Assembly (NCBI GenBank): GCA_007376205.1
Contig: VMFU01000007.1
Coordinates: forward strand, 14,118 to 78,117
DNA from: Candidatus Peregrinibacteria bacterium Gr01-1014_25
GTDB lineage: Bacteria > Patescibacteriota > Gracilibacteria > Peribacterales > Peribacteraceae
Direction of reading: 5' to 3'
DNA: 64,000 nucleotides
In this document: positions 1 to 64,000 of the stretch, one piece after another
Layout of the letters: every line of letters starts with the position of its first letter
How positions within the stretch are numbered: the first letter of the stretch is position 1
Notes under the pieces: generated by a model
Told to the model about the DNA's origin: nothing
The model's input: the letters and a program-made list of their open reading frames with translations, nothing else
The model's database searches: none
Program-made: the position numbers and the translations under genes

Positions 1-3000
1 GACGTGCGTGCCGTCATCACCGAGGTCCTCTGGGCCGGCAGCGATGTCAGCAGCAGTGACGAGTGGGTGGGGATAGGGTGTATTGAGGGTCAGGAGGGTA
101 TGGTGAGTACAGGAGGTGTAGAGCGATGTGCGGTAGGCGGTTGGACGTTGACGTCGGTCAACGGTGCGGGGCAGGAAGTAACGATCGCACGATTAACCGT
201 TGGCGCGTCGATCCCCGCTGGCAGCGAAGCGGTGATCAGCCGCATGACGCGCGAGGCGTCGCGCCTGGACGTCGATCCATTCCTTATCAGTCCCGACCTG
301 ACGCTCCCGAATACCAAGCTCCTTCTTCGGTTGCGCGATGCCTCGGGAGCCGTCGCAGACATCGTCGATGACGGAGCGGGAAGCCCGCTTGCCGGTGCGA
401 ACCCGAGTGGCGGAACCGGCCGCGCGAGCATGGAGCGCATTGATCCTCGCGCGTCCGGGACGGACGCGGCGAACTGGCGGACGGCGACCGAGAGCAGGGG
501 ATTCGATGCCGGCGCGCAGGTGATGGGAAGCCCGGGGCTTCTTGAGGAGACCGAGGTGACCGACGTAACCGAGGAAACCAAGGATGACGGAACAAGCAGT
601 TCCTCGGTCTCTTCAGTCTCTTCGGCTTCGTCGGTCTCCTGTCGCTCCGTCGTCCCCGACATCGTCATCCAATCCGGCTCTCCGCGGGGCATCGGCAAGA
701 TCACGATCAACGTGCAGGCCGTCGCCCGCGAAGGGTCGCTCCAGGGAGCTGTATGTCGCTGGGAGTATCCCGACGGATGGAAGAGCGAGAGTTGCAACCC
801 GCCCGTCCGGACGGTGCGGACGGAGGGCGCCTCCGCAATCCGCCTCGCAGTCACGGATGCATGCGGCAATCTAACGACGCGCGATCTGCCGGTGGAGGTG
901 ATCTCGCAGACCGAGGAAGAAATTGCACAGAGATGTATTCCAACAGCATTCACTGGCGTGTTGTTGAGCGAACTCTCGCCCATGGGCGATGAGTGGATCG
1001 AGCTTGTAAACCATAGCGGCATGGAGCGGATTCTCTGCAGATGGAGCATCGACGACGGCGACGGCGGCAGTGCCGCATTCGCTCTCGACGCGCAGCGCAT
1101 CGGCGATGGGGGCCGGCTGCTGCTCCCCCGGAAGCTCACGAGCATTGCCCTGAACGACGACGGCGATAGTGCGCGCCTCTTCGCGCCGTCGCTTCGCGGG
1201 CAGTCGGGAGGACTGGTCGATGTACTGACGTATGAGGACATCGAGGAGGAGCACGTTCTTGCGCGCCGCGAGGACGACGGCACGTGGCTTCAGACTCCCT
1301 ATCCGACGCCGGGCGATAGGAACCGTTTCCGCGATCCGCTCGCAGTGAGCGGCCGCGCGTCGCTCGCTATCACGGCGGCGCTTCCGAATCCCGCGGGTGA
1401 GGACGATGGCGGCGAATGGATCGAGATTACAAACATCGGCGGACGCCCGGCGTTGTTGCGGGGCATGTCGCTGATCATCCGGAGCCCTTCGGGAAGGGAA
1501 AATCGGGTGGCTCTCCCCGCGGACGCCGCCCTTGCCAGACTGGAAGTCATGGCTCTGCATGGGGATGAATTCGCTCTTCGATTGCCAAGCGACGGCGGGA
1601 CGGTTGTGCTCGTGGATACCGATGGCAACGCACTTTCCGCGCTGTCGTGGGACCACACAGGTGAGGGCAAGATCGTCCGTGCCTCCGCGGATCGGCCGGA
1701 GGTTGTTCGCGCCGAAGTCCTCGCCGTGATCGATGGTGACACCATCGACGTGCGCACGCTCGATGATCGCGGAGCCCTTGCGGATGCGATGTTGCCCGAT
1801 GTGTTTCGCGTCCGGCTTCTCGGTATTGATGCACCCGAGAACCGCGAGCCGGGGAGCGCGGAAGCGGCCGCTGCGTTGGAGTTTCTCCTCGCCGATCGTC
1901 CGCTCCATTTGCTGTTCGACCGCCAGCGCAACGACCAATACGGACGCTTCCTCGCGTACGTCGAAGACGCGGAAACGCGCGACGATATCGGACGTCTCCT
2001 CCTGCGGCGCGGTCTTGTGAGCGTGCTCACTGCATTTCCTTTCGCGCGCATGGACGACTACCGCGCGGTTGAGGAGGACGCGCGCAGAGATGCCGTCGGC
2101 ATCTGGTCCACGTTCACGCGCGGCGATATTCTCCAGAGCCGGAAAACAAACGATGTTCTGCAGACGATCGTCAGCGATGGCTTCGCCGTCGCCGCCGATC
2201 CGCCGCCCGGCATTGTCGCATCGGGAACGCTGCTCCGGCTGCGCACCGACATCAATGCTGCCTTATTCGTCTCGGTGAATTCGGGAGCGTACCAATTGTC
2301 CGATGGTGATCTGCTCATCAATGCGCCGGCAGTCATCCGCGCCTACGCGGTTGCGTCCGGCGTGCAGCCGTCGTGCGGCACGGTCGCAACCCCGGTCTGG
2401 AGCGGCCGGTACGACGTGTATCAACCCGTCGAACAGCCTGTCACTATCGGTGAAATTCTGCCGTCGCCACCGTTAGGCGAGACCGAGTGGATCGAACTCA
2501 TGACGACAGGCAGCGGGGTGGTGAGCCTTGGCGGATGGACGGTCGACGATGTGCGCGGCGGAGGCAGCCGGCCGTGGGTGATTCCGCTGGGGACGATTTT
2601 GTCGGCGAAAGAGCCCTTGCTGTTGCGGAAAGATCAGACACATCTGACGCTGAACGATAGCGGCGATGACATCTGGCTCCTTCGGCCCGATGGGAGCGTC
2701 TCCGATCATGCAAACTACGCACATCTCAAGCGCGGGCAGAGCTGGACTCCGGAGTGCGTCACGTCCACGCCGACGCCGGGCACAGAAAATCGCTGCGAAT
2801 CAACGCCGGTTTTGTCGCTTATAAAAGGGCTGAAGTCGAAAAAGACCAAGGCGAGAAAGCCGCGGACATCTCCCGCAGGATTCCCCCCGCTGCTCCCCGC
2901 TGTTTCTTGGAGCGACGGGTCGTCGCTGACAATGGATATTCGCTCTGTCGCTGATACTCGTGGAGCCCTAACCCTAGCCATTTTAATCCTTACAATGGGC

Positions 3001-3051
3001 GTACAAGGCGCGGCCCTCTGGGCAGTGCGCAGACAGGGGGTTGCTGCATGA
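1..3051 (+). CDS. Membrane-anchored extracellular nuclease with four lamin-tail-domain (LTD)-like modules and a staphylococcal-nuclease (SNase) domain; 5' end cut by the window edge
   Basis: The frame is open to nt 1. LTD-like segments are VITEVLWAGS..DEWVGI, LLSELSPMGDEWIELVNHSG, ITAALPNPAGEDDGGEWIEITNIGG and IGEILPSPPLGETEWIELMTTGSG. The SNase core (about nt 1711-2115) reads VIDGDTIDVR..VRLLGIDAPE..NDQYGRFLAYV..RRDAVGIWS. The C-terminal hydrophobic helix is LTLAILILTMGVQGAALWAV. Confidence 0.8.
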   Translation, partial: DVRAVITEVLWAGSDVSSSDEWVGIGCIEGQEGMVSTGGVERCAVGGWTLTSVNGAGQEVTIARLTVGASIPAGSEAVISRMTREASRLDVDPFLISPDLTLPNTKLLLRLRDASGAVADIVDDGAGSPLAGANPSGGTGRASMERIDPRASGTDAANWRTATESRGFDAGAQVMGSPGLLEETEVTDVTEETKDDGTSSSSVSSVSSASSVSCRSVVPDIVIQSGSPRGIGKITINVQAVAREGSLQGAVCRWEYPDGWKSESCNPPVRTVRTEGASAIRLAVTDACGNLTTRDLPVEVISQTEEEIAQRCIPTAFTGVLLSELSPMGDEWIELVNHSGMERILCRWSIDDGDGGSAAFALDAQRIGDGGRLLLPRKLTSIALNDDGDSARLFAPSLRGQSGGLVDVLTYEDIEEEHVLARREDDGTWLQTPYPTPGDRNRFRDPLAVSGRASLAITAALPNPAGEDDGGEWIEITNIGGRPALLRGMSLIIRSPSGRENRVALPADAALARLEVMALHGDEFALRLPSDGGTVVLVDTDGNALSALSWDHTGEGKIVRASADRPEVVRAEVLAVIDGDTIDVRTLDDRGALADAMLPDVFRVRLLGIDAPENREPGSAEAAAALEFLLADRPLHLLFDRQRNDQYGRFLAYVEDAETRDDIGRLLLRRGLVSVLTAFPFARMDDYRAVEEDARRDAVGIWSTFTRGDILQSRKTNDVLQTIVSDGFAVAADPPPGIVASGTLLRLRTDINAALFVSVNSGAYQLSDGDLLINAPAVIRAYAVASGVQPSCGTVATPVWSGRYDVYQPVEQPVTIGEILPSPPLGETEWIELMTTGSGVVSLGGWTVDDVRGGGSRPWVIPLGTILSAKEPLLLRKDQTHLTLNDSGDDIWLLRPDGSVSDHANYAHLKRGQSWTPECVTSTPTPGTENRCESTPVLSLIKGLKSKKTKARKPRTSPAGFPPLLPAVSWSDGSSLTMDIRSVADTRGALTLAILILTMGVQGAALWAVRRQGVAA
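544..588 (+). repeat. GAG-GAA-ACC-type 9-nt-periodic motif, in frame in the nuclease CDS (EETEVTDVTEETKDD)
   Basis: gaggagaccgaggtgaccgacgtaaccgaggaaaccaaggatgac. Confidence 0.6.
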
Positions 3052-3073
3052 CGGCGTAGGGCAGAGAAAAGCA

Positions 3074-3102
3074 TTGCCGAAAAGCCTCAAATCTGCTACA
3101 CT
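3074..3102 (+). promoter_or_regulatory. Sigma-70-like promoter TTGCCG-17-TACACT
   Basis: The hexamers are at 3074-3079 and 3097-3102. The first in-frame ATG (3110) is 7 nt after the -10 box. Confidence 0.45.
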
Positions 3103-3109
3103 AGTGGGA

Positions 3110-4261
3110 ATGCTCAAACAAAAAAACACAGCCGCATTGGGCATGGCGATGTCCCGCCTATGCGGGAGAGAGGGCAGGCTCCTCAAGCAGCAGCTGACCC
3201 CGCAGGAGGTGGCTGATCTCGAAGCGGTGATCCAGCAGCCCACCTTCAACGCTTTGGCGCCCCAGCAGCGCGTGAATGCCGTTCGCACAGCGATCAATCA
3301 GATTTTGCAGCGTCGTCCGGCGCAGCCTAACCAACCTGCACAACCCAATGCCCCGGCTGGCGGCAACAACGCTGCGGCGAATGTCGTCCCGCCGGTTGCC
3401 GCGGCCTTTATGCCGGGTGGTAACGCCCCGGCGCCTGAAAAAACACACAGTCTGCCGCGGGCGCTGACCATCGGCGCTTCGACCGCGGCGGTTCCGGCCG
3501 CGGCGGCGCTGGCAGCTACGGCATGGAGCCCAACGTTCCTCGGGCTGACCACCGGTCCCATGATTGGAGCTGGTGCAACCCTGGGATTTCCTGCTGCGGT
3601 TGGAGCGGGAGCTGGATACTGGCTCGGAAAAAAGGTTGGTCATCCGGTGGCGGGTACGGCCGCAGGGTTTGCCGCCGGCACGGTTGGCGGATACGCAATC
3701 CTCTCGCAGATTCCCGCTCTTGCCGGTTTGGGCTTGAGCGTATCGGCCTTGCCCGTCGCCGGTGCCATCGCTGCTCCGGCCATCGGCGCCGCCGGCGCCT
3801 ACGGTCTGGGCCGCGTTCACCGCTGGGCATGGGATACGCCGCATGATGTTGGAACCTGGGGAACCCTCGGCCGTGGTGTCCTCGCCCCTGCGACGCTCCT
3901 CGCGGGCCGACCGCTCAACTGGCTCCATGAGAAGGCGTGGAGCGCCAACAAATCGACGCACCGCGGAACGCAGCTGCTCCGGACGCTGATCGCGCCGGCC
4001 TCCGTACCGACGGGGATCGTGTGGAACCGCGCCGGCGTCGGCGCAATGCTCGGGGGCCTGTGGCGTGGGTTCGGATTCGACTACAAGCCCAAGCATGAGT
4101 CGGGCTGGAAGAGTTACACCGAGGCGCTTGGCTCGATTCCGGGCCGCATTATCCGCTGGCCGTTCTCCGCGATCGCCAAGGTCCCGGGCAAGGTGAAGAG
4201 CGCCTGGCACTACCTCTTCGACAAGACTGGCGGCGCATCATCTTCCGCTCCCTCGCACTAA
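3110..4261 (+). CDS. Hypothetical Gly/Ala-rich multi-pass membrane protein
   Basis: This ORF is in the 3041 frame. The first ATG (3110) lies 7 nt after a TACACT -10 box. There are several long G/A/L/I hydrophobic stretches. The antisense ORF is Arg-rich and looks spurious. The start is uncertain. Confidence 0.55.
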   Translation: MLKQKNTAALGMAMSRLCGREGRLLKQQLTPQEVADLEAVIQQPTFNALAPQQRVNAVRTAINQILQRRPAQPNQPAQPNAPAGGNNAAANVVPPVAAAFMPGGNAPAPEKTHSLPRALTIGASTAAVPAAAALAATAWSPTFLGLTTGPMIGAGATLGFPAAVGAGAGYWLGKKVGHPVAGTAAGFAAGTVGGYAILSQIPALAGLGLSVSALPVAGAIAAPAIGAAGAYGLGRVHRWAWDTPHDVGTWGTLGRGVLAPATLLAGRPLNWLHEKAWSANKSTHRGTQLLRTLIAPASVPTGIVWNRAGVGAMLGGLWRGFGFDYKPKHESGWKSYTEALGSIPGRIIRWPFSAIAKVPGKVKSAWHYLFDKTGGASSSAPSH

Positions 4262-4264
4262 ACC

Positions 4265-6949
4265 ATGCCTTTCCCCAATGCTCCCGACGGCATGAACCTT
4301 CCCGGCATGTGGGACCAAGACCCCAATCTGCCGCCGATGCCACAGGGCTTCGATACGCACGGAGCCGGTTGGCAGGGAATGCCGATGATGCCGATGGAGA
4401 TGCCCCAACCGATGGTACAGCCGGTGTGGCCGGGCATGCTGCCCGCCGAGGGCGAAGTGCCCTTCGAGACGCCGCTCTCCGGTCGCATGGACGCGCGCAT
4501 CCCCGGAACGCTCGAGCAGGCCAACCTGCACCGCCTCGGCGTCGAATCGCAGCATGCGGTGATGGGCGGCGAGATCAACCAGCTGGCGATGCACGAGTGG
4601 AACGCCCGTCCGTGGATGGCATATCCGTTCCTCGCGCAGCGCCTGACGCCCAGTCCCGCCCTCGCCGCGCTCGAAGAGTGGTATGCGGTGGCGTCACAGG
4701 CGGGAGACCCGCGGATGGGCGACGCGTTCGCCCAGCAGTGGGCGGTGGAGAATCCGGAGATGGCCGCGCTCGTCCGTCAGGAAATCCTGGCGCTCGGCCG
4801 AGGGCTGGGCGACGTCCAGCAGGTGCGCACGAAAACCGCCGAACATCTGCGCTCGCTCAAGGAGGATCGCGCCGGTTTGAGCTCGCTCGAAGACAACCTG
4901 CGCAAGGGCAAGGAGTTCATCGTCGACGATTTCCGCAACCACCCGATGACGAGCGTCGCGGTCGTCGTCGCGGGCATCATGCTCTACAAGATGCTCAAGG
5001 GCACGCGTGCCGGAAAATTCCTCGGCATCGGCGCGGGCGTCCTCGTCATCAGCACATTCCTGAAAGATCGCTACGGCATTCAGATCGGCGAGAAGGCCGC
5101 GCAGTTCGCGGAGGGCGCGTTCGGCAAGAAAGCCGGCGACGCCGTCCGTAACTTCCGCGACACGCTGCGCCGTCCGTTCGTCGGACCGGAAGGACAAGGC
5201 TCCGCCGTGGGCTTCCTGCAGGAGCGCATGGGCATCAACAGCAACGAAGAGAAGGTCGTTTTCCCCGCGCTCATCCGCCAGAACCCCCGCGAATTCCTTG
5301 CGTGGTACGACACCGCGCGCATGTGGCAGCACGCCGGCGTGCCTGCGACGGCCGATCTTCCGCCCGGTCTGAAAAAGGCGCTTTCCGGCCCGAGCGTTCC
5401 CACGTGGTTCAAGTCCCTGACGAAGAGCCAGAGGGTCGAGATCGTTCTCCGCGTCGCCGACAAGATGTTCGGGCACATCGCGCGCAGCGCGCCCGGCATC
5501 GATCCGGTCGCGTACGTCATGACGCGCTATGTCGAGGGCACGCAGTTCCAGGACGAGTACGGTCAGTGGCATAACTCGGTTATGAACGCGCAGCCCGGCG
5601 ACGAGCTGTACCAGATGCAGATGTTCGATCCGACGATGCGCGACATCGCGGGAGGGTTCCAGAAGCAGACGCGCAACGGCGCGAAGTCGATGGACTTCCT
5701 CGACATCCTTCTTATGGAGATGCGCGACAACGACTGGAACGATTTGAAGACCTACAACGGTGCCGGTTGGAGCGCCAACGAGGTCTGGAAGGGGACGAAA
5801 GCCGGCGCGACGGCCGCGGTCGAGTTCGGCCAGGACTGGGTCGCGCGGCCGCTCATCAACCTGTTCACGACGCATATCCCCAGCTTCTGGAAGAACGATG
5901 TGAAGCCGTTCATGGACCGCAATGGCATCACGCAGGAGAACTTCGAGAAGCAGTTCATGAAGGCGTACCGCGAAGCGAAAGCGGCGGGCAAAGATGTCGT
6001 GACCTTCGCGGAGGGGACGACGGTATGGCGTGCACTCAAGAGCATGGGCATTCTCACCTTCAATCAGGCAACGCGCGCATGGGAAATGTCCGCAGATCAG
6101 GCCGAACGTCTGGCGGTATACCTTGAGTGGCAGCGCATTGAACAGCGCGCGAATGCCGCAAAATTCCAGGAGTGGCGCCAGGACGTGTGGGATGCGAATG
6201 CATCTCAATTGCGCCCTCAAGTGCTTCCTGGCGGCATTACGGTTCCGCCCGGCCGTCGGGGATTTTTGGTCAATCCCAATGTGCCGGCAACGCGACAGAT
6301 GTGGGACCTGCTCGTGGAAATTCGCGTCATTCAGGATGGACTGCAAACAGTGCAGGGTCCGGCGGGGGAGACGGTCATCACCATCAGCGATGCCGACGCA
6401 TCACGTCTGAATGCGTGGCTGATTGCGGTGAATTCTTTCCTATTTACAACTGCTGGCCAGGGCGCCAGTAATGGTCAGGCCGGAGGAGGCCTGCCGAACA
6501 ATGTTGCCGGCAGCGGCCCTGCAGGCGGCGTGAACCAGCCGGCGAATGCGCAGACTCAACCGAATATTGCAGGAACCCATAACAAGCTGTCACCCGAGCG
6601 CGTCCAGCAACTCATCGGCGCGCTCCAATCCCGCATCGATGCTCTCGGATTCACATCAGTGAAATTGCGTCCCAGCGGATCCCATCCGGGCGATATCGAA
6701 ATTTGTCAGGCGGATGTGAACTTCAATGCGGCACAGCCCGAACTGATCGCGCGTACGAATGCCGATAATCTCGCAGTGGATATTGCAAACGCGGCACAAC
6801 TGCAAGCGATGGCTTCGGCTACTCACCAAGCTTATGCGCGATGGCTCCGTCACTTCAGCACCGAACAGCGGCGTCTTGATACAAATAAGAATCTCTTCGA
6901 TGCAAGGATACCAACGACGGGCGAGCCGGCCCCGCCTGTAGACCTCTGA
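4265..6949 (+). CDS. Hypothetical 894-aa protein with a Pro/Met/Gln-rich N-terminus and two predicted TM helices
   Basis: It starts 3 nt after the previous stop. The N-terminus is MPFPNAPDGMNLPGMWDQDPNLPPMPQG..MPMMPMEMPQPMVQPVWPGM. The hydrophobic segments are MTSVAVVVAGIMLYKML and FLGIGAGVLVISTFL. Amino-acid composition is otherwise ordinary. I recognise no family. Confidence 0.65.
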   Translation: MPFPNAPDGMNLPGMWDQDPNLPPMPQGFDTHGAGWQGMPMMPMEMPQPMVQPVWPGMLPAEGEVPFETPLSGRMDARIPGTLEQANLHRLGVESQHAVMGGEINQLAMHEWNARPWMAYPFLAQRLTPSPALAALEEWYAVASQAGDPRMGDAFAQQWAVENPEMAALVRQEILALGRGLGDVQQVRTKTAEHLRSLKEDRAGLSSLEDNLRKGKEFIVDDFRNHPMTSVAVVVAGIMLYKMLKGTRAGKFLGIGAGVLVISTFLKDRYGIQIGEKAAQFAEGAFGKKAGDAVRNFRDTLRRPFVGPEGQGSAVGFLQERMGINSNEEKVVFPALIRQNPREFLAWYDTARMWQHAGVPATADLPPGLKKALSGPSVPTWFKSLTKSQRVEIVLRVADKMFGHIARSAPGIDPVAYVMTRYVEGTQFQDEYGQWHNSVMNAQPGDELYQMQMFDPTMRDIAGGFQKQTRNGAKSMDFLDILLMEMRDNDWNDLKTYNGAGWSANEVWKGTKAGATAAVEFGQDWVARPLINLFTTHIPSFWKNDVKPFMDRNGITQENFEKQFMKAYREAKAAGKDVVTFAEGTTVWRALKSMGILTFNQATRAWEMSADQAERLAVYLEWQRIEQRANAAKFQEWRQDVWDANASQLRPQVLPGGITVPPGRRGFLVNPNVPATRQMWDLLVEIRVIQDGLQTVQGPAGETVITISDADASRLNAWLIAVNSFLFTTAGQGASNGQAGGGLPNNVAGSGPAGGVNQPANAQTQPNIAGTHNKLSPERVQQLIGALQSRIDALGFTSVKLRPSGSHPGDIEICQADVNFNAAQPELIARTNADNLAVDIANAAQLQAMASATHQAYARWLRHFSTEQRRLDTNKNLFDARIPTTGEPAPPVDL

Positions 6950-6954
6950 AGACA

Positions 6955-6989
6955 TCAAAAAAACCCGAACGCGCTTGCGCGCGCTCGGG
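6955..6989 (-). terminator. Intrinsic terminator shared by convergent genes
   Basis: The GC-rich hairpin is CCCGAACGCGC-ttgc-GCGCGCTCGGG (11 bp, one mismatch). On the minus strand it is followed by TTTTTTT (plus-strand A-tract 6957-6963). Confidence 0.7.
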
Positions 6990-6995
6990 CAATAG

Positions 6996-7670
6996 TCAGT
7001 TCCCTCCGGCATCGACCATCCGGTAGGACGGCTGAATCAGCAGACACTGTGCTTTGTGCTGCTCCCCACGGTGCGGCGGTCCGAGCTTTTGTGTCAGTCC
7101 GCCCATGACTTTCTGCATCCATGCTGTGCTGTATGCCGGTGTCCAGATGTCCTCCTGGAACACCAGCGGCACCATGCACAGTTTTCCGGGCGGATTGAGC
7201 GCTTGCTTGCTCTTATCCAGCGCATTGCAGAACACCCACGCACCGCTGATGCGTTGCAGATCCTCGCTTACCATGAACTGCACCTTCAGGATTTCCTTTC
7301 CCTTCACTCTGTTGCCCGTCGATACCGGCCTCTCGAAGGCGAAATCGACTTCCTTGACGAGAGTATCGATCTGTTCCGGAGACAGGTCTTCGTTTTTCAG
7401 GGTGAAGTGGTAGGGCTTTATTCTGAAGTTGACGTCGAAGTTCGCCTTCCGCATCTCGTTGTATGAGAGCAGGTCGGCGAGTGCCTGGGTCATGGGGAGG
7501 AGGGGATCCCCGAGCGTGACGGCAGGAGGTGCGGGATTGTTGGCAGCAGGGCCCTGCCCCGACGTTTGCTGATCGGGTTTCAGTTTCAGGACGCCTGCCT
7601 GGTGCAGGAGGCCTGCCCCCACGCCCGCCACAATCACCGTGGCGACCAGAGCAATGAGAACCTTCTTCAT
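6996..7670 (-). CDS. Hypothetical secreted protein
   Basis: The internal ATG at 7670 is preceded by GGAGAAA. The signal-peptide-like N-terminus is MKKVLIALVATVIVAGVGAGLL. A terminator follows the stop. Confidence 0.65.
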   Translation of the reverse strand: MKKVLIALVATVIVAGVGAGLLHQAGVLKLKPDQQTSGQGPAANNPAPPAVTLGDPLLPMTQALADLLSYNEMRKANFDVNFRIKPYHFTLKNEDLSPEQIDTLVKEVDFAFERPVSTGNRVKGKEILKVQFMVSEDLQRISGAWVFCNALDKSKQALNPPGKLCMVPLVFQEDIWTPAYSTAWMQKVMGGLTQKLGPPHRGEQHKAQCLLIQPSYRMVDAGGN

Positions 7671-7770
7671 ACGCGTTTCTCCGCTTGTTGGACATCCGGT
7701 CATGCACCCACAATGGGTGCCGCGCCTATGCTGAAAGGAGCTTCGGACATAAAAGCAGAATAGGTGTTAT

Positions 7771-7787
7771 TTGTCAATATTTGACAA
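7771..7787. promoter_or_regulatory. Perfect inverted repeat TTGTCAA-TAT-TTGACAA overlapping the -35 box in a divergent intergenic region
   Basis: The 7-bp arms with a 3-nt spacer were read directly from the sequence. Confidence 0.4.
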
Positions 7788-7808
7788 AATCATGAAAATC
7801 ATGATAAT
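7781..7808 (+). promoter_or_regulatory. Sigma-70-like promoter TTGACA-16-GATAAT
   Basis: The hexamers are at 7781-7786 and 7803-7808, in an AT-rich island upstream of the 7883 gene. Confidence 0.6.
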
Positions 7809-7882
7809 TGGCTAGTTTGCAGGAGGCCTGCAGACGCTGTGGTCCTTCGCAGCAGCGGTTGTTCTCAAACGGAGAAAGTCCC

Positions 7883-8563
7883 ATGCCGGAAACTGTCAAA
7901 CCCAAGAAAATCGTCTTCTACGATTTTCCACCCTTCCTCTGTGCGTGGCTGATCATCGTGCCGGGGTTCCTCCTGGCCGGCCTGCACTACATCGCCCCGC
8001 AAACTGTTACCGAAAACGTCATCGGAGCGATCTGGGTGACCTGTGTCATCGCGCTCGTGACCACGAACGGCATCGACATCGATGCCCGTGGCACCATCAG
8101 CCTCATCCTCGTGCTCGTGATCGGTGGCCTGGCCGCCTGGATCCTGTCGATCTACGGCGTGCCGGTTCTGTCCCACATCATGCGGGTCATTGGCGGGCTG
8201 AACTTCAAGATCTCGGCCGAAGCCATGCTGTCCGTCAGTTCGCTCCTGGGATTCTTTTACATCGTCATGCTCCTAAACGTGTGGATCAACCACCGATGGG
8301 AGGTGACCCCAGGTTTCATTCAACGGTCAAAATGGTTCTGGACGAAGGAAGAGCAAATACCCATTCACGGCGAACATCGAATAACGCACGAGGTTGGAGA
8401 CCTCCTGGAATGGGTGTTCTGCATGGGCGCAGGAACGCTGCACGTTCCGCATGGAAGCGGAAGAGGAAAGCCTCTGAAGCTGTTCGTGATGGGAGTGAAG
8501 AGCCTGAGCGAGTCCATACAAGGCTTCGAAGCACTGCCAGTCACAACAAGTACCACTCCTTGA
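7883..8563 (+). CDS. Hypothetical multi-pass membrane protein
   Basis: The ATG at 7883 follows GGAGAAAG. A TTGACA-16-GATAAT promoter lies upstream. There are about four hydrophobic helices (FLCAWLIIVPGFLLAGL, AIWVTCVIALV, LILVLVIGGLAAWILSIYGV, SSLLGFFYIVMLL). Confidence 0.6.
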   Translation: MPETVKPKKIVFYDFPPFLCAWLIIVPGFLLAGLHYIAPQTVTENVIGAIWVTCVIALVTTNGIDIDARGTISLILVLVIGGLAAWILSIYGVPVLSHIMRVIGGLNFKISAEAMLSVSSLLGFFYIVMLLNVWINHRWEVTPGFIQRSKWFWTKEEQIPIHGEHRITHEVGDLLEWVFCMGAGTLHVPHGSGRGKPLKLFVMGVKSLSESIQGFEALPVTTSTTP

Positions 8564-8583
8564 TGTAACAACTCTGCTGCGTG

Positions 8584-8609
8584 ACCGGGTGCGCACAAAC
8601 GCGCCCGGT
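8584..8609. terminator. Hairpin between convergent stops (possible bidirectional terminator)
   Basis: ACCGGGTGCG-cacaaa-CGCGCCCGGT forms a 10-bp stem including one G-U pair. The following U-tract is weak (TCATTT). Confidence 0.45.
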
Positions 8610-10022
8610 TCATTTCGCGATAACGACTTTGGTTCCCTGTTTCCAGCCGGTCCCATCGTTGAATTGCATGATCACGCGGATCTCCTGCCCCTTGATGCTG
8701 TCAGGCAGAGTGTAACGGAACACGCCACCGGACATGCCCGTGGGCGGCATGGGCGTGGGGGTCTGGCCCGCTGTTCCGATGCTCAATCGTATGGAGCCGG
8801 GTGCCATTTCCTTGGGGAACTGGAAGGCGAGAACATCGCCGGTTTTCTGCACGCTGCATCCGTCGAAACCAAGGGGCTTCGGTGGCACGGCAGGTGGTTT
8901 CACCAAGTCGGGAGTGGGGCCGTTTCCCGTATCGGGTCCCATGTTTTTTACAGCCTTTCCGATCAGCCCACCTCCAAGTAGCAGACCGACGGTGGCGATT
9001 GCTCCGTAGATACCGCGGCGATACAACCGCTGGCGACGTTCAACCCGCTGCTCGTACTCCGGTGTATCGTTCTGCATGACGACGTTTGGCGGACGATGAC
9101 GATGACGCTGGATTTGCTGTTCCATTGCCAGGGCAAGATCGCTCATTGCTTGCAGAACTTCGTCCAGATTTTGGATGCTGACCTCATCGGCCGGGCGCCC
9201 CGCCATAGGGTGAATTTGTCGTCCGGTTCTTCCGTCCAGTTCTCTGGCGAGAGTGGCGATCGTGCGATCTCCGAGACGCAGATCATCACGGTTCCAGAAT
9301 TCCTCCCCGACGATCAGCCTGGCGACATCGCGCATTTCATCACGGCATGCCAAATACCTTCGTCCCGTCGTACCCGTGACGACGCGGGCGGCGTCGTCAG
9401 CCGGGGTGACAGGTCGGCGATTCACTTCACGCGCCATTCGTCCACTCAATGTGTCGGCGGCCGCATACAAAGCGTCCATAGCGGGGTAGCCGCCTGCGAA
9501 TCTGCCATCACCCTGGATCGTTGTGCGCAGCAATGAGAGGAGTTTATTGATGTCCACATTGATTGGATCTCCGGTTGTTTGGGGCAATTGCCAGTGGGGC
9601 AAAATGGCAAACCCCAGGAGCAAGCCTTCCAGTCGTCCGCGAATACTGACGTAGTCTGCGTGTCTCGGTCGAACAGGAGGCGTGGCACGCGGATCACCAA
9701 TGTTCCAGTATTGGTCTGTACTCCGCTGCGGATGATTTTTATCGGTTGTTGTCATGCCCAAAAAATCTCCGATTGCCCGGCTGAATTCATCGGAATTTGC
9801 CCGACCGGTTGTGTTCAGATCATTCCAAACAGGTTCTGGCGGCGTTCCGACATCCAGTCTGACCGCCTCTGCAAGCAGCCCGAATACCGCGTCCATCCTG
9901 CGCCGTATGTGCGTGGCTCGTTCAATGTTCGTCGCGTACCGCGCATTCTCCCGTCTGGCGTCGATGCTTGTTGTAGAAGGAATCGGTGGCGTAGGAGAAG
10001 GCGGAGGCGTAGCTGTGGACAT
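8610..10022 (-). CDS. Hypothetical single-pass membrane protein with a large N-terminal domain, a TM helix and a ~110-aa C-terminal domain
   Basis: 470-aa ORF with ordinary composition. It has one hydrophobic helix, GIYGAIATVGLLLGGGLIGKAV. I recognise no family. Confidence 0.6.
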   Translation of the reverse strand: MSTATPPPSPTPPIPSTTSIDARRENARYATNIERATHIRRRMDAVFGLLAEAVRLDVGTPPEPVWNDLNTTGRANSDEFSRAIGDFLGMTTTDKNHPQRSTDQYWNIGDPRATPPVRPRHADYVSIRGRLEGLLLGFAILPHWQLPQTTGDPINVDINKLLSLLRTTIQGDGRFAGGYPAMDALYAAADTLSGRMAREVNRRPVTPADDAARVVTGTTGRRYLACRDEMRDVARLIVGEEFWNRDDLRLGDRTIATLARELDGRTGRQIHPMAGRPADEVSIQNLDEVLQAMSDLALAMEQQIQRHRHRPPNVVMQNDTPEYEQRVERRQRLYRRGIYGAIATVGLLLGGGLIGKAVKNMGPDTGNGPTPDLVKPPAVPPKPLGFDGCSVQKTGDVLAFQFPKEMAPGSIRLSIGTAGQTPTPMPPTGMSGGVFRYTLPDSIKGQEIRVIMQFNDGTGWKQGTKVVIAK

Positions 10023-10102
10023 GTAGGTATTATACTACTTTTTTGAAAATTATCAAATTTGGCGGTAACGCGAGGTTACCGCCAATGGCTGCTATCGACA
10101 TG

Positions 10103-10597
10103 CTACGGCTGCTGGACGAGAGGTTGGGACACTTTCGTCGACCACCGCTCTTCGTTTCGGGTGTCTTCCTCGTGATACGCCCGAGTCGATGTCGGCGTGG
10201 GGACGTGCGGCGGAAAACTGAATTCATTCCTGTCAGGGCCGGCGGCACGCAATCCGTGCATGTCCTTGTCATCGACGAGGACGACCCACACACGGCCTTT
10301 CGGCGGCTTGGGAAGCATGATCGTCCGCGGCTCCTTCTGCTTCCACACGTACCCGTCGATGTTGGGCGTGGTGTCGAAGTAGGGATTCCGATCGTTCGTC
10401 GGAGCATCACTCTTGCCGCCGCTGGCAGTCATCCACCAGAAGCCACCGACCAATGCCGCACCGAAGAAGAAAGGCACCCATATCCCCCAACTTTTCATAG
10501 AGTTTTCCGGGGATTCGGGGATCTTTATCGTTCGGAGAACGAAGATAAACACGACCGTGATCAGGATCAGCAGCGTACCCAGTAACCAGGGATTCAT
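10103..10597 (-). CDS. Hypothetical membrane protein (2 TM)
   Basis: The ATG at 10597 is preceded by GAGGUGG at a 5-nt spacing. The helices are WLLGTLLILITVVFIFVL and IWVPFFFGAALVGGFWWM. A TTGAAA-17-TATACT promoter lies upstream on the minus strand. Confidence 0.6.
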   Translation of the reverse strand: MNPWLLGTLLILITVVFIFVLRTIKIPESPENSMKSWGIWVPFFFGAALVGGFWWMTASGGKSDAPTNDRNPYFDTTPNIDGYVWKQKEPRTIMLPKPPKGRVWVVLVDDKDMHGLRAAGPDRNEFSFPPHVPTPTSTRAYHEEDTRNEERWSTKVSQPLVQQP

Positions 10598-10669
10598 ATG
10601 CCACCTCGTTGTTTTGACCTTCTGCGCATCTCCGTACACCGGCGATGTCGAAGGATCAGCCTAAATTGC

Positions 10670-10698
10670 AGTATATCATCAATTATTGACAATTTCAA
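10670..10698 (-). promoter_or_regulatory. Sigma-70-like promoter TTGAAA-17-TATACT (minus strand)
   Basis: On the plus strand, tttcaa is at 10693-10698 and agtata at 10670-10675. It lies upstream of the 10597 gene. Confidence 0.55.
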
Positions 10699-10703
10699 TA
10701 ATT
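10681..10703. promoter_or_regulatory. Perfect 9-bp inverted repeat AATTATTGA-caatt-TCAATAATT overlapping that -35 box
   Basis: Read directly from the sequence. It is AT-only and lies between two same-strand genes. Confidence 0.35.
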
Positions 10704-10746
10704 ATTATAAAAAACCCGTGGGGAGCAGGCGTAGGGGAGAAAGGGG

Positions 10747-10773
10747 AATGCCGGCGGCTCCGCCGCCGGCATT
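10747..10773 (-). terminator. GC-rich hairpin after the 10780 gene
   Basis: AATGCCGGCGG-ctccg-CCGCCGGCATT forms an 11-bp perfect stem. The downstream tract is CCCCUUUCUCCCC, which is only moderately U-rich. Confidence 0.4.
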
Positions 10774-10779
10774 CGAATG

Positions 10780-11379
10780 TCATTTTGGAACGGCTTTGGT
10801 TCGGTAGTACGTGTGCTTTCCTATCTTGATGTACTCACCGAGCTCATCCTTGCCGCGCTGCACGTACTGGTCCTTGTACGTTTCCTTCCAACCTTCCGGA
10901 AGAGGCGGCGCGTCGAAGTCGATCCAGATGTCCCCGTCGAAAACGAGTTCCTTCCCGTTCTTCCAGAGGACCCGGACGGTGACCCAGTCGGACACGACCA
11001 TCGTTTGATTGGTGATCGTGTTGCCCGTTCCGGCGTTGACGTTGTTGTTGTTCCCGATCACGATGTTGAGATTTTCAATCTTGATCGGGGGCTCGTCGAA
11101 GAACTTGTACGTCCTCGGCAGTTCCACGACGTCGATGTACGTCCGCACAGGGCGTTCAACGACCGGAATGTAGTACACCTGATAGACGGGTTGCGCTGGC
11201 GTGTAAACCACGGGTGGCGGCGGATAGTAGTAATACCCATGCCCCCAGTAGCCTTGGGCCAGCCAGAAGGTGTAGGTCGTTGTGACCTTTTTCTTCTTAT
11301 CCCCGGCTTGCGCCTGGGGCACGCAGAGTCCGATCAGGAGGACCACGGCGGCCAGGATGGCCAAAACGCGCTTCGACAT
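10780..11379 (-). CDS. Hypothetical secreted Tyr/Pro/Asn-rich protein
   Basis: The ATG at 11379 follows AAGGAGAAA. The signal peptide is MSKRVLAILAAVVLLIGLCVPQAQA. The overlapping plus-strand ORF has antisense-type composition. Confidence 0.65.
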   Translation of the reverse strand: MSKRVLAILAAVVLLIGLCVPQAQAGDKKKKVTTTYTFWLAQGYWGHGYYYYPPPPVVYTPAQPVYQVYYIPVVERPVRTYIDVVELPRTYKFFDEPPIKIENLNIVIGNNNNVNAGTGNTITNQTMVVSDWVTVRVLWKNGKELVFDGDIWIDFDAPPLPEGWKETYKDQYVQRGKDELGEYIKIGKHTYYRTKAVPK

Positions 11380-11551
11380 GACATTTCTCCTTGTTGCACT
11401 GCTCCCTTCACGGGAGGCCCCTTCCGAAGTGAAAGAGGCGTCGATGAAGGGAGAGACGGTGGTGGGAAAGGGCAGAGGAGAGAACTTTAGTAAAGTATCA
11501 AAAATGATCGAAATTGTCAATTACGCATATAGAGGCCAATCGGCGGGTGCC

Positions 11552-11580
11552 TTGCCAAGTTTCACGTATTCCACTATAAT
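11552..11580 (+). promoter_or_regulatory. Sigma-70-like promoter TTGCCA-17-TATAAT
   Basis: The hexamers are at 11552-11557 and 11575-11580. The ATG at 11608 follows. Confidence 0.6.
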
Positions 11581-11607
11581 GGAAGCAACAGTCACATCAA
11601 TCACTCA

Positions 11608-11955
11608 ATGCCCACTCCGCTCCCGCAGTCCGGCGTGCATGCCGACCTCGCCAATGACGAGCTCGCCAAGCAACTGTACGACATCCTCATGGCGGACATC
11701 GAACCCGATTTGCTCCTTGCAAACATCCCCGCGCTCGACGCCCAATACGCCGGCGAGACGCCGGAGGAGCACGAGGCGCGGATGAAGCGCTACGAAACCG
11801 CCTACAAGAAATTCGACGCAGCATTCGCCGAGTTCATGTCCGACGTGAATGCGGAGGTCCGCACGAGCAAACGCGAGAGTCTCGCGGCCAAAGAGGCCGC
11901 GGCCCAACACAGCGATCAGCAGGCCCTTTCCTCTCTGGAAACCGCCTTCTCCTGA
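11608..11955 (+). CDS. Hypothetical small acidic helical protein (115 aa)
   Basis: This is the first ORF after the TTGCCA-17-TATAAT promoter at 11552-11580. Its composition is typical of a soluble helical protein. Confidence 0.55.
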   Translation: MPTPLPQSGVHADLANDELAKQLYDILMADIEPDLLLANIPALDAQYAGETPEEHEARMKRYETAYKKFDAAFAEFMSDVNAEVRTSKRESLAAKEAAAQHSDQQALSSLETAFS

Positions 11956-11976
11956 TCATCTTTTCCCCATCACGGT

Positions 11977-13809
11977 ATGGAAAACACACACATGTTCCGG
12001 TTCCGAAACTGCGCGTCGCAGCACGAGGCGCGGTTGTGCCACGAGAACGAGGCGCCGAAGAAAGCGCCCGCGGAACTCCACGAGATCGATCCGGAGAGCG
12101 ATTCGACGGAGAAGATCGATCAGCTTAGCAAGCGCCTGACCCGCGACGACGCGCAGAATTTGCGCGATTCGCTCCAGGAGTACGACAAAATCAAATACGC
12201 GCACAAGAAGAACCTTTCGACGCTCACCGCAAGCAAGAAGGAATGGGAGGATGACAAGACGGAAGCAAAGGAATCGAAGAAGGAGGACCTTCATATGAAG
12301 GGCATGGAGCTGGTCTCCGGACAGCGCCAGGAGATCTACACGCTCGCTAAGAACACCGAACGCCCGGTCTTGTCGCTGCAGATCATCTCCCAGCTTGCGA
12401 AGAACATCGAGGGCATTCAGGGAGTGATTCCCGAACTCAAGAACTACAAGAAGATCGTCGACAAGAAGGATGGCGAAGGAAAGGTCATTGGAAAGACGCT
12501 GGAGAAATACGAGGTCGAGGACACGGAGAAGGCGGACAACGCCCTCGGCGTCATCCGCAGCCGCCACGAATCGTTCCTCGCCGATTACCGCAGGGAAACA
12601 AACAAGGCGAAGAAAATCGAAATGCTGAAGAGTCGCATCGAGGATCTCTTTTCAGGGGACGTACAGGCGGGACCCCGTGGTATCGCGTACGAGGCGAAAG
12701 AGTACATGTGGTACGGCGGCACGCGGCACATCAATGAGTATCTCAAGCAGATCAGAGAACTCGAGAACATGAAACATGGAATCCTGCCGAGCAGAGGTGG
12801 TGCCCTGCCCGAAATCGAAACGAAACCCGGTGAATTTCCGAAGGAGCTCGCCGACGGTCTCAAGCAGGACATCAGGGACGAGAACATCGGCAGCGCGCGC
12901 AGGAAGCTGGAGCAGATCGACGCGAAGGCAGGCGGCGACGGCCGCGTCCAGAGCAGCTTCCAAGCGGAACTCAACAAGATGCTCGCCGACACGAAGTACC
13001 GTGTTGATTTGAAGGAAGGCAAGCTCGCCCTCGTGTCGCGCACGGCTCCTGCAACAGGCCCCGCGACGTATCCGCCGGCCGGCCCCGATGTACTCCAACA
13101 CCTGCCGCCTTTGCCGCCGGGCATGGAGAAGCCCGCGAACCAGTTCCTGGATTCCGGCAGCTCCGTCCTCAAGTTCCTTGCGCAGATCGGCATCCTGCCT
13201 CCTCCGCTCGTCACGGCGATGAACGCGATGCAGGGACGCGAGATGCAGCAGCTGAACAAAGAACTCAACGCGCGCCAGCAGCAGCTTATGGAGCGTCAGG
13301 GCCGCCTGAACCAGAACATCAGCGAGGAGGACAAGGCGAAAATCCGCCTCGAGATCCAGGCGATCACGCTCGACATCAACCGCCGCATCACGCAGCTCAA
13401 CGAGCTCAAGAGCGCGATGAGTGCGAACAATCAGAGTGCGGAGCTCTTCACGATGCTCTTCAAGGAATTCCTCAAGTTCCAGCGCCGCGGCCAGCGCATG
13501 GGTGTCATGCCGATGCTGGGACAGCAGGGCGGATTCGATCTCTACGGACTCAACAGTGGCGGCAACGCCGTCATCGGCCACGCACACAACCGCTACGGTT
13601 ACGGCCAGGGGGTGAACTACTACCCTTACGGCCAGTTCCAGGGCTACGCCAGCCCGATGCAGTTCCCACCCCGTCCTGGCCCAGGCATGGTCGGTTCCCC
13701 TCCGATGGGATTCGGCTACGGACCCGGGCCGGTAGGCGGTGGCGTGATCACAGGCGGATTCTCCGTCACGGAGCACAAGCCCTCGGGCAGCAACTCCGGT
13801 CCTCGTTAA
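11977..13809 (+). CDS. Hypothetical 610-aa Lys/Glu-rich coiled-coil protein with a Gly/Tyr/Pro/Met-rich C-terminal tail
   Basis: Long heptad-like K/E/L/Q stretches are present. The C-terminal tail is GVMPMLGQQGGFDLYGLN..YGYGQGVNYYPYGQFQGYASPMQFPPRPGPGMVGSPPMGFGYGPGP. It has no TM helix and no signal peptide. Confidence 0.65.
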   Translation: MENTHMFRFRNCASQHEARLCHENEAPKKAPAELHEIDPESDSTEKIDQLSKRLTRDDAQNLRDSLQEYDKIKYAHKKNLSTLTASKKEWEDDKTEAKESKKEDLHMKGMELVSGQRQEIYTLAKNTERPVLSLQIISQLAKNIEGIQGVIPELKNYKKIVDKKDGEGKVIGKTLEKYEVEDTEKADNALGVIRSRHESFLADYRRETNKAKKIEMLKSRIEDLFSGDVQAGPRGIAYEAKEYMWYGGTRHINEYLKQIRELENMKHGILPSRGGALPEIETKPGEFPKELADGLKQDIRDENIGSARRKLEQIDAKAGGDGRVQSSFQAELNKMLADTKYRVDLKEGKLALVSRTAPATGPATYPPAGPDVLQHLPPLPPGMEKPANQFLDSGSSVLKFLAQIGILPPPLVTAMNAMQGREMQQLNKELNARQQQLMERQGRLNQNISEEDKAKIRLEIQAITLDINRRITQLNELKSAMSANNQSAELFTMLFKEFLKFQRRGQRMGVMPMLGQQGGFDLYGLNSGGNAVIGHAHNRYGYGQGVNYYPYGQFQGYASPMQFPPRPGPGMVGSPPMGFGYGPGPVGGGVITGGFSVTEHKPSGSNSGPR

Positions 13810-13896
13810 TGTAGAAGCGGCGCCCGTCGCCCGCGTATCAGATGAACTTCCAAGCGGGGCCGGCGGACCACTGTCCGCCGGCCCCGCTTTCCATCC

Positions 13897-15876
13897 ATGC
13901 CCTACGGTCCCGAATACCAACGGCCCCCGGAACAGCTCTACGGCATGCACCCGCAGGAGTGGCAGCAGCAGACGCTGATGCGCATGCGGCAGTCGATGCC
14001 AGCGGTGCGCGGTCACCTGCAGGGATGGCCCCAAGTCTCGCCATGGGGCGGCCAGATGGACGCCATGAATGCCCAGCAGTGGCAGCAGGCGCCGTGGCTC
14101 TCACCGCACCAATTGCAAACAGGCCCGTGGCCGGCGGCGTCCCCTTCGATGCCGACGGGTCCCGCGTGGGTGCATCCGGATCAGCAGTTTTTCCTGCAAT
14201 CCTTCGACAGTCAGACCCGCGCGTACGGGGCCCACTACCCGGGCGGGCCGTGGCATCACATCGAGAACCTCCGGCGCATGCCGCCGCAGCACCAGATGCA
14301 GTACCTCCGGTATCTGCAGGAATTCCAGCCGGCTCCTCCGGCTCCTTTCCTGCGCAACGAGCCGCCGCCGTACGCGCGGATTCCCGCGTGGTACGGTCCG
14401 ACGTTGTCCATGCGCGGAGCGCCCTACATACCCATCACCGTTCCGCCGTACATGGAATACCGCTCGGGGCAGCAGTTCGGGCAGTCCAACTGGATCTCCA
14501 ACGCCCCGCCGTTCATCAACGCCGGCTATGGCATCCGCACGCGCCCCGATCCGTTCCAATACGCACCGTCTACGATGCCCGGCTACGCACCCTCCCACGG
14601 ACTGGATGGCCGTCGGATGGGAGGCATGGGCGTGCGCAACACGCTGGGGAGACTTTCCGTTGACGGCAGACCGATCGACGCTCGCGGCGTCACGGGAACA
14701 TTCCCGCAGCGCTACGACATTCCGACGGCCCGGCTCCCCGAGCATGGCAACCGCTTGCAACGGATGTCTATGCGCCTGGAGCAGGGGATCCGCATGGCAG
14801 GTTGGCCGCAGCCGCGTGTCACGAGTGACGGCCTTCGCATCTGGGCCGAGTTGCCCAGCGGCGAGGTCATGGTCGCGACGGGCACCCAGCTCCTCGTGGG
14901 ACGCGGGAAACCCGGACGCGGCACCTGGCAATCCGTCGAGACGCGGACGCCCGTCCAGTGGACCGAGACCGCGAAGGGCGATGAGTTCCGCATCGGCGGA
15001 ACGCGCATCGTCGAGTTGCGCGACGGCAGGATCGTTCGTGAGCAGTACTCGGGCGGCAGCGTCCCCGACGTGACGATGTACTACGACCACGGTACGGACG
15101 CGCCGCAGATCATCCGCGTCAACGGCCGGGGAGCGTCGGTCCCGCTCGGCGTGAACGGCGGACAGGCGGTCCAGTTGCCGCACGGCATGCATGTTGTCGG
15201 TGATCGCGGCGGCGTGGCCTCATTGAGCGCCCGTCCCCGGTCTTTGGAGCATGCACACATGTTCCTCAACGATGCAGGATCGCGTCTGCGCACGCCCGAA
15301 GCCGTCGGCGCGTTCGTGTCGTCGTATTTCACCGTCGAAGACACCGTCGCGCGCGGCGGTCGTCGTATCGCCAGTGCGTCGACCATGGATTTCAAGTCAG
15401 AGTCGTCCGGTCAGCAGTACATCCAATCGCCCGAAGAATCGATCGTCCGCGGATATGGTGACTGCGAGGACTTCGCCGTGCTTGCCAGTGCCCTCTGCGA
15501 CCGCATCGGCGTTCCCAATATCGTCGTGCGCAAGAGCTCCGTTCACTACGTGTGCGCGTTCCTCGAGAGGACTCCGCAGGGAGGGTACGCGCTCTGCACC
15601 ATCGACACCGGGGGCTTCAGTCGGGATTCGCGCGTGTTCCGGAGCGGCGCCGAGGCGATGATGTCTCTGTGGTCCGGCGGAGGCAGAAGCGGCATCTCTT
15701 GGGAGTTGCAGAACCCCCGCGGCCTGCCGCCACAGCTCGTTGCGAAAGGCAGAGCCATGGAGCAGTCCGGCGGCCTTTCGGTCTTGGCGACTCGGGGCAT
15801 CAGCGGCGGGCGAGCCCAAATGGATTTCATTCCGTTCCACGGATACAACTGGGATCAGATCGTCTACCGAAGATGA
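13897..15876 (+). CDS. Hypothetical 659-aa protein with a Pro/Gln/Met/Trp/Tyr-rich N-terminal ~250 aa and a C-terminal transglutaminase-like cysteine-protease core
   Basis: The candidate Cys-His-Asp arrangement is GYGDCEDFAVLASALCDRIGVP..VHYVCAFLE..YALCTIDTGG (Cys codon 15463-15465, His 15544-15546, Asp 15604-15606). This matches the G-x-C-x-x-F / H / D pattern of transglutaminase-like folds. No signal peptide is present. Confidence 0.7.
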   Translation: MPYGPEYQRPPEQLYGMHPQEWQQQTLMRMRQSMPAVRGHLQGWPQVSPWGGQMDAMNAQQWQQAPWLSPHQLQTGPWPAASPSMPTGPAWVHPDQQFFLQSFDSQTRAYGAHYPGGPWHHIENLRRMPPQHQMQYLRYLQEFQPAPPAPFLRNEPPPYARIPAWYGPTLSMRGAPYIPITVPPYMEYRSGQQFGQSNWISNAPPFINAGYGIRTRPDPFQYAPSTMPGYAPSHGLDGRRMGGMGVRNTLGRLSVDGRPIDARGVTGTFPQRYDIPTARLPEHGNRLQRMSMRLEQGIRMAGWPQPRVTSDGLRIWAELPSGEVMVATGTQLLVGRGKPGRGTWQSVETRTPVQWTETAKGDEFRIGGTRIVELRDGRIVREQYSGGSVPDVTMYYDHGTDAPQIIRVNGRGASVPLGVNGGQAVQLPHGMHVVGDRGGVASLSARPRSLEHAHMFLNDAGSRLRTPEAVGAFVSSYFTVEDTVARGGRRIASASTMDFKSESSGQQYIQSPEESIVRGYGDCEDFAVLASALCDRIGVPNIVVRKSSVHYVCAFLERTPQGGYALCTIDTGGFSRDSRVFRSGAEAMMSLWSGGGRSGISWELQNPRGLPPQLVAKGRAMEQSGGLSVLATRGISGGRAQMDFIPFHGYNWDQIVYRR

Positions 15877-16439
15877 TGAACCTCCCGACCCTGCGCGAGG
15901 CATTTTCAGCGCTCCTCCGCCAACGGATGGACGGCGGCGCGACACGGGCGCAGGGGATGCGCGACGTCTACGACAAACTCCGGCAGGGTCTTTCGCAGTG
16001 GCAGGAGATGCTCGCCCTCGTGCGCGACGCGGTGCGCGACGCGATCGCCGCCCGATCGCCGGTGTTTCTCGCCTCCACGGAATCACTAGACGGCGCTTTC
16101 GGGTTCCAGCCGCTGGAGCCGCAGTGGGGGCCTGATGTCCAGGATGCCGCCATCGAATCGCAGGCCGTCGATGCTCTGCAGCAGCAGCTCGCGATGCTGA
16201 CGGGCCTGGCCGGCGCGATCCGCAGGATTGCCCAGCAAGCGGACGTCGAGGTGCCGTCGGAACTAACAGGCATGCTCGATGCTCCGTTCCGTTGCGAGCA
16301 GAGCCCGGAGAAACGCCGCGAAGAGAAGCGCAGTCCGCTTGTCGCCTCCACGCGCGTCGTCGATGTCGTCAAACAGCGCATCGAACAAGTGCCGGAGGGC
16401 AAGAACATCATCGCGGAGAAGGTGCAGAAACGTTCATAG
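15873..16439 (+). CDS. Hypothetical 188-aa helical protein, translationally coupled to the preceding gene
   Basis: The ATG at 15873 overlaps the upstream TGA (ATGA). The longer 15552 ORF would overlap the previous CDS by 320 nt, and that extension has Arg-rich spurious composition. Confidence 0.55.
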   Translation: MMNLPTLREAFSALLRQRMDGGATRAQGMRDVYDKLRQGLSQWQEMLALVRDAVRDAIAARSPVFLASTESLDGAFGFQPLEPQWGPDVQDAAIESQAVDALQQQLAMLTGLAGAIRRIAQQADVEVPSELTGMLDAPFRCEQSPEKRREEKRSPLVASTRVVDVVKQRIEQVPEGKNIIAEKVQKRS

Positions 16440-16446
16440 CAATCAG

Positions 16447-16480
16447 CGTCTCCTTGGTTTCATCGGTCTCTTTGGCCTCC
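16447..16480 (-). repeat. The same motif in a 44-bp convergent intergenic spacer
   Basis: The minus strand reads GAGGCCAAAGAGACCGATGAAACCAAGGAGACG, starting 4 nt after the FNR-like stop. Confidence 0.6.
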
Positions 16481-16483
16481 TTA

Positions 16484-17197
16484 TCAAATGTACCCCTCGA
16501 TGTGCACCCGCTCTTTCGGAATGCCCCAAGAGCCCGCGCAGAGCAGCTTCACGTCGTCGACCATGGCGGGGTTGCCGCAGGCGTAGACGTCGCGCGCCGC
16601 CAGGTCCGGAACAACGGAGGGAGCAATCGTCTGCACTCTGCCGCGATGTCCCGTCCATCGCTCTGACGGTTGCGTGAGCGTGATGTGCAGCCGGGCAGCG
16701 GGCAGCGCATCGACGCATGCCTGCAACTCCGCGACCCAGAAGAGATCGTCCTCGCTTCTGCAGCCGAAAACGGCGTCCACGGCGCGGCGGTCGCCGGACC
16801 GCGCCAGATCGATGAGCTGCGCGCGAAAGGGGGCGATGCCGGTGCTCGTTCCCAGAAGCAGGAGCGGCGACGTGCCGGAGCGGAGCGTAAACACGCCGAA
16901 TGGCCCCTTCATCGCTACGCTCGTGCCTGGCCGCACTTCCTCTGCGACCCACCGGCTGGCGCGCCCACCATCCTTCAATTTGATGGCAAAGAGCAGTTCG
17001 CTTTCCTGCGGAGCGGAAGCGATGGAGTACGCGCGCGGCTGGACGTCGGCCGGGTTGTCGACCAGCGGAACATCGAGCAGGACGAACTGTCCGGCGGCGA
17101 AGGCCAACGACGACGGCCGCGTGAACGTGCATGCGTAGACGTCGCGGGCGATACGCTCGGAGGACAGGCAGGTGATGGAGTATACGGGAGTGGGCAT
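16484..17197 (-). CDS. FAD/NAD(P)-binding oxidoreductase of the ferredoxin-NADP reductase (FNR-like) family
   Basis: The R-x-Y-S FAD-binding motif is PRAYSIASAP. The NAD-binding glycine motif is LLLLGTSTGIAPF. The C-terminus has CGNPAMV..ERVHIEGY, typical of the family. It lacks the Cys cluster expected for PyrK. Confidence 0.8.
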   Translation of the reverse strand: MPTPVYSITCLSSERIARDVYACTFTRPSSLAFAAGQFVLLDVPLVDNPADVQPRAYSIASAPQESELLFAIKLKDGGRASRWVAEEVRPGTSVAMKGPFGVFTLRSGTSPLLLLGTSTGIAPFRAQLIDLARSGDRRAVDAVFGCRSEDDLFWVAELQACVDALPAARLHITLTQPSERWTGHRGRVQTIAPSVVPDLAARDVYACGNPAMVDDVKLLCAGSWGIPKERVHIEGYI

Positions 17198-17215
17198 GGA
17201 GCAGGAGATCGAGGA

Positions 17216-18343
17216 TTACGTCGATTGCCGCATGACCGCTGCGAATTCGTCGAACAGGTATGCGGCGTCCTGCGGGCCCGGCGCCGCTTCCGGATGGAAT
17301 TGTACCGCGAAGAAGCGTCCGTTCCTGTGACGGATGCCCTCGATCGTTCCGTCATTCGCATTGCGGAACCAGACGGACCAATCCTTGGGGAGCTCCTCCT
17401 TCACGGCGAAGCCGTGATTCTGCGAGGTGATGATGCAGCGCTGCGATCCCGCCTCCACGCACGGCTGGTTCGCGCTGCGGTGGCCGTACTTGAGCTTGAA
17501 CGTGTCGCCGCCGATGGCGAGCGCCATGAGCTGGTTGCCCAGGCAGATGCCGAACGTCGGAATATCCTTCTCCAGCGCGCGCTGCACCGCGCGGATCGTG
17601 GGGGTGCACTGCTTCGGATCCCCGGGACCGTTGCTGATGAACACGCCGTCAATGTGTCCGTCGTAGCCGTCCAGGTCGAAATTCCACGGGACCCGTACGA
17701 CACGCATTCCGCGCTCAAGGAGGCTGCGCAGAATGTTGCGCTTCATGCCGCAGTCGTACGCGATCACCGTAGGTGATCGCGAGCTTTGAGCATCTGCAAT
17801 TGGTTCGCCTTCCGTCGGCTCATACACCATCACCTCCTTGCAGCTTACTTCTGCTACCAGGTTTCGGAGATTCGGATCCTCGGTTTCCTCGGTTTCATCG
17901 GTTGCCTTGGTCTCCTGTCGTATGCGTCCCAACATCACCCCATGCTCGCGCAGGCGCTTGGTGAGCGCGCGGGTATCGATCCCGGTGATCCCCGGGATGC
18001 CGTGATGTTCCAGCCAGTTATGCAACGAGCTCACGGATGCATGATGGCTGTGGCACGCGCTCGCCTGGGCGACGATCACGCCACGCACGTGAATGTTTTC
18101 GCTCTCCAGGAACGCCGCGAATCCTCGGCCATCCTTCTCCTGGGTCGGCACCCCGTAGTTCCCGATGAGCGGATACGTGAACACGAGGATCTGCCCGCGG
18201 TAGCTGGGGTCGGTCAGGCTCTCCGGATACCCCACCATGCCCGTCGTGAACACGACTTCGCCGTCGGTGTCGACAGCCGCGCCGAAGGTTTCCCCTTCGA
18301 ACGTCGTCCCGTCGGTAAGCGCAAGCGATGCCATCCCTCGCAT
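17216..18343 (-). CDS. carA: Carbamoyl-phosphate synthase small (glutaminase) subunit
   Basis: The N-terminal domain is LALTDGTTFEGETFGA..GEVVFTTGMVGYPESLTDPSYRGQILVFTYPLIGNYGV. The GATase active site is FGICLGNQL, followed by VQFHPEA. The interdomain linker carries an inserted ETKATDETEETEDPN. Confidence 0.92.
   Translation of the reverse strand: MRGMASLALTDGTTFEGETFGAAVDTDGEVVFTTGMVGYPESLTDPSYRGQILVFTYPLIGNYGVPTQEKDGRGFAAFLESENIHVRGVIVAQASACHSHHASVSSLHNWLEHHGIPGITGIDTRALTKRLREHGVMLGRIRQETKATDETEETEDPNLRNLVAEVSCKEVMVYEPTEGEPIADAQSSRSPTVIAYDCGMKRNILRSLLERGMRVVRVPWNFDLDGYDGHIDGVFISNGPGDPKQCTPTIRAVQRALEKDIPTFGICLGNQLMALAIGGDTFKLKYGHRSANQPCVEAGSQRCIITSQNHGFAVKEELPKDWSVWFRNANDGTIEGIRHRNGRFFAVQFHPEAAPGPQDAAYLFDEFAAVMRQST
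17878..17915 (-). repeat. The same motif in frame in the carA linker (ETKATDETEETED)
   Basis: The minus strand reads GAGACCAAGGCAACCGATGAAACCGAGGAAACCGAGG. Confidence 0.6.
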
Positions 18344-18355
18344 CCTATCGTATCG

Positions 18356-18856
18356 TCACCAAAGCCGCACACGATTGTTCTGCAGGAGCAGGGAGTCCTT
18401 CTCCGTTTTTGCTGTTTCCAGATCGATGCGCGTCAGGTGCACGGTGAGCGGGGCAGAGCTCGGTGAATGGAGGGCAAGCGCGGATGTCTGCCGTGCCGCG
18501 TAGCGCACGCCCGCGCGGGGCGGGATCACGATGCGCTGCAGCCCTAGCCGTGGCGGATCGACCGTGAAGAATGCGAGAGGAGCGCCGTGTGTTTCCAGCC
18601 TCCGCCACTGTGCGGGCACGAGCAAAACGAGGTTCGTCGTACCGTCGTGAGCGATGTCGATCAGCATTCTCCCGCGCGAGAACGTCGCCGTCACTGAAAG
18701 TCTGCGTTGCGTGTCGTACTCCACCGCGATGAGCGGCGCGTCCGCGTCGACCGACGCCGTCGTGCGGGCGGGGGAGAGGAGCGCCGCGGTTTCTCCGAGA
18801 AGCACGGCAGTGGCGAGAGCGGCGAGCGCGGCGATGGATACGGCGATGCGGGCCAT
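18356..18856 (-). CDS. Hypothetical secreted protein (166 aa)
   Basis: The signal-peptide-like start is MARIAVSIAALAALATAVLLG. It lies 12 nt upstream of carA on the same strand. Confidence 0.55.
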   Translation of the reverse strand: MARIAVSIAALAALATAVLLGETAALLSPARTTASVDADAPLIAVEYDTQRRLSVTATFSRGRMLIDIAHDGTTNLVLLVPAQWRRLETHGAPLAFFTVDPPRLGLQRIVIPPRAGVRYAARQTSALALHSPSSAPLTVHLTRIDLETAKTEKDSLLLQNNRVRLW

Positions 18857-18908
18857 GGGAGGAGAGTAAGCATAGCGTACGGCGTTGAGTTTTACCCGCG
18901 TGTCTGGT

Positions 18909-19292
18909 ATGCTGGTGTCGATGGACTTGGATCCTCACACACTTCACCTCATCCTGCAGAAGATCCGACAGCAGATGCGCTGTCCGCAGTGCGGCGGAAA
19001 GGTGCCTGTGGAATTCGCCTCTGTCCGGATAACGGGAGATGATTTCCTTCTCTTCCAGCTGCGGTGCGAAGCGTGTGATGCCTACATCGTTCTTCACGCG
19101 TCCCTGCAAGGGGCGACCAAGGCGGCGAAAGCGCCGGCGGAGGACGGCGCACATGGACTCAACGCCTCCTCGATGCTCGGGGCCCATGAGAATGAAGTGA
19201 AACTCGTCCGCAAGGCGCTCACCCAAGCCGACGGATCGTTCGCGATGGTCTTCGGAGCATCCGAGGCGCAACCTGACGCGCCGCGCGCGTAG
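18909..19292 (+). CDS. Hypothetical zinc-ribbon protein
   Basis: CPQCGG..(26 aa)..CEACD is a four-Cys ribbon pattern. The start is ambiguous (TTG 18885, ATG 18909 or ATG 18921). Confidence 0.5.
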   Translation: MLVSMDLDPHTLHLILQKIRQQMRCPQCGGKVPVEFASVRITGDDFLLFQLRCEACDAYIVLHASLQGATKAAKAPAEDGAHGLNASSMLGAHENEVKLVRKALTQADGSFAMVFGASEAQPDAPRA

Positions 19293-19316
19293 TCGCCGTC
19301 ACGCACACAACACACC

Positions 19317-20258
19317 ATGACGCAAGAAAACATCGTTTCTCGGGAGGGAGAATCGTACGACCAGGTCAATCCGCACGCCGTTCTGGAGCGCGTGCTCGGC
19401 GTCCTGCCTCCTGATCTGCGGGCGGAGCTCCTTGCCCTGGACGACGCGCAGCTCGTCAGCGCGATCGCCGCGTACCGCGATTGGGCTGCGATGACGGCCG
19501 CGCCGGAGACGTTCCTCGGTCCGGTGAATGCGTGGGAGAATCCCTACCTGGGAACGGATCGCCTCGCGCCTGGGCGGATGCAATCGCAAGAACTCACCGC
19601 GGACGAACTCAAAGAATGCCGTTGCTACCGCGACGAGGCGCGCAAGATCGTGCTCTGCCGGTATGGGCTTTTTCCCCAGATCAAGCCCAGCCTGCGGCGG
19701 GAGGAATGGGACAAGTATGAGCGTGCGTACGGACAAGATTTTCTCAATCCCGAGACGCACCGCGACGAGACGGGAACCTCTTCGTTGTCGCCCCAGCAAG
19801 AGGCGGAGGCGGTCGCAGAGCATGCTGCTTTCGGGGCGCTCCGCGAACTTACCCTGCGTGCATGGGCTTTGCGCCGCGCCATCGATGAGCGACAGCCGGA
19901 GGAGCGCATCGCTCTCCTGTCGCGGTCGCTCGACCACTGCTTCCGGCATTTCTACGTCCGGTACTACATGCGGGAGGATGAGCACAGGCGGATGGTGCAG
20001 GGCTGGGTCGCATCGCTGCATCCGGTTTGGCGCCGGTGGGCCGACGATGTTCTCCGGCAGGTAGCCCACCTGGCGGGATATGTGCAGTTCTCCCCGGCGG
20101 CCTATCAGGAAGTACGGGACGGAGATTTGTCGCGCACCAACCGCTCGAGAACCATGCAGACGGGCAGAGTGCTCCGCATCGAGCGGCCGGTACTCTACAA
20201 GGTCGACGAACACGGGAGTCGCTTTGTGCAGATTCCCGGTATTGTGGACGTCGAATAG
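19317..20258 (+). CDS. Hypothetical 313-aa soluble protein
   Basis: The ORF has ordinary composition (W/Y/R/E-rich, helical). It starts 24 nt after the previous stop. I recognise no family. Confidence 0.55.
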   Translation: MTQENIVSREGESYDQVNPHAVLERVLGVLPPDLRAELLALDDAQLVSAIAAYRDWAAMTAAPETFLGPVNAWENPYLGTDRLAPGRMQSQELTADELKECRCYRDEARKIVLCRYGLFPQIKPSLRREEWDKYERAYGQDFLNPETHRDETGTSSLSPQQEAEAVAEHAAFGALRELTLRAWALRRAIDERQPEERIALLSRSLDHCFRHFYVRYYMREDEHRRMVQGWVASLHPVWRRWADDVLRQVAHLAGYVQFSPAAYQEVRDGDLSRTNRSRTMQTGRVLRIERPVLYKVDEHGSRFVQIPGIVDVE

Positions 20259-20306
20259 ACCCTTTTTGTCCGCTACCGCTTGCGGGGGCGTGGCACAGTG
20301 GGGCCA

Positions 20307-20336
20307 TTGCTCTACAGAGGGTTTTCATGCTATAAT
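20307..20336 (+). promoter_or_regulatory. Sigma-70-like promoter TTGCTC-18-TATAAT
   Basis: The hexamers are at 20307-20312 and 20331-20336, upstream of ATG 20361. Confidence 0.45.
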
Positions 20337-20360
20337 GCATATCGAATAAACACATACCCC

Positions 20361-20657
20361 ATGGACATCCACACCTTCACGCAGGCGATCTACGCGTTGC
20401 CGATGCTGCTCGCCAGTTTGCAGCAGCGGATTATCGACATTGCGACACACACGCCGGCCAAGCGGCGCGAGGCATTGCTGGGTGTCGCACAGACGGCCAG
20501 CGGAAAACTGCAGGCCAATGTGCAGGAACGCGCGGCGACACTCGATGCGTGGGAAGTAATGATCGCCAAGGCGGAACACGACGTCGCCCACGCGGAGCGC
20601 GAGCGCGCCGAGGCGTTGGAAGAGGCCAATGAGCAATTGCCCGATCTCGATTCTTAA
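20361..20657 (+). CDS. Hypothetical small helical protein (98 aa)
   Basis: The ATG at 20361 lies downstream of a TTGCTC-18-TATAAT promoter. The upstream ORF extension overlaps that promoter. Confidence 0.5.
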   Translation: MDIHTFTQAIYALPMLLASLQQRIIDIATHTPAKRREALLGVAQTASGKLQANVQERAATLDAWEVMIAKAEHDVAHAERERAEALEEANEQLPDLDS

Positions 20658-20668
20658 CCACACAAAGT

Positions 20669-22594
20669 ATGCGGTATTTCTCCTTCACTCTCTCGGCGGA
20701 ACAGCGGCGCCTCTGGCGCGGCCGGATGAATCAACCGCAATTTTGCCCACCGGAAATGCAGCCCAATGCCGATCGTCAGGCTATGACGCCGGAGCAGGTG
20801 AGGGCACTGGATGAGCGGATGACGTCGCTTGTTGCCCGCCGCGATAAAGTCGTGGGACGTATGAAAGCGCTGCGTGATGCAAACGTCGACGCGTCTCATC
20901 CCGCCAAACAGCTGATGGACAAGCAAAAGCAACACTGGGCGGAGCAGTACGACAAATTCAAGAACGGCTGCGATCAGCTCGCGGACCAGTACAACCGACA
21001 GGGTGCCGATTACCATGCGGTTCTCAACGAACTCGATCGTGTGCTCCCGATGTGGGAGCAGCACGTCGAGCAGACGGCGGGCGAACAAACCAAGGAACGT
21101 GCAGATGCCGTGCGGCCGGAGATTGTTGAGCAGCTTGGGCGCCTTCGCGCCAAACATCGTAACGCCGCGAACTTGATCACTAGTGCAATCGCAGGCATGA
21201 AAGAAAGCCGCAGGTACATTCCAAAGGGGACAACCGAGGTAGACAATGAGTTTTTAGCCCTTCAACGGGAGCGACGGGACATGGAAAACAAGTACGGAGA
21301 GGCGCTTCTCAACGAGATCCTCCGCGGCACGCAAAACGAGAAAGACTATGACGGCGACTACTTGGAGCACCAGGGGCTCACCTACACGTACGAGCTAAAG
21401 TATAAAAGTTTTCTCGATGACGCGACTCTCGGCGAAGAGCGTCAGAACGAGCAGGGGAAAATCATCCAGAAGAAATCCCCGGAATCCAACGGCTGGCGTG
21501 AGGTGACACCGCAGGGACTCGGGACCCAGGAGCTCGGACCGGCGGACTTGATCAAGGATTCTTGGAGCTACCTCGGTCAGGCGCCCATTGCGAACCGGCG
21601 CGGTGAGGAGGCCGTTCCTGCCAAGCCGAAGCCGACCGAAGAACCAACGAAAACCACAGAGTCCCCCGAGCAGGCGATGGTCAAGAAGCTCGATGCGGCT
21701 GCAATCGGCACGCGCGTCGAGGCGGATGGACCGAATGGAAAGATTGCCTATCAGAAGACAGAGCAAGGATGGCGCATCCGTTTCGGTAGCGGAGAACTGA
21801 ATGAAACGGGCTACCCTATTTCCTCGCGAGACATTGCGAACCAGAATCCGAAGTTCGTTTCCGGTGAGATCAAGCCGGAGGAGAAGAAAACCGCTCCGGA
21901 CGTGCTGCGCAATGATCCCAGCAAGGCGAGGATGGGGGATGTCTGGGATAAGCCCCACCCGCACTTGCGGAATGACCGTCTGCGTTTTCAGAAGGTGGGT
22001 ACGAACCGGTGGGAGAAGAAGATCGGCGACCACACAACCGCCCTGGAAACGAAGACGGACGCTCAAATGGCACAGGAAGGATTCGCGCCCACGGTGGACA
22101 GGCTGGCGAAGAAGCAGCATCCTGTAGAAAAAGCAGTCAAGATCGGCGAATGGCAGTCGAAAATGCCAGGCATGCTCACCCTTCCAAAGGGAGCGACGGT
22201 AGAACCCGGTTCGCTTTTCCTCCAGCACGAGGCGAACATCTACGTGGCCAAGGACGGGTACATCCTCAAGTCCGTCGCGTACGCCGATGCCGCATCCGCA
22301 AAGGGAAAGCCGCCGCTCGAGATCACCACTCCGGAAGAGCGCCGGCCGCTCTACCAGGCTGCGTTCGACCGCATGCCGCAGAATGTCAGAATCACCGGAC
22401 AGGAAAACAAGGAGCTTGGCGCGGTCTTCGGCGAGAAGGCCACGTACTACCGCACTGCCGAAAATTTCTATGCCATGATCAAGACAAACGATGGCGAGGA
22501 AGTCTGGAGGCGATTTGACTGGTCGAAAGGTGATTGGGACACGAACACCAAACATCTGCCACCCGACCAGCAGGCGCATAGCTCTGACATGTAG
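20669..22594 (+). CDS. Hypothetical 641-aa soluble protein with a coiled-coil N-terminal half
   Basis: Long ORF with K/E/Q/D-rich ordinary composition. It has no TM helix or signal peptide. An alternative start is at 20726. Confidence 0.6.
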   Translation: MRYFSFTLSAEQRRLWRGRMNQPQFCPPEMQPNADRQAMTPEQVRALDERMTSLVARRDKVVGRMKALRDANVDASHPAKQLMDKQKQHWAEQYDKFKNGCDQLADQYNRQGADYHAVLNELDRVLPMWEQHVEQTAGEQTKERADAVRPEIVEQLGRLRAKHRNAANLITSAIAGMKESRRYIPKGTTEVDNEFLALQRERRDMENKYGEALLNEILRGTQNEKDYDGDYLEHQGLTYTYELKYKSFLDDATLGEERQNEQGKIIQKKSPESNGWREVTPQGLGTQELGPADLIKDSWSYLGQAPIANRRGEEAVPAKPKPTEEPTKTTESPEQAMVKKLDAAAIGTRVEADGPNGKIAYQKTEQGWRIRFGSGELNETGYPISSRDIANQNPKFVSGEIKPEEKKTAPDVLRNDPSKARMGDVWDKPHPHLRNDRLRFQKVGTNRWEKKIGDHTTALETKTDAQMAQEGFAPTVDRLAKKQHPVEKAVKIGEWQSKMPGMLTLPKGATVEPGSLFLQHEANIYVAKDGYILKSVAYADAASAKGKPPLEITTPEERRPLYQAAFDRMPQNVRITGQENKELGAVFGEKATYYRTAENFYAMIKTNDGEEVWRRFDWSKGDWDTNTKHLPPDQQAHSSDM

Positions 22595-22624
22595 TGCACG
22601 AGACAAACACCGTCTCAAAATCCC

Positions 22625-22652
22625 TTGCGTTGGGTGGTCGCAGGCGTAGAAT
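22625..22652 (+). promoter_or_regulatory. Candidate rpoC promoter TTGCGT-16-TAGAAT
   Basis: The hexamers are at 22625-22630 and 22647-22652. It would give a ~155-nt leader before ATG 22812. Confidence 0.4.
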
Positions 22653-22811
22653 ACGCCCGGAATCACCGGACGGTTTCCGCGCGGGTTAGACGACCGCGGT
22701 CTGGAGCCGACCGGCGTTCGTGCGTGCATAATTGAGCTGTGAGCTGTGAGATATAGGCTTTGAGAACCGCCCCTAGGTCCGAATCCCGAATCCCCATTCC
22801 CTCTCATAATT

Positions 22812-25800
22812 ATGGCCTACTCCGCCCCCTCGTCCGCTACCGATTCGTTCGATGCCGTCGCGCTCTCCGTCGCGAGCTCGGATGACATTCTCGCCTGGTC
22901 CCGCGGCGAAGTGACCAAGGCCGAGACCGTGAACTACCGCACACAGCGTGCGGAGCCGGACGGCCTCTTCTGCGAGCGCATCTTCGGTCCGACGAAGAAC
23001 TTCCAGTGCTTCTGCGGCAAGTACAAGGGCATCCGCTACAAGGGCGTGATTTGCGAGAAATGCGGCGTCGAGGTGACGCGCTCCATCGTCCGCCGCGAGC
23101 GCATGGGCCACATCAACCTCGCCGTCCCCATCGCGCACATCTGGTTCCTGCGGTCGAGCCCCTCGCGCATCGGCTTGCTCCTGGATCTGCCCATCAAGAC
23201 GCTCGAGCAGATCGTGTATTTCGCAGCGTACGTCGTGATTTCCGTGAATGAGGAATCCAAGGGCGACGCGGAAAAAGAGTTGTCGAATGCCATGGACCAG
23301 CGCAAGAAGCAGGTGAGCCGCGAGTACGAAGACGCGAAGAAGCAGCTCGTCGAGAGCAAGGCGACGCGCGCGCAAATCGACGCGCTGGACAAGGAGGCGG
23401 CCCAGCAACTCGATACGCTCAAGCAGAACCATCGCGAGGCACTCGATGACCTCAAGAATCTGCGCATGGGCGGGGTGCTTTCGGAGCTCAAGTTCCGCGA
23501 AATGAACATGAAGTTCGGGCACGTCTTCCGCGCGGGCACCGGTGCCGAATCGCTGCGCGAAGTGATCATGAACGTGGACCTCAAGGACCTGGCCGTGCAG
23601 CTTCAGAAGGAGCGCGAGAAATCGAGCGGCCAAAAGCTCAAGAAGATCATGAAGCGCATGAAGTTCGTGAATTCGTTGATGCAGGCGCAGATCAAGCCCG
23701 AGTGGATGATCCCCACGCGGCTCCCGGTGCTGCCCCCCGACCTGCGACCGATGGTCCAGCTCGACGGCGGCCGGTTCGCCGCGTCGGACTTGAACGACCT
23801 GTATCGCCGCGTCATCAACCGCAACTCCCGCCTGAAGAAGCTGATGAGCATCGGCGCGCCCGAGGTCATCTGCCGCAACGAGAAACGCATGCTCCAGGAG
23901 GCTGTCGACACGCTCCTCAACAACTCCGCGCGCGGCGGCAAGACGCTCTTCACCGCCGGTGACCGCCGCAAGCTCCGCTCCCTTTCCGACATGCTCAAGG
24001 GCAAGCAGGGACGCTTCCGCCAGAACCTCCTCGGAAAGCGCGTCGACTACTCCGGCCGCTCCGTCATCGTCGCCGGTCCGCACCTGCAGCTCAGCCAGTG
24101 CGGTCTGCCGAAGGAGATGGCGATGAAGCTCTTCAAGCCGTTCGTCATCGGTACGATCCTGCGGCGCGAGCTGGCGCACAACGTGAAGGCCGCGGAGCGC
24201 CTCATCCAGGATGGTGTGAAGGAGGTGTGGGACATTCTCGAAGAGGTTATCAAGGACAAGTACGTCCTGCTGAACCGCGCGCCGACGCTGCACCGTCTCG
24301 GCATCCAGGCGTTCCAGCCGACGCTCATCGAAGGCCTTGCCATCCAGCTCCACCCGCTTGCCTGCACGGCGTTCAACGCCGACTTCGACGGCGACCAAAT
24401 GGCCGTCCACGTTCCCCTCTCCGAGAGGGGACAGACCGAGGCGGCCACGCTGATGGCCTCGACGCGCAACGTGCTCAAGCCGTCCGCCGGCGAGCCGATC
24501 ATCAACCCGGTCCAGGACATGGTGCTCGGGTGCTACTTCCTGACGCAGAACCACGACGGCAAGAAGGGGCACGGCATGCTCTTCGGCAACCCCGACCAGG
24601 CGCAGCAGGCCTACGATCACGGCATCATCGACCTGCAGGCGCGCATCAAGGTGCGCGTCCCCAAGGGCGCGCCGCTGCACGCGTTCAACCCGGCCGATCT
24701 GGATTCCGACGTCGAATGGGAAGTGGTCGACACGTCCGTTGGACGCATCTTCTTCGACGCGATCCTCCCTGCGAAGGTCGGCCGCGTGAACGATGTCATG
24801 ACCAAGAAGAAATTGAGCAACCTCCTCGCTAAAATCCTCGATATCTGCGGCGAGGCAGATGCGGTCGGCTTCGCCGACCGCGTGAAGGACATCGGCTTCC
24901 GTTTCGCGACGCAATCGGGCATTTCTATCGCCGCCGCGGACATCCTCGTGCCGGCCGAGTGGCAGACGCTCGTCGATGAGGCCAACGAACAGGTCCGCCT
25001 GATCAACAACTACTTCTGGAAAGGTTTCATCACGGCGGACGAGCGGTACATCCAGTCCATCCGCCTCTGGAGCGAAACGAAAAATCGCATCACCCAGGCG
25101 ATGGTCCGCGACTTCCTCGCTGCGCCAGAGAACGACATTACGTACGTCATCGACTCCGGCGCACGCGGCAACTGGGGCCAGGTTGCCCAGCTCGGCGCCA
25201 TGAAGGGATTGGTCGCCAACCCGTCGGGACGCACCATCGAGCTGCCGATTCAGAGCAACCTGAAGCAGGGCTTCTCGGTACTCGAGTTCTTCATCGCCAC
25301 GCACGGTGGACGCAAAGGAAAGTCCGACACCGCTCTGAAAACCGCCGAAGCCGGTTATCTGACGCGCCGTCTCGTCGACGCCGTGCAGGACATCGTCATC
25401 CGCGAGGACGACTGCGGCAGCGAGGCCGTCCACCTCATCACGAGGGAGGATTCCGAGCGTATCGGTGAGAAGCTCGAGAGCCGCATCTTCGGCCGCACGC
25501 TCGCCCAGGATATCAAGGATGGGGGCAAGACCGTGGCCAAGCGTAACCAGGAAATCGACGCCGACATGATCGATGCCTTCCGCGAGCACGGCGTCAACGC
25601 GGTTCCCGTCCGGTCCGTCATGACCTGCAAGACCCGCGGGGGAATTTGCGTGAAGTGCTACGGGCGCGACCTGGGGAACAACAAGACCGTCCAGGCCGGT
25701 ACGCCGGTCGGCATTATCGCCGCGCAGTCCATCGGCGAACCGGGCACGCAGCTCACGATGCGCACCTTCCACATGGGAGGCGTCGCCGAAGGAGCGGACA

Positions 25801-26702
25801 TTACCCAGGGTCTGACGCGTGTCGAAGAACTCTTCGAAGCGCGCAACCCGCGTACCTGCGCCCAGCTCTCGGACGTCGCGGGCCGTGTGAAGGTGCACCA
25901 CCAGGGAGGCAAGACCACCGTCACGGTCGCCGAGGAGGAGCCGGGAGAGGACGCCTACACGGTCCCCGCCGGTTACGAGATCTGCACCAAGAAAGGTGAG
26001 GAAGTCGCCGAGCGCGCGGTCATCGCGCGGTCGCAGCACGACAAGTCCGTCATCCGCGCCGCGCTTGCGGGCAAGGTGACCGAGATCGGCGATGCGAAGA
26101 TCCGCATCCGGCACATGACGCCCCAGGAGCGCATCTACACGTTCGGGCCGCGCGAGTCGCTCGTCGTGAAGACCGGCGCGATGGTGGACGTGGGAGACCC
26201 GCTCAACTTAGGTCACTTCAACCTGCAGGACCTTCTGGAGAAGAAGGGGGTCTACGCCGTGCAGAATTACATCGTGCAGGAGGTGCAGCACATCTACGCC
26301 TCGCAGGGACAGACCATCAACGACAAGCACCTGGAGATCATCGTCCGCAAGATGTTCAGCAAGGTCCGCATCACCGATCCCGGCGACACGAACCTGCTGC
26401 CGGGCGAGACCGTCGATCGCAGCGAAGTGGATTACGAAGCCGAGCAGATGCGCAAGCGGACGAAGAGCAAGGGCAAGATGCCCGTCGTCGAACAGCTGCT
26501 CCTCGGCATCACGCGCGTCGCCCTGGCGACCGATTCCTGGCTGTCCGGCGCATCGTTCCAGGAGACCATCCGCGTCCTCGTGGATGCCGCGACCACGCGC
26601 CGCATCGACATGCTCAAGGGTCTCAAGGAGAACGTCATCATCGGGCGTCTCATCCCCACGGGCGAGGTCTATCGCCAGCGCTTTGTCGGCGAAGAAAAAT
26701 AG
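22812..26702 (+). CDS. rpoC: DNA-directed RNA polymerase subunit beta'
   Basis: The Zn-finger is [25 protein letters not shown]. The catalytic motif is [14 protein letters not shown]. Length is 1296 aa with conserved blocks throughout. Confidence 0.97.
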   Translation: [1296 protein letters not shown]

Positions 26703-26759
26703 CTTACGAAGCTTCAGAAGCTTGTGCAGCCATCCATCTTTCACTACCATCCCAGCCTC

Positions 26760-27179
26760 ATGCCAACGATCAACCAGCTCATCCGCCGCCGCCGCCGCCC
26801 CAACAGGGCCAAGTCCAAGGCGCCCGCGCTCCAGTACACCTGGAACGCCCTCAACATGCGTCCGGTGCCGCTGCCCAGCGGAGCGCCGTTCAAGCGCGGC
26901 GTGTGTCTCAAAGTGACCACGATGACGCCGAAGAAGCCGAACTCCGCTCTCCGCAAGATCGCCCGTGTGCGCCTGACGAATGGCCATGAGGTGAAGGCGT
27001 ACATCATGGGAGAGGGCCACAATCTGCAGGAACACTCCGTCGTCCTCGTCCGCGGCGGCCGCGTCAAAGACCTTCCGGGCGTGCGCTACCACATCGTCCG
27101 CGGCATCCTCGACACCGAGGGCGTCCGCAACCGCAAGCAGGGCCGCTCGCGCTACGGAGCCCGCAAGCCAAAGGAATGA
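26760..27179 (+). CDS. rpsL: 30S ribosomal protein S12
   Basis: Conserved blocks are [12 protein letters not shown].., [10 protein letters not shown] and [28 protein letters not shown]. Confidence 0.95.
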
Positions 27180-27283
27180 TCCTCTCTCCACTGGCCTGCC
27201 CGGCGGTCAGCGGGCGGCGGCCAGCGAACAGCTTCTTCCTCCTCACACTGACCGCTGACCACTGATTGCCGTCCACTCATTGT

Positions 27284-27739
27284 ATGCCCAAGCCCGTCAA
27301 GACCTTCATCCCGGCCAACTCCTCGCCTCTCATTGAGAAGTTCATCAACTGCCTCATGATGCAGGGGAAGAAGTCCATCGCCCGACGCGTGTTCTGGGAT
27401 GCGATGGAGGTGATCAAAACCCGCACGAAGGACCCGCCGCTCGAGGTCTTCCAGAAGGCGATGCTCAACGCCACGCCGCTCGTCGAGGTCCGACCCAAGC
27501 GCGTCGCCGGAGCCGTCTACCAGGTGCCGGTCGAGGTCAACCCCAAGCGCCAGCAGGCGCTGTCCATCCGGTGGATCCTGGGGGCCGCGCGCGATCGCAA
27601 GGGCATCCCGATGTCCCAGAAGCTCGCCCTGGAACTGCTCGACGCGTCCGCGGAGCAGGGCGGTGCCGTAAAGAAGAAGCAGGATGTCCTGAAGATGGCC
27701 CAGGCGAACAAGGCCTTCGCACATTTTGCAAAGTCCTAG
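27284..27739 (+). CDS. rpsG: 30S ribosomal protein S7
   Basis: Conserved blocks are GKKSIARRVFWDAMEVI, PLVEVRPKRVAGAVYQVPVEV and ANKAFAHF. The first ATG in frame is at 27284. Confidence 0.93.
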   Translation: MPKPVKTFIPANSSPLIEKFINCLMMQGKKSIARRVFWDAMEVIKTRTKDPPLEVFQKAMLNATPLVEVRPKRVAGAVYQVPVEVNPKRQQALSIRWILGAARDRKGIPMSQKLALELLDASAEQGGAVKKKQDVLKMAQANKAFAHFAKS

Positions 27740-27927
27740 GCTCGCTCGCGCCTTGGGTTCGTGAGTCCCTCCCCGTCTCGGGCTATTCGAGGGACGCTGT
27801 CTGTGCTATACTCGTCGTCCGCTCTTTGGACATTGGATACGGGTTACACACGTGCGGAGGGTGTTGTGTGCCTGCGTTGCAGGCGCATCGTCCGTACGGT
27901 GTACCCCGATGGGGTTGGAGGTGAAAC

Positions 27928-28386
27928 GTGAAACGGTTGCTTCTTTTGGTTCTCATTGTGTGGATGCCCATGGTCAGCCAAACCATTGCCCAGGAGAAAA
28001 AGGAGACTCCCAAGAAGTCGCTGGTGATGAAACATCATGAACATGTGCTAGCGTCCTCCCTTAAGGGATGGACCAAGGAGTCAGATCAGACGAAGAACAT
28101 GCTCGATATGCTCAATGCATGCGAACGTCTGCTGTCTGGCGCAAAAGGCAATGAGGCTATACGGGCCCATGAAGCCGTTGATATGACCATTGGCTTGATC
28201 AGCAGAGTGCACAAGCTTGAGCAGATGGGAATGGATCTGCAGAAAACGAATCGTGAGCTTCTCGAGAAGATGCAAAACGTGGACAAGGCCCTTGGCAAGC
28301 CGGTGGCAGCGTTGCCGCCGGCAAAGAAGATGACCCCATGCGTCATCGCATGGGATGAAAAAGAGGGCAAGTGGACTGTCAAATGA
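27928..28386 (+). CDS. Hypothetical secreted protein (152 aa) inserted between rpsG and fusA
   Basis: A GTG start follows GGAGGTG. The signal peptide is MKRLLLLVLIVWMPMVSQTIAQE. I counted 50 G+C in the first 100 nt. A strong intrinsic terminator follows. Confidence 0.6.
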   Translation: MKRLLLLVLIVWMPMVSQTIAQEKKETPKKSLVMKHHEHVLASSLKGWTKESDQTKNMLDMLNACERLLSGAKGNEAIRAHEAVDMTIGLISRVHKLEQMGMDLQKTNRELLEKMQNVDKALGKPVAALPPAKKMTPCVIAWDEKEGKWTVK

Positions 28387-28404
28387 CGGAAACCCCGTCG
28401 GTTT

Positions 28405-28437
28405 CCCGGAGGCGGCATAGCTGCCTCCGGGTTTTTT
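28405..28437 (+). terminator. Intrinsic terminator after the inserted secreted-protein gene
   Basis: CCCGGAGGC-ggcatagct-GCCTCCGGG is followed by TTTTTT. Confidence 0.8.
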
Positions 28438-28473
28438 CGTTGCGATGGATGTTTCTCCTCCCTTGGCACGGGT

Positions 28474-28502
28474 TTGCATGTTGCCCAGGGCTTCCCTATA
28501 GT
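28474..28502 (+). promoter_or_regulatory. Candidate fusA promoter TTGCAT-17-TATAGT
   Basis: The hexamers are at 28474-28479 and 28497-28502. It lies downstream of the terminator at 28405-28437 and upstream of ATG 28583. Confidence 0.5.
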
Positions 28503-28536
28503 CCCTCTACGTTTTCTTCAAGGAAACCCCAGCGTA

Positions 28537-28560
28537 TTCGGTTTCCTCGGTTTCTTCGGT
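28537..28560 (-). repeat. The same motif in the fusA 5' leader, antisense to fusA
   Basis: The plus strand reads ttcggtttcctcggtttcttcggt, so the minus strand reads ACCGAAGAAACCGAGGAAACCGAA. Confidence 0.6.
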
Positions 28561-28582
28561 TAGCCCGAATTCCTCCTCTTCT

Positions 28583-30685
<2,103 letters not shown>

Positions 30686-30729
30686 TCGGTCCATGGCGAC
30701 TATTGCCTTTGTTTCTGCTGGCATAACCA

Positions 30730-30747
30730 CACTGTATTAATACATTG
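30730..30747. promoter_or_regulatory. Copy 1 of the AT-rich palindrome CACTGTATTAATACA(t)TG, 33 nt upstream of the TrpR-like gene
   Basis: cactgtattaatacattg has one mismatch to perfect dyad symmetry. It overlaps a TTGACA hexamer at 30744-30749. Confidence 0.6.
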
Positions 30748-30779
30748 ACACAGCTGGCGGCCGGGGAGAGTATCGGGGT

Positions 30780-31199
30780 ATGAAGCGCCGTTTCACCGAA
30801 GATAGCTGGCGGAAGGAACCGTGGTTCCGCGCGCTCGTTGCCGCACTTCGCACGGCGGCGCGCAGCGAGGAGGACATGGAGAATGTGCTACGCGATATCG
30901 GGACATTGAGTGAGCTGCATGCATGGAGCGAGCGGCTCGAGATCGCACGCCTGATTGCGAAGGGGTTGAGCTACCGACAGGTCGCCGACGCCGCGAAGGC
31001 GAGCACGACCACCGTTACGCGCGTTGCGAATGCCGTCGAGAATGGCACGGGCGGGTATCGCAAAGTCCTCCACGCCCACCGCCACCACCGCCTCCATCGA
31101 TCTTCGGAACTGTCGACGCATGTTCAACCGTTTTCGGCAGCGAAGACCATGCCATCTCCAACGACTGCTTTGCAGAAGTATCTGGGGAAGAAGGCATAG
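30780..31199 (+). CDS. TrpR-like (YerC/YecD family) DNA-binding protein
   Basis: LSELHAWSERLEIARLIAKGLSYRQVADAAKASTTTVTRVANAVENGTGGYRKVL matches the YerC/TrpR helix-turn-helix region (..TGAS.ATISRV.R.L..G..GY). Confidence 0.75.
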   Translation: MKRRFTEDSWRKEPWFRALVAALRTAARSEEDMENVLRDIGTLSELHAWSERLEIARLIAKGLSYRQVADAAKASTTTVTRVANAVENGTGGYRKVLHAHRHHRLHRSSELSTHVQPFSAAKTMPSPTTALQKYLGKKA

Positions 31200-31254
31200 G
31201 TATTGCGCATGTTTCGTAGGTACATGTTTTCTTCGAATGCCTGCACCAAAATTC

Positions 31255-31272
31255 TACTGTATTAATACAGTA
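31255..31272. promoter_or_regulatory. Copy 2 of the palindrome, TACTGTATTAATACAGTA (perfect 18-bp dyad), 44 nt upstream of ribD
   Basis: The 16-bp core ACTGTATTAATACAGT is identical to copy 3. Confidence 0.6.
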
Positions 31273-31315
31273 ATACACGCGCGAATGACGGCAGGCATAG
31301 GGTACCCTGTCCAAC

Positions 31316-32344
31316 ATGCACGATGTCTTCATACGCCGGTGCCTGGAGCTCGCCGAGCGGGGCAGAGGCTCTGTCGGGAATGGCGCGATGGTCGGGGCAG
31401 TTCTTGTGCGCAGCGGACGCATCGTTGCGGAGACGTGGCATGAGACGTTCGGCAAGCCGCATGCAGAGCGCATGCTGCTGGAAGACTATCGCGATGCAAT
31501 AGAGAAAGCCGACACGCTCTACATCAACCTTGAACCGTGCTGCCACCACGGCAAGACTCCTCCGTGCACGGACATCATTGTGGGACGAGGCATGCGGCGA
31601 GTGGTGTACGGCATGCGCGACCCGGATCATCGCGCGTCGGGAAAAGGCATGGCCGCGTTGCGTAGCGCCGGTATCGATATCATCGGTCCCGTCCTGCCCG
31701 ATCTCTGTCAGCGCTTCAATCGCGGATTCGTCAGTGCCCGCAGCATGGGGCGACCATGGATCACGCTGAAGCGAGCTGTTACGCGTGAAGGCAGTTTTTC
31801 GGCTTCCAATAGGGCTCCGTTGAAAATAACCACACATGATCAAGATGTGTGGTCGCACACATGGCTACGCTCTCGACACGATGCGATCCTCGCCGGCGTT
31901 GGGACCATTCTTGCCGACGACCCTCAATTGAATACAAGATTTGTGCAGAAAATTCATCAAGAATCAGGGCTAAACGATCATTCGACTCTTAAAAAATATG
32001 CACCGCTTCGCATCGTGCTGGATCCGAAGGGGCGTATTCCCATCGACGCCCGCGTCGTGAACGACGACAGCCGGAGTCGAACGATCGTCGTCATGGGACA
32101 GGGTTCGGTAGAGGCGCAGGACAAGGTTTCGACTTTGCGGAAGCAGGATGTCCGGGTGTTGGAGATTGCTCTGTCAGCCGACGGAAACTTCGTCTGGGCA
32201 GATCTGTGGACAGCGCTCCTCTTGCTCGATGGCGGGGCGAAGGGAATCACGAGCATCCTCGTGGAAGGAGGGGCAGAGACGTGGCGGCGCTTTCGGGAAT
32301 CGGGAAACGTCGACGAGGAAGTCACGCTCGTCGGCCAAGCCTAG
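31316..32344 (+). CDS. ribD: Bifunctional riboflavin biosynthesis deaminase/reductase
   Basis: The CMP/dCMP deaminase zinc motifs are HAERMLL and TLYINLEPCCHHGKTPPCTD. The C-terminal RibD reductase domain has ILVEGG. Confidence 0.9.
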   Translation: MHDVFIRRCLELAERGRGSVGNGAMVGAVLVRSGRIVAETWHETFGKPHAERMLLEDYRDAIEKADTLYINLEPCCHHGKTPPCTDIIVGRGMRRVVYGMRDPDHRASGKGMAALRSAGIDIIGPVLPDLCQRFNRGFVSARSMGRPWITLKRAVTREGSFSASNRAPLKITTHDQDVWSHTWLRSRHDAILAGVGTILADDPQLNTRFVQKIHQESGLNDHSTLKKYAPLRIVLDPKGRIPIDARVVNDDSRSRTIVVMGQGSVEAQDKVSTLRKQDVRVLEIALSADGNFVWADLWTALLLLDGGAKGITSILVEGGAETWRRFRESGNVDEEVTLVGQA

Positions 32345-33015
32345 AACTTTGCCAGGATGCGTTGGCCCGTTTTGTACCCGCGCATGAGCAGCCGATAGTA
32401 GAGCGGCAGGGTGCCGGTGCGCAGGAGGCGTGCCGTGAAGGATGCAAACCGCTCCCCGCATCTCTCGGCTTTGGCGAGGGCGTCGGGGCGCTTGTCGATG
32501 ACCAACCCGAATACCCCGCTGCCGGCCATGCACTTGCCCTCAAAGAACGTCCCCACGATCGTGCAGTGGTAGTAGCGCAGAGCCTCCTGCACGTGGCTGG
32601 TCGTGAAGCGCATCAGCCCCTTCCAGGCGGCCTTCGGCGCGCCTCCCGTGAAGAGGAAATACGCCGGCTTCCCGCGCATCAGGCCCTTCGTCCGGGTCTC
32701 GACATCGAGCGCGACGGCGCCCAGGCGGTCGATCGCGTTCTTGAGGTGCGCCGGCACCGAGAAGTTCCAGATCGGCGAGGCGATGACCACGCCGTCGGCG
32801 GCGAGGAACGCATCCTGCAGCGTGCAGAAGTCGTCGTCGCGGCGGCATTCCGGCTGATAGAACTCCAGCGTGAAGTGCCGGATGTTCATGTCTTTCAAAC
32901 GCATGACCTGCACGTCGGTGTCCGGTACCCGTCGCATGCCCCTGGCGAATGCCTCCGCGAGGAGGGCGCAGTTGCTCGGTTCGCTGGTTCCCGCGACGAT
33001 AACGAGAATCTTCAT
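32341..33015 (-). CDS. NAD(P)H-dependent FMN reductase (flavodoxin-like fold)
   Basis: Conserved blocks are MKILVIVAGTSEPSN and DGVVIASPIWNFSVPAHLKNAIDRL. The ATG is at 33015. It overlaps the ribD 3' end by 4 nt in convergent orientation. Confidence 0.75.
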   Translation of the reverse strand: MKILVIVAGTSEPSNCALLAEAFARGMRRVPDTDVQVMRLKDMNIRHFTLEFYQPECRRDDDFCTLQDAFLAADGVVIASPIWNFSVPAHLKNAIDRLGAVALDVETRTKGLMRGKPAYFLFTGGAPKAAWKGLMRFTTSHVQEALRYYHCTIVGTFFEGKCMAGSGVFGLVIDKRPDALAKAERCGERFASFTARLLRTGTLPLYYRLLMRGYKTGQRILAKF

Positions 33016-33266
33016 GCGCAAAGGATAGCAGGGAATCCTGGTTCCTCGGAGGCACCCTGTGAACACCCGCCGACACACCGAAAAAGTTTTCCCTTGCGGC
33101 CCAAATGAAACATGACTCCGTACTACTCATCCGACGACGGGACACATCGACTCTTCGTCGTCACGATAAGGAAAATTCATCGTCGCCCACCCGTGAAAAA
33201 CTGCGGGAAATTTTGATTGGTATTCTCCGACGATTCCTATACCTTGTGGTGTTGCACCATCAGGAG

Positions 33267-33282
33267 ACACAACATCGTGTGT
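33267..33282. promoter_or_regulatory. NrdR-box-like element ACACAACATCGTGTGT upstream of nrdJ
   Basis: It matches 13 of 16 positions of the published NrdR-box consensus acaCwAtATaTwGtgt, 28 nt before the nrdJ ATG. I found only one box. Confidence 0.3.
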
Positions 33283-33309
33283 TTCCGTTTCCCTGCTTCC
33301 CCAAGCCGT

Positions 33310-36300
33310 ATGAACCCCTCGTTGACCGCCGCGGAGGCCTCTGCGCGTCCCGTTTCCGTCCGCCGCCCTGGGAAGGGGCTCTCCATCCGCCGCGTTTTCA
33401 CGACGCCCGGGAACGATCCCTTGGAAGAAATCGTCTACGAGAAGCGCACGAGCCGGATCAAGAACCCCGACGGGTCGGTCGTCTTCGAGATGGAGGGGGC
33501 GGAAATCCCCGCGGACTGGTCGCAGGTGGCCACCGACATCGTCGTCAGCAAGTACTTCCGTAAGGCGGGGGTTCCGCAGCTCGACGCGCAGGGCAATCCG
33601 CAGCGCGATGCCGCGGGCAGCGTGGTCACCGGTCCAGAACGCAGCGTCAAGCAGGTCGTACGCCGTCTCGCCGGGTGCTGGCGGTGGTGGGGGGAGACGC
33701 ACGGGTACTTCGCCACGTCACAGGACGCGCAGGCGTTTGAGGACGAGCTCTCCCATATGCTCGTCCGCCAGATGGCGGCGCCGAACAGCCCGCAGTGGTT
33801 CAACACCGGCCTGCACTACGCTTATGGCATCACCGGCCCCTCCCAGGGGCACTACTACTGCGATCCGGCGACCGGCGAGGTGCGGCGCAGCACCGATTCG
33901 TACACGCATCCCCAGCCCCACGCGTGCTTCATTCAGTCCGTCGGCGACGACATGGTGAATGAGGGCGGCATCATGGACCTGTGGGTTCGTGAGGCGCGTC
34001 TCTTCAAGTACGGATCGGGGACCGGGACGAACTTCTCGAACCTGCGCGGAGCGGCGGAGCCGCTCTCCGGCGGCGGGAAGAGCTCTGGGCTCATGAGTTT
34101 CCTGAAGATCGGCGATCGCGCTGCCGGAGCCATCAAGTCGGGCGGGACGACCCGCAGGGCCGCGAAGATGGTCTGCCTGGACTTGGACCATCCCGACATC
34201 GAGGAATTCGTCGACTGGAAGGTCAACGAAGAGAAGAAGGTCGCGGCCATGGCGTCGGCGGGGTACGACACGGACTTCAACGGCGAGGCCTACCTGACCG
34301 TCTCGGGCCAGAACTCGAATAACTCGGTCCGCGTGCCGCATGCGTTCTTCGAGGCGATCGAGCGAGGCGGCGATTGGCCACTCTACTGGCGCACCGAGCT
34401 TCGCAAGGCGCAGAAGGAGGGGCGCGACCCCAAGCCCTCCAAGGTGCTCAAGGCTCGCGACCTGTGGGACCGCATCGGTTACGCGGCTTGGTCGTGTGCC
34501 GACCCCGGTGTCCAGTACGATACGACGATCAACGACTGGCACACGTGCCCGGCGGACGGCCGCATCAACGCGAGCAACCCCTGCAGCGAGTACATGTTCC
34601 TCGACAACACGGCTTGCAACCTCGCCTCGATCAACCTCCTTCGGTTCTTCGACCAGGAACACGGAACGTTCGCGTTGGAGCGTTATAAACATGCCATCCG
34701 CCTCTGGACCATCGTCCTGGAGATCTCCGTGCTCATGGCGCAGTTCCCGAGCAGGGAGATCGCCGAATTGAGCTACCGGTTCCGCACCCTGGGCCTCGGC
34801 TATGCCAACCTGGGCGCGCTGCTCATGCGCATGGGCATTCCGTACGACTCTCCCAAGGGCCGTGCGATCTGTGCGGCGCTGACGTCGATCCTCACGGGCG
34901 AGTCCTACGCGGCGTCGGCGGAGATGTCGCGGGAGTTGGGGGCGTTCCCGGGCTATACGCCCAATCGCGAGCACATGCTGCGCGTCATTCGGAATCACCG
35001 CCGCGCCGCCTACAATGCGCCGGCGAAGGAATACGAGGCGTTGAACGTCGTTCCGGTCGGCATTGATCAGGATCTGTGCCCCACGGACATGCTGCAGACG
35101 GCGAAAGAATGCTGGGACCGCGCGCTCGTCATGGGCGAGGAGCACGGCTATCGCAACGCCCAGTCTACGGTCATAGCCCCGACAGGGACGATCGGCCTGC
35201 TCATGGATTGCGACACGACCGGCATCGAGCCGGATTTCGCTCTCGTGAAGTTCAAGAAGCTTGCCGGCGGCGGATATATGAAGATCGCCAACCAGTCCGT
35301 CGAGCCCGCGCTCCACGCGCTCGGCTATGGCCAGGCGGAGGTCCGCGAGATCATGCGGTACGTCATGGGGACGATGAGTTTGGAAGGCGCGTCGCACGTG
35401 AACCGCCGTTCCCTGCGTGAGAAAGGGTTTACCGACGAGGACATCGCCAAAATCGAGCAGCAGCTGCCGCAGGTCTTCGACCTGTCCTTCGCCTTCAACC
35501 GCTGGGCGCTGGGCGACGCCACGCTCAAGCGCCTGGGCTTCACCGATGCCCAGATCAACGATCCGTCGTTCCACCTCCTCAAGGCGCTGGGCTTCACGGA
35601 TGACGAGATCGCCGAGGCGAACGTCGTCGTTTGCGGCCACATGACCGTTGAAGGCGCGCCGCATCTCAAGCCCGAGCATCTGCCCGTCTTCGACTGCGCC
35701 AACAAGTGCGGAGCCATCGGCAAGCGCTTCATCGACGTCGAGGGGCACATCCGCATGATGGCCGCCGCCCAACCGTTCATTTCGGGCGCGATCAGCAAGA
35801 CGATCAACCTGCCTCACGAGGCCACCGTCGAGGACATCAAGAAGTCGTATCTCCTGAGCTGGAAACTGGGCCTCAAGGCGAACGCTCTCTACCGCGACGG
35901 CTGCAAGATGAGCCAGGCGCTCAATACGAGGGCGGACACGAAGGAATCGAAGACGACGGAGGTGGTGAAGGAGATCGTCGAGAAGATCGTGTACAAGGAG
36001 ATGCCGCGCCGCCGCAAACTGCCGGACGAGCGCATGTCGGTAACGCACAAGTTCTCCATCGCCGGACACGAGGGGTACGTCATCGTCGGGCTCTACGAGG
36101 ACGGCTCTCCGGGCGAGATGTTCATCAAAATGAACAAGGAAGGATCGACGCTCTCGGGCATCATGAACAGCCTGACGTTGAGCCTGTCGATGAACCTGCA
36201 GTACGGCGTGCCGCTCGAGGTGCTCTGCGAAAAGCTCGTCCACACGCGCTTCGAGCCGTCGGGTTTCACGGCGAACGAGGAGATTCCGATGGCCAAGAGT

Positions 36301-36678
36301 TTCATGGATTACCTGGGCCGCTGGCTGGCGCTCAAATTCCTGACGAAGGAGAAGGCGAAGCAGTTCCACAATGCCGAGCTCGTCGAGAAGGCCTACGCTA
36401 CCGGGACGAAGAGCAAGGATGCCTTCGCGATGCGATTGCCGGTGCTCGACGAGGGCGCGCAGGTCCCGACGGACTTCCTGGTCCGTACCGAGGAGAAGAC
36501 GGCCCACGAAGTCGAGGAGGCGTCCTCCAAGGTGGCGACGGTGACCACCAAGCGCGAGCAGGCCAAGCTCCAGGGCTACACCGGGTCGATCTGCGGCGCC
36601 TGCGGCTCCGTGAAGGTGAAGCGCAACGGCAGCTGCGAGGTCTGCATCGATTGCGGCGCAACCTCCGGGTGCAGCTAG
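33310..36678 (+). CDS. nrdJ: Adenosylcobalamin-dependent (class II) ribonucleotide reductase
   Basis: Conserved blocks are VVSKYFRKAG, MAAPNSPQWFNTG, ACFIQSVGDDM, FKYGSGTG, NPCSEYMFLDNTACNLASINL and TIAPTGTIG. The C-terminal Cys ribbon is CGACGS..CEVCIDCG. The ATG is at 33310. Confidence 0.93.
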   Translation: MNPSLTAAEASARPVSVRRPGKGLSIRRVFTTPGNDPLEEIVYEKRTSRIKNPDGSVVFEMEGAEIPADWSQVATDIVVSKYFRKAGVPQLDAQGNPQRDAAGSVVTGPERSVKQVVRRLAGCWRWWGETHGYFATSQDAQAFEDELSHMLVRQMAAPNSPQWFNTGLHYAYGITGPSQGHYYCDPATGEVRRSTDSYTHPQPHACFIQSVGDDMVNEGGIMDLWVREARLFKYGSGTGTNFSNLRGAAEPLSGGGKSSGLMSFLKIGDRAAGAIKSGGTTRRAAKMVCLDLDHPDIEEFVDWKVNEEKKVAAMASAGYDTDFNGEAYLTVSGQNSNNSVRVPHAFFEAIERGGDWPLYWRTELRKAQKEGRDPKPSKVLKARDLWDRIGYAAWSCADPGVQYDTTINDWHTCPADGRINASNPCSEYMFLDNTACNLASINLLRFFDQEHGTFALERYKHAIRLWTIVLEISVLMAQFPSREIAELSYRFRTLGLGYANLGALLMRMGIPYDSPKGRAICAALTSILTGESYAASAEMSRELGAFPGYTPNREHMLRVIRNHRRAAYNAPAKEYEALNVVPVGIDQDLCPTDMLQTAKECWDRALVMGEEHGYRNAQSTVIAPTGTIGLLMDCDTTGIEPDFALVKFKKLAGGGYMKIANQSVEPALHALGYGQAEVREIMRYVMGTMSLEGASHVNRRSLREKGFTDEDIAKIEQQLPQVFDLSFAFNRWALGDATLKRLGFTDAQINDPSFHLLKALGFTDDEIAEANVVVCGHMTVEGAPHLKPEHLPVFDCANKCGAIGKRFIDVEGHIRMMAAAQPFISGAISKTINLPHEATVEDIKKSYLLSWKLGLKANALYRDGCKMSQALNTRADTKESKTTEVVKEIVEKIVYKEMPRRRKLPDERMSVTHKFSIAGHEGYVIVGLYEDGSPGEMFIKMNKEGSTLSGIMNSLTLSLSMNLQYGVPLEVLCEKLVHTRFEPSGFTANEEIPMAKSFMDYLGRWLALKFLTKEKAKQFHNAELVEKAYATGTKSKDAFAMRLPVLDEGAQVPTDFLVRTEEKTAHEVEEASSKVATVTTKREQAKLQGYTGSICGACGSVKVKRNGSCEVCIDCGATSGCS

Positions 36679-36731
36679 GCATCCCGGACGGACGGTGACC
36701 GTCTTTTGTTGCAACCCTTGGGAAGGTGTAA

Positions 36732-36749
36732 CACTGTATTAATACAGTG
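36732..36749. promoter_or_regulatory. Copy 3 of the palindrome, CACTGTATTAATACAGTG (perfect 18-bp dyad), downstream of nrdJ and 2 nt before the first ATG of the 36751 ORF
   Basis: The 16-bp core is identical to copy 2. Confidence 0.6.
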
Positions 36750-36750
36750 A

Positions 36751-37248
36751 ATGGGGAGGAGCGGTTCTGTGCATCCAGAAAGGGAAATGGGCTATCATTC
36801 CCGCATGTCCGATCCCTTCCTGGATCATCTGCCATCGCAGGAGCGCGAGAAGATCCGCAAGCGGCTCCGCAGCCCCGAGGCGTATGAGGCTCTGCGGGAC
36901 AAGGTGAAGGGACCCGAGGATCTGGAGAGGGAACTGCGTAGGTCCGAGCAGCTTGCAGAACTCCAGTTCAGCCTGGAGACGGAACCCCACATGCGCGGAG
37001 CGCTCCGGGAACAGATGCGGGAGGATATTCAGGAGAAGGGGATCGATGCCATCCTGGAGGCCGATGCACTCTCTCCCGAGGGCAAAGGAGCCATCGAGCA
37101 AGGCAAGTTCGATGTCCGCGTCGATGCTCATCCCCAGTCGCATGAGGATGCGATCATCGCGGTGCCGGAGGGCAACGTGCAGGAGAAGGCGCCGGTGAAG
37201 ACGGTTTTCAGCGACCGGTACGTGGGGCAGTTTGTGAAGAGGGTGTAG
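36751..37248 (+). CDS. Hypothetical acidic soluble protein
   Basis: ORF with E/R/L-rich ordinary composition. The start is ambiguous: ATG 36751 lies 2 nt after the palindrome, and alternatives are 36787 and 36805. Confidence 0.5.
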   Translation: MGRSGSVHPEREMGYHSRMSDPFLDHLPSQEREKIRKRLRSPEAYEALRDKVKGPEDLERELRRSEQLAELQFSLETEPHMRGALREQMREDIQEKGIDAILEADALSPEGKGAIEQGKFDVRVDAHPQSHEDAIIAVPEGNVQEKAPVKTVFSDRYVGQFVKRV

Positions 37249-37642
37249 CTATTCTTTTCCTTCAACATTTTCCCGTCCTTGTAGAGGCAGCAGCCCCGCC
37301 ACTTTCTTTGTCACCACACAAAGAAAGTAGCCAAAGAAAAGTCTCCGCCGTCTGACGTTCCAGCCGGGCATGGGGAGGTAAGGAAGCGGGAGGAGGGGTC
37401 ATTGGTCGCGACGGCGTTCTTTGTTGTCCTTTCTTTCGCCGGAAAGAAAGGACAGAGGCAACTGCCTCTGACGGAGAAAGTTGCGTGTTTACCTTACATC
37501 GACAGAAACAACACGCCGAAGACGGTGATGAGGAGGAAGAATCGCACAGACCGTGCACCCTACGCTTCCCGGAATGCCTTTTGCAATACCCGATGGGCAA
37601 AGAGCCCTTGATCAAGATGAAAAAACTGAACACATTACTATT
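37249..37642. other. Hairpin-rich non-coding spacer between convergent genes (candidate small RNA or terminator cluster)
   Basis: The perfect hairpins are ACTTTCTTTGT-caccac-ACAAAGAAAGT (37301-37328), TGTCCTTTCTTTC-gccg-GAAAGAAAGGACA (37425-37454) and CAGAGG-caactg-CCTCTG (37453-37470). An imperfect GGAAG..GCAC-agacc-GTGC..CTTCC lies at 37535-37569. The only long ORF has non-protein-like composition. Confidence 0.35.
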
Positions 37643-37951
37643 TCAATGCTGTGAACCTGCTGTGGAAAAATGGCTTAGGGAATCATCAGGAGCGCATTTA
37701 TTGGGCTGTCGTTTTCCGCAGACCGTACAATGGTGAATGATCATCCAGCCCTTCTTGGAGCGGAAATCGACGCTCTCCGGTTCCATCATCCCTTTGCAGA
37801 GGGCAGCGCGGTCTCCCGGGCCATGCTCATCGACATGCCTGCTCCACAGGCACATAGGGCAGTGATTGCGGTACGTACCTGCTCCCAAGGGCTCCACGTG
37901 CACTCCGCAATGGCCGCAGGTGAACGCCTCTTCGCGGGGAATGAAGACCAT
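37643..37951 (-). CDS. RNHCP domain-containing zinc-ribbon protein
   Basis: CGHCG..YRNHCPMCLWSRHVD..HHCTVCG matches the RNHCP signature. It lies 3 nt downstream of ychF. Confidence 0.75.
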   Translation of the reverse strand: MVFIPREEAFTCGHCGVHVEPLGAGTYRNHCPMCLWSRHVDEHGPGDRAALCKGMMEPESVDFRSKKGWMIIHHCTVCGKRQPNKCAPDDSLSHFSTAGSQH

Positions 37952-37954
37952 GGA

Positions 37955-39049
37955 CTACACATTGAACCGGAAATGCATCACATCGCCATCCCGCACCACA
38001 TACGCCTTTCCTTCTTGCCGCATCTTTCCCGATTCTTTGGCTTTCTGCTCGCTTCCATATTGAACAAAATCTTTATACGAAATTGTCTCCGCGCAGATGA
38101 ATCCTCGCTCGAAGTCGGTGTGGATCACGCCGGCAGCCTGTGGAGCTGACGCACCGATGGGGATGGTCCATGCGCGGACTTCCTGAACGCCGGCGGTGAA
38201 GTACGTCTGGAGTCCCAGGGCCTGGTACGCGGCGCCGGCGAGGCGATCGAGGCCGGAGGAGGAAACCCCCAGATCATCCAGGAAAACTTTCGCCTCATCG
38301 GCTGACAGATCCTGCAGGTCTTCTTCGATCTTCGCGGAGATCGCGACGACCACGGCCGTCTCTGGAAGGCCGAGTTCCTTTTTTATGGCTTCAGGCAGGG
38401 CTCCGCGAAGTTCGTTCTCCGCTACATTCACGGCGTAGATGATGGGCTTGAGCGTGAGGAGGTGCAGGTGGCGGGCGATGGCGCGCTCATCCTCGCCGAG
38501 GGGGACGGACGATGCGAGTGAGCCGCTCTCCAGCGCTGCAAGCATTTTCTCCAACACGGCCTGCTCGGCGATGGCCTCTTTGTTTCCGGTGCGCGCGCCG
38601 CCCCGCACCCCCTCGATGCGCCTGCGCACCGTTTCGAGGTCGGCGAGGGCCAGCTCGGTTTCGATGATCTCCCGATCGCGTTTGGGATCAATGGAACCCT
38701 CGACGTGGATGATGTCGCCGCCGGTGAACGCACGGACGACGTGGCAGATGGCGTCGACTTCGCGGATGTGACTCAGGAATTTGTTGCCGAGTCCCTGGCC
38801 TTCGCTCGCGCCCTTCACCAGACCCGCGATGTCCACAAACTGAACGGCGGCGGGAACGACGCGCTCGGGTTTCACGAGGTCTGCGAGCTTCTGCAGGCGG
38901 CTGTCGGGCACTTCGACAATGCCGATGTTCGGGTCGATCGTGCAGAATGGATAGTTTGCCGCCTGCGCCCCGCGTGATCGCGTGAGAGCGTTGAAGAGGG
39001 TGGACTTGCCGACGTTGGGTAATCCTACGATGCCGATTTGCAGTCCCAT
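37955..39049 (-). CDS. ychF: Ribosome-binding / redox-regulated ATPase YchF
   Basis: Conserved blocks are IGIVGLPNVGKSTLFNALT, NYPFCTIDPN and the C-terminal TGS-like RAWTI..GASAPQAAGVIHTDFERGFI. Confidence 0.95.
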   Translation of the reverse strand: MGLQIGIVGLPNVGKSTLFNALTRSRGAQAANYPFCTIDPNIGIVEVPDSRLQKLADLVKPERVVPAAVQFVDIAGLVKGASEGQGLGNKFLSHIREVDAICHVVRAFTGGDIIHVEGSIDPKRDREIIETELALADLETVRRRIEGVRGGARTGNKEAIAEQAVLEKMLAALESGSLASSVPLGEDERAIARHLHLLTLKPIIYAVNVAENELRGALPEAIKKELGLPETAVVVAISAKIEEDLQDLSADEAKVFLDDLGVSSSGLDRLAGAAYQALGLQTYFTAGVQEVRAWTIPIGASAPQAAGVIHTDFERGFICAETISYKDFVQYGSEQKAKESGKMRQEGKAYVVRDGDVMHFRFNV

Positions 39050-39101
39050 AACCGGTGTAGAGTACCGAATTTCAGTGTTTTGCCTAGGAGATCACCTTTT
39101 A

Positions 39102-39130
39102 TTGACAAAATGTAATAATATGACTATATT
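39102..39130 (+). promoter_or_regulatory. Sigma-70-like promoter TTGACA-17-TATATT
   Basis: The hexamers are at 39102-39107 and 39125-39130. ATG 39138 is 7 nt after the -10 box. Confidence 0.55.
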
Positions 39131-39137
39131 CTACACA

Positions 39138-40292
39138 ATGCATTCCCGGATGATTGTTGGCATTTTCGCGCTCCTCGTGGGCGTTGTTACCCTCCCTGCG
39201 GTGGAGGCATCCGCACAGGGGTACGGGGGACTGACGCGCGCCGAGGCGATCGCTCTGCTTGTCGAGTCGCAGCCGGACCTGCAGCCAGCTTTGGAATCCA
39301 AGCGTGCGGCGATGCCACCCGTACCGCTCTTCCGCGATGTGCGGCAGCACCACTGGTATGCGCCGTACATTGAGGTCGCGTTCGAGCAGCACCTGATCCG
39401 CGGTAACCCCGACGGAACATTCCGCCCCGGTTCGATACTCACCTCCGAAGAAGGCGCGATGCTCCTAGCACGGGCTTGGGCGAAGGAGAGCGCGGTGCTC
39501 TTCATTCCCCGTGACGGAGGCGCGGTCGCCTACGTGCCGTCACTTGCAGAGCTCGCATCGGCGTACGGTATGCGCACATCCGTTGGGCCGTTTCCACTTC
39601 CCCGCGACGAATTCCTCTCGCTCCTGGTGCTTCTCTACGACGGCACCGCGGCCGCGGGGTTATCGCAGGAAGCGGTGACTTGGGTAGGCGTCGAGCCTCA
39701 GCTTCTAGAGCCTCCAGTGGCACCGGTTCCCGTTGCCGCTCCGCAGCCTCGGCCGGTTGTTCCCGTCACAATGTCCCCCACGCCCCGCCCCCGTCCGTCG
39801 ACGACCGTGGTGACGTCGCAGCCATCGCCCAATGTCACTGCGGCGCCGACACCTTCCGTCAATGGTACCTCGGGCTTCAGCATCAGCATGTCCTCGCTTG
39901 GCATCCAGAACCTGACCGTCACGCACCCGGACAATCCCTTCACGCATGAAGGGCTGCTCGCGCCGCTCAAGCAGGGCGTCGGACACCTCTTCAGTTACCC
40001 GGGACGCGGCGGCAAGATTCTCATCTACGGACACTCCAGCAGTTATCCGTGGGACGTGTCGGCCTACACGCGCATCTTCCGTCAGATCAACAAGCTGGCC
40101 GTCGGCGACACGGTCACGGTCAACTACGACGGGCGCCAATACACGTACCGCGTGCGCGAGAAGAAAACCGTCCCCGCCCGCGACCTGGCGAGCTACCAGG
40201 ACGAAGGCAACGGCGAAGAGCTCGTGCTCTATACCTGCTGGCCTCCCGATTCCGTGAGCGAGCGGTACCTGGTGATCGCGGAGCCCGTCTAG
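39138..40292 (+). CDS. SLH-domain / sortase-domain fusion protein
   Basis: The signal/TM is MIVGIFALLVGVVTLPAVEASA. The SLH-like motif is FRDVRQHHWYAPYIEVAFEQHLIRGNPDGTFRPGSILTSEEGAMLLARAW. A Pro-rich linker follows. The sortase core has ILIYGHSS (His), ELVLYTCWP (TLxTC-type Cys) and ERYLV (Arg). Confidence 0.75.
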   Translation: MHSRMIVGIFALLVGVVTLPAVEASAQGYGGLTRAEAIALLVESQPDLQPALESKRAAMPPVPLFRDVRQHHWYAPYIEVAFEQHLIRGNPDGTFRPGSILTSEEGAMLLARAWAKESAVLFIPRDGGAVAYVPSLAELASAYGMRTSVGPFPLPRDEFLSLLVLLYDGTAAAGLSQEAVTWVGVEPQLLEPPVAPVPVAAPQPRPVVPVTMSPTPRPRPSTTVVTSQPSPNVTAAPTPSVNGTSGFSISMSSLGIQNLTVTHPDNPFTHEGLLAPLKQGVGHLFSYPGRGGKILIYGHSSSYPWDVSAYTRIFRQINKLAVGDTVTVNYDGRQYTYRVREKKTVPARDLASYQDEGNGEELVLYTCWPPDSVSERYLVIAEPV

Positions 40293-40301
40293 AGGCCGAA
40301 A

Positions 40302-42782
40302 TCACACGCCGATACGTCGGAGGATTTCGCGGCTTACGAAGTCTTTCTGTCGGCCGTACTTCAGGCGCGAGAGTTGCTTGAAGGCCTCCGCAGCCTGGGC
40401 ATCTTTCGGGAACGTCGTGTCCGTCCAGAACTTGGGGACTTCGATGCTGAACGGCCTGCTCGGCTGACCGTCGATGCACAGCTTGATGCATCCGCGGAAC
40501 GCTTCCAGGTTCACGAGGTCCTGCTCGCTGAACACCGGCGCCATTTCCTTTGCGGCGACTTCGGCATCCTGCGGGCCGATCTTGTAGAAGAGCATGGTGC
40601 CGACGTTGCCGAAGACCGCGCCCTTGAGGCTGACGGCTCCGGCGAGCTTGTTCTCCTTCTCGAGCTGGTCGATGTACTGGTGCGCCAGAACCAAACCCAA
40701 GCGGTACTTGCGAGCTTCGGAGAGGATGGACTCGATCGACGGCGTGACGAAGTTCTGGAATTCGTCGATGTACAGGAAGAAATCCTTGCGCTCGTCCTTG
40801 GACATGCGCTGCCGGCGCATCGCGGCCACCTGAATCTTGTTCACGACGATCATGCCGAGGAGTTGCGAGTTGATGTCGCCAATCAGACCCTTCGACAGGT
40901 TCATCAGGATGATCTTTCGTTCGTTCATGCACTGCGCGATGTCGAACGAACTGCGCGTCTGGCCGACGATGTTCCGCATCAGCGTGTTCGTGTAGAACTG
41001 GCCGAATTTCGCCGCGAAGTAGGGGATCATCTCCTGTTTCTCCCGTGCGCCGGTCTTGGCCATCTGGTTGTTCCAGAACGATCGCACGATGGGGTTCTGG
41101 ATTTTGCTCACCTTGTACTTCTGCCATTCTTCGTCGGTGAAGAGACGGACGAGATCGGTGATCGCACCGCCTTCTTCGGGGTCTTCCATCAATGTCAGAC
41201 AGCCGTTACGGAAGTAGTCCTGGATGCGCGGGCCGAAGATCTCCTCGCCGAACATCTTGATCATCATGTTCATCGCGTCGAGGGCGATGAGATCGCGTTC
41301 CTCGGGCGTTGATCCCTCGAGGAGGTTGAGGCCCATCGGGCGTTCCATATCCGCAGGATTGAAATAGATGACGTCGTCGGCGCGGCTGCGCGGAATGTAC
41401 GCGAGCAGATCTTCGATAAGGGATCCGTGTGGATCGACGACGCAGACGCCCCGTCCTGCGGCAAAGTCCTGGCGCGCCATGTTCACGATGGCCGACGACT
41501 TGCCTGTTCCCGTCTGTCCGATGATGTAGAAGTGACGGAAGCGGTCTTCGTTCTTCATGAATACCTGACGGCGCTCGCTGCGGTACGTGTTGTACCCGAG
41601 CATCAAACCGTCTTCCGGAATGGCATTCGGCGCGGCGGCGATCTTGAATGTCTGCCACTTGATCGTCTCCGCTTTGTTGTACTTGATGTGCGGGAGGTGA
41701 TAGAGGCTTGCGAGTTCATTCGTGCCCAGAAGCATGCGCGGAAACTCCAGCCGCTGATGCAGGCTGCGACGGGGCGAACGGCGGAGGAAGCGCTGGACGA
41801 TGCCCTTGCGGTGGGCCATGCGCGCGCGTTTGAAGCCGTTGCCGCGGATGTCGTTGAACTGGGCGAACGATGCCACGATGCCATCGAGAATGGCGTCTGC
41901 GCGCGGGGCCGTGGGAGCCGAGGCGACGATGCGGATTTCGCACTTGAAGCCCGGCGTCGATGCCTTCTCGTCGACGGCCTTGCTGTACTCCTCGACCATC
42001 TGGGAAACACGCTCGCTGGTGGGGGATTCTTCCTTGAGCTCGACGACGTCGCCCGAGGCCGTCAGGAGTTCAAACAGCGACCGTAGGATGGTCACCGGAT
42101 TCCACAGGGACCCGCGGTGCTTCTTCTTGGGATTGAGCAGTGCCGCGGCATGCTTCTGGAGATGCTTCTGCCAGCCGTCGCGTACAGGCCGGAGCACGAA
42201 CTGCACGGCGGCACCCTCGTCGCGGTGGATCTTCGAGAACGCGTTGGTGACGGCGTTGAGGGGGTCGCTCTTCATCTGCTGGTACGTCTTGAAGACGTGC
42301 TCGTACGTCTTGGACGGCATCAGTGTTGCAGCAGCGACGGTCGATTCGGGGGTGAAGATGTTGTACTCCTCGACTTCGTCGATCACGCAGTCGGGATAGA
42401 AGGACGTCAGTTGCTTCTCGAGCATCGGCGCCAGCGACCGCGGGCATGCGGCGAAGAACAGGATCTCGCCGCTCAACGCCGCATACTCCAGGGAGAAGAA
42501 CGGTTGCCCTCTCCACAGACGCTTCACCGTCGGATCGACGATGCTGTGCAGTGATTGGAACAAGTGGTCCATCACCCCGATCACCTCCTTGAAATCTTTG
42601 CCGAACTGATCCGAGGCCTCGTCCTTCTCCTCCCGCGTTTCCTTCTTGGGGATCATCATCTGCAGGAAGATCATCGATTCCTCCCGCGCGCGGTTGACCA
42701 GCGTGCGCACCAGCCACACCGCGGCGATCGCCACGAGGATGCTGCCGGCGGCTGCAAGGAGGATAAGGCCCATCGGGGGCAT
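40302..42782 (-). CDS. VirD4/TraD/TraG-like (type IV coupling protein family) P-loop ATPase with an N-terminal TM helix and a ~400-aa unknown domain
   Basis: The Walker A motif is HFYIIGQTGTGKSSAI (about nt 41491-41520). The Walker B / coupling-protein block is FLYIDEFQNFVTPSIESILSEARKYRLGLVLAHQYIDQL. The N-terminal helix is GLILLAAAGSILVAIAAVWLV. Confidence 0.8.
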   Translation of the reverse strand: MPPMGLILLAAAGSILVAIAAVWLVRTLVNRAREESMIFLQMMIPKKETREEKDEASDQFGKDFKEVIGVMDHLFQSLHSIVDPTVKRLWRGQPFFSLEYAALSGEILFFAACPRSLAPMLEKQLTSFYPDCVIDEVEEYNIFTPESTVAAATLMPSKTYEHVFKTYQQMKSDPLNAVTNAFSKIHRDEGAAVQFVLRPVRDGWQKHLQKHAAALLNPKKKHRGSLWNPVTILRSLFELLTASGDVVELKEESPTSERVSQMVEEYSKAVDEKASTPGFKCEIRIVASAPTAPRADAILDGIVASFAQFNDIRGNGFKRARMAHRKGIVQRFLRRSPRRSLHQRLEFPRMLLGTNELASLYHLPHIKYNKAETIKWQTFKIAAAPNAIPEDGLMLGYNTYRSERRQVFMKNEDRFRHFYIIGQTGTGKSSAIVNMARQDFAAGRGVCVVDPHGSLIEDLLAYIPRSRADDVIYFNPADMERPMGLNLLEGSTPEERDLIALDAMNMMIKMFGEEIFGPRIQDYFRNGCLTLMEDPEEGGAITDLVRLFTDEEWQKYKVSKIQNPIVRSFWNNQMAKTGAREKQEMIPYFAAKFGQFYTNTLMRNIVGQTRSSFDIAQCMNERKIILMNLSKGLIGDINSQLLGMIVVNKIQVAAMRRQRMSKDERKDFFLYIDEFQNFVTPSIESILSEARKYRLGLVLAHQYIDQLEKENKLAGAVSLKGAVFGNVGTMLFYKIGPQDAEVAAKEMAPVFSEQDLVNLEAFRGCIKLCIDGQPSRPFSIEVPKFWTDTTFPKDAQAAEAFKQLSRLKYGRQKDFVSREILRRIGV

Positions 42783-42814
42783 GGGGGTATCCTACCATTG
42801 TACCATACTTTTCG

Positions 42815-43978
42815 ATGAGAACGCTCTGGTTTTGGCGGCAACGACATGTGCGGACCATGATCCGCGTCGTCCGGCGGCTACTGCTGGGCCGCGAGGGGCA
42901 GCGCCTGGTGCGGGGTTTGCGGCTGTTCTACCGCCTCCGGACGGAGGTCGTTCTGCAGTCAGAGCAGGTGGGGCGGCTCGCCAAACGCACCGCCGTACGC
43001 GTGTGGATCGACGGGACGGAAGCCTTTGCCCGGATCGAACGGCTCCTGCGCAGCGCGCGACATACCATCATCATCCAGATGTTCATCTGGCGCGACGACG
43101 CGACGGGACAGCGCATCGCCGCTCTGCTGCTGGAGGCCGCGGACCGCGGCGTGCGCGTGAGCATCGCGAAGGAGGCCGTGGGAGACGTGTTCGAATTTGA
43201 GCGCGATTTCCTGGGGACAAGCATGAACCCGGATGGCGTGTGGAAGCGCTTCTGGTCGCATCCGAACATCGACGTCACGCATGCCAAACACAACGATCAC
43301 GCCAAGGTGTACATCATCGACGATCACACATTGCTCCTCTCCGGTATGAACATCACCGACGCATGCCGCTACGAATGGCACGATTACCTGGTCGAGCTGC
43401 GCGGGAGCGGGTTCGTCCGGCAATACCTGACGGGCGAAGTTCCGGTTGCGGGGAACGGTCAAGTCCAGCTCGTCATGAATGGCGGAACGGCGCACGGCAT
43501 CCGGTCGGCACTGATGCGCTTCCTCGAAGGCGCGTCGTCCACGATCGTCGTCGAGCATGCGTACCTATCCGATCAGCGCGTCATCGATCTCCTTGTCTGC
43601 AAGAGCAGAGAAGGCGTCCGCGTGACCGTCGTGCTCCCCGAGCACCCCAACCTGCACGCGAACGCCAACCTGCTGTCCGTCGCGCGTCTTCTCTCCGAAG
43701 GAGCGAGAGGATTCCTCCACGTCGTCCTCTACCCCCGCATGGTGCACGGCAAGCTCATTCTCGTCGACCGGACGCGGGCGTTCCTCGGATCGGCGAATCT
43801 CATTACGTCATCCATCGACGAGATGGGCGAGGTCAACGTGCTGATCGACTCGCCGTTCAGCCGCGCGATCGCGACGATCCGCGACACGCTCCGCGAGGAC
43901 ATTCAGGCCTCGCGCCCGCTCACGATGGCCCCTTCCCTCTGGTGGCTTGGGAGGATGCTGGCGAAGATGGGGATGTAA
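42815..43978 (+). CDS. Phospholipase D / cardiolipin-synthase family protein (two HKD motifs)
   Basis: The HKD motifs are HAKVYIIDDHTLLLSGMN and HGKLILVDRTRAFLGSAN. An alternative start is at 42857. Confidence 0.8.
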   Translation: MRTLWFWRQRHVRTMIRVVRRLLLGREGQRLVRGLRLFYRLRTEVVLQSEQVGRLAKRTAVRVWIDGTEAFARIERLLRSARHTIIIQMFIWRDDATGQRIAALLLEAADRGVRVSIAKEAVGDVFEFERDFLGTSMNPDGVWKRFWSHPNIDVTHAKHNDHAKVYIIDDHTLLLSGMNITDACRYEWHDYLVELRGSGFVRQYLTGEVPVAGNGQVQLVMNGGTAHGIRSALMRFLEGASSTIVVEHAYLSDQRVIDLLVCKSREGVRVTVVLPEHPNLHANANLLSVARLLSEGARGFLHVVLYPRMVHGKLILVDRTRAFLGSANLITSSIDEMGEVNVLIDSPFSRAIATIRDTLREDIQASRPLTMAPSLWWLGRMLAKMGM

Positions 43979-43985
43979 TAGGGGT

Positions 43986-44363
43986 TTACCGCTGTCTTTT
44001 TGCCAGGACCGCTTCCACCATCTCGACCAGCTTTCGGATTGTCATGTCCTTCTTCACGAAGAAGTCGTCCACGGCCAGCTGGCGGCCGCGCTCGCGCACC
44101 TTCGCATCATCGAAGTTCGTCAGCACGATCACGGGGTAGGACCTCTTCTCCTTGGGCAGATGTTCCAGAACGGTCATGCCGTCCATCTTGGGCATGTGGA
44201 CATCGAGGATGAGTACGTCGGGTGAATGTGATTGGAGTTCGATGAGGCACTGCTCGCCATCCTCGCAGGTCTTCAAATCGAAGCCTGCCAGGCCGAATTT
44301 CTTCATGTACAAATTCCGCAGGGCGGCGTCATCCTCGGCGATCAGAATGGTTCCCTTAGCCAT
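43986..44363 (-). CDS. Stand-alone response-regulator receiver (CheY-like)
   Basis: The receiver motifs are ILIAEDD, PDVLILDVHMPKMDG and PVIVLTN. At 125 aa it has no output domain. Confidence 0.85.
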   Translation of the reverse strand: MAKGTILIAEDDAALRNLYMKKFGLAGFDLKTCEDGEQCLIELQSHSPDVLILDVHMPKMDGMTVLEHLPKEKRSYPVIVLTNFDDAKVRERGRQLAVDDFFVKKDMTIRKLVEMVEAVLAKRQR

Positions 44364-44458
44364 AAAGAGGGAGAAACAGGGTGATCCTAGTCCTCTTGCC
44401 CGTCGGGAACAACCGCCTGCCTCTTTCCGAGAACTGTCAATTCTGCTATACTTATGGG

Positions 44459-46294
44459 ATGCCTTCGTGGAGAAAAAGCCATCTCCTTGCCCTGATCGCG
44501 TTCTGCGCAGCGAGCTTGCTTGCCGCAGGAGTGACGCTGCGCGCGCAGGTGACGGGCACGAAGGACTGCACGGGATTGCCGTATGGCACCGCCGGGTGTC
44601 CGTTGCTCGAAGACGAAGATGAGGAAGAGGAGATCGACCCGCCGCTGCACTGCGGCGACAATTTCCTGCAAGAGAAAGAGGGCGAGGAATGCGACAACGG
44701 CTACGTGCACAACGGGCGAAGCAACTGCACAGATGACTGTCGTCTACTCTACTGCGGTGACGGGGAAATCAGCCCGCAGATCGGCGAGCTGTGCGAACCC
44801 GAGGCAACATTCGTCTACGCCAAGGATTCGAAGGGGGAGTATCTCCTGCTGCCGGAATACGAGACGCCCGAGTGTGGACGCATCTGCACCGCGCCGACGT
44901 GCGTTGTGGTCAAGGATGCCGTCGAATGCACGGGGGGATGCAAACCGATGTTCCTGCCCGCGTGCCCCGTGGAGGGGGCGGGGGGCGGTTCGAGTCTCAA
45001 AGGAGCAGCTCCGTCATCGTCGTCAGGATCGCAGACGAGCTCGGGCGGCGGCGCTTCGGCGGCGCCATCCATCTGCGGCAACGGCAAAGTCGACCCGGGT
45101 GAGCAGTGCGACGATGGGAACACCAGTGACCGCGACGGCTGCACGAATGCATGCAAATTGCCATTCTGCGGTGACGGTATCGTGCACGCCGGCGAGGATT
45201 GCGACGATGGAAACCGTACCGACCGCGACGGTTGCACGAATGCGTGCACGCTTCCGGGGTGTGGTGATGGAATCGTCCATGGCGGTGAGCAGTGCGATGA
45301 CGGCAACAGCAACGAACAGGACGGTTGCACGAACGCGTGCAAGATCCCCATGTGTGGCGACGGCATCCTCCGCATTGGCGAGGAGTGCGATGACGGGAAC
45401 GGCAATGATCGCGATGCCTGTACGAATATCTGCAAGCTCCCCGTCTGCGGCGATGGCATCATGCACAACGGCGAGGAGTGCGATGACGGCAATCGCAACG
45501 ACCGCGACGGCTGCACGAACGCATGTCGGTCCCCCGCGTGCGGCGACGCCATTCTGCAGACGGGCGAGGAATGTGACGATGGGAACGATGCCGACGAGGA
45601 CGCGTGCACATCGCTCTGCAGGCAGCCACGATGCGGAGACGGTTTCGTCCAGCGCGGCGAGGAATGCGACGACGCGAACGCTGACACGCGAGACGGGTGC
45701 AACGTGTGCCGAAGGACGATCTGCGGCGATGGCATCACGCAGTACTGGGAATCGTGTGATGACGGCAACCGCTCGGACCAGGACAGCTGCACGAATCGTT
45801 GCACGCTCACGTCCTGCGGCGACGGCATCGTGCAGGCAGGTGAAGAATGCGATGACGGGAATCTGGATGATGCGGATGAATGTTCCACGCTCTGCAAGAT
45901 TCCTGGGTGCGGGAACGGCGTCGTTGAGCGAGGCGAAGATTGCGACAGCGGGCGGGAAAACAACGATGCCGCACCGAATGCGTGCCGGAGCGACTGCCGC
46001 GCGGCGCGTTGCGGCGACAACGTGGTCGATCGCGGAGAGGAATGCGACGGAGGTGATGCATGCGGCATCGACTGCAAGCGAATGTCAGCCGCCACGGTGG
46101 TAACGACGAATGGCGACGCAAGCGGCGCCGTGCCTGTTGCAGCCGCGGCAATGGGAACGACGGGCATCGGATCAGTGTTGGTGTGGCTGTTCTTCCGTCA
46201 TCGGATTCGCGCCTTCTTCGCACGCCGGCGGCATGTGGTCTCCATCGATGACATTCCGCTCGATGAAATCGAAATGCCGTGGCGCCACTGGTAA
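44459..46294 (+). CDS. Cysteine-rich repeat surface protein (Myxococcus-type CGDG..CDDGN repeats) with a signal peptide and a C-terminal TM anchor
   Basis: The signal is LLALIAFCAASLLAAGVTLRAQ. About 12 copies of CGDG(I/F)(V/L)xxGExCDDGNxxDxDGCTNxCxxP are present. The C-terminal helix is TGIGSVLVWLFF. Confidence 0.75.
   Translation: MPSWRKSHLLALIAFCAASLLAAGVTLRAQVTGTKDCTGLPYGTAGCPLLEDEDEEEEIDPPLHCGDNFLQEKEGEECDNGYVHNGRSNCTDDCRLLYCGDGEISPQIGELCEPEATFVYAKDSKGEYLLLPEYETPECGRICTAPTCVVVKDAVECTGGCKPMFLPACPVEGAGGGSSLKGAAPSSSSGSQTSSGGGASAAPSICGNGKVDPGEQCDDGNTSDRDGCTNACKLPFCGDGIVHAGEDCDDGNRTDRDGCTNACTLPGCGDGIVHGGEQCDDGNSNEQDGCTNACKIPMCGDGILRIGEECDDGNGNDRDACTNICKLPVCGDGIMHNGEECDDGNRNDRDGCTNACRSPACGDAILQTGEECDDGNDADEDACTSLCRQPRCGDGFVQRGEECDDANADTRDGCNVCRRTICGDGITQYWESCDDGNRSDQDSCTNRCTLTSCGDGIVQAGEECDDGNLDDADECSTLCKIPGCGNGVVERGEDCDSGRENNDAAPNACRSDCRAARCGDNVVDRGEECDGGDACGIDCKRMSAATVVTTNGDASGAVPVAAAAMGTTGIGSVLVWLFFRHRIRAFFARRRHVVSIDDIPLDEIEMPWRHW
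44651..46078 (+). repeat. In-frame tandem array of ~93-bp (31-aa) cysteine-rich repeats inside the CDS
   Basis: TGCGGCGA(C/T)GG...TGCGA(C/T)GA(C/T)GG(G/C)AA recurs roughly every 93 nt from 45074 to 46078. Two more divergent copies lie at 44651-44790. Confidence 0.8.
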
Positions 46295-46309
46295 CTTTCC
46301 CTCCTACGA

Positions 46310-46663
46310 ATGACAAACCCCGATAGCCAACCGTCGAATGATCCCGAGACACCGCAACCGATTGTTCTGCGCCTCCAGAAGCTCAGTCATGCTCCTAACT
46401 CATGGTTCCCTGTTGAGCGGGTGTCCATAGCGATACACTCGACGAGTCGGAAGCGCACCCTGCCGGCATACATCTCGAACATCAACCGAGAGCACGACAA
46501 TCTCAAGGCCCTCATCGTGTTCGAGAATGATCGAGGAGCGAAGCTCATACCTCTGGAAGAAGTTCTCCGTCAGAATCCGCACCTTAGGCTGGAGTGGCCC
46601 GAGAACGAAAACGTTCTAGAGCGCCTGCGGGACAGTTGTCGCAGCTTGTTCAAGAGAAAGTGA
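46310..46663 (+). CDS. Hypothetical 117-aa protein
   Basis: ORF with ordinary composition and visibly lower G+C than its neighbours. It ends exactly where the convergent tsf ends. Confidence 0.45.
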   Translation: MTNPDSQPSNDPETPQPIVLRLQKLSHAPNSWFPVERVSIAIHSTSRKRTLPAYISNINREHDNLKALIVFENDRGAKLIPLEEVLRQNPHLRLEWPENENVLERLRDSCRSLFKRK

Positions 46664-47437
46664 TTAGAGCACGGACAGGCGAACGTAAGCCGTGACCTGT
46701 GCAGAGCCGAGATACTGCTCGATCGTCTTCGACGGGTCTTTAACGAACGGCTGCTTCACGAGAGCGTTCTCCTCGCGAAACTTCTTCTCCTTGCCGATCA
46801 TGATCTTGTCGAACATGGCCTCGGGCTTACCTTCCTTCTTGAGCTGCTCGCGCCAAATCTCCTTCTCTTTCGCGATGATATCCTCGGACACTTCGTCGGG
46901 GGACCGGTACTGCGGGCTCATCGCGGCCGCATGCATGCCGACATCGCGCGCAGCCTCCCGCGAGCCGCCGGAGAGGCCCACAAGCACGGCCACTTTGCCG
47001 TTGGTGTGCACGTAGGTTCCCACGACGGGGGCGGCAGCAACGGCGACTTCATCGAGGGAAACGTTCTCGCCGAGCGCTTGAACAGCTTCCGGAATTTTGG
47101 CGTCAGCTAGGGCTCGGGCAGCGGTCTCACCTTGGAGAGCTTCCTGCGCGAGAGCGTTGCCGAGAGCGGTGAACGCGTCGGCGCGGGCGACGAAATCCGT
47201 CTCGCACCGCAGCAGCACGAGCGCGGCCTTGCCGCCGGCTTCGGCGGAGAAAATACGTCCTTCGGTCTGCGCGCGCTCGGCCTTCTTGGCCGCCTGCGCG
47301 ATGCCACGCTTGCGGAGAAGCTCGATGGCCTTCTCTTCGTCACCGTTGGCTTCCTCAAGGGCTTCCTTGCATGCGAGGATGGAGACGCCCGTGCGGGCGC
47401 GGAGGTGGGAGACGGCGGAGGCGGAGACGGGGGACAT
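46664..47437 (-). CDS. tsf: Translation elongation factor Ts
   Basis: Conserved blocks are VSHLRARTGVSILACKEALEEANGDEEKAIELLRKRG (UBA-like N-domain) and CETDFVA. Confidence 0.93.
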   Translation of the reverse strand: MSPVSASAVSHLRARTGVSILACKEALEEANGDEEKAIELLRKRGIAQAAKKAERAQTEGRIFSAEAGGKAALVLLRCETDFVARADAFTALGNALAQEALQGETAARALADAKIPEAVQALGENVSLDEVAVAAAPVVGTYVHTNGKVAVLVGLSGGSREAARDVGMHAAAMSPQYRSPDEVSEDIIAKEKEIWREQLKKEGKPEAMFDKIMIGKEKKFREENALVKQPFVKDPSKTIEQYLGSAQVTAYVRLSVL

Positions 47438-47467
47438 GGTGATGAGGGGAGGGTGAATGACGGAGCA

Positions 47468-48169
47468 TTAAGCAGCATCGTCCTGCTTTGCGGGACGCGC
47501 GTCTGCGAGCATGTTCTCGACGGTCGTCAGGACGATTTCGACGGATTTCGTGGCGTCATCATTGCACGGAACGAACGCGGCGAAGTCGTCCGGATCGGCG
47601 TTCGAATCGCAGATACCGTAGACGGGAATGCTGATTTTGCGCGCCTCTTTCACCGCGACGTTGTCGCGCACGGCATCGACGATGAACATCGCGTCCGGCG
47701 GACCGGCCATGTCGCCGACGCCCGCGAGCGCCATGTCGAGCTTCGCCAGTTTCTTACGCATCTGCGTCTGCTCCTTCTTCGTGTACTTCTCCACCTCGCC
47801 CGTCGCGAAGCCGTGACGCAGGTCCTTGTAGTACTGCAGGCGCTTCTTGAGCGTGGCCCAGTTCGTCAGGAGTCCGGGGATCCACTTCTTCGTCACGACA
47901 GGCTGCGACAGGCGCTGGCCGATTTTCTCGACGAGCGGAATGCTCTGTTGCTTCGTCGAAACGAACAGGATTGTCTTGCCGGCGGCCTGAAGCCCCTTGA
48001 GCTCCTCGCACATCGTCTGCAGGTGGGCCGCAGTTTTCGTCAGGTCGATGATGTGGATGCCCTTGCGGGTGCCGTAGAGATACGGTGCCATTTTCGGGTT
48101 CCACTTTTCGCGGGGGTGGCCAACGTGGCACGCGGCGGCGAGCAGTTCCTGTTCGGCGGGATATGGCAT
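47468..48169 (-). CDS. rpsB: 30S ribosomal protein S2
   Basis: Conserved blocks are LLAAACHVGHPREKWNPKMAPYLYGTRKGIHIIDL, ILFVSTK and PVYGICDSNADP. The ATG is at 48169. Confidence 0.93.
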   Translation of the reverse strand: MPYPAEQELLAAACHVGHPREKWNPKMAPYLYGTRKGIHIIDLTKTAAHLQTMCEELKGLQAAGKTILFVSTKQQSIPLVEKIGQRLSQPVVTKKWIPGLLTNWATLKKRLQYYKDLRHGFATGEVEKYTKKEQTQMRKKLAKLDMALAGVGDMAGPPDAMFIVDAVRDNVAVKEARKISIPVYGICDSNADPDDFAAFVPCNDDATKSVEIVLTTVENMLADARPAKQDDAA

Positions 48170-48405
48170 GGAAGGAGGAAGTGAGAAAATAGGAAGGCGG
48201 TGGTCAATCCTTCGAGGCTGTGCCGTGAACCCTTCGCGGGTCACGGTCCGACGTCATTTCGCTGGTGCGGAGGAATCCCGGTCACCATTCGACACGGCCG
48301 TGGGGCCTTGCTCATGGTGGTCCTTCGGGACCAGGACCGCTGCGATCCGTCGGAAAGCCGGATAGGTATATCGCCTTGGCGGGCGGAAGGCAAGGAGAAT
48401 TCGCC

Positions 48406-49812
48406 TTATCGAGCGGCGGAGAGGGCATCGACGATGCCCCCAAGCGACACGCGCACCTGCTCCAGGGAATCGCGGTCGCGGATGGTCACGGTGTCTTTAT
48501 CCCCCTGCTTCTCGTCTTCGCCGAGCGTCCCGAAATCGACGGTGACACACTTGGGCGTGCCGATTTCGTCCTGGCGCCGGTAACGCTTTCCGATCGAGCC
48601 GGTGACGTCGAAGTCCACGGTGAGCGGTGTTTCATGAACAATTTTTTTGTACAGTTCTTCGGCCTTCGCGACGAGGTGCTCTTTCTTCGACAGCGGAAGC
48701 ACCGCGACGTCGACGGGAGCGAGGCGCGGGTGGAAGCGCATGACCGTCCGGGATTCGCCGTCGGGTAGCGTTTCCTCGGTGTACGCTTCGAGCAGGAACG
48801 TCAGCACCGTCCGATCGCAGCCGAAGGAGGGCTCGATGACGTGCGGCATGAACTTCTTCTTCGGGTCGTCGGGGTCGGTGTACGTGAGTTCCTCTCCCGA
48901 GTGTTTGCTGTGTTGCGCCAGGTCGAAATCCCCGCGGTCCGCCAGTCCGAAGAGTTCCCCCCATCCCCATGGGAACGCGTATTCGATGTCGATCGTCCTG
49001 CTGCTGTAGTGGCTCAATTCGTCCTTCGCGTGCTCGCGGACGCGCAGGCGGTCGGGAGCAATTCCCAGTTGCGTGTACCACTCCCACACGCCTGCCTTCC
49101 ATTCATCGAAGTGCATCTTCTTGTCTCCCGAGGGATCGACGAAGTACTCGATCTCCATCTGCTCGAATTCCCGCGTCCGGAACGTGAAGTTGCCGGGCGT
49201 GATTTCGTTGCGGAACGCCTTGCCGATCTGCGCGATGCCGAAGGGCAGCCGCGGACGCATCGTCTCGAGGATGTGTTTGAAGTTCACGAAAATGCCCTGC
49301 GCGGTTTCGGGCCGGAGATAGGCGAGCGAACCCTCGTCCTCAATGACGCCCTGGTGCGTCTTGAACATGAGGTTGAAACGCTTGGCTTCGGTCCAGGCGC
49401 ACGAGCCGCATGCGGGGCAGGGGATGTTCTCCGCAAGGAGCATCGGCTGGACCTGATCGATCTTCAGAACGGCCACCGCCTCGACGCCGAGCTTCTCTTC
49501 GAGGAGCTTGTCGCCGCGGAAACGCTGCTTGCACTTCTTGCAGTCGACGAGAGGATCCGCGAATGAACTTACGTGTCCGCTTGCTTCCCACACCTTGGGG
49601 TTCATGAGGATCGCCGTGTCCAACCCCGCCATGTCCTGGCGGCAGCGGACGAATGCATCCCACCAGGCGCGCTTCACACGATTCTTCAGCTCCGCACCGA
49701 GCGGGCCGTAATCCCACGTGTTCGCGAGGCCGCCGTAGATCGCGGATCCCGGGAAGATGAAGCCGCGGCGCTTGCAGAGGGAGACGACCTGATCCAGTGA
49801 ACTCGCGGGCAT
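48406..49812 (-). CDS. glyQS: Glycine--tRNA ligase (homodimeric GlyQS type)
   Basis: Conserved blocks are VVSLCKRRGFIFPGSAIYGGLANTWDYGPLGAELKNRVKRAWW and YLRPETAQGIF, followed by a C-terminal anticodon-binding domain. The ATG is at 49812. Confidence 0.93.
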   Translation of the reverse strand: MPASSLDQVVSLCKRRGFIFPGSAIYGGLANTWDYGPLGAELKNRVKRAWWDAFVRCRQDMAGLDTAILMNPKVWEASGHVSSFADPLVDCKKCKQRFRGDKLLEEKLGVEAVAVLKIDQVQPMLLAENIPCPACGSCAWTEAKRFNLMFKTHQGVIEDEGSLAYLRPETAQGIFVNFKHILETMRPRLPFGIAQIGKAFRNEITPGNFTFRTREFEQMEIEYFVDPSGDKKMHFDEWKAGVWEWYTQLGIAPDRLRVREHAKDELSHYSSRTIDIEYAFPWGWGELFGLADRGDFDLAQHSKHSGEELTYTDPDDPKKKFMPHVIEPSFGCDRTVLTFLLEAYTEETLPDGESRTVMRFHPRLAPVDVAVLPLSKKEHLVAKAEELYKKIVHETPLTVDFDVTGSIGKRYRRQDEIGTPKCVTVDFGTLGEDEKQGDKDTVTIRDRDSLEQVRVSLGGIVDALSAAR

Positions 49813-49861
49813 GCCGGCAGTATAAAGGAAGAGGGCGGGTGGACTAGGGAATCCCGCTCCG

Positions 49862-51652
49862 TCAGGCGGCCTGCAGCGCGAGAATGAAACCGATGCACAG
49901 GGACACGAGTGACCAGCCGGCGCTGCGGACCGTCCATCCCCACCACCGCGGCGCCGAGACGGCTTCGCGGGCGGCAAAGAGGGCGACCGGCAGCGCGAGG
50001 AGCAGGGAGTAGCGGAAATCCTGGCTGGACGTGAAGGGGTACGCGATGCGGAAGGCGATGTGTCCGCCGAGGATGCTGGCGAAGAGGAAGACGAGCGGCG
50101 CGGTCAGGGGCCAGCGATCCGCGTACGCCCGCAGGACGCCGAAGCCGGCGACGGCCAGCATGAGGAGGCCGAGGGCGGTGATGGCGATGCTGAGCGGCTT
50201 GAGCCAGTCGGGGAACTGGAATTCCCCCGAGAATGCGGAGCGGAAGAGGTACTCCAGGAAGAACTCGCGCCGCGCCCCGCGCCACGGGTTGTTGTAGACG
50301 TTCTGCAGGATGCCCTGCGGACTGAAGGTGAGGAAAGCTTCGAGCGTGTTCGGCACCACCATATCCCCCGTGATGGCGCCGATGTTGCCGACGACTTGGG
50401 GGCCGTTTCGGTGCTCGGCGGCGCGCGGAACGATCATGGCGGCGCTGATGCCGACGACGAGGATCGTCGACGCGATGGCGCGGGTCCACCGCGTGGGCAT
50501 CCGCGATCGGCGGTCGAGCAGGAGGCAGGCGATCCCCGCGGGGAACAGCACCAGTCCGTTCGTTTTCGTCAGTGCGCCGAGGATGATCGCCGCGCAGAAC
50601 CCGTACCATCCGCGGATCCATCCTCTCTCCCACCAGCGCAGGAGCAGCGCGACCGCGGCCAACTCAAGGAACAGAAGCAGGACGTCGTTATTGACGCGTG
50701 CCGACACGAAGATGATGGACGGAAGAAAGGCCCCCAGCGCCGTTGCGAGCGCGGCAGCCCTCGGGTGCGTCGGGAATGCGTCGCAGGCGATGCGTCCCCA
50801 CAGGACGAGACATCCGGCGACGAGCACGAAGGAGAGGATTTGCAGGAGGAATGCCGGCTCCGCCAGCGGACCGAGCAGCCATTGGCTCCCGACGAGCCAG
50901 ACCGCGCCGAGTGCGTAGTACAGCGGCGGATGGAAATATTCCCAACCTTCGTCGACCGGGGGCAGGCGCCAGTGCTCCGCGATGTACTGGACGTACTCCA
51001 GATGGGCGGTCGCGTCGTGGCCGCGGGTGACGTACGTGGTTCCCAGAACGTAGACCAGGTGCACGAGCAGCGCGGCGATGATGACGAAAGCGGCTCCCCG
51101 CTGCGGCGCTGTCGATGCGATGCGGCGGGCGATGCGCCACCCGTACCACGCGACGAGAATGAGGAGAAACACGCGTGCCAGCAGCGGGGCAACGGCGAGC
51201 GAGTGGGGGACGATGCGCAGACCGCCGACATTGCCTGCATCCGAGATATCGGCGCGCAGGACATTGCGGCCGATGTGGAGCGCGGAGGAGAGATCGAGTG
51301 CGACACCGCCGCCGTAATCGCAGCGGTGTTCCGGAGGAACGGTGACCGGGTGGTCGTTGATCCACAGGCCTTCGAGGCAGTCATCGGGAATGACGCGTAA
51401 TTGCCGCGTCGACCACCGTCCGACGTCGAGGGGAACTTCCACCCTCATCCGCGACTTCTCCGTCTTGATCGCAACGGGCAAGATCGTCTCCAATGGCGGC
51501 AATCCCTCGCGGTGGACGGTTGCCATGCCGGCGCGGGGCGACGCACCGCGGTGGAACGCGATGATCGCAGCAAGGCCCAGCGCGAAGAGGGCCGTCGAGG
51601 ACAGGAGGGAATACGCTGCGGATGAACGCGCTCGAGCGGCCGCGGAAATCAT
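49862..51652 (-). CDS. GT-C fold (family 39 / ArnT-like) membrane glycosyltransferase with an extra N-terminal extracytoplasmic domain
   Basis: It has more than 10 hydrophobic helices. The loop is GHDATAHLEYVQYIAEHWRLPPVDEGWEYFHPPLYYALGA, typical of ArnT/PMT-like enzymes. The ATG is at 51652. Confidence 0.6.
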   Translation of the reverse strand: MISAAARARSSAAYSLLSSTALFALGLAAIIAFHRGASPRAGMATVHREGLPPLETILPVAIKTEKSRMRVEVPLDVGRWSTRQLRVIPDDCLEGLWINDHPVTVPPEHRCDYGGGVALDLSSALHIGRNVLRADISDAGNVGGLRIVPHSLAVAPLLARVFLLILVAWYGWRIARRIASTAPQRGAAFVIIAALLVHLVYVLGTTYVTRGHDATAHLEYVQYIAEHWRLPPVDEGWEYFHPPLYYALGAVWLVGSQWLLGPLAEPAFLLQILSFVLVAGCLVLWGRIACDAFPTHPRAAALATALGAFLPSIIFVSARVNNDVLLLFLELAAVALLLRWWERGWIRGWYGFCAAIILGALTKTNGLVLFPAGIACLLLDRRSRMPTRWTRAIASTILVVGISAAMIVPRAAEHRNGPQVVGNIGAITGDMVVPNTLEAFLTFSPQGILQNVYNNPWRGARREFFLEYLFRSAFSGEFQFPDWLKPLSIAITALGLLMLAVAGFGVLRAYADRWPLTAPLVFLFASILGGHIAFRIAYPFTSSQDFRYSLLLALPVALFAAREAVSAPRWWGWTVRSAGWSLVSLCIGFILALQAA

Positions 51653-51718
51653 GGCGCATAGCGTAGCAGCAGGGGTGCTCTCTTTTTTCTTGCCAAAGTG
51701 TATGGGAGGATGCCCGCC

Positions 51719-52399
51719 ATGAATGTCTCCATCGTGCTGCCGTGCTACAACGAAGAGGCGACGATCGCCTGCACCGTCGCGGACGTCGCCGCGTGGATGG
51801 AGCGCGAGCACATCGGCGGCGAGATCATCGTCGTCGATGACGGATCGCGGGACAGCACCCCGTCAGTCCTGGCCGGGCTGTCGGGAGGGCATCCCGCTCT
51901 GCGCGTCGTGCGGCACGAACGCAATCAGGGGTATGGCATCGCCGTGCGATCCGGATGCGACGCGGCCAGGGAGGAGGTGATCGCGTTCATGGACAGCGAC
52001 GGGCAGTTCCACGCCGAGGACATCGGTCGACTGCTGCCGCACCTCCAGCGCTACGCGTTCGTCACGGGTCGCCGCCGCCGCCGCGCGGACCCTCCGCTCC
52101 GCGGCCTCCTCGGCAAGCTCCTGGGCATCCTCACGTGGATCACCTTCGGTCTCTGGGTGCGCGATGTGAATTGCGGCCTGAAGGCGTTCCGTCGTTCGCT
52201 CTGGCCGGACATCCGTCCCGAGCACGGCGTGGAAAAGCTCTTCAACACGGAGATGTTCCTCCGTCTCAAGCGCCGGAATATCCCCTGGATGCAGGTGGAC
52301 GTTCCGCACTATCCGCGGCTTGCGGGAACCCCCACCGGCGCGAAGTTCTCGGTGATCGTGCGGATGTTCCGCGAGCTGTGGGCGCTGCGGCGCGCCTAG
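51719..52399 (+). CDS. GT2 polyprenyl-phosphate glycosyltransferase (Dpm1/GtrB/ArnC-like)
   Basis: Conserved blocks are VSIVLPCYNEE, IIVVDDGSRDST, NQGYGIAVRSG and FMDSDGQF. Confidence 0.85.
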   Translation: MNVSIVLPCYNEEATIACTVADVAAWMEREHIGGEIIVVDDGSRDSTPSVLAGLSGGHPALRVVRHERNQGYGIAVRSGCDAAREEVIAFMDSDGQFHAEDIGRLLPHLQRYAFVTGRRRRRADPPLRGLLGKLLGILTWITFGLWVRDVNCGLKAFRRSLWPDIRPEHGVEKLFNTEMFLRLKRRNIPWMQVDVPHYPRLAGTPTGAKFSVIVRMFRELWALRRA

Positions 52400-53919
52400 C
52401 GTTCTTCCTGCGGCGGGGGCGGATGGGGCGTGGCGATTTTGCTCTGGCGCGAACACCGCGCGCAGCGCATCTCCCACAGGTCGTTCCAGTTGCGCAGCTC
52501 GAACGCCTCGTCGCTGATCGGCTCGTAGTAGGTCAGCGGTCGGAAGACCTGAAACGCTCCAAACGTGAGGATGGCAAGAAGAAGGATGAAGGCGGAACGG
52601 TGCTCATCGCGCAGTTGCAGCGGCCCCCACGTGCGGATCGCGCGGACGCAGAGGGGCAGCATCATCAGCGTGAAGAGCAGCGGCAGGAAGTAGTGGTACA
52701 GATAGAGCACGCGGTCGATCTGACTCATGACGCCCATGAAACCGACGTACATCACCAGGAGCGTCACCAGGACGGGGCGTTGCGGGAGAAGCTGGGACGA
52801 GCCCAGGAAGAAATCGGCGAGCAGCAGACTGACGGTGAGCAGCAGCGCTACGAGGCCGATGCCCCATACGGCAGGATTGGGAACGAGGTAGAGGTACTGG
52901 TAGAGCGTGCTGTCGGGGGTTTCCCAGCGATAGCTGATCGTGCGCGAGCCGATGGGCCAGAAGAACGGATGGCTTCCGTTCTCATCATCCTTGCACAGGT
53001 CCAGCGCCGGCACGCCGCTCTCGTAGTGGCTGACGTAGCGTAGATGATCCCGCAGCAGTCTGGGGAAGAGCAGCAGCGACGACGTCCGGCCTTCGGCGAG
53101 GACGCTCTTGTAGTGCTCGGATGCCTGGTAGTAGCCGTTATCCGACAGACTGCTGACGACCCGGGCGCCTTGCGCGATGTGGAAGTACCACACGGCGGAG
53201 AACGTCAGGAAGAACGCCGCCGCGGAAAGGCACGCCGCCTTGATCAGGAATCGCCGCTGCTTCCACAGCGACCACGCTATCAGGAGGGCGAGGGGGCCAA
53301 AGATCAGCGAGAAGACTTTCGTGGTGACGGCACACCCCAGCGCGACACCGAAGAGGATGCATGCGGCCAGGCAACGCCGGGGGTTGTTCTTCCACTCAAC
53401 CGCGAGCAGCGCGCTGAGCACGGTGAGCATGCTGAAGAAAATCAGTGGCCCCTCCAGCATGGCTCCCCGCAGCTGCACGATGAAAGCGTTCTCGAAGACG
53501 TAGAGGAAGCTGTAGAGCAGCGCGTGGATTGGGTTGCGACTGAGGAGGAGAAAGATCAGGAAGAGCAGGGGGGCCGCGAGCCACGCGAGCATGGCGGGGA
53601 AGAACCGATAGCCGACGAGGGAGAAACCCCCGGGCGGATTGCTCGCGTAGTCCGTACCGATGAACTGATCGTTCCGCTCGTTCTGCCGCAGAAGAGCCTC
53701 GCCCGCGGCGATGAGAAGTTTGCCGAGCGGCGGGTGCGGTTCCATGAAGTACACGCCGTTCAGGTACTTCTGCGCGGCCGCCACGTGGTAATTTTCGTCC
53801 CAGTAGAAGGAACGGGGGAACGTGTAGCGGTAGAAGTACGTGAAAAAGGAGAGCAGGGTGACGAGGCCGAGGCAGAGCCAGAACAGACGGCGCGGCGACG
53901 CCGGTGCGAGGGCGACCAT
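52396..53919 (-). CDS. Phospholipid-carrier-dependent glycosyltransferase (PMT / family 39)
   Basis: YWDENYHVAAAQKYLNGVYFMEPHPPLGKLLIAAGEAL is the conserved loop-1 DE motif region. The protein is multi-pass. It overlaps the GT2 gene 3' end by 4 nt. Confidence 0.75.
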   Translation of the reverse strand: MVALAPASPRRLFWLCLGLVTLLSFFTYFYRYTFPRSFYWDENYHVAAAQKYLNGVYFMEPHPPLGKLLIAAGEALLRQNERNDQFIGTDYASNPPGGFSLVGYRFFPAMLAWLAAPLLFLIFLLLSRNPIHALLYSFLYVFENAFIVQLRGAMLEGPLIFFSMLTVLSALLAVEWKNNPRRCLAACILFGVALGCAVTTKVFSLIFGPLALLIAWSLWKQRRFLIKAACLSAAAFFLTFSAVWYFHIAQGARVVSSLSDNGYYQASEHYKSVLAEGRTSSLLLFPRLLRDHLRYVSHYESGVPALDLCKDDENGSHPFFWPIGSRTISYRWETPDSTLYQYLYLVPNPAVWGIGLVALLLTVSLLLADFFLGSSQLLPQRPVLVTLLVMYVGFMGVMSQIDRVLYLYHYFLPLLFTLMMLPLCVRAIRTWGPLQLRDEHRSAFILLLAILTFGAFQVFRPLTYYEPISDEAFELRNWNDLWEMRCARCSRQSKIATPHPPPPQEER

Positions 53920-53980
53920 GGCGGGAAGTCTAAGAGAGGCCGCCTGGGCCGTCGAGGGCGCTGTGAAGGCGAATTGTCAT

Positions 53981-54001
53981 CTATGGCTATGCAGAGCCAA
54001 A
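53981..54001. promoter_or_regulatory. Motif CTATGGCT-atgcag-AGCCAAA upstream of the PrsW gene
   Basis: The flanks are shared with the element at 55361-55379. TGGCT/AGCCA form a dyad. Confidence 0.3.
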
Positions 54002-54026
54002 AAAATATGCTATACTACGGAGATTC

Positions 54027-55352
54027 ATGGATAGCCTCCTGACAAGCCACACGGCGGTCGTCCTCCTCGCGGTCGGGGCTCTCGCAGCCTTCGATCTCTC
54101 GCAGCGCCTGCGCCACCGCAACTTCCACCTGCTCTTCGCGGTGACCTTCGGATCGATCTGCTCCGCGGCGATCATCGCGGTGGGAAAGGCACTCCTGACG
54201 CCGGGTGCGGCGGTGAACGCATACCTGGCGACGCTCGTCGTCCTCCTGCTCGTTCTCGGATGGAAAGCGCTCTTCGGCCCCTGGGAACCGGAGGCCAAGG
54301 CCGCGGTCCTCGGAACGTTCCTGTTTTGGATCGGGCTGATCATCCTGGGCGGACAGAATCCCAAGGAGCGCTACGCGCACCTCATCGCAGGCGCCGTCGC
54401 GTTCGTGCCGGCGTTGATCTGGTGCTCTCTGTTCCTGAAGTATCACACCGAGCGGCGTGCCGCCGTCCTGCTCCTGTTTCTGTCGGGCATGCTTGCGACG
54501 GTGCCGATCCTCTTCTACGACGCGCTCGTCCGCCATCACATCGAATTGTCGCTCTTCCTCGGGCGCATCGTGCCGGAGGGATTCCATCAGACGACCGACG
54601 CGTTCGTCCGCGGCTCGCTCGGCCTGGAGGGGTTGCGTGCCGTGCTCGCCGCGAGCTTCGGGGCGTTCCTCGTGGTCGGCCTGATCGAAGAGTGCAGCAA
54701 GTACTGGGTCGTCCGCCGCAGTGGAGCGCGCCTGTTCTCGAGTATCGACGACGTCCTCCAGCTCTCGATCATCGCGGCGATCGGCTTCTCGTTCGCGGAG
54801 AACATCGTAAACCCCACGTACTTCCAGAGCTTCGTGCAGCAGTACCTCCTCCAGCCCGGCAAGACGGATGCTCTCGGGTTCGTCAGCAACGTGCTCGGCC
54901 GTTCGGTGCTTACCAGCATGGTGCACATCGTTTCGACGGGCGTCATGGGCTACTTCCTGGGACTCGCGATCTTCGCCCATCCCTACCTCCTCGAGCGCCG
55001 CTCCTCGGGCGCGCGTCTGGGCATCTCCGGCGTGCTCGCGCGCGTGCTGCGCGTCAGGGAGGAGCGCATCTTCCGCGGCGAGATGGTCGTGCAAGGCATT
55101 CTCATCGCGGTCATGCTGCACGGGACGTTCAACTTCCTCGTCACCGTCAGCGACTTGCTGCCCTCGCAGCCCCAGACCGTCGGCGATCTGCTCGGCGCGA
55201 CCGCTCCGGCCGTCCTCCAGTCCATTCCGCTCCTGCTCATCCCCGCGCTCCTCTACGTCGTGGGGGGATTCTGGCTGTTGACGTGGCTCTTCCTTCTTAA
55301 GGAGAATGCGAAGGAGCGCGTGCGCGTCGATATCGAGGAAGTCGGGGCATGA
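54027..55352 (+). CDS. PrsW-family intramembrane metalloprotease
   Basis: The motifs are EECSKYW (E-E-x-x-K), FSFAENI (F-x-x-x-E-N), HIVSTGVMGYF and HGTFNF, set within a multi-pass membrane protein. Confidence 0.7.
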   Translation: MDSLLTSHTAVVLLAVGALAAFDLSQRLRHRNFHLLFAVTFGSICSAAIIAVGKALLTPGAAVNAYLATLVVLLLVLGWKALFGPWEPEAKAAVLGTFLFWIGLIILGGQNPKERYAHLIAGAVAFVPALIWCSLFLKYHTERRAAVLLLFLSGMLATVPILFYDALVRHHIELSLFLGRIVPEGFHQTTDAFVRGSLGLEGLRAVLAASFGAFLVVGLIEECSKYWVVRRSGARLFSSIDDVLQLSIIAAIGFSFAENIVNPTYFQSFVQQYLLQPGKTDALGFVSNVLGRSVLTSMVHIVSTGVMGYFLGLAIFAHPYLLERRSSGARLGISGVLARVLRVREERIFRGEMVVQGILIAVMLHGTFNFLVTVSDLLPSQPQTVGDLLGATAPAVLQSIPLLLIPALLYVVGGFWLLTWLFLLKENAKERVRVDIEEVGA

Positions 55353-55360
55353 ATATTGCT

Positions 55361-55379
55361 CTATGGCTGAATAGCCAAA
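55361..55379. promoter_or_regulatory. Motif CTATGGCT-gaat-AGCCAAA upstream of the S41 peptidase gene
   Basis: It has the same CTATGGCT...AGCCAAA flanks as 53981-54001. Confidence 0.3.
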
Positions 55380-55473
55380 GGGTTTGACGATGTGAATTTT
55401 CAAGATTTCTTGGATCGTGAATATATATTTGTTGTTTCCTTTCCATATCTATCTTGCCTACAATGCCGCGGTC

Positions 55474-57108
55474 ATGCGCATTGTTCGTGCCACGATTGGC
55501 TGGTCGCTGACGCTCGCCACGGCGCTGGCGTTCGCGCTGCCCGGTCCATCCGCGTTCGCCGCGACGTACTGGTTCGACCGGCTTCCCCAGAGCGACGCGC
55601 CCATCAGTCGTGGGGATTTCATTCGCGCCGCCATCGATGCTCTCGAGATTCCGACCGATGCCCGCACGTCTTTGCCCTACCGGCGCCCCGTGCCGTCCGC
55701 CATCAAGCCTTTCGTTGCCGCGGCCTATACGCGCGGCGCGCTCAAGCATTTCGGTGATGAACTGTTCCCTGGCCGCCCGATCACGACGGGCGATGCGCTC
55801 CAGATGCTTGTGGCGATCCAGGGTCTGGATGCCAAGGGCAAGTCGCGCACTTTTCCGGATGTCCCGCCGGGCAGCGCACTCGATAACGCCGTGCAGGCGG
55901 CGCTCGAAAAAGGATGGATCGAACCGGGGCGTCCGAACCGCTTCGGCGTCGATCGCGTGATGTCCGGCAAAGCGACGCGCATCCTCCTGCGCAAGGTGCT
56001 CGGCGAGGATGACGATACGGGAGAGAAGATCGTCATCCGCTTCACGAACAACGTCTCGCGCAAGCCGTTGCCGCGCCAGGAACTCCTGCAATCCATCTGG
56101 TACCTGATCAATGAGCAGTACCTCTATAAGGAGAAGATCACGGACGATGCCGTGCTCAAGGCGGCGGAGGCGCTGGTGCAGAGCCTGGAGGATCCGTACA
56201 CCGCCTACGTCCGTCCGGCCAAAACGGAGGTGTACCAGAGCCGCATTCAGGGGCGCGTGACGGGAATCGGGGCGCAGGTCGAGTACACCGACAACGCGCT
56301 GGTCATCGTTGCGCCGTTCCCTAATTCGCCGGCGAAGAAGGCCGGCCTGCAGGCCGGCGACCAGATTCTGTTCGCCGATGGCGTCAGCCTGGCCGGAATG
56401 ACCGTGGAGGGGGCGGTGAGCAAAGTACGCGGTCCAGAGGGCTCGACCGTGGTCCTCACGGTGCGTAGGGGGTCGCAGACGTTCGACGTCTCCGTCGTTC
56501 GCGCCGTGGTGGCGGTTCCGGAAATCGATACCTCGTGGATGCAGGGCATCGCCGTGGTCCATCTGTTCCAGTTCGGCGAGCGAACGGAGCGGGAGCTGCG
56601 GCCGACGCTGCAGGAGATCGCCCGTCAGGAACCCCGCGGCATCGTCCTTGATCTGCGCAACAATCCGGGAGGACTCCTCGATGCCGCCGAAGTCGTGTTG
56701 AGCAATTTCCTGCCCCAGGGATCGGTCGTCGCGCGCATCGTCGGGCGCGATGGTGAGTACGCCGAAGAGACGGACGACCCGCCGGTCATTCCGGAGAAGA
56801 CCCCCGTCGTCGTGCTAGTGAACAAGGGGTCTGCGAGCGCGTCGGAGATCGTCGCAGGCGCGTTGCAGGATGCGGGCCGTGCCGTCCTCGTCGGCGAGAA
56901 AACGTTCGGCAAGGGCACGGTGCAGCAAATCATCGACTTCCACGACGGATCCAGCCTGCGCATGACCGTCGCCGAATGGCTGACGCCAAGCGGCCGCAAG
57001 ATTAATAAAGAGGGCATCGAACCGGACTTCACGGTGCGCGGCGATGAGGAGCGCGACGCGCAGCTCGTGAAAGCGCTGGATCTGATCAGCGCCCGCACGA
57101 TTCGATAG
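55474..57108 (+). CDS. S41 C-terminal processing peptidase with N-terminal SLH-like repeats and a PDZ domain
   Basis: The PDZ region is GIGAQVEY..FPNSPAKKAGLQAGDQILFADG. The catalytic region is VVLVNKGSASASEIVAGALQD..LVGEKTFGKGTVQ. SLH-like segments lie near FPDVPPGSALDNAVQAALEKGWI. Confidence 0.88.
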   Translation: MRIVRATIGWSLTLATALAFALPGPSAFAATYWFDRLPQSDAPISRGDFIRAAIDALEIPTDARTSLPYRRPVPSAIKPFVAAAYTRGALKHFGDELFPGRPITTGDALQMLVAIQGLDAKGKSRTFPDVPPGSALDNAVQAALEKGWIEPGRPNRFGVDRVMSGKATRILLRKVLGEDDDTGEKIVIRFTNNVSRKPLPRQELLQSIWYLINEQYLYKEKITDDAVLKAAEALVQSLEDPYTAYVRPAKTEVYQSRIQGRVTGIGAQVEYTDNALVIVAPFPNSPAKKAGLQAGDQILFADGVSLAGMTVEGAVSKVRGPEGSTVVLTVRRGSQTFDVSVVRAVVAVPEIDTSWMQGIAVVHLFQFGERTERELRPTLQEIARQEPRGIVLDLRNNPGGLLDAAEVVLSNFLPQGSVVARIVGRDGEYAEETDDPPVIPEKTPVVVLVNKGSASASEIVAGALQDAGRAVLVGEKTFGKGTVQQIIDFHDGSSLRMTVAEWLTPSGRKINKEGIEPDFTVRGDEERDAQLVKALDLISARTIR

Positions 57109-57128
57109 TCGTTCCGGCAAAGAAACGT

Positions 57129-57160
57129 CCTCGGTTTCATCGGTCTCACCGGTCTCCTCC
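57129..57160 (-). repeat. The same motif directly after the rpsU stop
   Basis: The minus strand reads GGAGGAGACCGGTGAGACCGATGAAACCGAGG. It is in phase with rpsU after TAA-TGA. Confidence 0.6.
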
Positions 57161-57165
57161 CGTCA

Positions 57166-57381
57166 TTACATGTTCGAGTAGAACTTCTTCTTGCGGTTCG
57201 CCGTGCGGAATTCCTCCCGCTTCAGCGCGCGCAGGCGGCCAAGACGCTTGTTTGGCTTCTTCTTGCGGACGTTGCGCTCGCGCATCATCTTGATGAGGCC
57301 CGATTTCTGGACCTGTTGTTTGAACCGCTGCTGGACGCGGTCGTTGGATTCGTCGGCCTTGCGGATAGCGTAGATAGCCAT
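57166..57381 (-). CDS. rpsU: 30S ribosomal protein S21
   Basis: 71 aa, basic. The sequence reads ..ESNDRVQQRFKQQVQKSGLIKMMRERNVRKKKPNKRLGRLRALKRE. The ATG is at 57381. Confidence 0.9.
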   Translation of the reverse strand: MAIYAIRKADESNDRVQQRFKQQVQKSGLIKMMRERNVRKKKPNKRLGRLRALKREEFRTANRKKKFYSNM

Positions 57382-57444
57382 AGAAAGCCTGGAGAGGGTA
57401 GAGGAGTGGATTGGTGGGCGCAAGGCTTTTCTCGCCGCCTGTGA

Positions 57445-59517
<2,073 letters not shown>

Positions 59518-59556
59518 GAGACCAATGAGACCGAGGAGTCCGAGGAAACCGACCGG
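59518..59556 (+). repeat. The same motif starting at the first nucleotide after the gyrB stop codon
   Basis: gagaccaatgagaccgaggagtccgaggaaaccgaccgg. It is in phase with gyrB and would read ETNETEESEETDR. Confidence 0.6.
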
Positions 59557-59565
59557 AACGTTCTG

Positions 59566-60909
59566 CTAATCTTCATCCACCGCCCCGAATCCGTCCTTCA
59601 GCACGTAGCGGTCCAGGTTCTTCTTGCCGATGAGCTCGACGACCGCTGGGAGCGCCTCGTCGAAGGGCATCTCCTTCTGCTTGCCGGCCTTCATGTCGCG
59701 CAGGATCACCGTGTTCTTCAGCACTTCCATCTTGCCGAGCAGCAGGCAGTACTTCACGTCGAACCGGTCCGCCAGGCGCATCTGGCTCTTCAAGCTGGCC
59801 TCGCCGAGAGCGCCGAGCGTGTGAACGCCCCGGTCCCGCAGCGTCGCGATGAGCCGCAGACACTGCTTCTTCGCCTCGGGGCCGAGCTGTGCGACGAAGA
59901 TGTCCACCTGATCCTTGTTGGGCGCCTGAATGCCCGCCTCCTTCATGTGCCAGACGATGCGTTCCATGCCGCAAGCGAATCCGACACCGGGCGTCGGCTT
60001 GCCGCCGAGGAGCTCGATCAGCGCGTCGTACCGTCCTCCGCCGCCGACGGCGTTCTGTGCGCCTTCCGATCTGTCCCAGTACTCGAAGACCGTCTGCGTG
60101 TAGTAATCGAGACCGCGCACCAGTCCGGCATTCTCGACAAACGGCACGCCGAGCTCCTGGAGATACTCCAGCACCGTTGCGTGATACAGCTTGCTGTCGT
60201 CGCCTACGAACTGCGCGAGCGTCGGAGCGTTCTTCAAAAGAATCCGCGTATCCTCCTCCTTCGAGTCGAGCAGCCGCAGAGGACTGGTCTGGAGCCGCTT
60301 GCGGTCGAGCTCGGGGAGGTGGCGCTCTTTGCCGATGAAGTACTCCTTGAGCGCCTCGGCGAATGCCTTGCGGTTCTCGGCGACGCCGATGTTATTGATC
60401 TGCAGCGTGAGGCGGTCGAGGATCTTCAAGTCCGCGAGGATGTTCGAGAGCACGTGGATCATCTGCGCGTCGAGGCTGGGATCCTTCAGGCCAATGATCT
60501 CGAAGTCGAACTGGTGGAACTGGCGGTAGCGACCCTTCTGCGGACGGTCGTGACGGAAGCACTGGCCGATCGCGTACAGTTCGACCGGCTGCGGGAGCTG
60601 GTCCATCGCGTGCTCAATGTACGAGCGGCAGATGCCCGCCGTGAATTCCGGGCGGAGCGCGAAATCCTGGTCGGCCTTCTCCGCGTGCGGCGAGCCGACG
60701 ACGAAGAGCTCCTTCTCGACGATGTCCGTGTGTGCGCCGATGCCGCGCTCAAAAATGCCGCGGTACTCGAACATCGGTGTGTCGATGCGCTTGTAGCCGG
60801 CCTGGCGTGCGCGGTGACGCACGGCCTTCTTGATGAAGGTCATGTAGACGTGGTCCTCGGGAAGGACGTCGTGCGTGCCTTTGGGAGTACGGAAGAGGGG
60901 ATCGGCCAT
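59566..60909 (-). CDS. hisS: Histidine--tRNA ligase
   Basis: Conserved blocks are PKGTHDVLPED, KRIDTPMFEY, LRPEFTAGICR, CFRHDRPQKGRYRQFHQFDFE and GGGRYD. Confidence 0.95.
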   Translation of the reverse strand: MADPLFRTPKGTHDVLPEDHVYMTFIKKAVRHRARQAGYKRIDTPMFEYRGIFERGIGAHTDIVEKELFVVGSPHAEKADQDFALRPEFTAGICRSYIEHAMDQLPQPVELYAIGQCFRHDRPQKGRYRQFHQFDFEIIGLKDPSLDAQMIHVLSNILADLKILDRLTLQINNIGVAENRKAFAEALKEYFIGKERHLPELDRKRLQTSPLRLLDSKEEDTRILLKNAPTLAQFVGDDSKLYHATVLEYLQELGVPFVENAGLVRGLDYYTQTVFEYWDRSEGAQNAVGGGGRYDALIELLGGKPTPGVGFACGMERIVWHMKEAGIQAPNKDQVDIFVAQLGPEAKKQCLRLIATLRDRGVHTLGALGEASLKSQMRLADRFDVKYCLLLGKMEVLKNTVILRDMKAGKQKEMPFDEALPAVVELIGKKNLDRYVLKDGFGAVDED

Positions 60910-61017
60910 AATGAGGTGTGCGGAAAAGTGTACCAGCCGCGCACCGCATCGGGAAGGGTGAATATCAAGTGTTCAGCGCTGCAATTCGACGACCTAAGCA
61001 AAGCAACACCGTTAGCG

Positions 61018-61031
61018 CCTCGGTTTCTTCG
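61018..61031 (-). repeat. Short copy of the same motif 3' of the 61068 gene
   Basis: The plus strand reads cctcggtttcttcg, so the minus strand reads CGAAGAAACCGAGG. Confidence 0.4.
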
Positions 61032-61067
61032 TGGACGGTTCAATGAGGAGATACGGAGGAGTCAGTA

Positions 61068-61658
61068 TCAGATGCGATTCCGCAAATGCGCATCAATTTG
61101 CTGCTGCAGGCTTATAGCCAGCTGACAAACTTCTGTCGGATAAGACGGAGTGGCAATGGCGATGAGAATGTCTCTCGCAATTGCATAGTTTCCATTTTTC
61201 ATTGCCTCTTGAACTATTGGGATCATCAGCGGCTGTTTCTCTTTCGGCAAGAAGGCACCACAGCCAAATGAAATATAATGCCAGTCACCCGCAGGACACC
61301 TTGTCGCAGCCAGATATGTGCGCAGAAGATGTTCACGATAATCGGGGTCGCAAGCTGCGAGCAACGCGACGAGCTTCTGATCCTTCATTCCGAGCAGTTC
61401 GAGTGAACGTTGAATTTCTTGGAGTGATGTATGTTCTTGCCCATCCTCGCTTGCGGACCCCCTCAACTCCTTAAGAAAATTTTGCAGTCTTGTAATTTCT
61501 CCTTCGAGAAGCCCTTTCACCCTTTCTGTGCAGAGTTCTTCATCGTAGTTTGGCAATCGGCCAACAAACTGACTTTCGTCATCAGTTGCTCGCTCGAGCC
61601 CGATTGCAGCGGAGCTTGTCCCTCTCAAAGTGCGTTGGACTATCTCTTTACTAGCCAT
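61068..61658 (-). CDS. Hypothetical 196-aa protein in a low-G+C segment
   Basis: ORF with ordinary composition. I counted 95 G+C in 200 nt (about 47 %), against over 60 % in the flanks. It lies immediately 3' of tRNA-His. Confidence 0.55.
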   Translation of the reverse strand: MASKEIVQRTLRGTSSAAIGLERATDDESQFVGRLPNYDEELCTERVKGLLEGEITRLQNFLKELRGSASEDGQEHTSLQEIQRSLELLGMKDQKLVALLAACDPDYREHLLRTYLAATRCPAGDWHYISFGCGAFLPKEKQPLMIPIVQEAMKNGNYAIARDILIAIATPSYPTEVCQLAISLQQQIDAHLRNRI

Positions 61659-61711
61659 GGGCGGATTGGGAAAGTTATTTGTAATTTAGAATCTCTGTAG
61701 TATTTGTCAAG

Positions 61712-61789
61712 TGGGGCGAGCGACGGGATTCGAACCCGCGACCTTCTGGACCACAACCAGACGCTCTAACCAGCTGAGCTACGCTCGCC
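61712..61789 (-). tRNA. tRNA-His (anticodon GTG) with genome-encoded G-1 and encoded CCA
   Basis: The reverse complement reads G-GCGAGCG-TA-GCTC-AGCTGGTTA-GAGC-G-TCTGG-TTGTGGT-CCAGA-AGGTC-GCGGG-TTCGAAT-CCCGT-CGCTCGC-C-CCA. It folds as a cloverleaf with a 7-bp acceptor, an extra 5' G opposite discriminator C, a GTG anticodon and a GGTTCGAAT T-loop. Confidence 0.93.
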
Positions 61790-62011
61790 GCGGCCCGAAC
61801 ATGCTACACATTCTGGGGGAGAAAACGAAGAACGGATTTACCATGAGCCTTAGCCGATGATTGACTGCACTAGCACAGTATGTACAATTCACTTTCTCCG
61901 GTATTGCCGGAGCGATCTTTCCGACGTTCCGCCTCCCGCTTGCGAAGCATTCATGCGAATGTTTTGCGAGCGGAAGGCACTGGGCTGACCGCGATTCAAC
62001 CGGAGGCACGC

Positions 62012-62446
62012 ATGGAGAAGAATATCGGCCCGTCCGTCGTCGTGCGGCGAAGCACGCTGACGGTCGGGAAGAACCGACACGAGATCTGGCCGGGCATGAA
62101 GCTCTATGTGTTCGGCATCGATGCCAATGATTCCGACTCTTTCTCGGTTGGAGAAGAAGGGGGTAGGCCGATTGGGTCCATTCCCAAAAACGCAATGCTG
62201 CGGCTGACGTTCAACGCCGATGGCGAAATTTACTTCGTTGACCGCGTGCTCGCAAAAGATCGTTTTCAGATGAAGGGCGTGAGAACCGGAATGACCCGAA
62301 TTGTTACACTTCACAACTTCTTTCCGGAAATCAGCCAGGCGCCTGACCCGATCGAGGAGGTGCAGAAGTGCGCCTACCTGGCTTGGGCCATTGGCACCTA
62401 CTCGCCGATTCCGTCGAATGAAGATTTGGACAAGGCCGCGGCCTAG
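62012..62446 (+). CDS. Hypothetical 144-aa protein
   Basis: The ATG at 62012 is preceded by GGAGG at a 4-nt spacing. Composition is ordinary. I recognise no family. Confidence 0.5.
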   Translation: MEKNIGPSVVVRRSTLTVGKNRHEIWPGMKLYVFGIDANDSDSFSVGEEGGRPIGSIPKNAMLRLTFNADGEIYFVDRVLAKDRFQMKGVRTGMTRIVTLHNFFPEISQAPDPIEEVQKCAYLAWAIGTYSPIPSNEDLDKAAA

Positions 62447-62485
62447 CCCCCGGAACGTCGACTTTCCCTGATGAGCATGCGCTCG

Positions 62486-64000
62486 TCAGGGATTTATTGG
62501 TGCGTCCGGCGCAGGCGGACTCGGCGGAAGGGGAGGAGTTTGCGGCTTTGGGAAGGGCTCCAGGCTCTCTACGCGTACGATGCCGATGGGGCGGTCATCA
62601 CTGGCCGCAGGCGGCTGCGAAGGCGGTTTCTGCTGCTCTGCAGGTTTTTCCGGCGATGGCATCCTTGCAGGTTGAGCTTCTGCTTTTGGCTTCTCCAAGG
62701 GCTCTTCGGTCATCGGAGGCATTCCCGACACGGCATCAGGTTTCGTGGTGGCGGGTGTTTTATCCTGCATCACGGTTGTTTTTGCCGTTGTGGGCTTTGG
62801 CAGAGTCGGGGGCCTTGGCGGGGAGGGAGGCTTGGGCGTGGTTGTCTGCTTCAGAGCAGCGGGCCGGGGCTGCTGTGGCTTTGGTGGACGCGGTCCTTTC
62901 TGCATTCCTCCGCCAGTCGGCCTTTGCCCTGGGACGGATCCACTGCGTTGCTGTGGCTTCTGCATCGGCTGCTGCGGGCGCGGCGGAAGCGGCGGCTTGG
63001 ACTCGGTGCGCGGCGCAACGGGCGTTGCAGCCCGGGGCTGTGCCGTCGCAGCAGCGGGAGCGGCCATCTTTGCAGGAACAGGAGGCGCGACAGCAGGAGG
63101 AATGGGCTGCGGCTGCGCTGGTGACGCCTCAATGATCGCGGGAGGCGGCGGAGGAATTTCTTTCTCCGGTGCCGGAATGAGATTCATGGGTTCCGCCGGC
63201 GCTAGCGTGGGCACAGCTGCGGGTACGCCGGTTTGCTGCGTAGCCTCTTCCATCCCACGCTGCAGCCACGCCGGAACGGGTTCTGCGGGTGGGGCCTCCT
63301 TGGGGGCGGGCGGCGTCCACGGTTTTTCCTCACTGCCTGGCTGCGGAACCGGCGCGAAACTGATCACCGGTGGAGGAGTCGTTGGCGTCTCTGACGCCGC
63401 GGCCTTCGTTTCTACAGGAGCCGCAGGCGCAGCTTCTTTCTCCGGCGTCTTCGCCTGCTCGGCGAGCCCTGCCGCAAGCCATGGAGGCGCAGTCGTGGTA
63501 TCGACTACGAGCTCGGCGGCTGCAGGGACCTTCGGCTCTTCCTTCGCGGGCGGCATCTCCTTCGTCTTTCCAGTATCCGCTGTCGTGGCGGTGTCTGCCG
63601 GAGTGGGAGCACTGACCGATGGTGCAGGAACGATGTTCTCTTCTTCCGGAGTTTTCCCTGCCTTGCGCTTCTCATCGGCGGGTGTTTTCACGATTGCCGC
63701 TTCCATCTTCTCGATCGTCGTTGGCAGCTTGCGCAGGCTCTTCCGAACGAACCGCAGCACCAACAGGATGACCGCCCCGGCGATCATCGAGAGGACGAAG
63801 ACCACGACGAGGACCAACCAGGATATACCACCCCCTTCAGTGCGATCCGCTTGCGGGGCTGCGCTCGATGTCGCTTGCGGGGCTGCGCTGGAGGCGGCGC
63901 CGCCAGTTGTCGTCGCTGCGACGGTGATGCTTTCTTCCGTTCGGGCGATCTCGTTGCCGGAGGCGATGTCGATCAGGCGGACGACCACCGTGTATGTTCC
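62486..64000 (-). CDS. Hypothetical membrane protein with a ~440-aa Pro/Ala/Thr/Lys-rich C-terminal tail; N-terminus lies beyond the window
   Basis: The frame stays open to nt 64000. The TM helix is ISWLVLVVVFVLSMIAGAVILLVL. A very long PxP/PPxP-rich region follows. Confidence 0.6.
   Translation of the reverse strand, partial: GTYTVVVRLIDIASGNEIARTEESITVAATTTGGAASSAAPQATSSAAPQADRTEGGGISWLVLVVVFVLSMIAGAVILLVLRFVRKSLRKLPTTIEKMEAAIVKTPADEKRKAGKTPEEENIVPAPSVSAPTPADTATTADTGKTKEMPPAKEEPKVPAAAELVVDTTTAPPWLAAGLAEQAKTPEKEAAPAAPVETKAAASETPTTPPPVISFAPVPQPGSEEKPWTPPAPKEAPPAEPVPAWLQRGMEEATQQTGVPAAVPTLAPAEPMNLIPAPEKEIPPPPPAIIEASPAQPQPIPPAVAPPVPAKMAAPAAATAQPRAATPVAPRTESKPPLPPRPQQPMQKPQQRSGSVPGQRPTGGGMQKGPRPPKPQQPRPAALKQTTTPKPPSPPRPPTLPKPTTAKTTVMQDKTPATTKPDAVSGMPPMTEEPLEKPKAEAQPARMPSPEKPAEQQKPPSQPPAASDDRPIGIVRVESLEPFPKPQTPPLPPSPPAPDAPINP

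Follow-up and report, generated by a model that had tools for sequence, protein, structure and literature searches.

Nine-nucleotide repeat arrays in a Candidatus Peribacteria genome are probably the arms of small hairpin cassettes

Repeat arrays between and within genes

The window analysed here is a 64,000-nt stretch of the 1.12-Mb Candidatus Peribacteria genome under study (G000). In and around its nuclease, FNR-like, carA, fusA, gyrB and hisS genes lie short arrays of a 9-nt unit, (RAR-GAR-ACC)n, with the period taken from TRF. The window contains 12 matches to this motif against 0.11 expected. An earlier sequence-only reading had listed eight copies, of which seven are solid arrays of at least two to three units but the eighth, downstream of ORF 61068-61658, is marginal. 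The inventory is one arm pair in the nuclease gene, one mini-pair in the fusA leader and five solo arms (Table 1, where S is the purine-rich arm and S' its inverted partner). All these copies are arms only, without an ORF.

As that reading had noted, arrays are translated in frame in the nuclease, carA and gyrB, and we find that they occupy inter-domain linkers or, in gyrB, a variable acidic insertion common to Peribacteria GyrB generally. The carA array falls between the Pfam domains at 7-141 and 196-368, where the ortholog in the same-genus sister and closest relative, G001, has an unrelated linker of 39 nt. The second repeat in the gyrB linker, a heptamer array, belongs to a separate heptamer-array population of G000. 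Copy-number change in a 9-nt unit cannot shift the reading frame.

The motif had been described as not palindromic and as always taking the Glu/Thr/Asp frame. Neither statement holds: the two arrays of the nuclease gene form a hairpin (-45.5 and -49.8 kcal/mol; z -3.1 and -4.3), the fusA-leader copy has a one-unit partner, and the inverted nuclease array is read as SSVSSVSSASSVS. Other genomic copies read as GDR/GNQ and GFL, inside predicted ORFs of which some come from a crude home-made gene finder. The inverted partners, and a gene-bearing full copy elsewhere in the genome, had been overlooked. The fusA mini hairpin sits downstream of a conserved TATAGT -10 box.

Table 1 Repeat arrays of the window, the full cassette and the RNase III gene of G000
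Feature	Coordinates	Strand	Context
S arm, 5 units, GAGGAGACC type	544..588	+	In-frame EETEVTDVTEETKDD; inter-domain linker of secreted LTD/SNase nuclease
S' arm, inverted partner of 544-588	606..641	-	Translated SSVSSVSSASSVS (Ser/Val); hairpin with 544-588
Solo S arm	16447..16482	-	Fills 44-nt convergent-gene spacer, 1-3 nt past FNR-like stop; unstructured alone
S arm in carA	17873..17917	-	In-frame QETKATDETEETEDP, aa 143-157, CPSase_sm_chain-GATase linker
fusA 5' UTR mini hairpin	28520..28566	-	One S unit (28520-28528, + strand) and 3-unit S' arm (28540-28566)
Solo S arm	57133..57159	-	Convergent spacer, 6 nt past stop of 71-aa ORF (rpsU in the sequence-only reading)
S arm in gyrB	59197..59250	+	In frame (17 residues), inside variable acidic insertion
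Heptamer array (AAAGCCC) x 4.7, 33 nt	59262..59294	+	In frame (11 residues), same gyrB linker as 59197-59250
Solo S arm	59515..59559	+	Begins on gyrB TAG stop, fills 48-nt convergent spacer before hisS
Marginal ~1.5-unit remnant	61018..61031	-	37 nt past stop of ORF 61068-61658
Full cassette (S arm, IVP ORF, S' arm)	C10:29600-30152		Outside the window; only one in G000
Cassette ORF	C10:29747-30107		Four-helix-bundle (S23p/IVP)
Cassette arms	C10:29600-29644 / 30117-30152		S / S'
RNase III gene	C4:5116-5502		

A genome-wide family of DNA-level copies

The genome-wide census that the sequence-only reading had called for recovered 52 (RAR-GAR-ACC)n arrays in G000, most often of four to five units, an enrichment far beyond chance and beyond Glu/Thr codon usage. 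A strict form of the pattern matches 14 times genome-wide and its reversed control not at all. All 52 arrays are located in spacers, a UTR or CDSs, and at least 23 are intergenic by the calls of a crude home-made gene caller, against 13% non-coding DNA (P 4e-8). Since most copies are non-coding and copies are translated in several frames, the idea that the element survives only as an acidic linker is not supported. The unit is 9 nt and not 7 nt long; G000 separately carries 106 period-7 arrays, and its heptamer arrays (~100) include GGGAATC-like units.

Within in-frame arrays 34 of 36 Thr codons are ACC, compared with a 29% share genome-wide (P ~2e-16), the codon preferred by the genome being ACG (59%). 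Because of this bias, the origin of the arrays lies at the DNA level and not in Glu/Thr codon usage: they are real DNA-level copies, DNA-driven rather than codon-driven. Comparison with orthologous sites, likewise proposed earlier, shows presence or absence as blocks relative to G001. That genome has no IVP genes and no (RAR-GAR-ACC)n matches, its sites orthologous to array sites are empty, and it has only 7 period-7 arrays to the 106 of G000. The codon bias and the empty sites together bear out the earlier suggestion of a spreading family of DNA elements. A metagenome scan for polymorphism found no relative closer than 79% GyrB identity.

Arrays flank a four-helix-bundle gene

The single full cassette consists of 4-5 tandem 9-nt units as its purine-rich arm, a gene for a four-helix-bundle protein of ~120 aa, and the same array inverted. 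The ORF matches TIGR02436 (E 6e-30) and PF05635 (1e-31), with 2GSC as the nearest PDB entry, and is the only gene found between cognate 9-nt arms. The duplex between the arms is predicted at -50.1 kcal/mol, against -28.3 +/- 4.0 for shuffled sequences, and the MFE fold of the 566-nt element contains 31 arm-arm base pairs. The other two IVP genes of G000 have inverted heptamer arrays on both sides. None of the three IVP genes lies in an rRNA gene; the 23S gene has an insertion of ~620 nt that ends in a heptamer array, without an IVP ORF.

The remainder of the 9-nt arrays in G000 comprises ~7-8 gene-less convergent pairs and ~30 solo arms, so that orphan arms outnumber the single cognate gene by ~50 to 1. 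A partner lies within 150 nt of 16 of the 52 arrays, against a null rate of 1%, and all pairs are convergent. Their polarity is invariant: whichever strand is read, the purine arm comes first (5') and the pyrimidine arm follows (3'). Heptamer arrays favour one polarity by 19 to 5, as scored by GC skew, which serves for heptamers only and fails for 9-mers, where G is about equal to C in AAG-type units.

The cassette has no linked transposase, integrase or reverse transcriptase, and neither G000 nor G011, another relative, has an RVT_1 match. No target-site duplications are visible between filled and empty sites, for which the ~78% nt identity to G001 is too low a basis for judgement. The cassette protein also matches NF033474 (Avd), weakly (E 4e-7; 30 bits against a cut-off of 80).

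Arm units follow the protein across genomes

We inspected ~35 IVP genes in relatives, cyanobacteria and Bacteroidota, and nearly all lie between inverted 7-9-nt arrays. Such arrays flank all three genes in G000, 9 of 9 in the relative G010 and ~18 of 20 in 16 other genomes, and they are clearly inverted around four of the six genes on cyanobacterial or Riemerella plasmids. In a tree of IVP proteins, a single clade (support 96/96) unites the nine whose genes have 9-nt arms, a clustering of labels reached in 0 of 500 shuffles; the arm periods had been judged by eye ahead of tree building. Repeat period and unit track the protein clade across genomes.

G011 has an IVP gene with RARGAATCC arms and 48 dispersed (RARGAATCC)3 matches, compared with none in 28 other relatives and 5 in a further relative, G018. 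The dispersed arrays of each genome thus appear to match the arms of its resident gene. This match in G011 had been predicted beforehand and was borne out. A duplicated cassette pair in G011 is ~90% identical, and the gene, the arms and ~40 nt beyond one arm are common to both members.

Individual sites differ in what they hold. The gyrB 3' spacer, with a solo arm in G000, contains a full cassette in G010, with an IVP gene between S and S' arms, and in G011 paired S and S' arms built from that genome's own unit type; there is nothing at the site in G001 or G018. Occupancy in three genera with an empty site in the closest relative needs recurrent hot-spot insertion, in-place overwriting or wholesale loss in G001. 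At the array beyond the 71-aa ORF, G001 has a plain terminator-like hairpin and G010 a heptamer-array hairpin; in the fusA 5' UTR, G001 has an unrelated small hairpin and G010 again a heptamer-array hairpin.

Origin and spread of the arrays

We consider it likely that the arrays derive from small hairpin cassettes of the IVS type, a probably selfish family whose repeat arms they form. The window arrays are mostly orphaned arms, which persist in intergenic spacers and in flexible linkers of proteins. Cassettes would enter spacers or disordered linkers as whole units and then decay, presumably from cassette to hairpin to solo arm. RNase III may cleave the transcribed stems, as it does in rRNA intervening sequences, and the protein, a predicted pentamer, may bind the repeat units. 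A scarcity of stop codons in the six frames of the unit may let arrays persist within genes. We infer that the cassettes are mobile from just two observations, presence and absence among genomes and the ~90%-identical G011 pair, given that the cassette has neither a linked gene for any of these enzymes of mobility nor visible target-site duplications.

A more specific version is tentative and, on balance, somewhat improbable: the four-helix-bundle protein would be a sequence-specific reader of its own arms that drives array copying or overwriting at gene borders. One pentamer subunit would contact each 7- or 9-nt unit, which fits arrays of mostly 4-5 units. If true, this would be a protein-guided, transposase-free spread of DNA, with a recognition code of unit sequence and period that co-evolves with the protein.

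The arrays could instead be host cis-elements under selection, such as terminators or insulators after stops, RNase III sites or host-protein binding sites, which the cassette gene exploits or supplies. Their placement gives this some weight: S arms start 0-7 nt past a stop codon, and at leaderless genes S' arms lie directly against the -10 box; a T-run follows many G011 pairs and the S' arm of the G000 cassette, as in intrinsic terminators; and the ordinary terminator-like hairpin of G001 occupies the spacer where G000 has its rpsU array. Solo arms, however, are unstructured (z -0.6 to +1.7), the closest relative lacks all 9-nt arrays, the same spacers hold unrelated unit families in other genomes, and copies lie inside coding regions. 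Hairpin geometry alone also accounts for the position rule, because the fixed order of purine and pyrimidine arms on both strands leaves any surviving half in sense orientation behind a stop and in antisense orientation ahead of a start. A selected cis-element is therefore unlikely, and the strand-specific 3'-end signal offered by the sequence-only reading is not the best account of the sense-after-stop copies.

Still less probable is that the arrays came first, as landing pads or hot spots left by another repeat-generating process, and that four-helix-bundle genes home into existing hairpin loops. That would suit the great excess of orphan arrays over genes, the gyrB 3' site, whose content ranges from solo arm through pair to full cassette depending on the genome, and several G000 heptamer families that lack a resident gene with matching arms. 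It sits poorly with the covariation of protein clade and arm unit and period across genera, with the stretch shared by the duplicated G011 cassettes, which fits co-transfer, and with G001, which lacks gene and arrays alike. Independent microsatellites, arising without common origin by slippage in acidic-linker codons and similar purine-rich spacers, are very improbable, and the codon test and the census of relatives have largely refuted them already: an acidic variable insertion at the array position in all Peribacteria GyrB, a period that is a multiple of 3 and some perfect repeats are as expected, whereas Thr almost only from a minor codon, the many non-coding arrays and one unit at 52 loci but at none in the sister genome are not, and the inverted pairs and gene-bearing copy are left unexplained.

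Relation to known elements

The hairpin cassette that we favour most resembles the ORF-bearing 23S rRNA IVS of Coxiella burnetii and Leptospira, in which a PF05635/TIGR02436 ORF (S23p/IVP) occupies the loop of a stem with inverted termini (PMC4990558). The Coxiella IVS arm contains 2-3 tandem GACAGAT heptamers of strain-variable copy number, and its stem is cut by RNase III (PMC4990558); G000 has an RNase III gene, and cleavage is predicted here. Unlike these IVS, the G000 elements lie outside rRNA, in mRNA spacers, a 5' UTR and coding linkers, have arms of 9-nt units, and include dozens of dispersed copies that are ORF-less or reduced to one arm.

Cyanobacterial STRR are a type of dispersed heptamer tandem array. 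Others are GGGAATC in Xanthomonas, with 70 convergent inverted pairs reported, and GGGGAYT in Nostoc (PMC4692102), and TAACTGA in Beggiatoaceae, Cyanobacteria and Bacteroidetes (PMC4679880), in published genomes with 100 or more mostly intergenic loci (PMC4692102, PMC4679880). Neither paper reports that the heptamers are connected with mobile elements or with a four-helix-bundle gene (PMC4692102, PMC4679880). Like the G000 arrays, they are short tandem units at many mainly intergenic loci, often beside start or stop codons and patchy among relatives; the G000 arrays differ in their period of 9 and in being in frame inside genes at any copy number.

REP/REPIN sequences with a single-copy RAYT share with the G000 family many short non-coding hairpin copies in compact-genome spacers and a rare matching gene-bearing locus, but the G000 protein is not a known transposase and its arms are tandem repeats, not a unique palindrome. 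Rickettsia palindromic elements (RPEs) are, similarly, selfish palindromic DNA tolerated in frame in essential genes, where they sit at surface or linker positions of proteins. They are units of ~100-150 bp of unique sequence, for which we know of no associated gene, and have no sequence relation to the tandem 9-mers of G000. Avd, the accessory protein of diversity-generating retroelements, has a homologous pentamer-forming four-helix-bundle fold, but G000 and G011 have no reverse transcriptase and there is no template/variable repeat pair.

To our knowledge, the "four helix bundle / 23S rRNA IVS" protein family has had no assigned function since the 1990s. If the hairpin-cassette reading is true, this family and the dispersed short tandem repeats (STRR, GGGAATC, TAACTGA) become one testable system. 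To this G000 adds a 9-nt branch in which protein clade, repeat period and unit sequence co-vary across genera, a confirmed prediction on the match between a genome's dispersed arrays and its resident-gene arms, a repeat translated in several frames inside the essential genes gyrB and carA, and a simple account, from geometry, of how the arrays are oriented. One caution for annotation is that repeat DNA can pass for evolved protein or regulatory sequence in CPR genomes, in linkers that are acidic or rich in Ser/Val and in odd 3' or 5' spacers.

Several functional readings of the unit were set aside. Units contain AAGGAG or CUCCUU, as a Shine-Dalgarno or anti-SD mimic would, but only ~11% of genes have an SD-like 4-mer, upstream regions are C/T-rich and leaderless, and mimicry gives no account of the convergent-spacer or CDS copies; the 16S 3' end is ordinary (...GCCTCCTTACC). 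The S' arm as a -35 element (TTGGTC) was dropped because convergent spacers need no promoter, and a CsrA sponge (GGA every 9 nt) on the same ground of the convergent spacers. TAG read-through or recoding was considered because TAGGAGACC opens three arrays; for two, the TA(G) is part of a -10 box (CTATAC) of a gene on the opposite strand, conserved in G001, and for the third the TAG is the canonical gyrB stop after NLDI.

A nine-nucleotide array that is independent of codon usage

The window contains 12 matches to two units of GARGARACC (at most 2 mismatches), against 0.11 expected from shuffles, and Tandem Repeats Finder calls period-9 arrays at all the main sites of the sequence-only reading. 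Seven of the eight copies listed by that reading are solid, the eighth (61018-61031) amounting to only 1.5 units. In host contig coordinates the window is C4:14118-78117. The host, identified as a Candidatus Peribacteria member of the CPR bacteria through its GyrB relatives, has a genome of 1.12 Mb (62% G+C, 99.9% complete) with 52 arrays (three units RANGDDACC, at most 3 mismatches), 38 of them 4-5 units long. A strict pattern matches at 14 sites, and at none with a reversed-pattern control. The consensus is RARGARACC, positions 2, 4, 8 and 9 being 87-98% invariant.

The arrays are a DNA-level element and not a consequence of codon usage. Thr codons in the ten arrays read as Glu-Glu-Thr are ACC in 34 of 36 cases and never ACG, whereas ACG supplies 59% and ACC 29% of Thr codons genome-wide (P about 2e-16). 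At least 23 of the 52 arrays fall entirely within spacers separating predicted genes, in a genome that is only ~13% non-coding (P 4e-8), and ~35 are non-coding once gene starts are inspected, all gene calls being those of a crude home-made caller.

In three window genes, arrays occupy linkers. The carA array is placed between two Pfam domains, where the same-genus sister genome has an unrelated linker of similar length. The gyrB array lies inside an acidic GyrB insertion that occurs in all Peribacteria with differing sequences, and is directly followed by a heptamer array, so that this linker is made of two different repeat families. The nuclease array at 544-588 pairs with an inverted partner in a hairpin whose energy is -45 to -50 kcal/mol (z -3.1 and -4.3), all within one ORF for a secreted LTD/SNase nuclease, and the arms are translated EETEVTDVTEETKDD...SSVSSVSSASSVS. 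This inverted copy and its translation overturn the earlier claims that the motif is not palindromic and always encodes Glu/Thr/Asp; arrays in other predicted ORFs of the host, from the same crude caller, read GDR/GNQ or GFL.

Coordinates of array features and other observations (window positions unless a contig is named; contigs are of the host unless stated)
Feature	Location	Remarks
S array, ~100 nt, 118-aa ORF, inverted S' array	C10:29600-30152	Key locus, outside window
Inverted partner of 544-588	606-641	Minus strand; overlooked by the sequence-only reading
Nuclease hairpin	544-641	
Heptamer array (AAAGCCC) x 4.7, 33 nt	59262-59294	In frame in gyrB linker
GTTC..GAAC module, relative G011	C3:130310-130356 (G011)	Outside S arm; also at matching end of second copy
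GTTC..GAAC module, host	C10:29640-29690	Inside S arm
9-mer array, S' orientation	C9:39237-39281	Outside window; between CTATACTC -10 box and tRNA-like stretch
23S rRNA gene	C12:327022-330945	Outside window; ~1 kb longer than model
23S insertion, ~620 nt	C12:~329360-329985	Near GTAAGTTCCGACC region; ends in (TCCCGAA)n heptamer array
Long open frames with 3-5 different heptamer arrays	C12:1965-3205; C12:235210-236238; C1:21718-22806; C8:73321-77976	
93-nt tandem repeat	45072-45552	~4.9 copies, 72% matches

Arrays flank a four-helix-bundle gene

At the key locus, a purine-rich array (S) and its inverted partner (S') flank a gene whose product is a four-helix bundle (PF05635 "23S_rRNA_IVP", TIGR02436). 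The structure closest to this protein is 2GSC (Xcc0516), a pentamer according to the literature; its resemblance to DGR Avd is weak and below threshold. The arms form a duplex of -50.1 kcal/mol (shuffles: -28.3 +/- 4.0), and the minimum free energy fold of the cassette contains 31 pairs between them. The other two PF05635 genes of the host have inverted heptamer flanks (AGCTNTG/CTCANAG and TTAGGGA/TCCCTAA). In G010, a relative from another genus, all 9 of the PF05635 genes that were inspected have the same architecture, one of them lying between S and S' directly past the gyrB stop; so do ~18 of 20 loci in 16 further genomes of the class. Among "four helix bundle" genes on Nostoc, Anabaena and Riemerella plasmids, arrays are clearly inverted in 4 of 6; the Pseudanabaena gene, between cas6 and cas4 on a Pseudanabaena galeata plasmid, has direct arrays. 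Such genes with long heptamer arrays sit within CRISPR-cas operons both on this plasmid and in Anabaena sp. 90, where the gene precedes cas4. A conserved module, GTTC..GAAC-GGAYTTTTTGGCCTCT (small hairpin and T-run), accompanies the 9-nt-clade cassettes, and in G010 (C19) lies inside the S arm.

Gene and arms go together. Among 32 four-helix-bundle proteins placed in a maximum-likelihood tree, the nine with 9-nt-period arms, from seven genomes, form one clade (ultrafast bootstrap/SH-aLRT 96/96). Period labels of 7, 8 or 9 require 4 changes on this tree; shuffles need 10.4, and none of 200 was as low. Near-copies inflate this clustering, and the periods were read by eye before tree building. 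Proteins with like units (TTAGGGA, AGCTWTG and TAGGTGN) pair across genera. As a prediction test, the relative G011, whose 9-nt clade member has RARGAATCC arms, has 48 matches to (RARGAATCC)3, compared with 5 in G018 and 0 in the host and the other 28 relatives. These G011 arrays are mostly convergent +/- pairs ~40 nt apart, starting on or just past stop codons (that of gyrB included), often with a T-run next. Two full cassettes in G011, 7.6 kb apart, are ~90% identical across the gene, the arms and ~40 nt past one arm, a degree of identity that indicates recent duplication.

Polarity and reuse of sites

A partner lies within 150 nt of 16 of the 52 host arrays (null rate 1%); two of the remainder are full-cassette arms and the others are solo. 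All pairs in the host, G010 and G011 are convergent, with the purine-rich arm first on either strand. Because an inverted repeat reads alike on both strands, the half left over sits sense after a stop and antisense before a start, and the orientation rule noted by the sequence-only reading is that expected of this geometry. Co-directional spacers have ~10 S arms by stops and ~11 S' arms by starts, with one clear exception. Heptamer arrays behave likewise: by 19 cases to 5, the arm close to a stop is G-rich and the one close to a start C-rich.

The same spacers are reused repeatedly across genomes. In the host a solo S arm occupies the gyrB 3' spacer, in G010 a complete cassette, and in G011 paired arms with TCC-type units; the spacer is empty in the sister genome and G018. 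The host also has 9-mer arms in the fusA 5' UTR, which follows a conserved TATAGT, and in the spacer past a 71-aa ORF; in G010 both places carry heptamer hairpins from other families. Hot spots could explain this reuse, as could overwriting in place, or an ancestral presence with later wholesale purging from the sister genome.

Among 30 relatives, the 9-mer motif occurs only in G010 (26 matches) and G018 (3); the sister genome has none. When the whole sister genome is aligned at orthologous sites, it lacks the array as a block wherever both flanks map, the spacer being very short or unrelated in sequence; relatives are at best 75-80% identical, and a metagenome scan found no close relative of the host. 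PF05635 genes number 3 in the host, 0 in the sister, 24 in G010 and 3 in G018. Tandem Repeats Finder also calls many period-7 arrays (106 in the host, 7 in the sister, 64 within just 368 kb from G010), so the short tandem arrays are numerous and the 9-mer is one family among them.

A proposed mechanism

We infer that the cassette is inserted as one unit into spacers or disordered linkers, and that loss of the ORF would leave a hairpin and later a single arm. The near absence of stop codons from the six frames of the unit (33-51 of 52 arrays are open, by frame) would let genes tolerate the arrays. On the model of rRNA IVS elements, whose arm stem RNase III cuts, this enzyme probably processes the transcribed stems; the host has an rnc gene. 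In the Coxiella IVS, the arm has tandem GACAGAT heptamers in variable number (PMC4990558). Neither the host nor the G011 genome yielded a reverse transcriptase, and the cassette showed no transposase. We speculate that the pentameric protein binds one unit per subunit, an idea that fits the predominance of 4-5 units and the co-variation of protein and period.

S23p-bearing rRNA IVSs are already published. Dispersed heptamer arrays are described in Xanthomonas and Nostoc; 70 convergent pairs are reported, and the arrays are stated to be unlinked to mobile elements (PMC4692102). Arrays of TAACTGA are known from Beggiatoaceae, Cyanobacteria and Bacteroidetes (PMC4679880). Our search of the published literature found no paper joining S23p IVSs with dispersed heptamer arrays. 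Particular to the present genome are a 9-nt branch that has a protein clade to itself, the cross-genome unit-matching test, the codon test, arms translated in several frames in gyrB, carA and the nuclease, and the geometric explanation of orientation.

Other features of the host genome

The tRNA-like stretch beside the C9 array is 97.5% identical to the sister genome across 80 nt; the array would lie in the leader of a tRNA precursor. The 23S insertion has no long ORF. Some of the array-clustered frames resemble membrane proteins; the frames are genes laden with repeats or else spurious ORFs spanning repeat islands. Only ~11% of translation starts have any SD-like 4-mer (for example, window 28440-28582), despite which the 16S 3' end keeps CCUCCUUA. 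The 20 nt upstream of starts are C/T-rich, with a TATACT or TACACT peak at -12 to -7, implying that many mRNAs are leaderless. The 93-nt repeat is part of a 611-aa ORF and codes for Cys-rich CGDGIVHNGEECDDGN-type modules.

Follow-up and report, generated by a model that had tools for sequence, protein, structure and literature searches.

A motif of about 30 residues is, on sequence evidence, common to the N-termini of three kinds of protein encoded in a gene cluster of the Peribacteria: large polymorphic proteins, a membrane-hairpin family and a glycine-zipper membrane family. The motif and the small partner protein f115 hint at an undescribed protein-targeting or export pathway. We tentatively read the core of the cluster, positions 3110–16439 of the window, as encoding a Peribacteria-specific membrane-associated assembly around proteins with a shared N-terminal tag. 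The window is the 64,000-nucleotide stretch of DNA analysed here, taken from the MAG "Candidatus Peregrinibacteria bacterium Gr01-1014_25", a groundwater CPR bacterium.

Gene content of the block

The block is bounded by an LTD/SNase nuclease gene on one side and rpoC on the other and contains 18 genes between positions 3041 and 22594, a count that matches the GenBank annotation (locus tags G01um101425_843 to _860). The features referred to below are as follows; loci of related Peribacteria are denoted by L numbers.

4–3051, plus strand: LTD/SNase nuclease with a C-terminal transmembrane (TM) anchor (Pfam LTD 3e-24, SNase 3e-11)
3110–4261, plus: f406, Gly/Ala-rich glycine-zipper-like membrane protein (18% Ala, 13% Gly; hydrophobic segments)
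4265–6949, plus: f894 (P0001), four homologues at 50–55% identity (alignment A2)
6963–6990, no strand assigned: strong bidirectional hairpin terminator, 12-bp stem with nine G-C pairs, then a T-run
6996–7703, minus: f235, N-terminally anchored or secreted protein with a domain of ~200 residues (TM/signal segment at residues 15–33)
7883–8563, plus: f251, 4-TM membrane protein (four hydrophobic segments) with a conserved C-terminal soluble domain
8610–10022, minus: f470, bitopic protein of 470 residues (TM at residues 337–355)
10103–10639, minus: lineage-specific membrane protein of 178 residues (TM at residues 17–35; coding frame supported)
10780–11382, minus: lineage-specific signal-peptide protein (246-aa gene) with a Tyr/Pro-rich stretch; good codon score
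11608–11955, plus: f115 (P0002), small all-helical protein, the module marker (34 clusters, 46–76% identity)
11977–13809, plus: f610 (P0003), N-terminal motif at residues 1–27 (nt 11977–12057; alignment A1)
13852–13889, plus: perfect 17-bp hairpin; 7 nt separate it from the f659 start codon
13897–15876, plus: f659 (P0004), BTLCP/LapG-like core at residues ~497–575 (nt 15385–15621)
15873–16439, plus: f188, helical protein; its start and the f659 stop share an ATGA
16484–17197, minus: FNR-like reductase, passing the Pfam threshold
17216–18343, minus: carA, passing the Pfam threshold
18356–18856, minus: signal/anchor protein of 166 residues, homologues directly upstream of rpoC in L005 and L031
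18885–19292, plus: CxxC zinc-ribbon-like protein of 135 residues (weak zinc-ribbon matches), upstream of rpoC in L005 and L031
19317–20258, 20358–20657 and 20669–22594, plus: ORFan trio of 313, 98 and 641 residues

Only carA and the FNR-like reductase score above Pfam thresholds within the block. The remaining 16 genes gave no significant match in Pfam, NCBIfam, PADLOC or PHROGs; the initial annotation had counted 17 unrecognisable reading frames, a number that needs correcting, and had rightly named no family beyond these two. After the profile-HMM searches that it proposed, the sole exception is the weak core of f659. Searches of PDB sequences with profiles from five family alignments returned nothing significant, and two AlphaFold models, of f894 and f115, had no Foldseek match. 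Pfam matches were obtained for only 2 of the 18 block proteins but for 19 of 20 proteins tested elsewhere in the window (Fisher p = 1.5e-7), so that the excess of unknowns is not merely CPR background. Pfam and NCBIfam searches of the block found no ATPase, secretin or pilin, as had been remarked from the sequence, and no known translocon component emerged from the family searches; the nearest ATPase candidate is VirD4-like and lies ~18 kb from the block, unlinked as far as tested.

Codon scores and dN/dS values suggest that the block genes are genuine. In 19 of 19 genes scored, codon log-likelihood is greatest in the annotated frame, and dN/dS is far under 1 wherever it is measurable in block genes. 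The initial annotation had raised the prospect of genes free of purifying selection; strain comparison instead shows that selection is purifying. Sigma-70-like sites matching at 10–11 of 12 positions are correctly placed 5′ of 7883 (plus; TTGACA-16-GATAAT at 7781–7808, for f251), 11608 (plus; 11552–11580, for f115), 10022 (minus; 10029–10056, for f470) and 10639 (minus; 10670–10698, for the 178-residue protein); promoter-like sites in total do not rise above the shuffled expectation. The terminator at 6963–6990 separates the convergent f894 and f235 genes. The block is organised in seven or more transcription units, with both strands used, is split by carA and the FNR-like gene, and is not the single 19.5-kb unit originally proposed. 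The tight spacings reported with it were confirmed: a 3-nt gap between f406 and f894 at 4262–4264 and an ATGA overlap at 15873.

The right-hand end is a separate matter. The genes at 18356–19292 accompany rpoC even where the rest of the block is missing, and are conserved companions of rpoC, not of the cluster. The ORFan trio has the annotated coding frame as the best of six and no homologue at E ≤ 1e-3 among 1.84e9 representative proteins; at the corresponding site relatives have only a short spacer, the zinc-ribbon gene abutting rpoC in L005 and L031. Both groups lie outside the proposed assembly.

f115 and the shared N-terminal motif

In conservation no other component of the cluster comes near f115, which is represented at 22 further metagenome loci beyond the 34 clusters. 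Its dN/dS is 0.13, with nine synonymous and no non-synonymous changes between strains. The AF2 model (pLDDT 84.6) places helices at residues 9–31, 37–46 and 52–114, and neither Foldseek (best PDB E = 5), PDB-sequence nor Pfam searches found a match. Its gene is almost always translationally coupled to that of a motif-bearing protein, f610 in the window.

With few exceptions, the large protein encoded next after f115 begins with the motif, M-(E/H)-x-x-H-T-x-x-F ... S-x-(K/R)-E-x-R-(L/F)-(C/L/M), behind which (T/A)-P-x-E often stands. By regular expression a motif-bearing reading frame follows 21 of 26 distinct f115 genes, a figure that becomes 24 of 26 after inspection of three misses, against a background of 1.5% per 45-residue window. 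The same motif heads the f1189 membrane-hairpin family and the glycine-zipper membrane family, of which f406 is a member; beyond it, the motif-bearing proteins are unrelated to one another and have no hydrophobic signal sequence. An HMM built from f115-downstream proteins only matches the N-termini of the glycine-zipper and hairpin proteins, and nowhere but their N-termini. The reciprocal HMM, from hairpin and glycine-zipper proteins only, has the N-terminus of the 610-residue protein of the window as its best new match (E 0.0037), with those of L011, L008 and L001 next, and HMMs trained without f610 all found its motif (E 8.5e-4, 0.022 and 0.0037). A shared motif with a dedicated small partner is the kind of feature expected of the substrates or subunits of one pathway.

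Proteins directly downstream of f115 show extreme divergence between lineages. In f610 the body (residues ~28–330) is a hypervariable, Lys/Glu-rich coiled coil, and the conserved C-terminal half is Pro-rich with coiled coil and a Met/Pro/Gly/Tyr-rich tail. Between the L001 and L003 strains the body has dS 1.64 and dN 0.62, saturation at both kinds of site that indicates allele replacement; the C-terminal half has 15 synonymous and no non-synonymous changes. The body is therefore swapped in the manner of a cassette between strains otherwise ~99% identical.

Downstream, f659 consists of a Pro/Gln/Met-rich N-terminus, a β-rich middle and a transglutaminase-fold cysteine-protease core, whose Cys523 and His550 are invariant in alignment A4. 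The transglutaminase-like core noticed at the outset is real yet weak, with Pfam scores below the cut-offs (DUF553 4.6e-4, Transglut_core 1.9e-3, and Peptidase_C93 in one homologue), NCBIfam LapG at 3.9e-3 and PDB LapG 4fgo at E 0.014 on the motif GDCEDFA. Homologues occur in L003, L014, L008, L011, L017 and L028, and strains differ by seven synonymous and two non-synonymous changes. The gene is not beside f115 in L005, L013 or L031, and processing by f659 therefore cannot be essential. The hairpin at 13852–13889, matched by one of 13 bp at the equivalent position in L011, may be a translational or transcriptional attenuator. The f188 protein has a homologue in L003 (31% identity, E 1e-16).

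Envelope components and conservation in Peribacteria

Hydropathy analysis agrees with the initial assignment of the genes at 3110, 7883, 8610 and 10103 to a membrane class, and finds N-terminal hydrophobic segments in the three proposed signal-peptide proteins (6996, 10780 and 18356). The mix of membrane, extracytoplasmic and large low-complexity proteins is as it was described. In the LTD/SNase nuclease the TM segment spans residues 987–1005; this gene is a conserved left flank, and its homologues precede the cluster in L001, L002, L011, L013 and L035. The f406 reading frame opens at 3041, with the likely start at 3110 or 3143, and its homologues in L001 and L002 are 31–39% identical. It shares the motif NPW(V/L)(I/V)G with motif-bearing proteins of 383 and 395 residues encoded upstream of f1189 in L017 and L021. 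By eye only, f406 may carry the N-terminal motif in degenerate form, SRLCGREGRLLKQQLTPQE, the motif HMMs not reaching significance on this protein.

The f894 protein (dN/dS 0.19–0.35) does not carry the N-terminal motif. Its N-terminus is disordered and rich in Met and Pro, its helical domains are Trp-rich, and residues ~218–270 (nt 4916–5074) form a conserved membrane hairpin, FRN-TM-YKMLK-TM-DRY. The protein had been placed among large proteins without an export signal; with an internal hydrophobic hairpin it is not simply cytoplasmic. The hairpin motif recurs, by regular expression and alignment, in the 1381-residue f1189 member of L008 (hhalign E 1.2e-3, probability 19%), and f894 may be distantly related to f1189 through what, at that probability, is a weak homology. 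Its AF2 model is poor (pLDDT 50), and Foldseek found no match with it.

The likely start of f235 is 7670; its homologues, in L008, L011, L017 and L028, always adjoin f251, which itself has homologues in L008, L011 and L028. The f470 protein comprises an Arg-rich helical cytoplasmic part of ~335 residues, one TM segment and an external domain of ~100 residues, and its homologues in L001, L002, L008 and L011 are fast-evolving. The 178-aa and 246-aa genes have no homologue in the related loci. In the latter, a long reading frame reaches 11520, with the likely start at Met47 (11382) and a hydrophobic segment at residues 52–70 of the long frame.

Eleven of the 16 unknown genes have homologues in related Peribacteria contigs. 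Homologues of the 406-, 894-, 235-, 251-, 470-, 115-, 610-, 659- and 188-residue proteins recur together, with local inversions and reshuffling, in the independent contigs L001/L003, L002/L014, L008, L011, L017 and L028. The proposal of a co-conserved block thus holds for most genes; the 166- and 135-residue proteins follow rpoC, and the 178-, 246-, 313-, 98- and 641-residue proteins lack homologues in relatives. Four sub-modules can be distinguished: the glycine-zipper protein followed by the large membrane-hairpin protein; f251 beside the anchored exo-protein f235; the bitopic f470; and an operon of f115, the polymorphic large protein and the protease. Adjacent pairs outlast inversions and translocations between lineages. 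The synteny also takes in carA, a formyltransferase, FNR and rpoC, so that co-location alone is no proof of function, and since all compared genomes come from one class it may in part be inherited gene order.

An export or assembly function is no more than plausible for the cluster, and 'surface apparatus with its substrates', in the words of the initial annotation, would be an interpretation of this kind. In such an assembly f115 would bind the motif as its chaperone or adaptor, and the glycine-zipper/hairpin pair, f251, f470 and f235 would form the envelope part, a conduit or anchor. The polymorphic motif-bearing proteins would be brought to the envelope, or be displayed and exported by way of this envelope part, and f659, where present, would process or release them, its level held low by the hairpin over its ribosome-binding site. 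The assembly would then serve contacts with other cells, in keeping with the symbiotic lifestyle proposed for Peribacteria. Large, strain-variable extracellular proteins thought to serve attachment have been described in the Peribacteria genome paper (PMC4736985).

Rival readings and comparison with known systems

It is possible, if doubtful, that no single system exists: a lineage-specific patch of genes with unrelated functions may have been kept by inherited order from the LTD nuclease to carA/rpoC, with f115 and the motif protein, with or without the protease, as the sole true functional unit. The housekeeping genes within the synteny are consistent with this, as are the many transcription units, each with its own promoter-like site, the lineage-variable content between the anchors (L013 has a toxin–antitoxin pair; L003, L014 and L021 have additional modules) and the 178-aa, 246-aa and ORFan genes peculiar to this lineage; however, the motif ties together three otherwise unrelated families in different transcription units, and the persistence of adjacent pairs through rearrangement argues the same way. 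We think it unlikely that the cluster, instead of exporting proteins, specifies a scaffold on the cytoplasmic face of the membrane that serves cell architecture, division or the remodelling of membranes, and in which the motif is a docking peptide recruiting coiled-coil or disordered proteins and membrane proteins to one shared hub, f115 or the cytoplasmic domain of f470. Cassette swapping in f610 among near-identical strains, and the divergence of f115-downstream proteins across lineages, are seen more often in proteins that face other organisms than in internal scaffolds, and f235 and the external domain of f470 are extracytoplasmic. Such a scaffold would nevertheless suit motif proteins without signal peptides, the coiled coil and low-complexity tails of f610, the similar Met/Pro/Gln-rich disordered regions of f894 and f659, the missing secretion ATPase and, in the predicted model, a protruding 63-residue helix of f115 fit for coiled-coil pairing. 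It seems to us very improbable, for the core in particular, that some or all of these genes belong to a mobile element, a prophage remnant or a defence island. GC content falls to 0.55–0.57 at 6–12 kb and 0.59 at 20–22 kb, the trio at 19317–22594 is an insertion relative to L005 and L031, and the L013 version has its toxin–antitoxin pair; yet no integrase, transposase, or phage or defence family was identified, PHROGs and PADLOC both being negative, the block has neither flanking repeats nor a tRNA nearby, its codon usage matches the host, and in many lineages the core is found at this same place in the chromosome.

The membrane-associated assembly remains our preferred reading, and it resembles several known systems in part. 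The cluster shares several traits with LXG polymorphic toxins and their small helical Lap/WXG partners (type VIIb, Firmicutes) and with PE/PPE pairs (mycobacterial ESX): a gene for an all-helical protein of ~100 residues, here f115, lies directly 5′ of that for a large partner whose N-terminus is conserved and whose remainder varies greatly, several paralogous pairs occur per genome, and the substrate body is strain-variable. A divergent type VII-like (WXG100/LXG or PE/PPE-like) secretion locus, with f115 as the small helical partner, f470 EssB-like, f894 EsaA-like and the motif proteins as LXG-like polymorphic substrates, has this gene order in its favour, together with a JGI name, 'uncharacterized protein YukE', on one f115 homologue and topologies of f470 and f894 that presumably recall EssB and EsaA. 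It is already disfavoured and has very little probability: the block has no FtsK/SpoIIIE (EssC/EccC) ATPase, the 34 f115 members have no WXG100, LXG, PE or PPE Pfam match even at E = 1, the confident f115 model matches no PDB entry in Foldseek, and the PDB-sequence profile search was negative. The cluster proteins have no detectable sequence or fold similarity to those of either system, and the motif also heads integral membrane proteins; what is conserved at the N-terminus here is a linear motif of ~30 residues, in contrast to a helical domain of ~200 residues.

Some motif copies read S-x-x-E-R-R-(F/L)-L-(F/K), superficially the S-R-R-x-F-L-K of Tat signal peptides, but many have only one Arg, and acidic or Pro-rich sequence follows in place of a hydrophobic h-region or A-x-A site. 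The likeness of f659 to LapG/BTLCP (Peptidase C93) lies in its transglutaminase-fold core, GDCEDFA, with invariant Cys and His; and as LapG has the LapA adhesin, so f659 adjoins a large low-complexity protein, a candidate substrate. The differences are that its scores are all under the family cut-offs, that the third catalytic residue (Asp) is unconserved in distant homologues, that it has no signal peptide whereas LapG is periplasmic, that it has an extra N-terminal region of ~480 residues, and that LapD, LapB, LapC and LapE partners are absent. Although the motif has no GG, the block has no ABC transporter and the putative cargo here is 400–1400 residues long, the arrangement also resembles that of double-glycine leaders and C39 ABC exporters, in which a short conserved leader is carried by unrelated cargo, with a papain-superfamily cysteine protease alongside.

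Gene content of the block

Between the LTD/SNase nuclease gene and rpoC, 18 genes at 3041-22594 were picked out by GC3 and codon statistics, in agreement with the GenBank numbering; raw ORF lists for this region are crowded because the DNA is around 62% GC. The window's housekeeping genes served to train a codon model, under which the annotated frame gave the best score for all ORFs. Families are named here by the length in residues of the window protein, so that f115 is the family of the 115-residue protein.

Genes of the block (coordinates in the window, strand, gene)
3110-4261, +, f406
4265-6949, +, f894
6996-7703, -, f235
7883-8563, +, f251
8610-10022, -, f470
10103-10639, -, 178-aa gene
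10780-11520, -, 246-aa gene
11608-11955, +, f115
11977-13809, +, f610
13897-15876, +, f659
15873-16439, +, f188
16484-17197, -, FNR-like gene
17216-18343, -, carA
18356-18856, -, 166-aa gene
18885-19292, +, 135-aa gene
19317-20258, +, 313-aa gene
20358-20657, +, 98-aa gene
20669-22594, +, 641-aa gene

Pfam matches were confined to the FNR-like protein and carA, together with the flanking LTD/SNase nuclease and rpoC. Clear Pfam domains are thus present in 2 of the 18 block proteins, compared with 19 of 20 tested elsewhere in the window (Fisher p = 1.5e-7), and NCBIfam, PADLOC and PHROGs (the last two run on ten of the block proteins) added nothing beyond Pfam. The concentration of unrecognised genes described in the initial annotation is therefore real, but their number is 16, rather than 17, once the FNR-like gene and carA are subtracted. 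An exact-sequence look-up placed 7 of 10 window proteins in single-member clusters. When alignments of f115, f659, f470, f235, f251 and f894 were run as profiles against PDB sequences, the LapG motif alone was recovered; matches to uL16 and TIM (E 0.01-1) look like chance. A literature search found no paper on this cluster or on the motif described below.

Hydropathy bears out the membrane and signal-peptide classes that had been assigned to the block. One correction concerns f894, which had been grouped with the large cytoplasmic coiled-coil or disordered proteins and which contains a conserved internal hydrophobic hairpin. Strong promoter-like sites lie upstream of 7883, 11608, 10022 (-) and 10639 (-), with a strong terminator between f894 and f235, from which we conclude that the block comprises at least seven transcription units. 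The GC content is 0.55-0.57 at 6000-12000 and 0.59 at 20000-22000, against some 0.62-0.66 elsewhere, the low-GC stretches being those where the fastest-evolving or lineage-specific genes lie. The AT skew is strongly positive, at 0.26 in the 12-14 kb interval and 0.19 at 20-22 kb, reflecting Lys/Glu-rich coding.

The f659 protein is the source of the transglutaminase-like signal noted initially, which recurs consistently, with Pfam and NCBIfam scores below the curated cut-offs. Two residues, Cys523 and His550, do not vary, and the GDCEDFA sequence is as in the LapG structures 4fgo and 4u65; the Asp position of the Cys-His-Asp triad is kept in the closer homologues only. The N-terminus of f659 is Pro/Gln-rich, of low complexity and devoid of a hydrophobic segment; in the window lineage it carries a Met/Pro/Gln/Gly-rich disordered region, as do the N-terminus of f894 and the C-terminus of f610. 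A stable, perfect 17-bp hairpin occupies 13852-13889, its end 7 nt short of the f659 start codon, and a related locus, L011, has a stable 13-bp hairpin in the same place, just upstream of its protease-gene start codon (12367-12396). The hairpin upstream of f659 may occlude the ribosome-binding site.

For the 313-, 98- and 641-aa genes at the right-hand end of the block, a search of 1.84 billion representative proteins found no homologue at E ≤ 1e-3. A zinc-ribbon gene abuts rpoC in related loci L005 and L031, and we therefore regard the three ORFans as a lineage-specific insertion. The upstream neighbours of rpoC in the window, L005 and L031 are this zinc-ribbon-like gene (homologues of 18885-19292) and a signal-anchor gene (homologues of 18356-18856). 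In the window rpoC (22812-26702, +) does not follow rpoB; rpsL, rpsG and fusA come after it, as usual.

An N-terminal motif shared by otherwise dissimilar proteins

The f115 protein gave a confident AF2 model (pLDDT 84.6) with helices at residues 9-31 and 37-46 and a 63-residue helix at 52-114, for which Foldseek found no structural neighbour in the PDB or BFVD (best PDB E = 5). The proteins encoded immediately downstream of f115 genes begin with the motif ME(H/K)x(I)HTxxF…S-x-(K/R)-E-x-R-(L/F)…(T/A)P-x-E. All similarity between them ends there, and the rest of each protein is acidic, coiled-coil or of low complexity. By a strict regular expression, with a background of 1.5% per 45-residue window, a motif-bearing protein follows 21 of 26 distinct f115 genes, a fraction that measures conservation and not independent events since the pairs are related by descent; inspection of three of the misses raises the count to 24/26.

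The same motif opens the proteins of f1189, a large membrane-hairpin family of the relatives, and the Gly-zipper proteins encoded upstream of them. When an HMM was built solely from 16 proteins encoded downstream of f115 outside the window, it matched a Gly-zipper N-terminus (E 4.7e-4), f610 of the window (E 0.022) and a number of f1189 N-termini, in every case at the beginning of the ORF. Reciprocally, an HMM built only from f1189 and Gly-zipper N-termini found the N-terminus of window f610 as its best new match (E 0.0037), followed by L011, L008 and L001. The 641-aa protein has an N-terminus (FSFTLSAEQRRLW) that resembles the motif by eye. The pairing of a 98/125-aa gene with the 641-aa gene was accordingly considered as a diverged f115 and motif-protein module, but the HMMs give no support: the small ORF is not matched by the f115 HMM, nor does the 641-aa protein rank among the matches of the motif HMMs.

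In the window, f406 is placed in the Gly-zipper family because it shares the NPW(V/L)(I/V)G sequence and because its gene immediately precedes that of the hairpin protein; the N-terminal motif can be made out in f406 by eye only. That hairpin protein, f894, lacks the motif but shares with the f1189 protein of L008 the arrangement F-x-D-x-FRN, TM, YKMLK, TM, DRY/F (hhalign E 1.2e-3, with a probability of only 19%). An AF2 model of f894 from five sequences was poor and unreliable (pLDDT 50), and its Foldseek matches (E ≥ 0.35) are meaningless. The possibility that f406 and f894 are a split f1189 was rejected. The hairpin is equally far from the N-terminus in f894 and in f1189; f406 is the counterpart of the separate Gly-zipper gene upstream of f1189 rather than a part of f1189.

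A Tat signal was also considered for the motif on account of its ERRFLF variants, and rejected. Tat-exported proteins combine a twin arginine with a hydrophobic h-region, whereas acidic or Pro-rich sequence, and no h-region, comes after the motif, and the f610 N-terminus has no TM-like segment.

Conservation, gene order and apparent exchange among relatives

Homologues of f115 fall into 34 clusters at 46-76% identity, with a further 22 metagenome loci; f894 has four homologues (50-55% identity) and f659 one homologue cluster. When the f894 profile was run against 185,579 species-representative genomes, it found one contig, from an "uncultured Candidatus Peribacteria bacterium", and the family is therefore very narrow.

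Context look-ups combined with tblastn and HMM mapping revealed a recurrent gene order. On the left, the LTD nuclease is followed by f470, f251 (-), f235 (+) and then the Gly-zipper protein and f1189 in succession (both -); to the right of f1189 come f115, the large protein, f659, carA and FNR (-), and further on a 166-like gene (-), a 135-like gene and rpoC. The window lineage and L001/L002 carry these families too, rearranged by local inversions and translocations; for the 178-aa and 246-aa genes, no homologue was detected in the related loci. In five relatives (L005, L013, L014, L017 and L028), carA lies on the f115 strand and adjoins a formyltransferase gene; in the window, carA and the FNR-like gene are inverted with respect to these loci and the formyltransferase gene is absent. 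In L013 a PhdYeFM/ParE toxin-antitoxin pair (2951-3471) has been inserted to the right of the LTD nuclease, separating it from the cluster.

The module of f115 and motif protein is duplicated within genomes, in two or three copies, some of them in tandem.

Duplicated f115 modules (locus, coordinates in that locus)
L001, 1985-3408
L003, 5870-7647
L014, 6288-8593
L021, 9315-15884
L035, 4595-12684

In L021, one f115 gene precedes two motif-bearing large proteins in succession. An alternative layout is seen in L005 (1-9989; GCA_943354765.1), where f115 is followed by a 90-aa coiled-coil protein in place of the motif-bearing one and preceded by proteins of >1696, 1338, 270 and 120 residues that have no Pfam match and no similarity to the window families.

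Loci L001 and L003 come from strains with 98.8% DNA identity. Purifying selection between them is clear for the f659 homologue (7 synonymous and 2 non-synonymous changes), the C-terminal half of the f610 homologue (15 and 0) and f115 (9 and 0). Residues ~30-370 of the f610 homologue are barely alignable (dS 1.64, dN 0.62, with both kinds of site saturated). The N-terminal bodies of ~330 residues, which are completely different in the two strains (L001 18220-20298; L003 526-2547) are flanked by the conserved motif and N-terminus on one side and the identical C-terminal half on the other, and this pattern looks like replacement of an allele or cassette by recombinational exchange. Among more distant genomes, with dS near saturation, dN/dS is 0.13 for f115, 0.19-0.35 for f894, 0.38 for f406, 0.42 for f659 and 0.6-0.7 for f610 and f188.

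Beyond the block, the window encodes an 826-aa VirD4/TrwB/TraG-like type IV coupling-protein ATPase at 40302-42782 (-) (TrwB_AAD_bind 4.6e-12; T4SS-DNA_transf 1.2e-10), ~18 kb away, which is the only FtsK/HerA-superfamily and the only secretion-type ATPase in the window. It is flanked by a PLD-like protein and a sortase fused to an S-layer-homology domain (38982-40292, +). Another protein, of 637 aa (44381-46294, +), has nine Cys-rich DUF4215 repeats and fits the 'cysteine-rich large extracellular proteins' of Peribacteria (PMC4736985).

Possible function and comparison with known systems

An attached life on other cells has been proposed for CPR bacteria, in which about half of the genes lack an assigned function; to our knowledge, almost nothing has been established about the molecules that mediate this attachment. 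The initial proposal that the whole block forms one envelope or effector system is supported in part for the left 13 kb and is not supported for the right 4 kb. The best-supported reading, which we put forward tentatively and at less than even odds, is that the genes at 3110-16439 specify an envelope-associated assembly particular to Peribacteria, with the motif-tagged proteins at its centre. Its membrane part would consist of the Gly-zipper, hairpin, f251, f470 and f235 proteins, with f115 serving as adaptor or chaperone. As for the polymorphic motif proteins, they would be its cargo or its variable subunits, and f659 might be an accessory processing enzyme. Strain-variable attachment proteins have been reported in Peribacteria (PMC4736985), and these, together with the cassette-like variation, lead us to favour an outward-facing role. 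Against an envelope assembly, there is no ATPase or known translocon in the block, the tagged proteins have no signal peptides, f659 is absent in L005, L013 and L031, and the synteny takes in housekeeping genes too. The last of these points is what would be expected if unrelated lineage-specific genes were simply kept together by inherited gene order, an explanation that we consider almost as likely; it has to be set beside the motif common to f610, f1189 and the Gly-zipper proteins.

It is unlikely that the tagged proteins belong to a scaffold on the cytoplasmic face, with the motif as a docking peptide; this would suit proteins without signal peptides, and the cassette-like variation speaks against it. 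Similarly improbable, in our judgement, is the boldest form of the envelope reading, in which the motif would be a new targeting or secretion signal with f115 as its chaperone, and these, with the Gly-zipper, hairpin, f251 and f470 proteins, would constitute a novel export or display pathway of CPR Peribacteria, ATPase-independent or remotely powered, delivering strain-variable proteins to partner or host cells. Were the tag a targeting signal, a new export or assembly route would be defined, and the tag would become a sequence handle for listing candidate surface and effector proteins across Peribacteria metagenomes; were it not, what is left of the block would be a handful of small conserved modules together with the two genes linked to rpoC and the three ORFans. 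An anonymous hypothetical block has become a defined, testable set consisting of a tag, a conserved small partner, a candidate protease and a strain-variable cargo candidate.

The function that we infer for the cluster may be compared with several known systems. A mobile-element or defence origin is disfavoured: there were no meaningful PHROGs matches and no significant repeats, the sole tRNA lies at 61712, and PADLOC gave two matches only (E about 0.01), which fall in the same protein, the 641-aa ORFan, in a coiled-coil stretch. No secretion ATPase, secretin or pilin family was found in the block with Pfam and NCBIfam, which sets it apart from type II secretion, type IV pilus and type IV secretion loci. 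A type VII-like system is likewise disfavoured. One JGI name, 'YukE', had suggested a WXG100 identity for f115, which Pfam, PDB-sequence and Foldseek searches do not support, none of the 34 f115 members having a WXG100 Pfam match at E ≤ 1. Type VII secretion (ESX/T7SSb) requires an EccC/EssC ATPase in the locus and a WXG100-fold substrate; none of the 18 genes of the block encodes such an FtsK/SpoIIIE-family ATPase domain. LapG, which stands for the BTLCP cysteine proteases (Peptidase C93, transglutaminase-like superfamily) in the comparison with f659, acts in the periplasm, whereas no export signal was found in f659. Since the protease core is the only component that resembles any described family, the cluster stands far from known systems.

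Follow-up and report, generated by a model that had tools for sequence, protein, structure and literature searches.

An AT-rich palindrome as the probable operator of a YerC/HisR-type regulator in Candidatus Peregrinibacteria bacterium Gr01-1014_25

An AT-rich palindrome that recurs around a TrpR-family gene of this genome is likely the operator of the YerC/HisR-type regulator encoded there at positions 30780-31199. The link between the palindrome and the adjacent YerC-like protein had been proposed with reservation in a first-pass annotation of the same DNA. It is now supported by the family match of the protein, by related dyads in front of orthologous genes, by the joint absence of gene and site in some relatives and by a phased TGTA...TACA architecture. 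Judged from sequence, the locus most likely represents a conventional pair of repressor and operator, found in a lineage that has received little study. The principle, autoregulation by a TrpR-family repressor through a palindromic operator, is textbook knowledge. For transcription control in bacteria of the candidate phyla radiation, to our knowledge, almost nothing is known from experiment.

Palindromic sites and the genes behind them

A mismatch scan of the window, the whole analysed stretch of 64,000 nucleotides, found the 16-mer ACTGTATTAATACAGT exactly at 31256-31271 and 36733-36748 and in a form with one mismatch, ACTGTATTAATACATT, at 30731-30746, as the first-pass annotation had reported. 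No fourth match was detected in this 64-kb window at up to 3 mismatches. The chance expectation at this threshold is 0.01 matches, and three were reached in 0 of 100 shuffles. Throughout the genome (1,124,707 bp, 61.7% G+C) five copies were found at up to 1 mismatch, the next best match having 4 mismatches, and a reversed-pattern control yielded 0 matches. All five copies are intergenic and none lies inside a gene; the motif is thus not scattered over many unrelated positions.

Site 1 (30731-30746; no strand is assigned to any of sites 1 to 3) contains the core dyad TGTATTAATACA at 30733-30744 and an extra half-site, AC at 30750-30751, located 8 bp downstream within TTGACAC. The two exact copies extend to perfect 18-bp palindromes, as had been noticed before. 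Site 2 (TACTGTATTAATACAGTA, 31255-31272) is joined by a third half-site, TAATACA at 31271-31277, giving an array of 31255-31277 and a 20-bp palindrome TGTATTA-N6-TAATACA (31258-31277). At site 3 (CACTGTATTAATACAGTG, 36732-36749; whole array 36727-36749) the additional half-site TGTAACAC lies upstream at 36727-36734, with its GT exactly 8 bp ahead of the core GT. Two further copies were located outside the window, one at C4:80438-80453 (which would be window position 66321, just beyond its end) and one at C12:334068-334083. A flanking half-site exactly 8 bp off the core accompanies every site in this genome, and similarity among the copies ends at about 24 bp.

The five sites precede yerC, ribD, a hypothetical gene, pepP (Xaa-Pro aminopeptidase) and rluB (rluB-type pseudouridine synthase), in all cases upstream of + strand genes. 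No relevant ncRNA or tRNA genes were found downstream of the sites. Relative to the presumed leaderless gene starts, three of the five sites are located about 60-90 bp upstream, which is not the classical position of a repressor.

Upstream of site 1, an intrinsic-terminator-like hairpin with T-run follows fusA (30681-30707, + strand; the EF-G gene ends at 30685), where the upstream transcription unit ends. Site 1 lies 33 nt upstream of the ATG of the regulator gene (30780), a distance confirmed here together with the 44 nt between site 2 and the ATG of ribD (31316). The putative regulator promoter (30745-30773, + strand) consists of a -35 box TTGACA (30745-30750), a 17-nt spacer and a -10 box GAGTAT (30768-30773), the latter separated by 6 nt from the ATG. 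The mRNA is probably leaderless. The dyad adjoins the -35 box and reaches into it. A consensus promoter scan did not flag this promoter because GAGTAT matches just 3 of the 6 positions of TATAAT.

Site 2 lies 57 nt past the regulator stop codon, ahead of ribD (31316-32344, + strand), encoding the bifunctional deaminase/reductase of riboflavin synthesis, as assigned by TIGR00326 (206 bits versus a cut-off of 156), Pfam and synteny. The absence of an FMN riboswitch from the ribD leader, noted earlier, holds: a search for RF00050, in which positive controls matched, detected none there, upstream of ribE-ribH-ribBA, in the whole genome or in 61 family genomes. A second terminator-like hairpin with T-run (36686-36704, + strand) follows nrdJ (stop at 36678), shortly ahead of site 3. 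The conserved hypothetical gene behind it (36805-37248, + strand) encodes 147 aa (MSDPF...) without a Pfam or NCBIfam family. Its start is most likely the ATG at 36805, because the alignment of orthologs begins at this codon and TATCAT (36793-36798), a -10-like box, lies 6 nt upstream, which makes a leaderless start probable. The description of site 3 as lying immediately before this reading frame, with a start at 36751, was consequently revised to a distance of about 57 nt.

The regulator compared with HisR and TrpR

The regulator (139 aa, + strand) was characterized by Pfam, NCBIfam and PDB searches and by ortholog alignment. Its helix-turn-helix core (residues 18-99) matched Pfam PF01371 (Trp_repressor) with an E-value of 4.8e-18 and 65.4 bits, the cut-off being 27 bits. 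The NCBIfam model TIGR02531 (YerC/YecD) gave 51.1 bits, above its cut-off of 42.2, while the TrpR equivalog TIGR01321 gave 29.7 bits, below its cut-off of 67.25. Closest among solved structures were those of YerC type (3g1c, 3kor and 3frw, about 2e-7). In its DNA-reading segment, ASTTTVTRV, the protein resembles HisR structures. Alignment with structures showed broad retention of the acidic residues in the long helix, a feature of no diagnostic value for histidine as co-repressor. Homology places the regulator within the TrpR family, on its YerC/YecD (HisR) branch. Family-specific extras became visible in an alignment of 49 orthologs, namely an N-terminal KRRFTEDSWRKEPWF, HRHHR after the helix-turn-helix and a C-terminal LQKYL.

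HisR, comprising B. subtilis YerC and its orthologs, was described by the Rodionov group as a TrpR-family histidine repressor (PMC9413887). In that work, the operators of TrpR and HisR take the form of 20-bp TGTA...TACA palindromes, and autoregulation applies to about half of the hisR genes (PMC9413887). The system found here resembles HisR in the family model and nearest structures of its protein, in the TGTA...TACA-type arms of the palindrome, which recall the proteobacterial HisR motif, and in the site before the regulator's own gene, as in that half of hisR genes. Moreover, hisG is present in 10 relatives and adjoins the regulator in 8 of them; hisI-hisG stands beside it in some, but not in this genome. 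Since hisG, hisI and hisD are all missing here, the regulon contains no histidine genes, and the conserved neighbour is ribD. Further differences to HisR are a 12-bp core with satellites phased at 8 bp instead of a single 20-bp palindrome, the core being 8 bp shorter, and a protein that is about 40 aa longer and carries the conserved HRHHR and LQKYL motifs.

With E. coli TrpR and its trpEDCBA, aroH and trpR operators the system shares the Pfam family, autoregulation (predicted here), the 20-bp TGTA-N12-TACA outline and half-sites at an 8-bp period. According to what Lawson and Carey reportedly described in 1993, half-sites of this period let TrpR dimers bind in tandem. In contrast, the regulator stays below the TrpR equivalog cut-off, the targets include no trp genes, and the register reads ACTGTA-TTAA-TACAGT rather than ACTAG-TTAA-CTAGT. 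The resemblance to the trp operator seen in the first-pass annotation applies to the architecture, but not to the sequence register.

Conservation in related genomes

Regulator orthologs were present in 52 of the 61 family genomes. The proposal to look for the motif upstream of yerC-like genes in relatives was followed. A related dyad of at least 10 bits was found within 150 nt upstream at 32 of 49 orthologous loci, whereas control promoters gave 2 of 28 and shuffles 31 of 980. This enrichment is somewhat inflated, because training and scoring of the weight matrix used the same promoters. At least 14 bits were reached by 19 of 49 orthologous promoters versus 1 of 980 shuffles, and 17 of 49 showed no clear dyad. 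The dyad at the 32 loci, which come from related genera, is of the form TGTnnTAAnACA and sits in the regulator's own promoter. Operator sequences drift between genera; therefore, exact-word searches fail and footprinting anchored on orthologs is needed. Matches with 1-2 mismatches to the exact 16-mer in 40 relatives were located inside long reading frames and were dismissed as chance.

The dyad in orthologs usually starts about 45-50 nt before the ATG, probably of a leaderless mRNA, and abuts a TTGACA -35 box. This order of dyad, -35, -10 and leaderless ATG was shared by 18 of the 32 promoters scoring at least 10 bits. Positions G2, T3, T6, A7, A10 and C11 of the core dyad are invariant across the family. 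Phased half-sites were also recognized, with GT at -7 in 15/30 and AC at +17 in 18/30; at other offsets, dyad core and -35 box excepted, GT reached at most 4/30 and AC at most 7/30. Half-sites 8 bp to either side create an overlapping 20-bp palindrome TGTAnTA-N6-TAnTACA with the outline TGTA-N12-TACA.

In four genomes (G008, G073, G022, G021) fusA is directly followed by ribD, with neither regulator nor dyad, and in G067 only a remnant of the regulator gene is left and the dyad is absent; as the dyad sits inside the regulator's own promoter, such joint losses are not fully independent evidence. Regulator and ribD lie within 3 kb of each other in 34 of 42 genomes. This linkage was not found outside the family, where distant TrpR-like homologs of the same class are not near ribD. 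In four genera (G000, which is the present genome, G049, G046 and G071) ribD has its own dyad 51-70 nt away, and in G071 this dyad matches the yerC dyad of the same genome (CCGTGGTAAAACAGT versus CTGTGGTAAAACATT). Only a few genera of the family carry a dyad behind the regulator stop, and there ribD also possesses a separate promoter.

For the sites in front of the post-nrdJ gene, pepP and rluB, no counterpart exists in orthologs or in the syntenic region of the same genus, and all three belong to this genome alone. A conserved regulon beyond yerC and ribD was accordingly rejected, as orthologs of the other three targets carry no dyad. The relative G003 contains five perfect copies of GCGTATTAATACGC, one of them within the regulator's promoter and three between convergent genes without obvious target. 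A tRNA-Arg gene near one G003 site is convergent with that site. The gene map was observed near a site with 1 mismatch in the same genome; map and pepP are different orthologs, and the M24 parallel between them as a shared target was regarded as coincidence.

Competing explanations and predicted mechanism

We considered that the palindrome could be a promoter element read by RNA polymerase, either an extended -10 (TGTATTAAT) or an UP-like AT-rich block. Its AT-richness, its confinement to intergenic DNA and its place ahead of + strand genes speak for this, and in G003 and G054 the dyad fills the spacer between TTGACA and TACAAT. However, a genome of roughly a thousand genes holds just five copies, the other promoters noted in the window lack it, and behind the dyad of relatives comes a complete -35/-10 pair at the spacing of a leaderless start. 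Drift to TGTGGTAAAACA or CGTGATAACACA destroys TATTAAT and keeps the two-fold symmetry (GT/TA/AC). The extended -10 alternative raised in the first-pass annotation thus found no support, and a promoter element of either kind is highly improbable. We give equally little credit to a repeat without specific regulatory partner, be it a short generic one of REP/MITE type or a hairpin that acts as a weak bidirectional terminator. Copies are identical within one genome, sites 1-3 lie 46-57 nt past stop codons, and most of the G003 copies between convergent genes are followed by tgtcaTTTT. Such a repeat is hard to reconcile with very few copies (5-6) whose similarity ends at about 24 bp, with a stem of just 5-6 A/T-rich pairs, a loop of 2-4 nt and no T-run after it here, and with a position kept within the promoter of one particular gene among genera that otherwise share no alignable intergenic DNA. 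The true terminator-like hairpins are separate elements just upstream of sites 1 and 3.

Binding by another regulator is very unlikely, too. An XRE helix-turn-helix gene, divergent from site 5, starts 78 nt from it, but no homolog was found at E≤1e-3 in the dyad-carrying genomes G001, G003, G071, G046 and G054. The genome also encodes a second PF01371 protein on contig 12; the gene of this paralog is immediately preceded by a 26-bp palindrome of different sequence, which has three more copies elsewhere. LexA, likewise encoded, came into question since the outer CTGT...ACAG recalls an SOS box, which is CTGT-N8-ACAG or a lineage variant. The spacing here is CTGT-N6-ACAG, relatives have GCGT...ACGC instead of the outer CTGT/ACAG, and no copy of the dyad lies upstream of lexA (C9:~17.9 kb).

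With the palindrome read as the operator of the YerC/HisR-type regulator, a dimer would bind the core dyad, and a second dimer could bind in tandem, as for TrpR, via the flanking half-site 8 bp away. Because the operator array abuts and overlaps the -35 box of its own promoter, the regulator most likely represses itself. DNA binding, tandem binding and repression rather than activation are all predictions, and a small-molecule co-repressor is proposed, histidine being the candidate by homology. In most relatives the regulator promoter would also drive ribD, and in some genomes hisI-hisG. The present genome appears to have lost hisI-hisG, ribD would be controlled through its own operator copy, and three further perfect copies presumably arose before the conserved hypothetical gene, pepP and the rluB-type gene. 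A reading as a pure riboflavin regulator is weakened by the ribE-ribH-ribBA cluster (C8:59089-63008), where no dyad was found, and by the hisI-hisG genes adjoining the regulator in relatives.

A more far-reaching interpretation, rather doubtful in our view, is that a HisR-type repressor was kept after the loss of hisI-hisG and re-wired to four new perfect operators. It may then act as a small global regulator that includes control of riboflavin synthesis, possibly with a new ligand via the HRHHR/LQKYL extension. Riboflavin is made in this family, but the search of 61 genomes detected no FMN riboswitch; if true, re-wiring would provide these bacteria with a protein-based riboflavin control. Apart from this interpretation, the locus illustrates regulon turnover in a minimal genome, with a probable histidine-type repressor that outlived the histidine genes, stayed linked to ribD and acquired new sites. 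It offers a concrete and cheap test, with one protein of 139 aa, a 16-bp site in five copies and predictions of the key bases.

A rare palindrome beside a TrpR-family regulator gene

The first-pass annotation had described a 16-mer, ACTGTATTAATACAGT, at three places of the window, and all three were recovered: exact copies lie at 31256-31271 and 36733-36748, a copy with one mismatch at 30731-30746. As had also been proposed, each exact copy widens to a perfect 18-bp palindrome. No further match with up to three mismatches was found in the window, where shuffled sequences give a chance expectation of 0.01 matches and 0 of 100 shuffles reached three. In the whole genome (G000; 1.12 Mb, 61.7% G+C, 12 contigs, rated 99.9% complete, the window belonging to contig C4) there are just five copies with zero or one mismatch, the next best match having four mismatches. 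The two additional copies are found at C4:80438, just past the window end (site 4), and on contig C12 at 334068 (site 5). All five are intergenic and each is located upstream of a + strand gene, namely the TrpR-like regulator gene (site 1, 30731-30746), ribD (site 2, 31256-31271), a conserved hypothetical gene after nrdJ (site 3, 36733-36748), the M24 Xaa-Pro aminopeptidase gene pepP (site 4) and an rluB-type pseudouridine synthase gene (site 5). Sites 1 and 3 open new transcription units, since terminator-like hairpins of fusA and nrdJ, respectively, come before them.

The 139-aa regulator (30780-31199, + strand) matches Pfam Trp_repressor (4.8e-18). It scores above the NCBIfam cut-off for YerC/YecD (51.1 versus 42.2 bits) and below that of the TrpR equivalog (29.7 versus 67.25 bits), and its closest solved structures are the YerC-type proteins 3g1c, 3kor and 3frw. 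YerC of B. subtilis is HisR, a histidine-dependent repressor (PMC9413887). The regulator and 48 orthologs share conserved extras which the YerC proteins of about 100 aa do not have: an N-terminal KRRFTEDSWRKEPWF, an invariant-looking HRHHR(L/M) directly after the HTH, and LQKYL at the C-terminus behind a variable linker. A role of the His-rich HRHHR motif in binding a metal or ligand is possible.

Conservation and eight-base phasing of the candidate operator

The exact 16-mer is not conserved among the relatives, the same genus included, so the comparison was anchored on orthologs of the regulator, which are present in 52 of 61 Peribacteraceae genomes (one per genus). Using the upstream regions of 49 orthologs, a symmetric 12-mer model converged to yGTdkTAAmhACr. 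A score of at least 10 bits was reached in 32/49 regulator promoters versus 2/28 controls, one of them G000's own site 3, and 31/980 shuffles; raising the threshold to 14 bits left 19/49 versus 1/980, a contrast which is somewhat inflated by scoring the model on its own training set, yet large. In 18 of the 32 promoters the dyad begins 45-50 nt 5' of the ATG and adjoins a TTGACA, followed by a 16-17-nt spacer, a TAnnnT box, 6-8 nt and the ATG. This layout indicates a leaderless mRNA and places the dyad centre near -41.5, touching the -35 box. The regulator promoter of G000 reads TGTATTAATACA-TTGACA-17 nt-GAGTAT-6 nt-ATG. Four genomes with ribD directly after fusA (G008, G073, G022, G021) have neither the regulator gene nor a dyad of at least 9.5 bits in 2.3-2.6 kb, and in G067, where only a fragment of the gene is left, the dyad was not found. 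This joint absence is supportive and not independent, because the dyad sits in the regulator's own promoter.

For the analysis of phasing, 30 promoters were aligned on the dyad and GT and AC were counted per offset. Besides the peaks that the alignment itself creates (GT at offset +1, AC at +9), second peaks appear for GT at -7 (15/30) and for AC at +17 (18/30). Background offsets, meaning those apart from the core of the dyad and the -35 box, gave at most 4/30 for GT and 7/30 for AC. The result is an array GT(-7) GT(+1) / AC(+9) AC(+17), symmetric around the dyad centre, which yields 20-bp palindromes such as TGTATTAACGTGATAATACA or, at site 2, TGTATTAATACAGTAATACA (31258-31277). One 8-bp satellite half-site accompanies each of the five G000 sites, downstream in sites 1, 2 and 5 and upstream in sites 3 and 4. 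TrpR binds in tandem at 8-bp offsets, in agreement with this phasing, and by analogy tandem binding may take place at the G000 sites. Published HisR/TrpR operators are 20-bp palindromes, including TGTAnTArnnnnyTnTTACA and TGTAcTnGTnnACnAgTACA; roughly half of the hisR genes have a site of their own (PMC9413887). The phased array has the outline of these operators, and the predicted regulator/palindrome pair is of the known TrpR/HisR repressor-operator kind. The clear 8-bp phased grammar of the predicted operators is of interest in itself.

Riboflavin and histidine genes, and a locally expanded candidate regulon

Regulator and ribD are both present in 42 relatives. They lie at most 3 kb apart in 34 of these and at most 250 nt apart in 15, and the regulator precedes ribD on the same strand in 34/42. 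Where ribD directly follows, both genes are probably transcribed from the one regulator promoter. In four genera (G000, G049, G046, G071) ribD is itself preceded by a dyad, 51-70 nt 5' of the start; in G071 the two dyads agree in that genome's variant, CCGTGGTAAAACAGT at ribD and CTGTGGTAAAACATT at the regulator. TrpR-like homologs from outside the family are far more diverged, and none was found near ribD. A complete riboflavin pathway has been reported for the family (PMC4736985), and in G000 the genes are ribD (31316-32344) and ribE-ribH-ribBA (C8:59089-63008). An FMN riboswitch (RF00050) was not detected in the 61 family genomes despite ribD, ribE, ribH and ribBA, which makes the lasting link between regulator and ribD of interest. 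A dedicated riboflavin regulator is not claimed, because the C8 cluster also has no dyad. A 472-aa secreted-looking ORF is located between ribH and ribBA in that cluster. Between ribD and nrdJ, convergent with ribD, lies an NADPH-dependent FMN reductase/flavodoxin-like gene (32341-33078, - strand); the two + strand ORFs called here (32206-33108 and 33105-33563) appear to be out-of-frame artefacts.

In several relatives hisI and hisG stand between regulator and ribD (L020, G010:C37:13275-14560; L025, L029, L036 and others). The pair is isolated there, the remaining histidine pathway not being nearby. Only 10/61 family genomes have hisG, which adjoins the regulator in 8 of the 10. Judged by family membership and by this ancestral hisI-hisG neighbourhood, the predicted regulator is of the HisR type. 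In G000, hisG, hisI and hisD were not found, and the candidate regulon contains no histidine gene. Also of particular interest is that histidine genes were lost, yet the regulator was kept and its candidate regulon locally expanded.

The hypothetical gene behind nrdJ is genuine; 43/61 genomes have an ortholog, with synteny kept. Its start codon is ATG 36805, and a -10-like box lies 6 nt 5' of it. Promoters of the orthologs of this gene, pepP and rluB have no dyad (best at most 7.5 bits versus 16-17 in G000), and the 9.7-kb syntenic region of a same-genus genome has only the regulator's own site, from which it follows that sites 3-5 are recent acquisitions of G000. If the candidate target genes are leaderless, about 60-90 bp would separate these sites from the starts downstream, a position from which the regulator, with a presumed ligand, may either repress or activate. 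A TAnnnT box 6-8 nt before the ATG, without Shine-Dalgarno, was seen at yerC (30768-30782), the post-nrdJ gene (36793-36807), pepP (C4:80520-80535), rluB (C12:334130-334146), several ribD orthologs and many orthologous loci, and leaderless mRNAs seem common in the family.

An expansion parallel to that of G000 is seen in a related genome, G003, with five perfect copies of GCGTATTAATACGC and one with a single mismatch (loci L081, L085, L088, L173, L174). One copy is in the regulator's promoter, and all have common flanks aaaaTGACA...TAAAACAAT. For several copies, placed between convergent genes, no target gene is evident: one follows a ferredoxin-reductase-like gene, one an anti-sigma-like gene, and one separates tRNA-Arg from the 3' end of ribBA.

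Alternative readings and a second palindrome

Taking the family match, the dyads in ortholog promoters and the phasing together, the proposal that the adjacent TrpR/YerC-like regulator uses the palindrome was upheld, and we regard it as quite likely to be the operator of this HisR-type protein. Other binders were considered. An XRE protein is encoded divergently from site 5; its homologs are absent in five dyad-carrying genomes. G000 encodes LexA, but the dyad does not occur at lexA. The CTGT...ACAG arms, which might recall an SOS box, are wrongly spaced for one and not conserved. Reading the palindrome as a promoter element or a generic repeat fails on the copy number, on the separate -35 and -10 boxes, and on the drift of the sequence with its symmetry kept.

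The second TrpR-family protein of G000 (C12:58730-59149, in the region C12:58730-59193 outside the window; PF01371, 34 bits) was rejected as binder, as a different 26-bp palindrome, CCTACAATTATTTCAATAATTGTAGG, lies directly upstream of its gene. Since either TrpR-family gene adjoins its own palindrome, this paralog serves as an internal control. Three near-identical extra copies of CCTACAATTATTTCAATAATTGTAGG are located at C12:77564, 115281 and 267003, giving four in the genome, and paralog and copies look like a second small regulon of like kind. A possible sixth, weaker site of the 12-mer dyad is TGTAGTAACACA at C12:266953-266964, for which the family matrix gives 16.1 bits; it occupies the extreme 3' end of a glycosyltransferase-like ORF, 40 nt from one of these palindromes. 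On contig C9 (17850-18500) a Y-family polymerase (dinB-like) gene comes after lexA. In the lexA promoter region, two GTGTAC words enclose a TTGACA-17-TATCAT pair; they may constitute the local SOS box.
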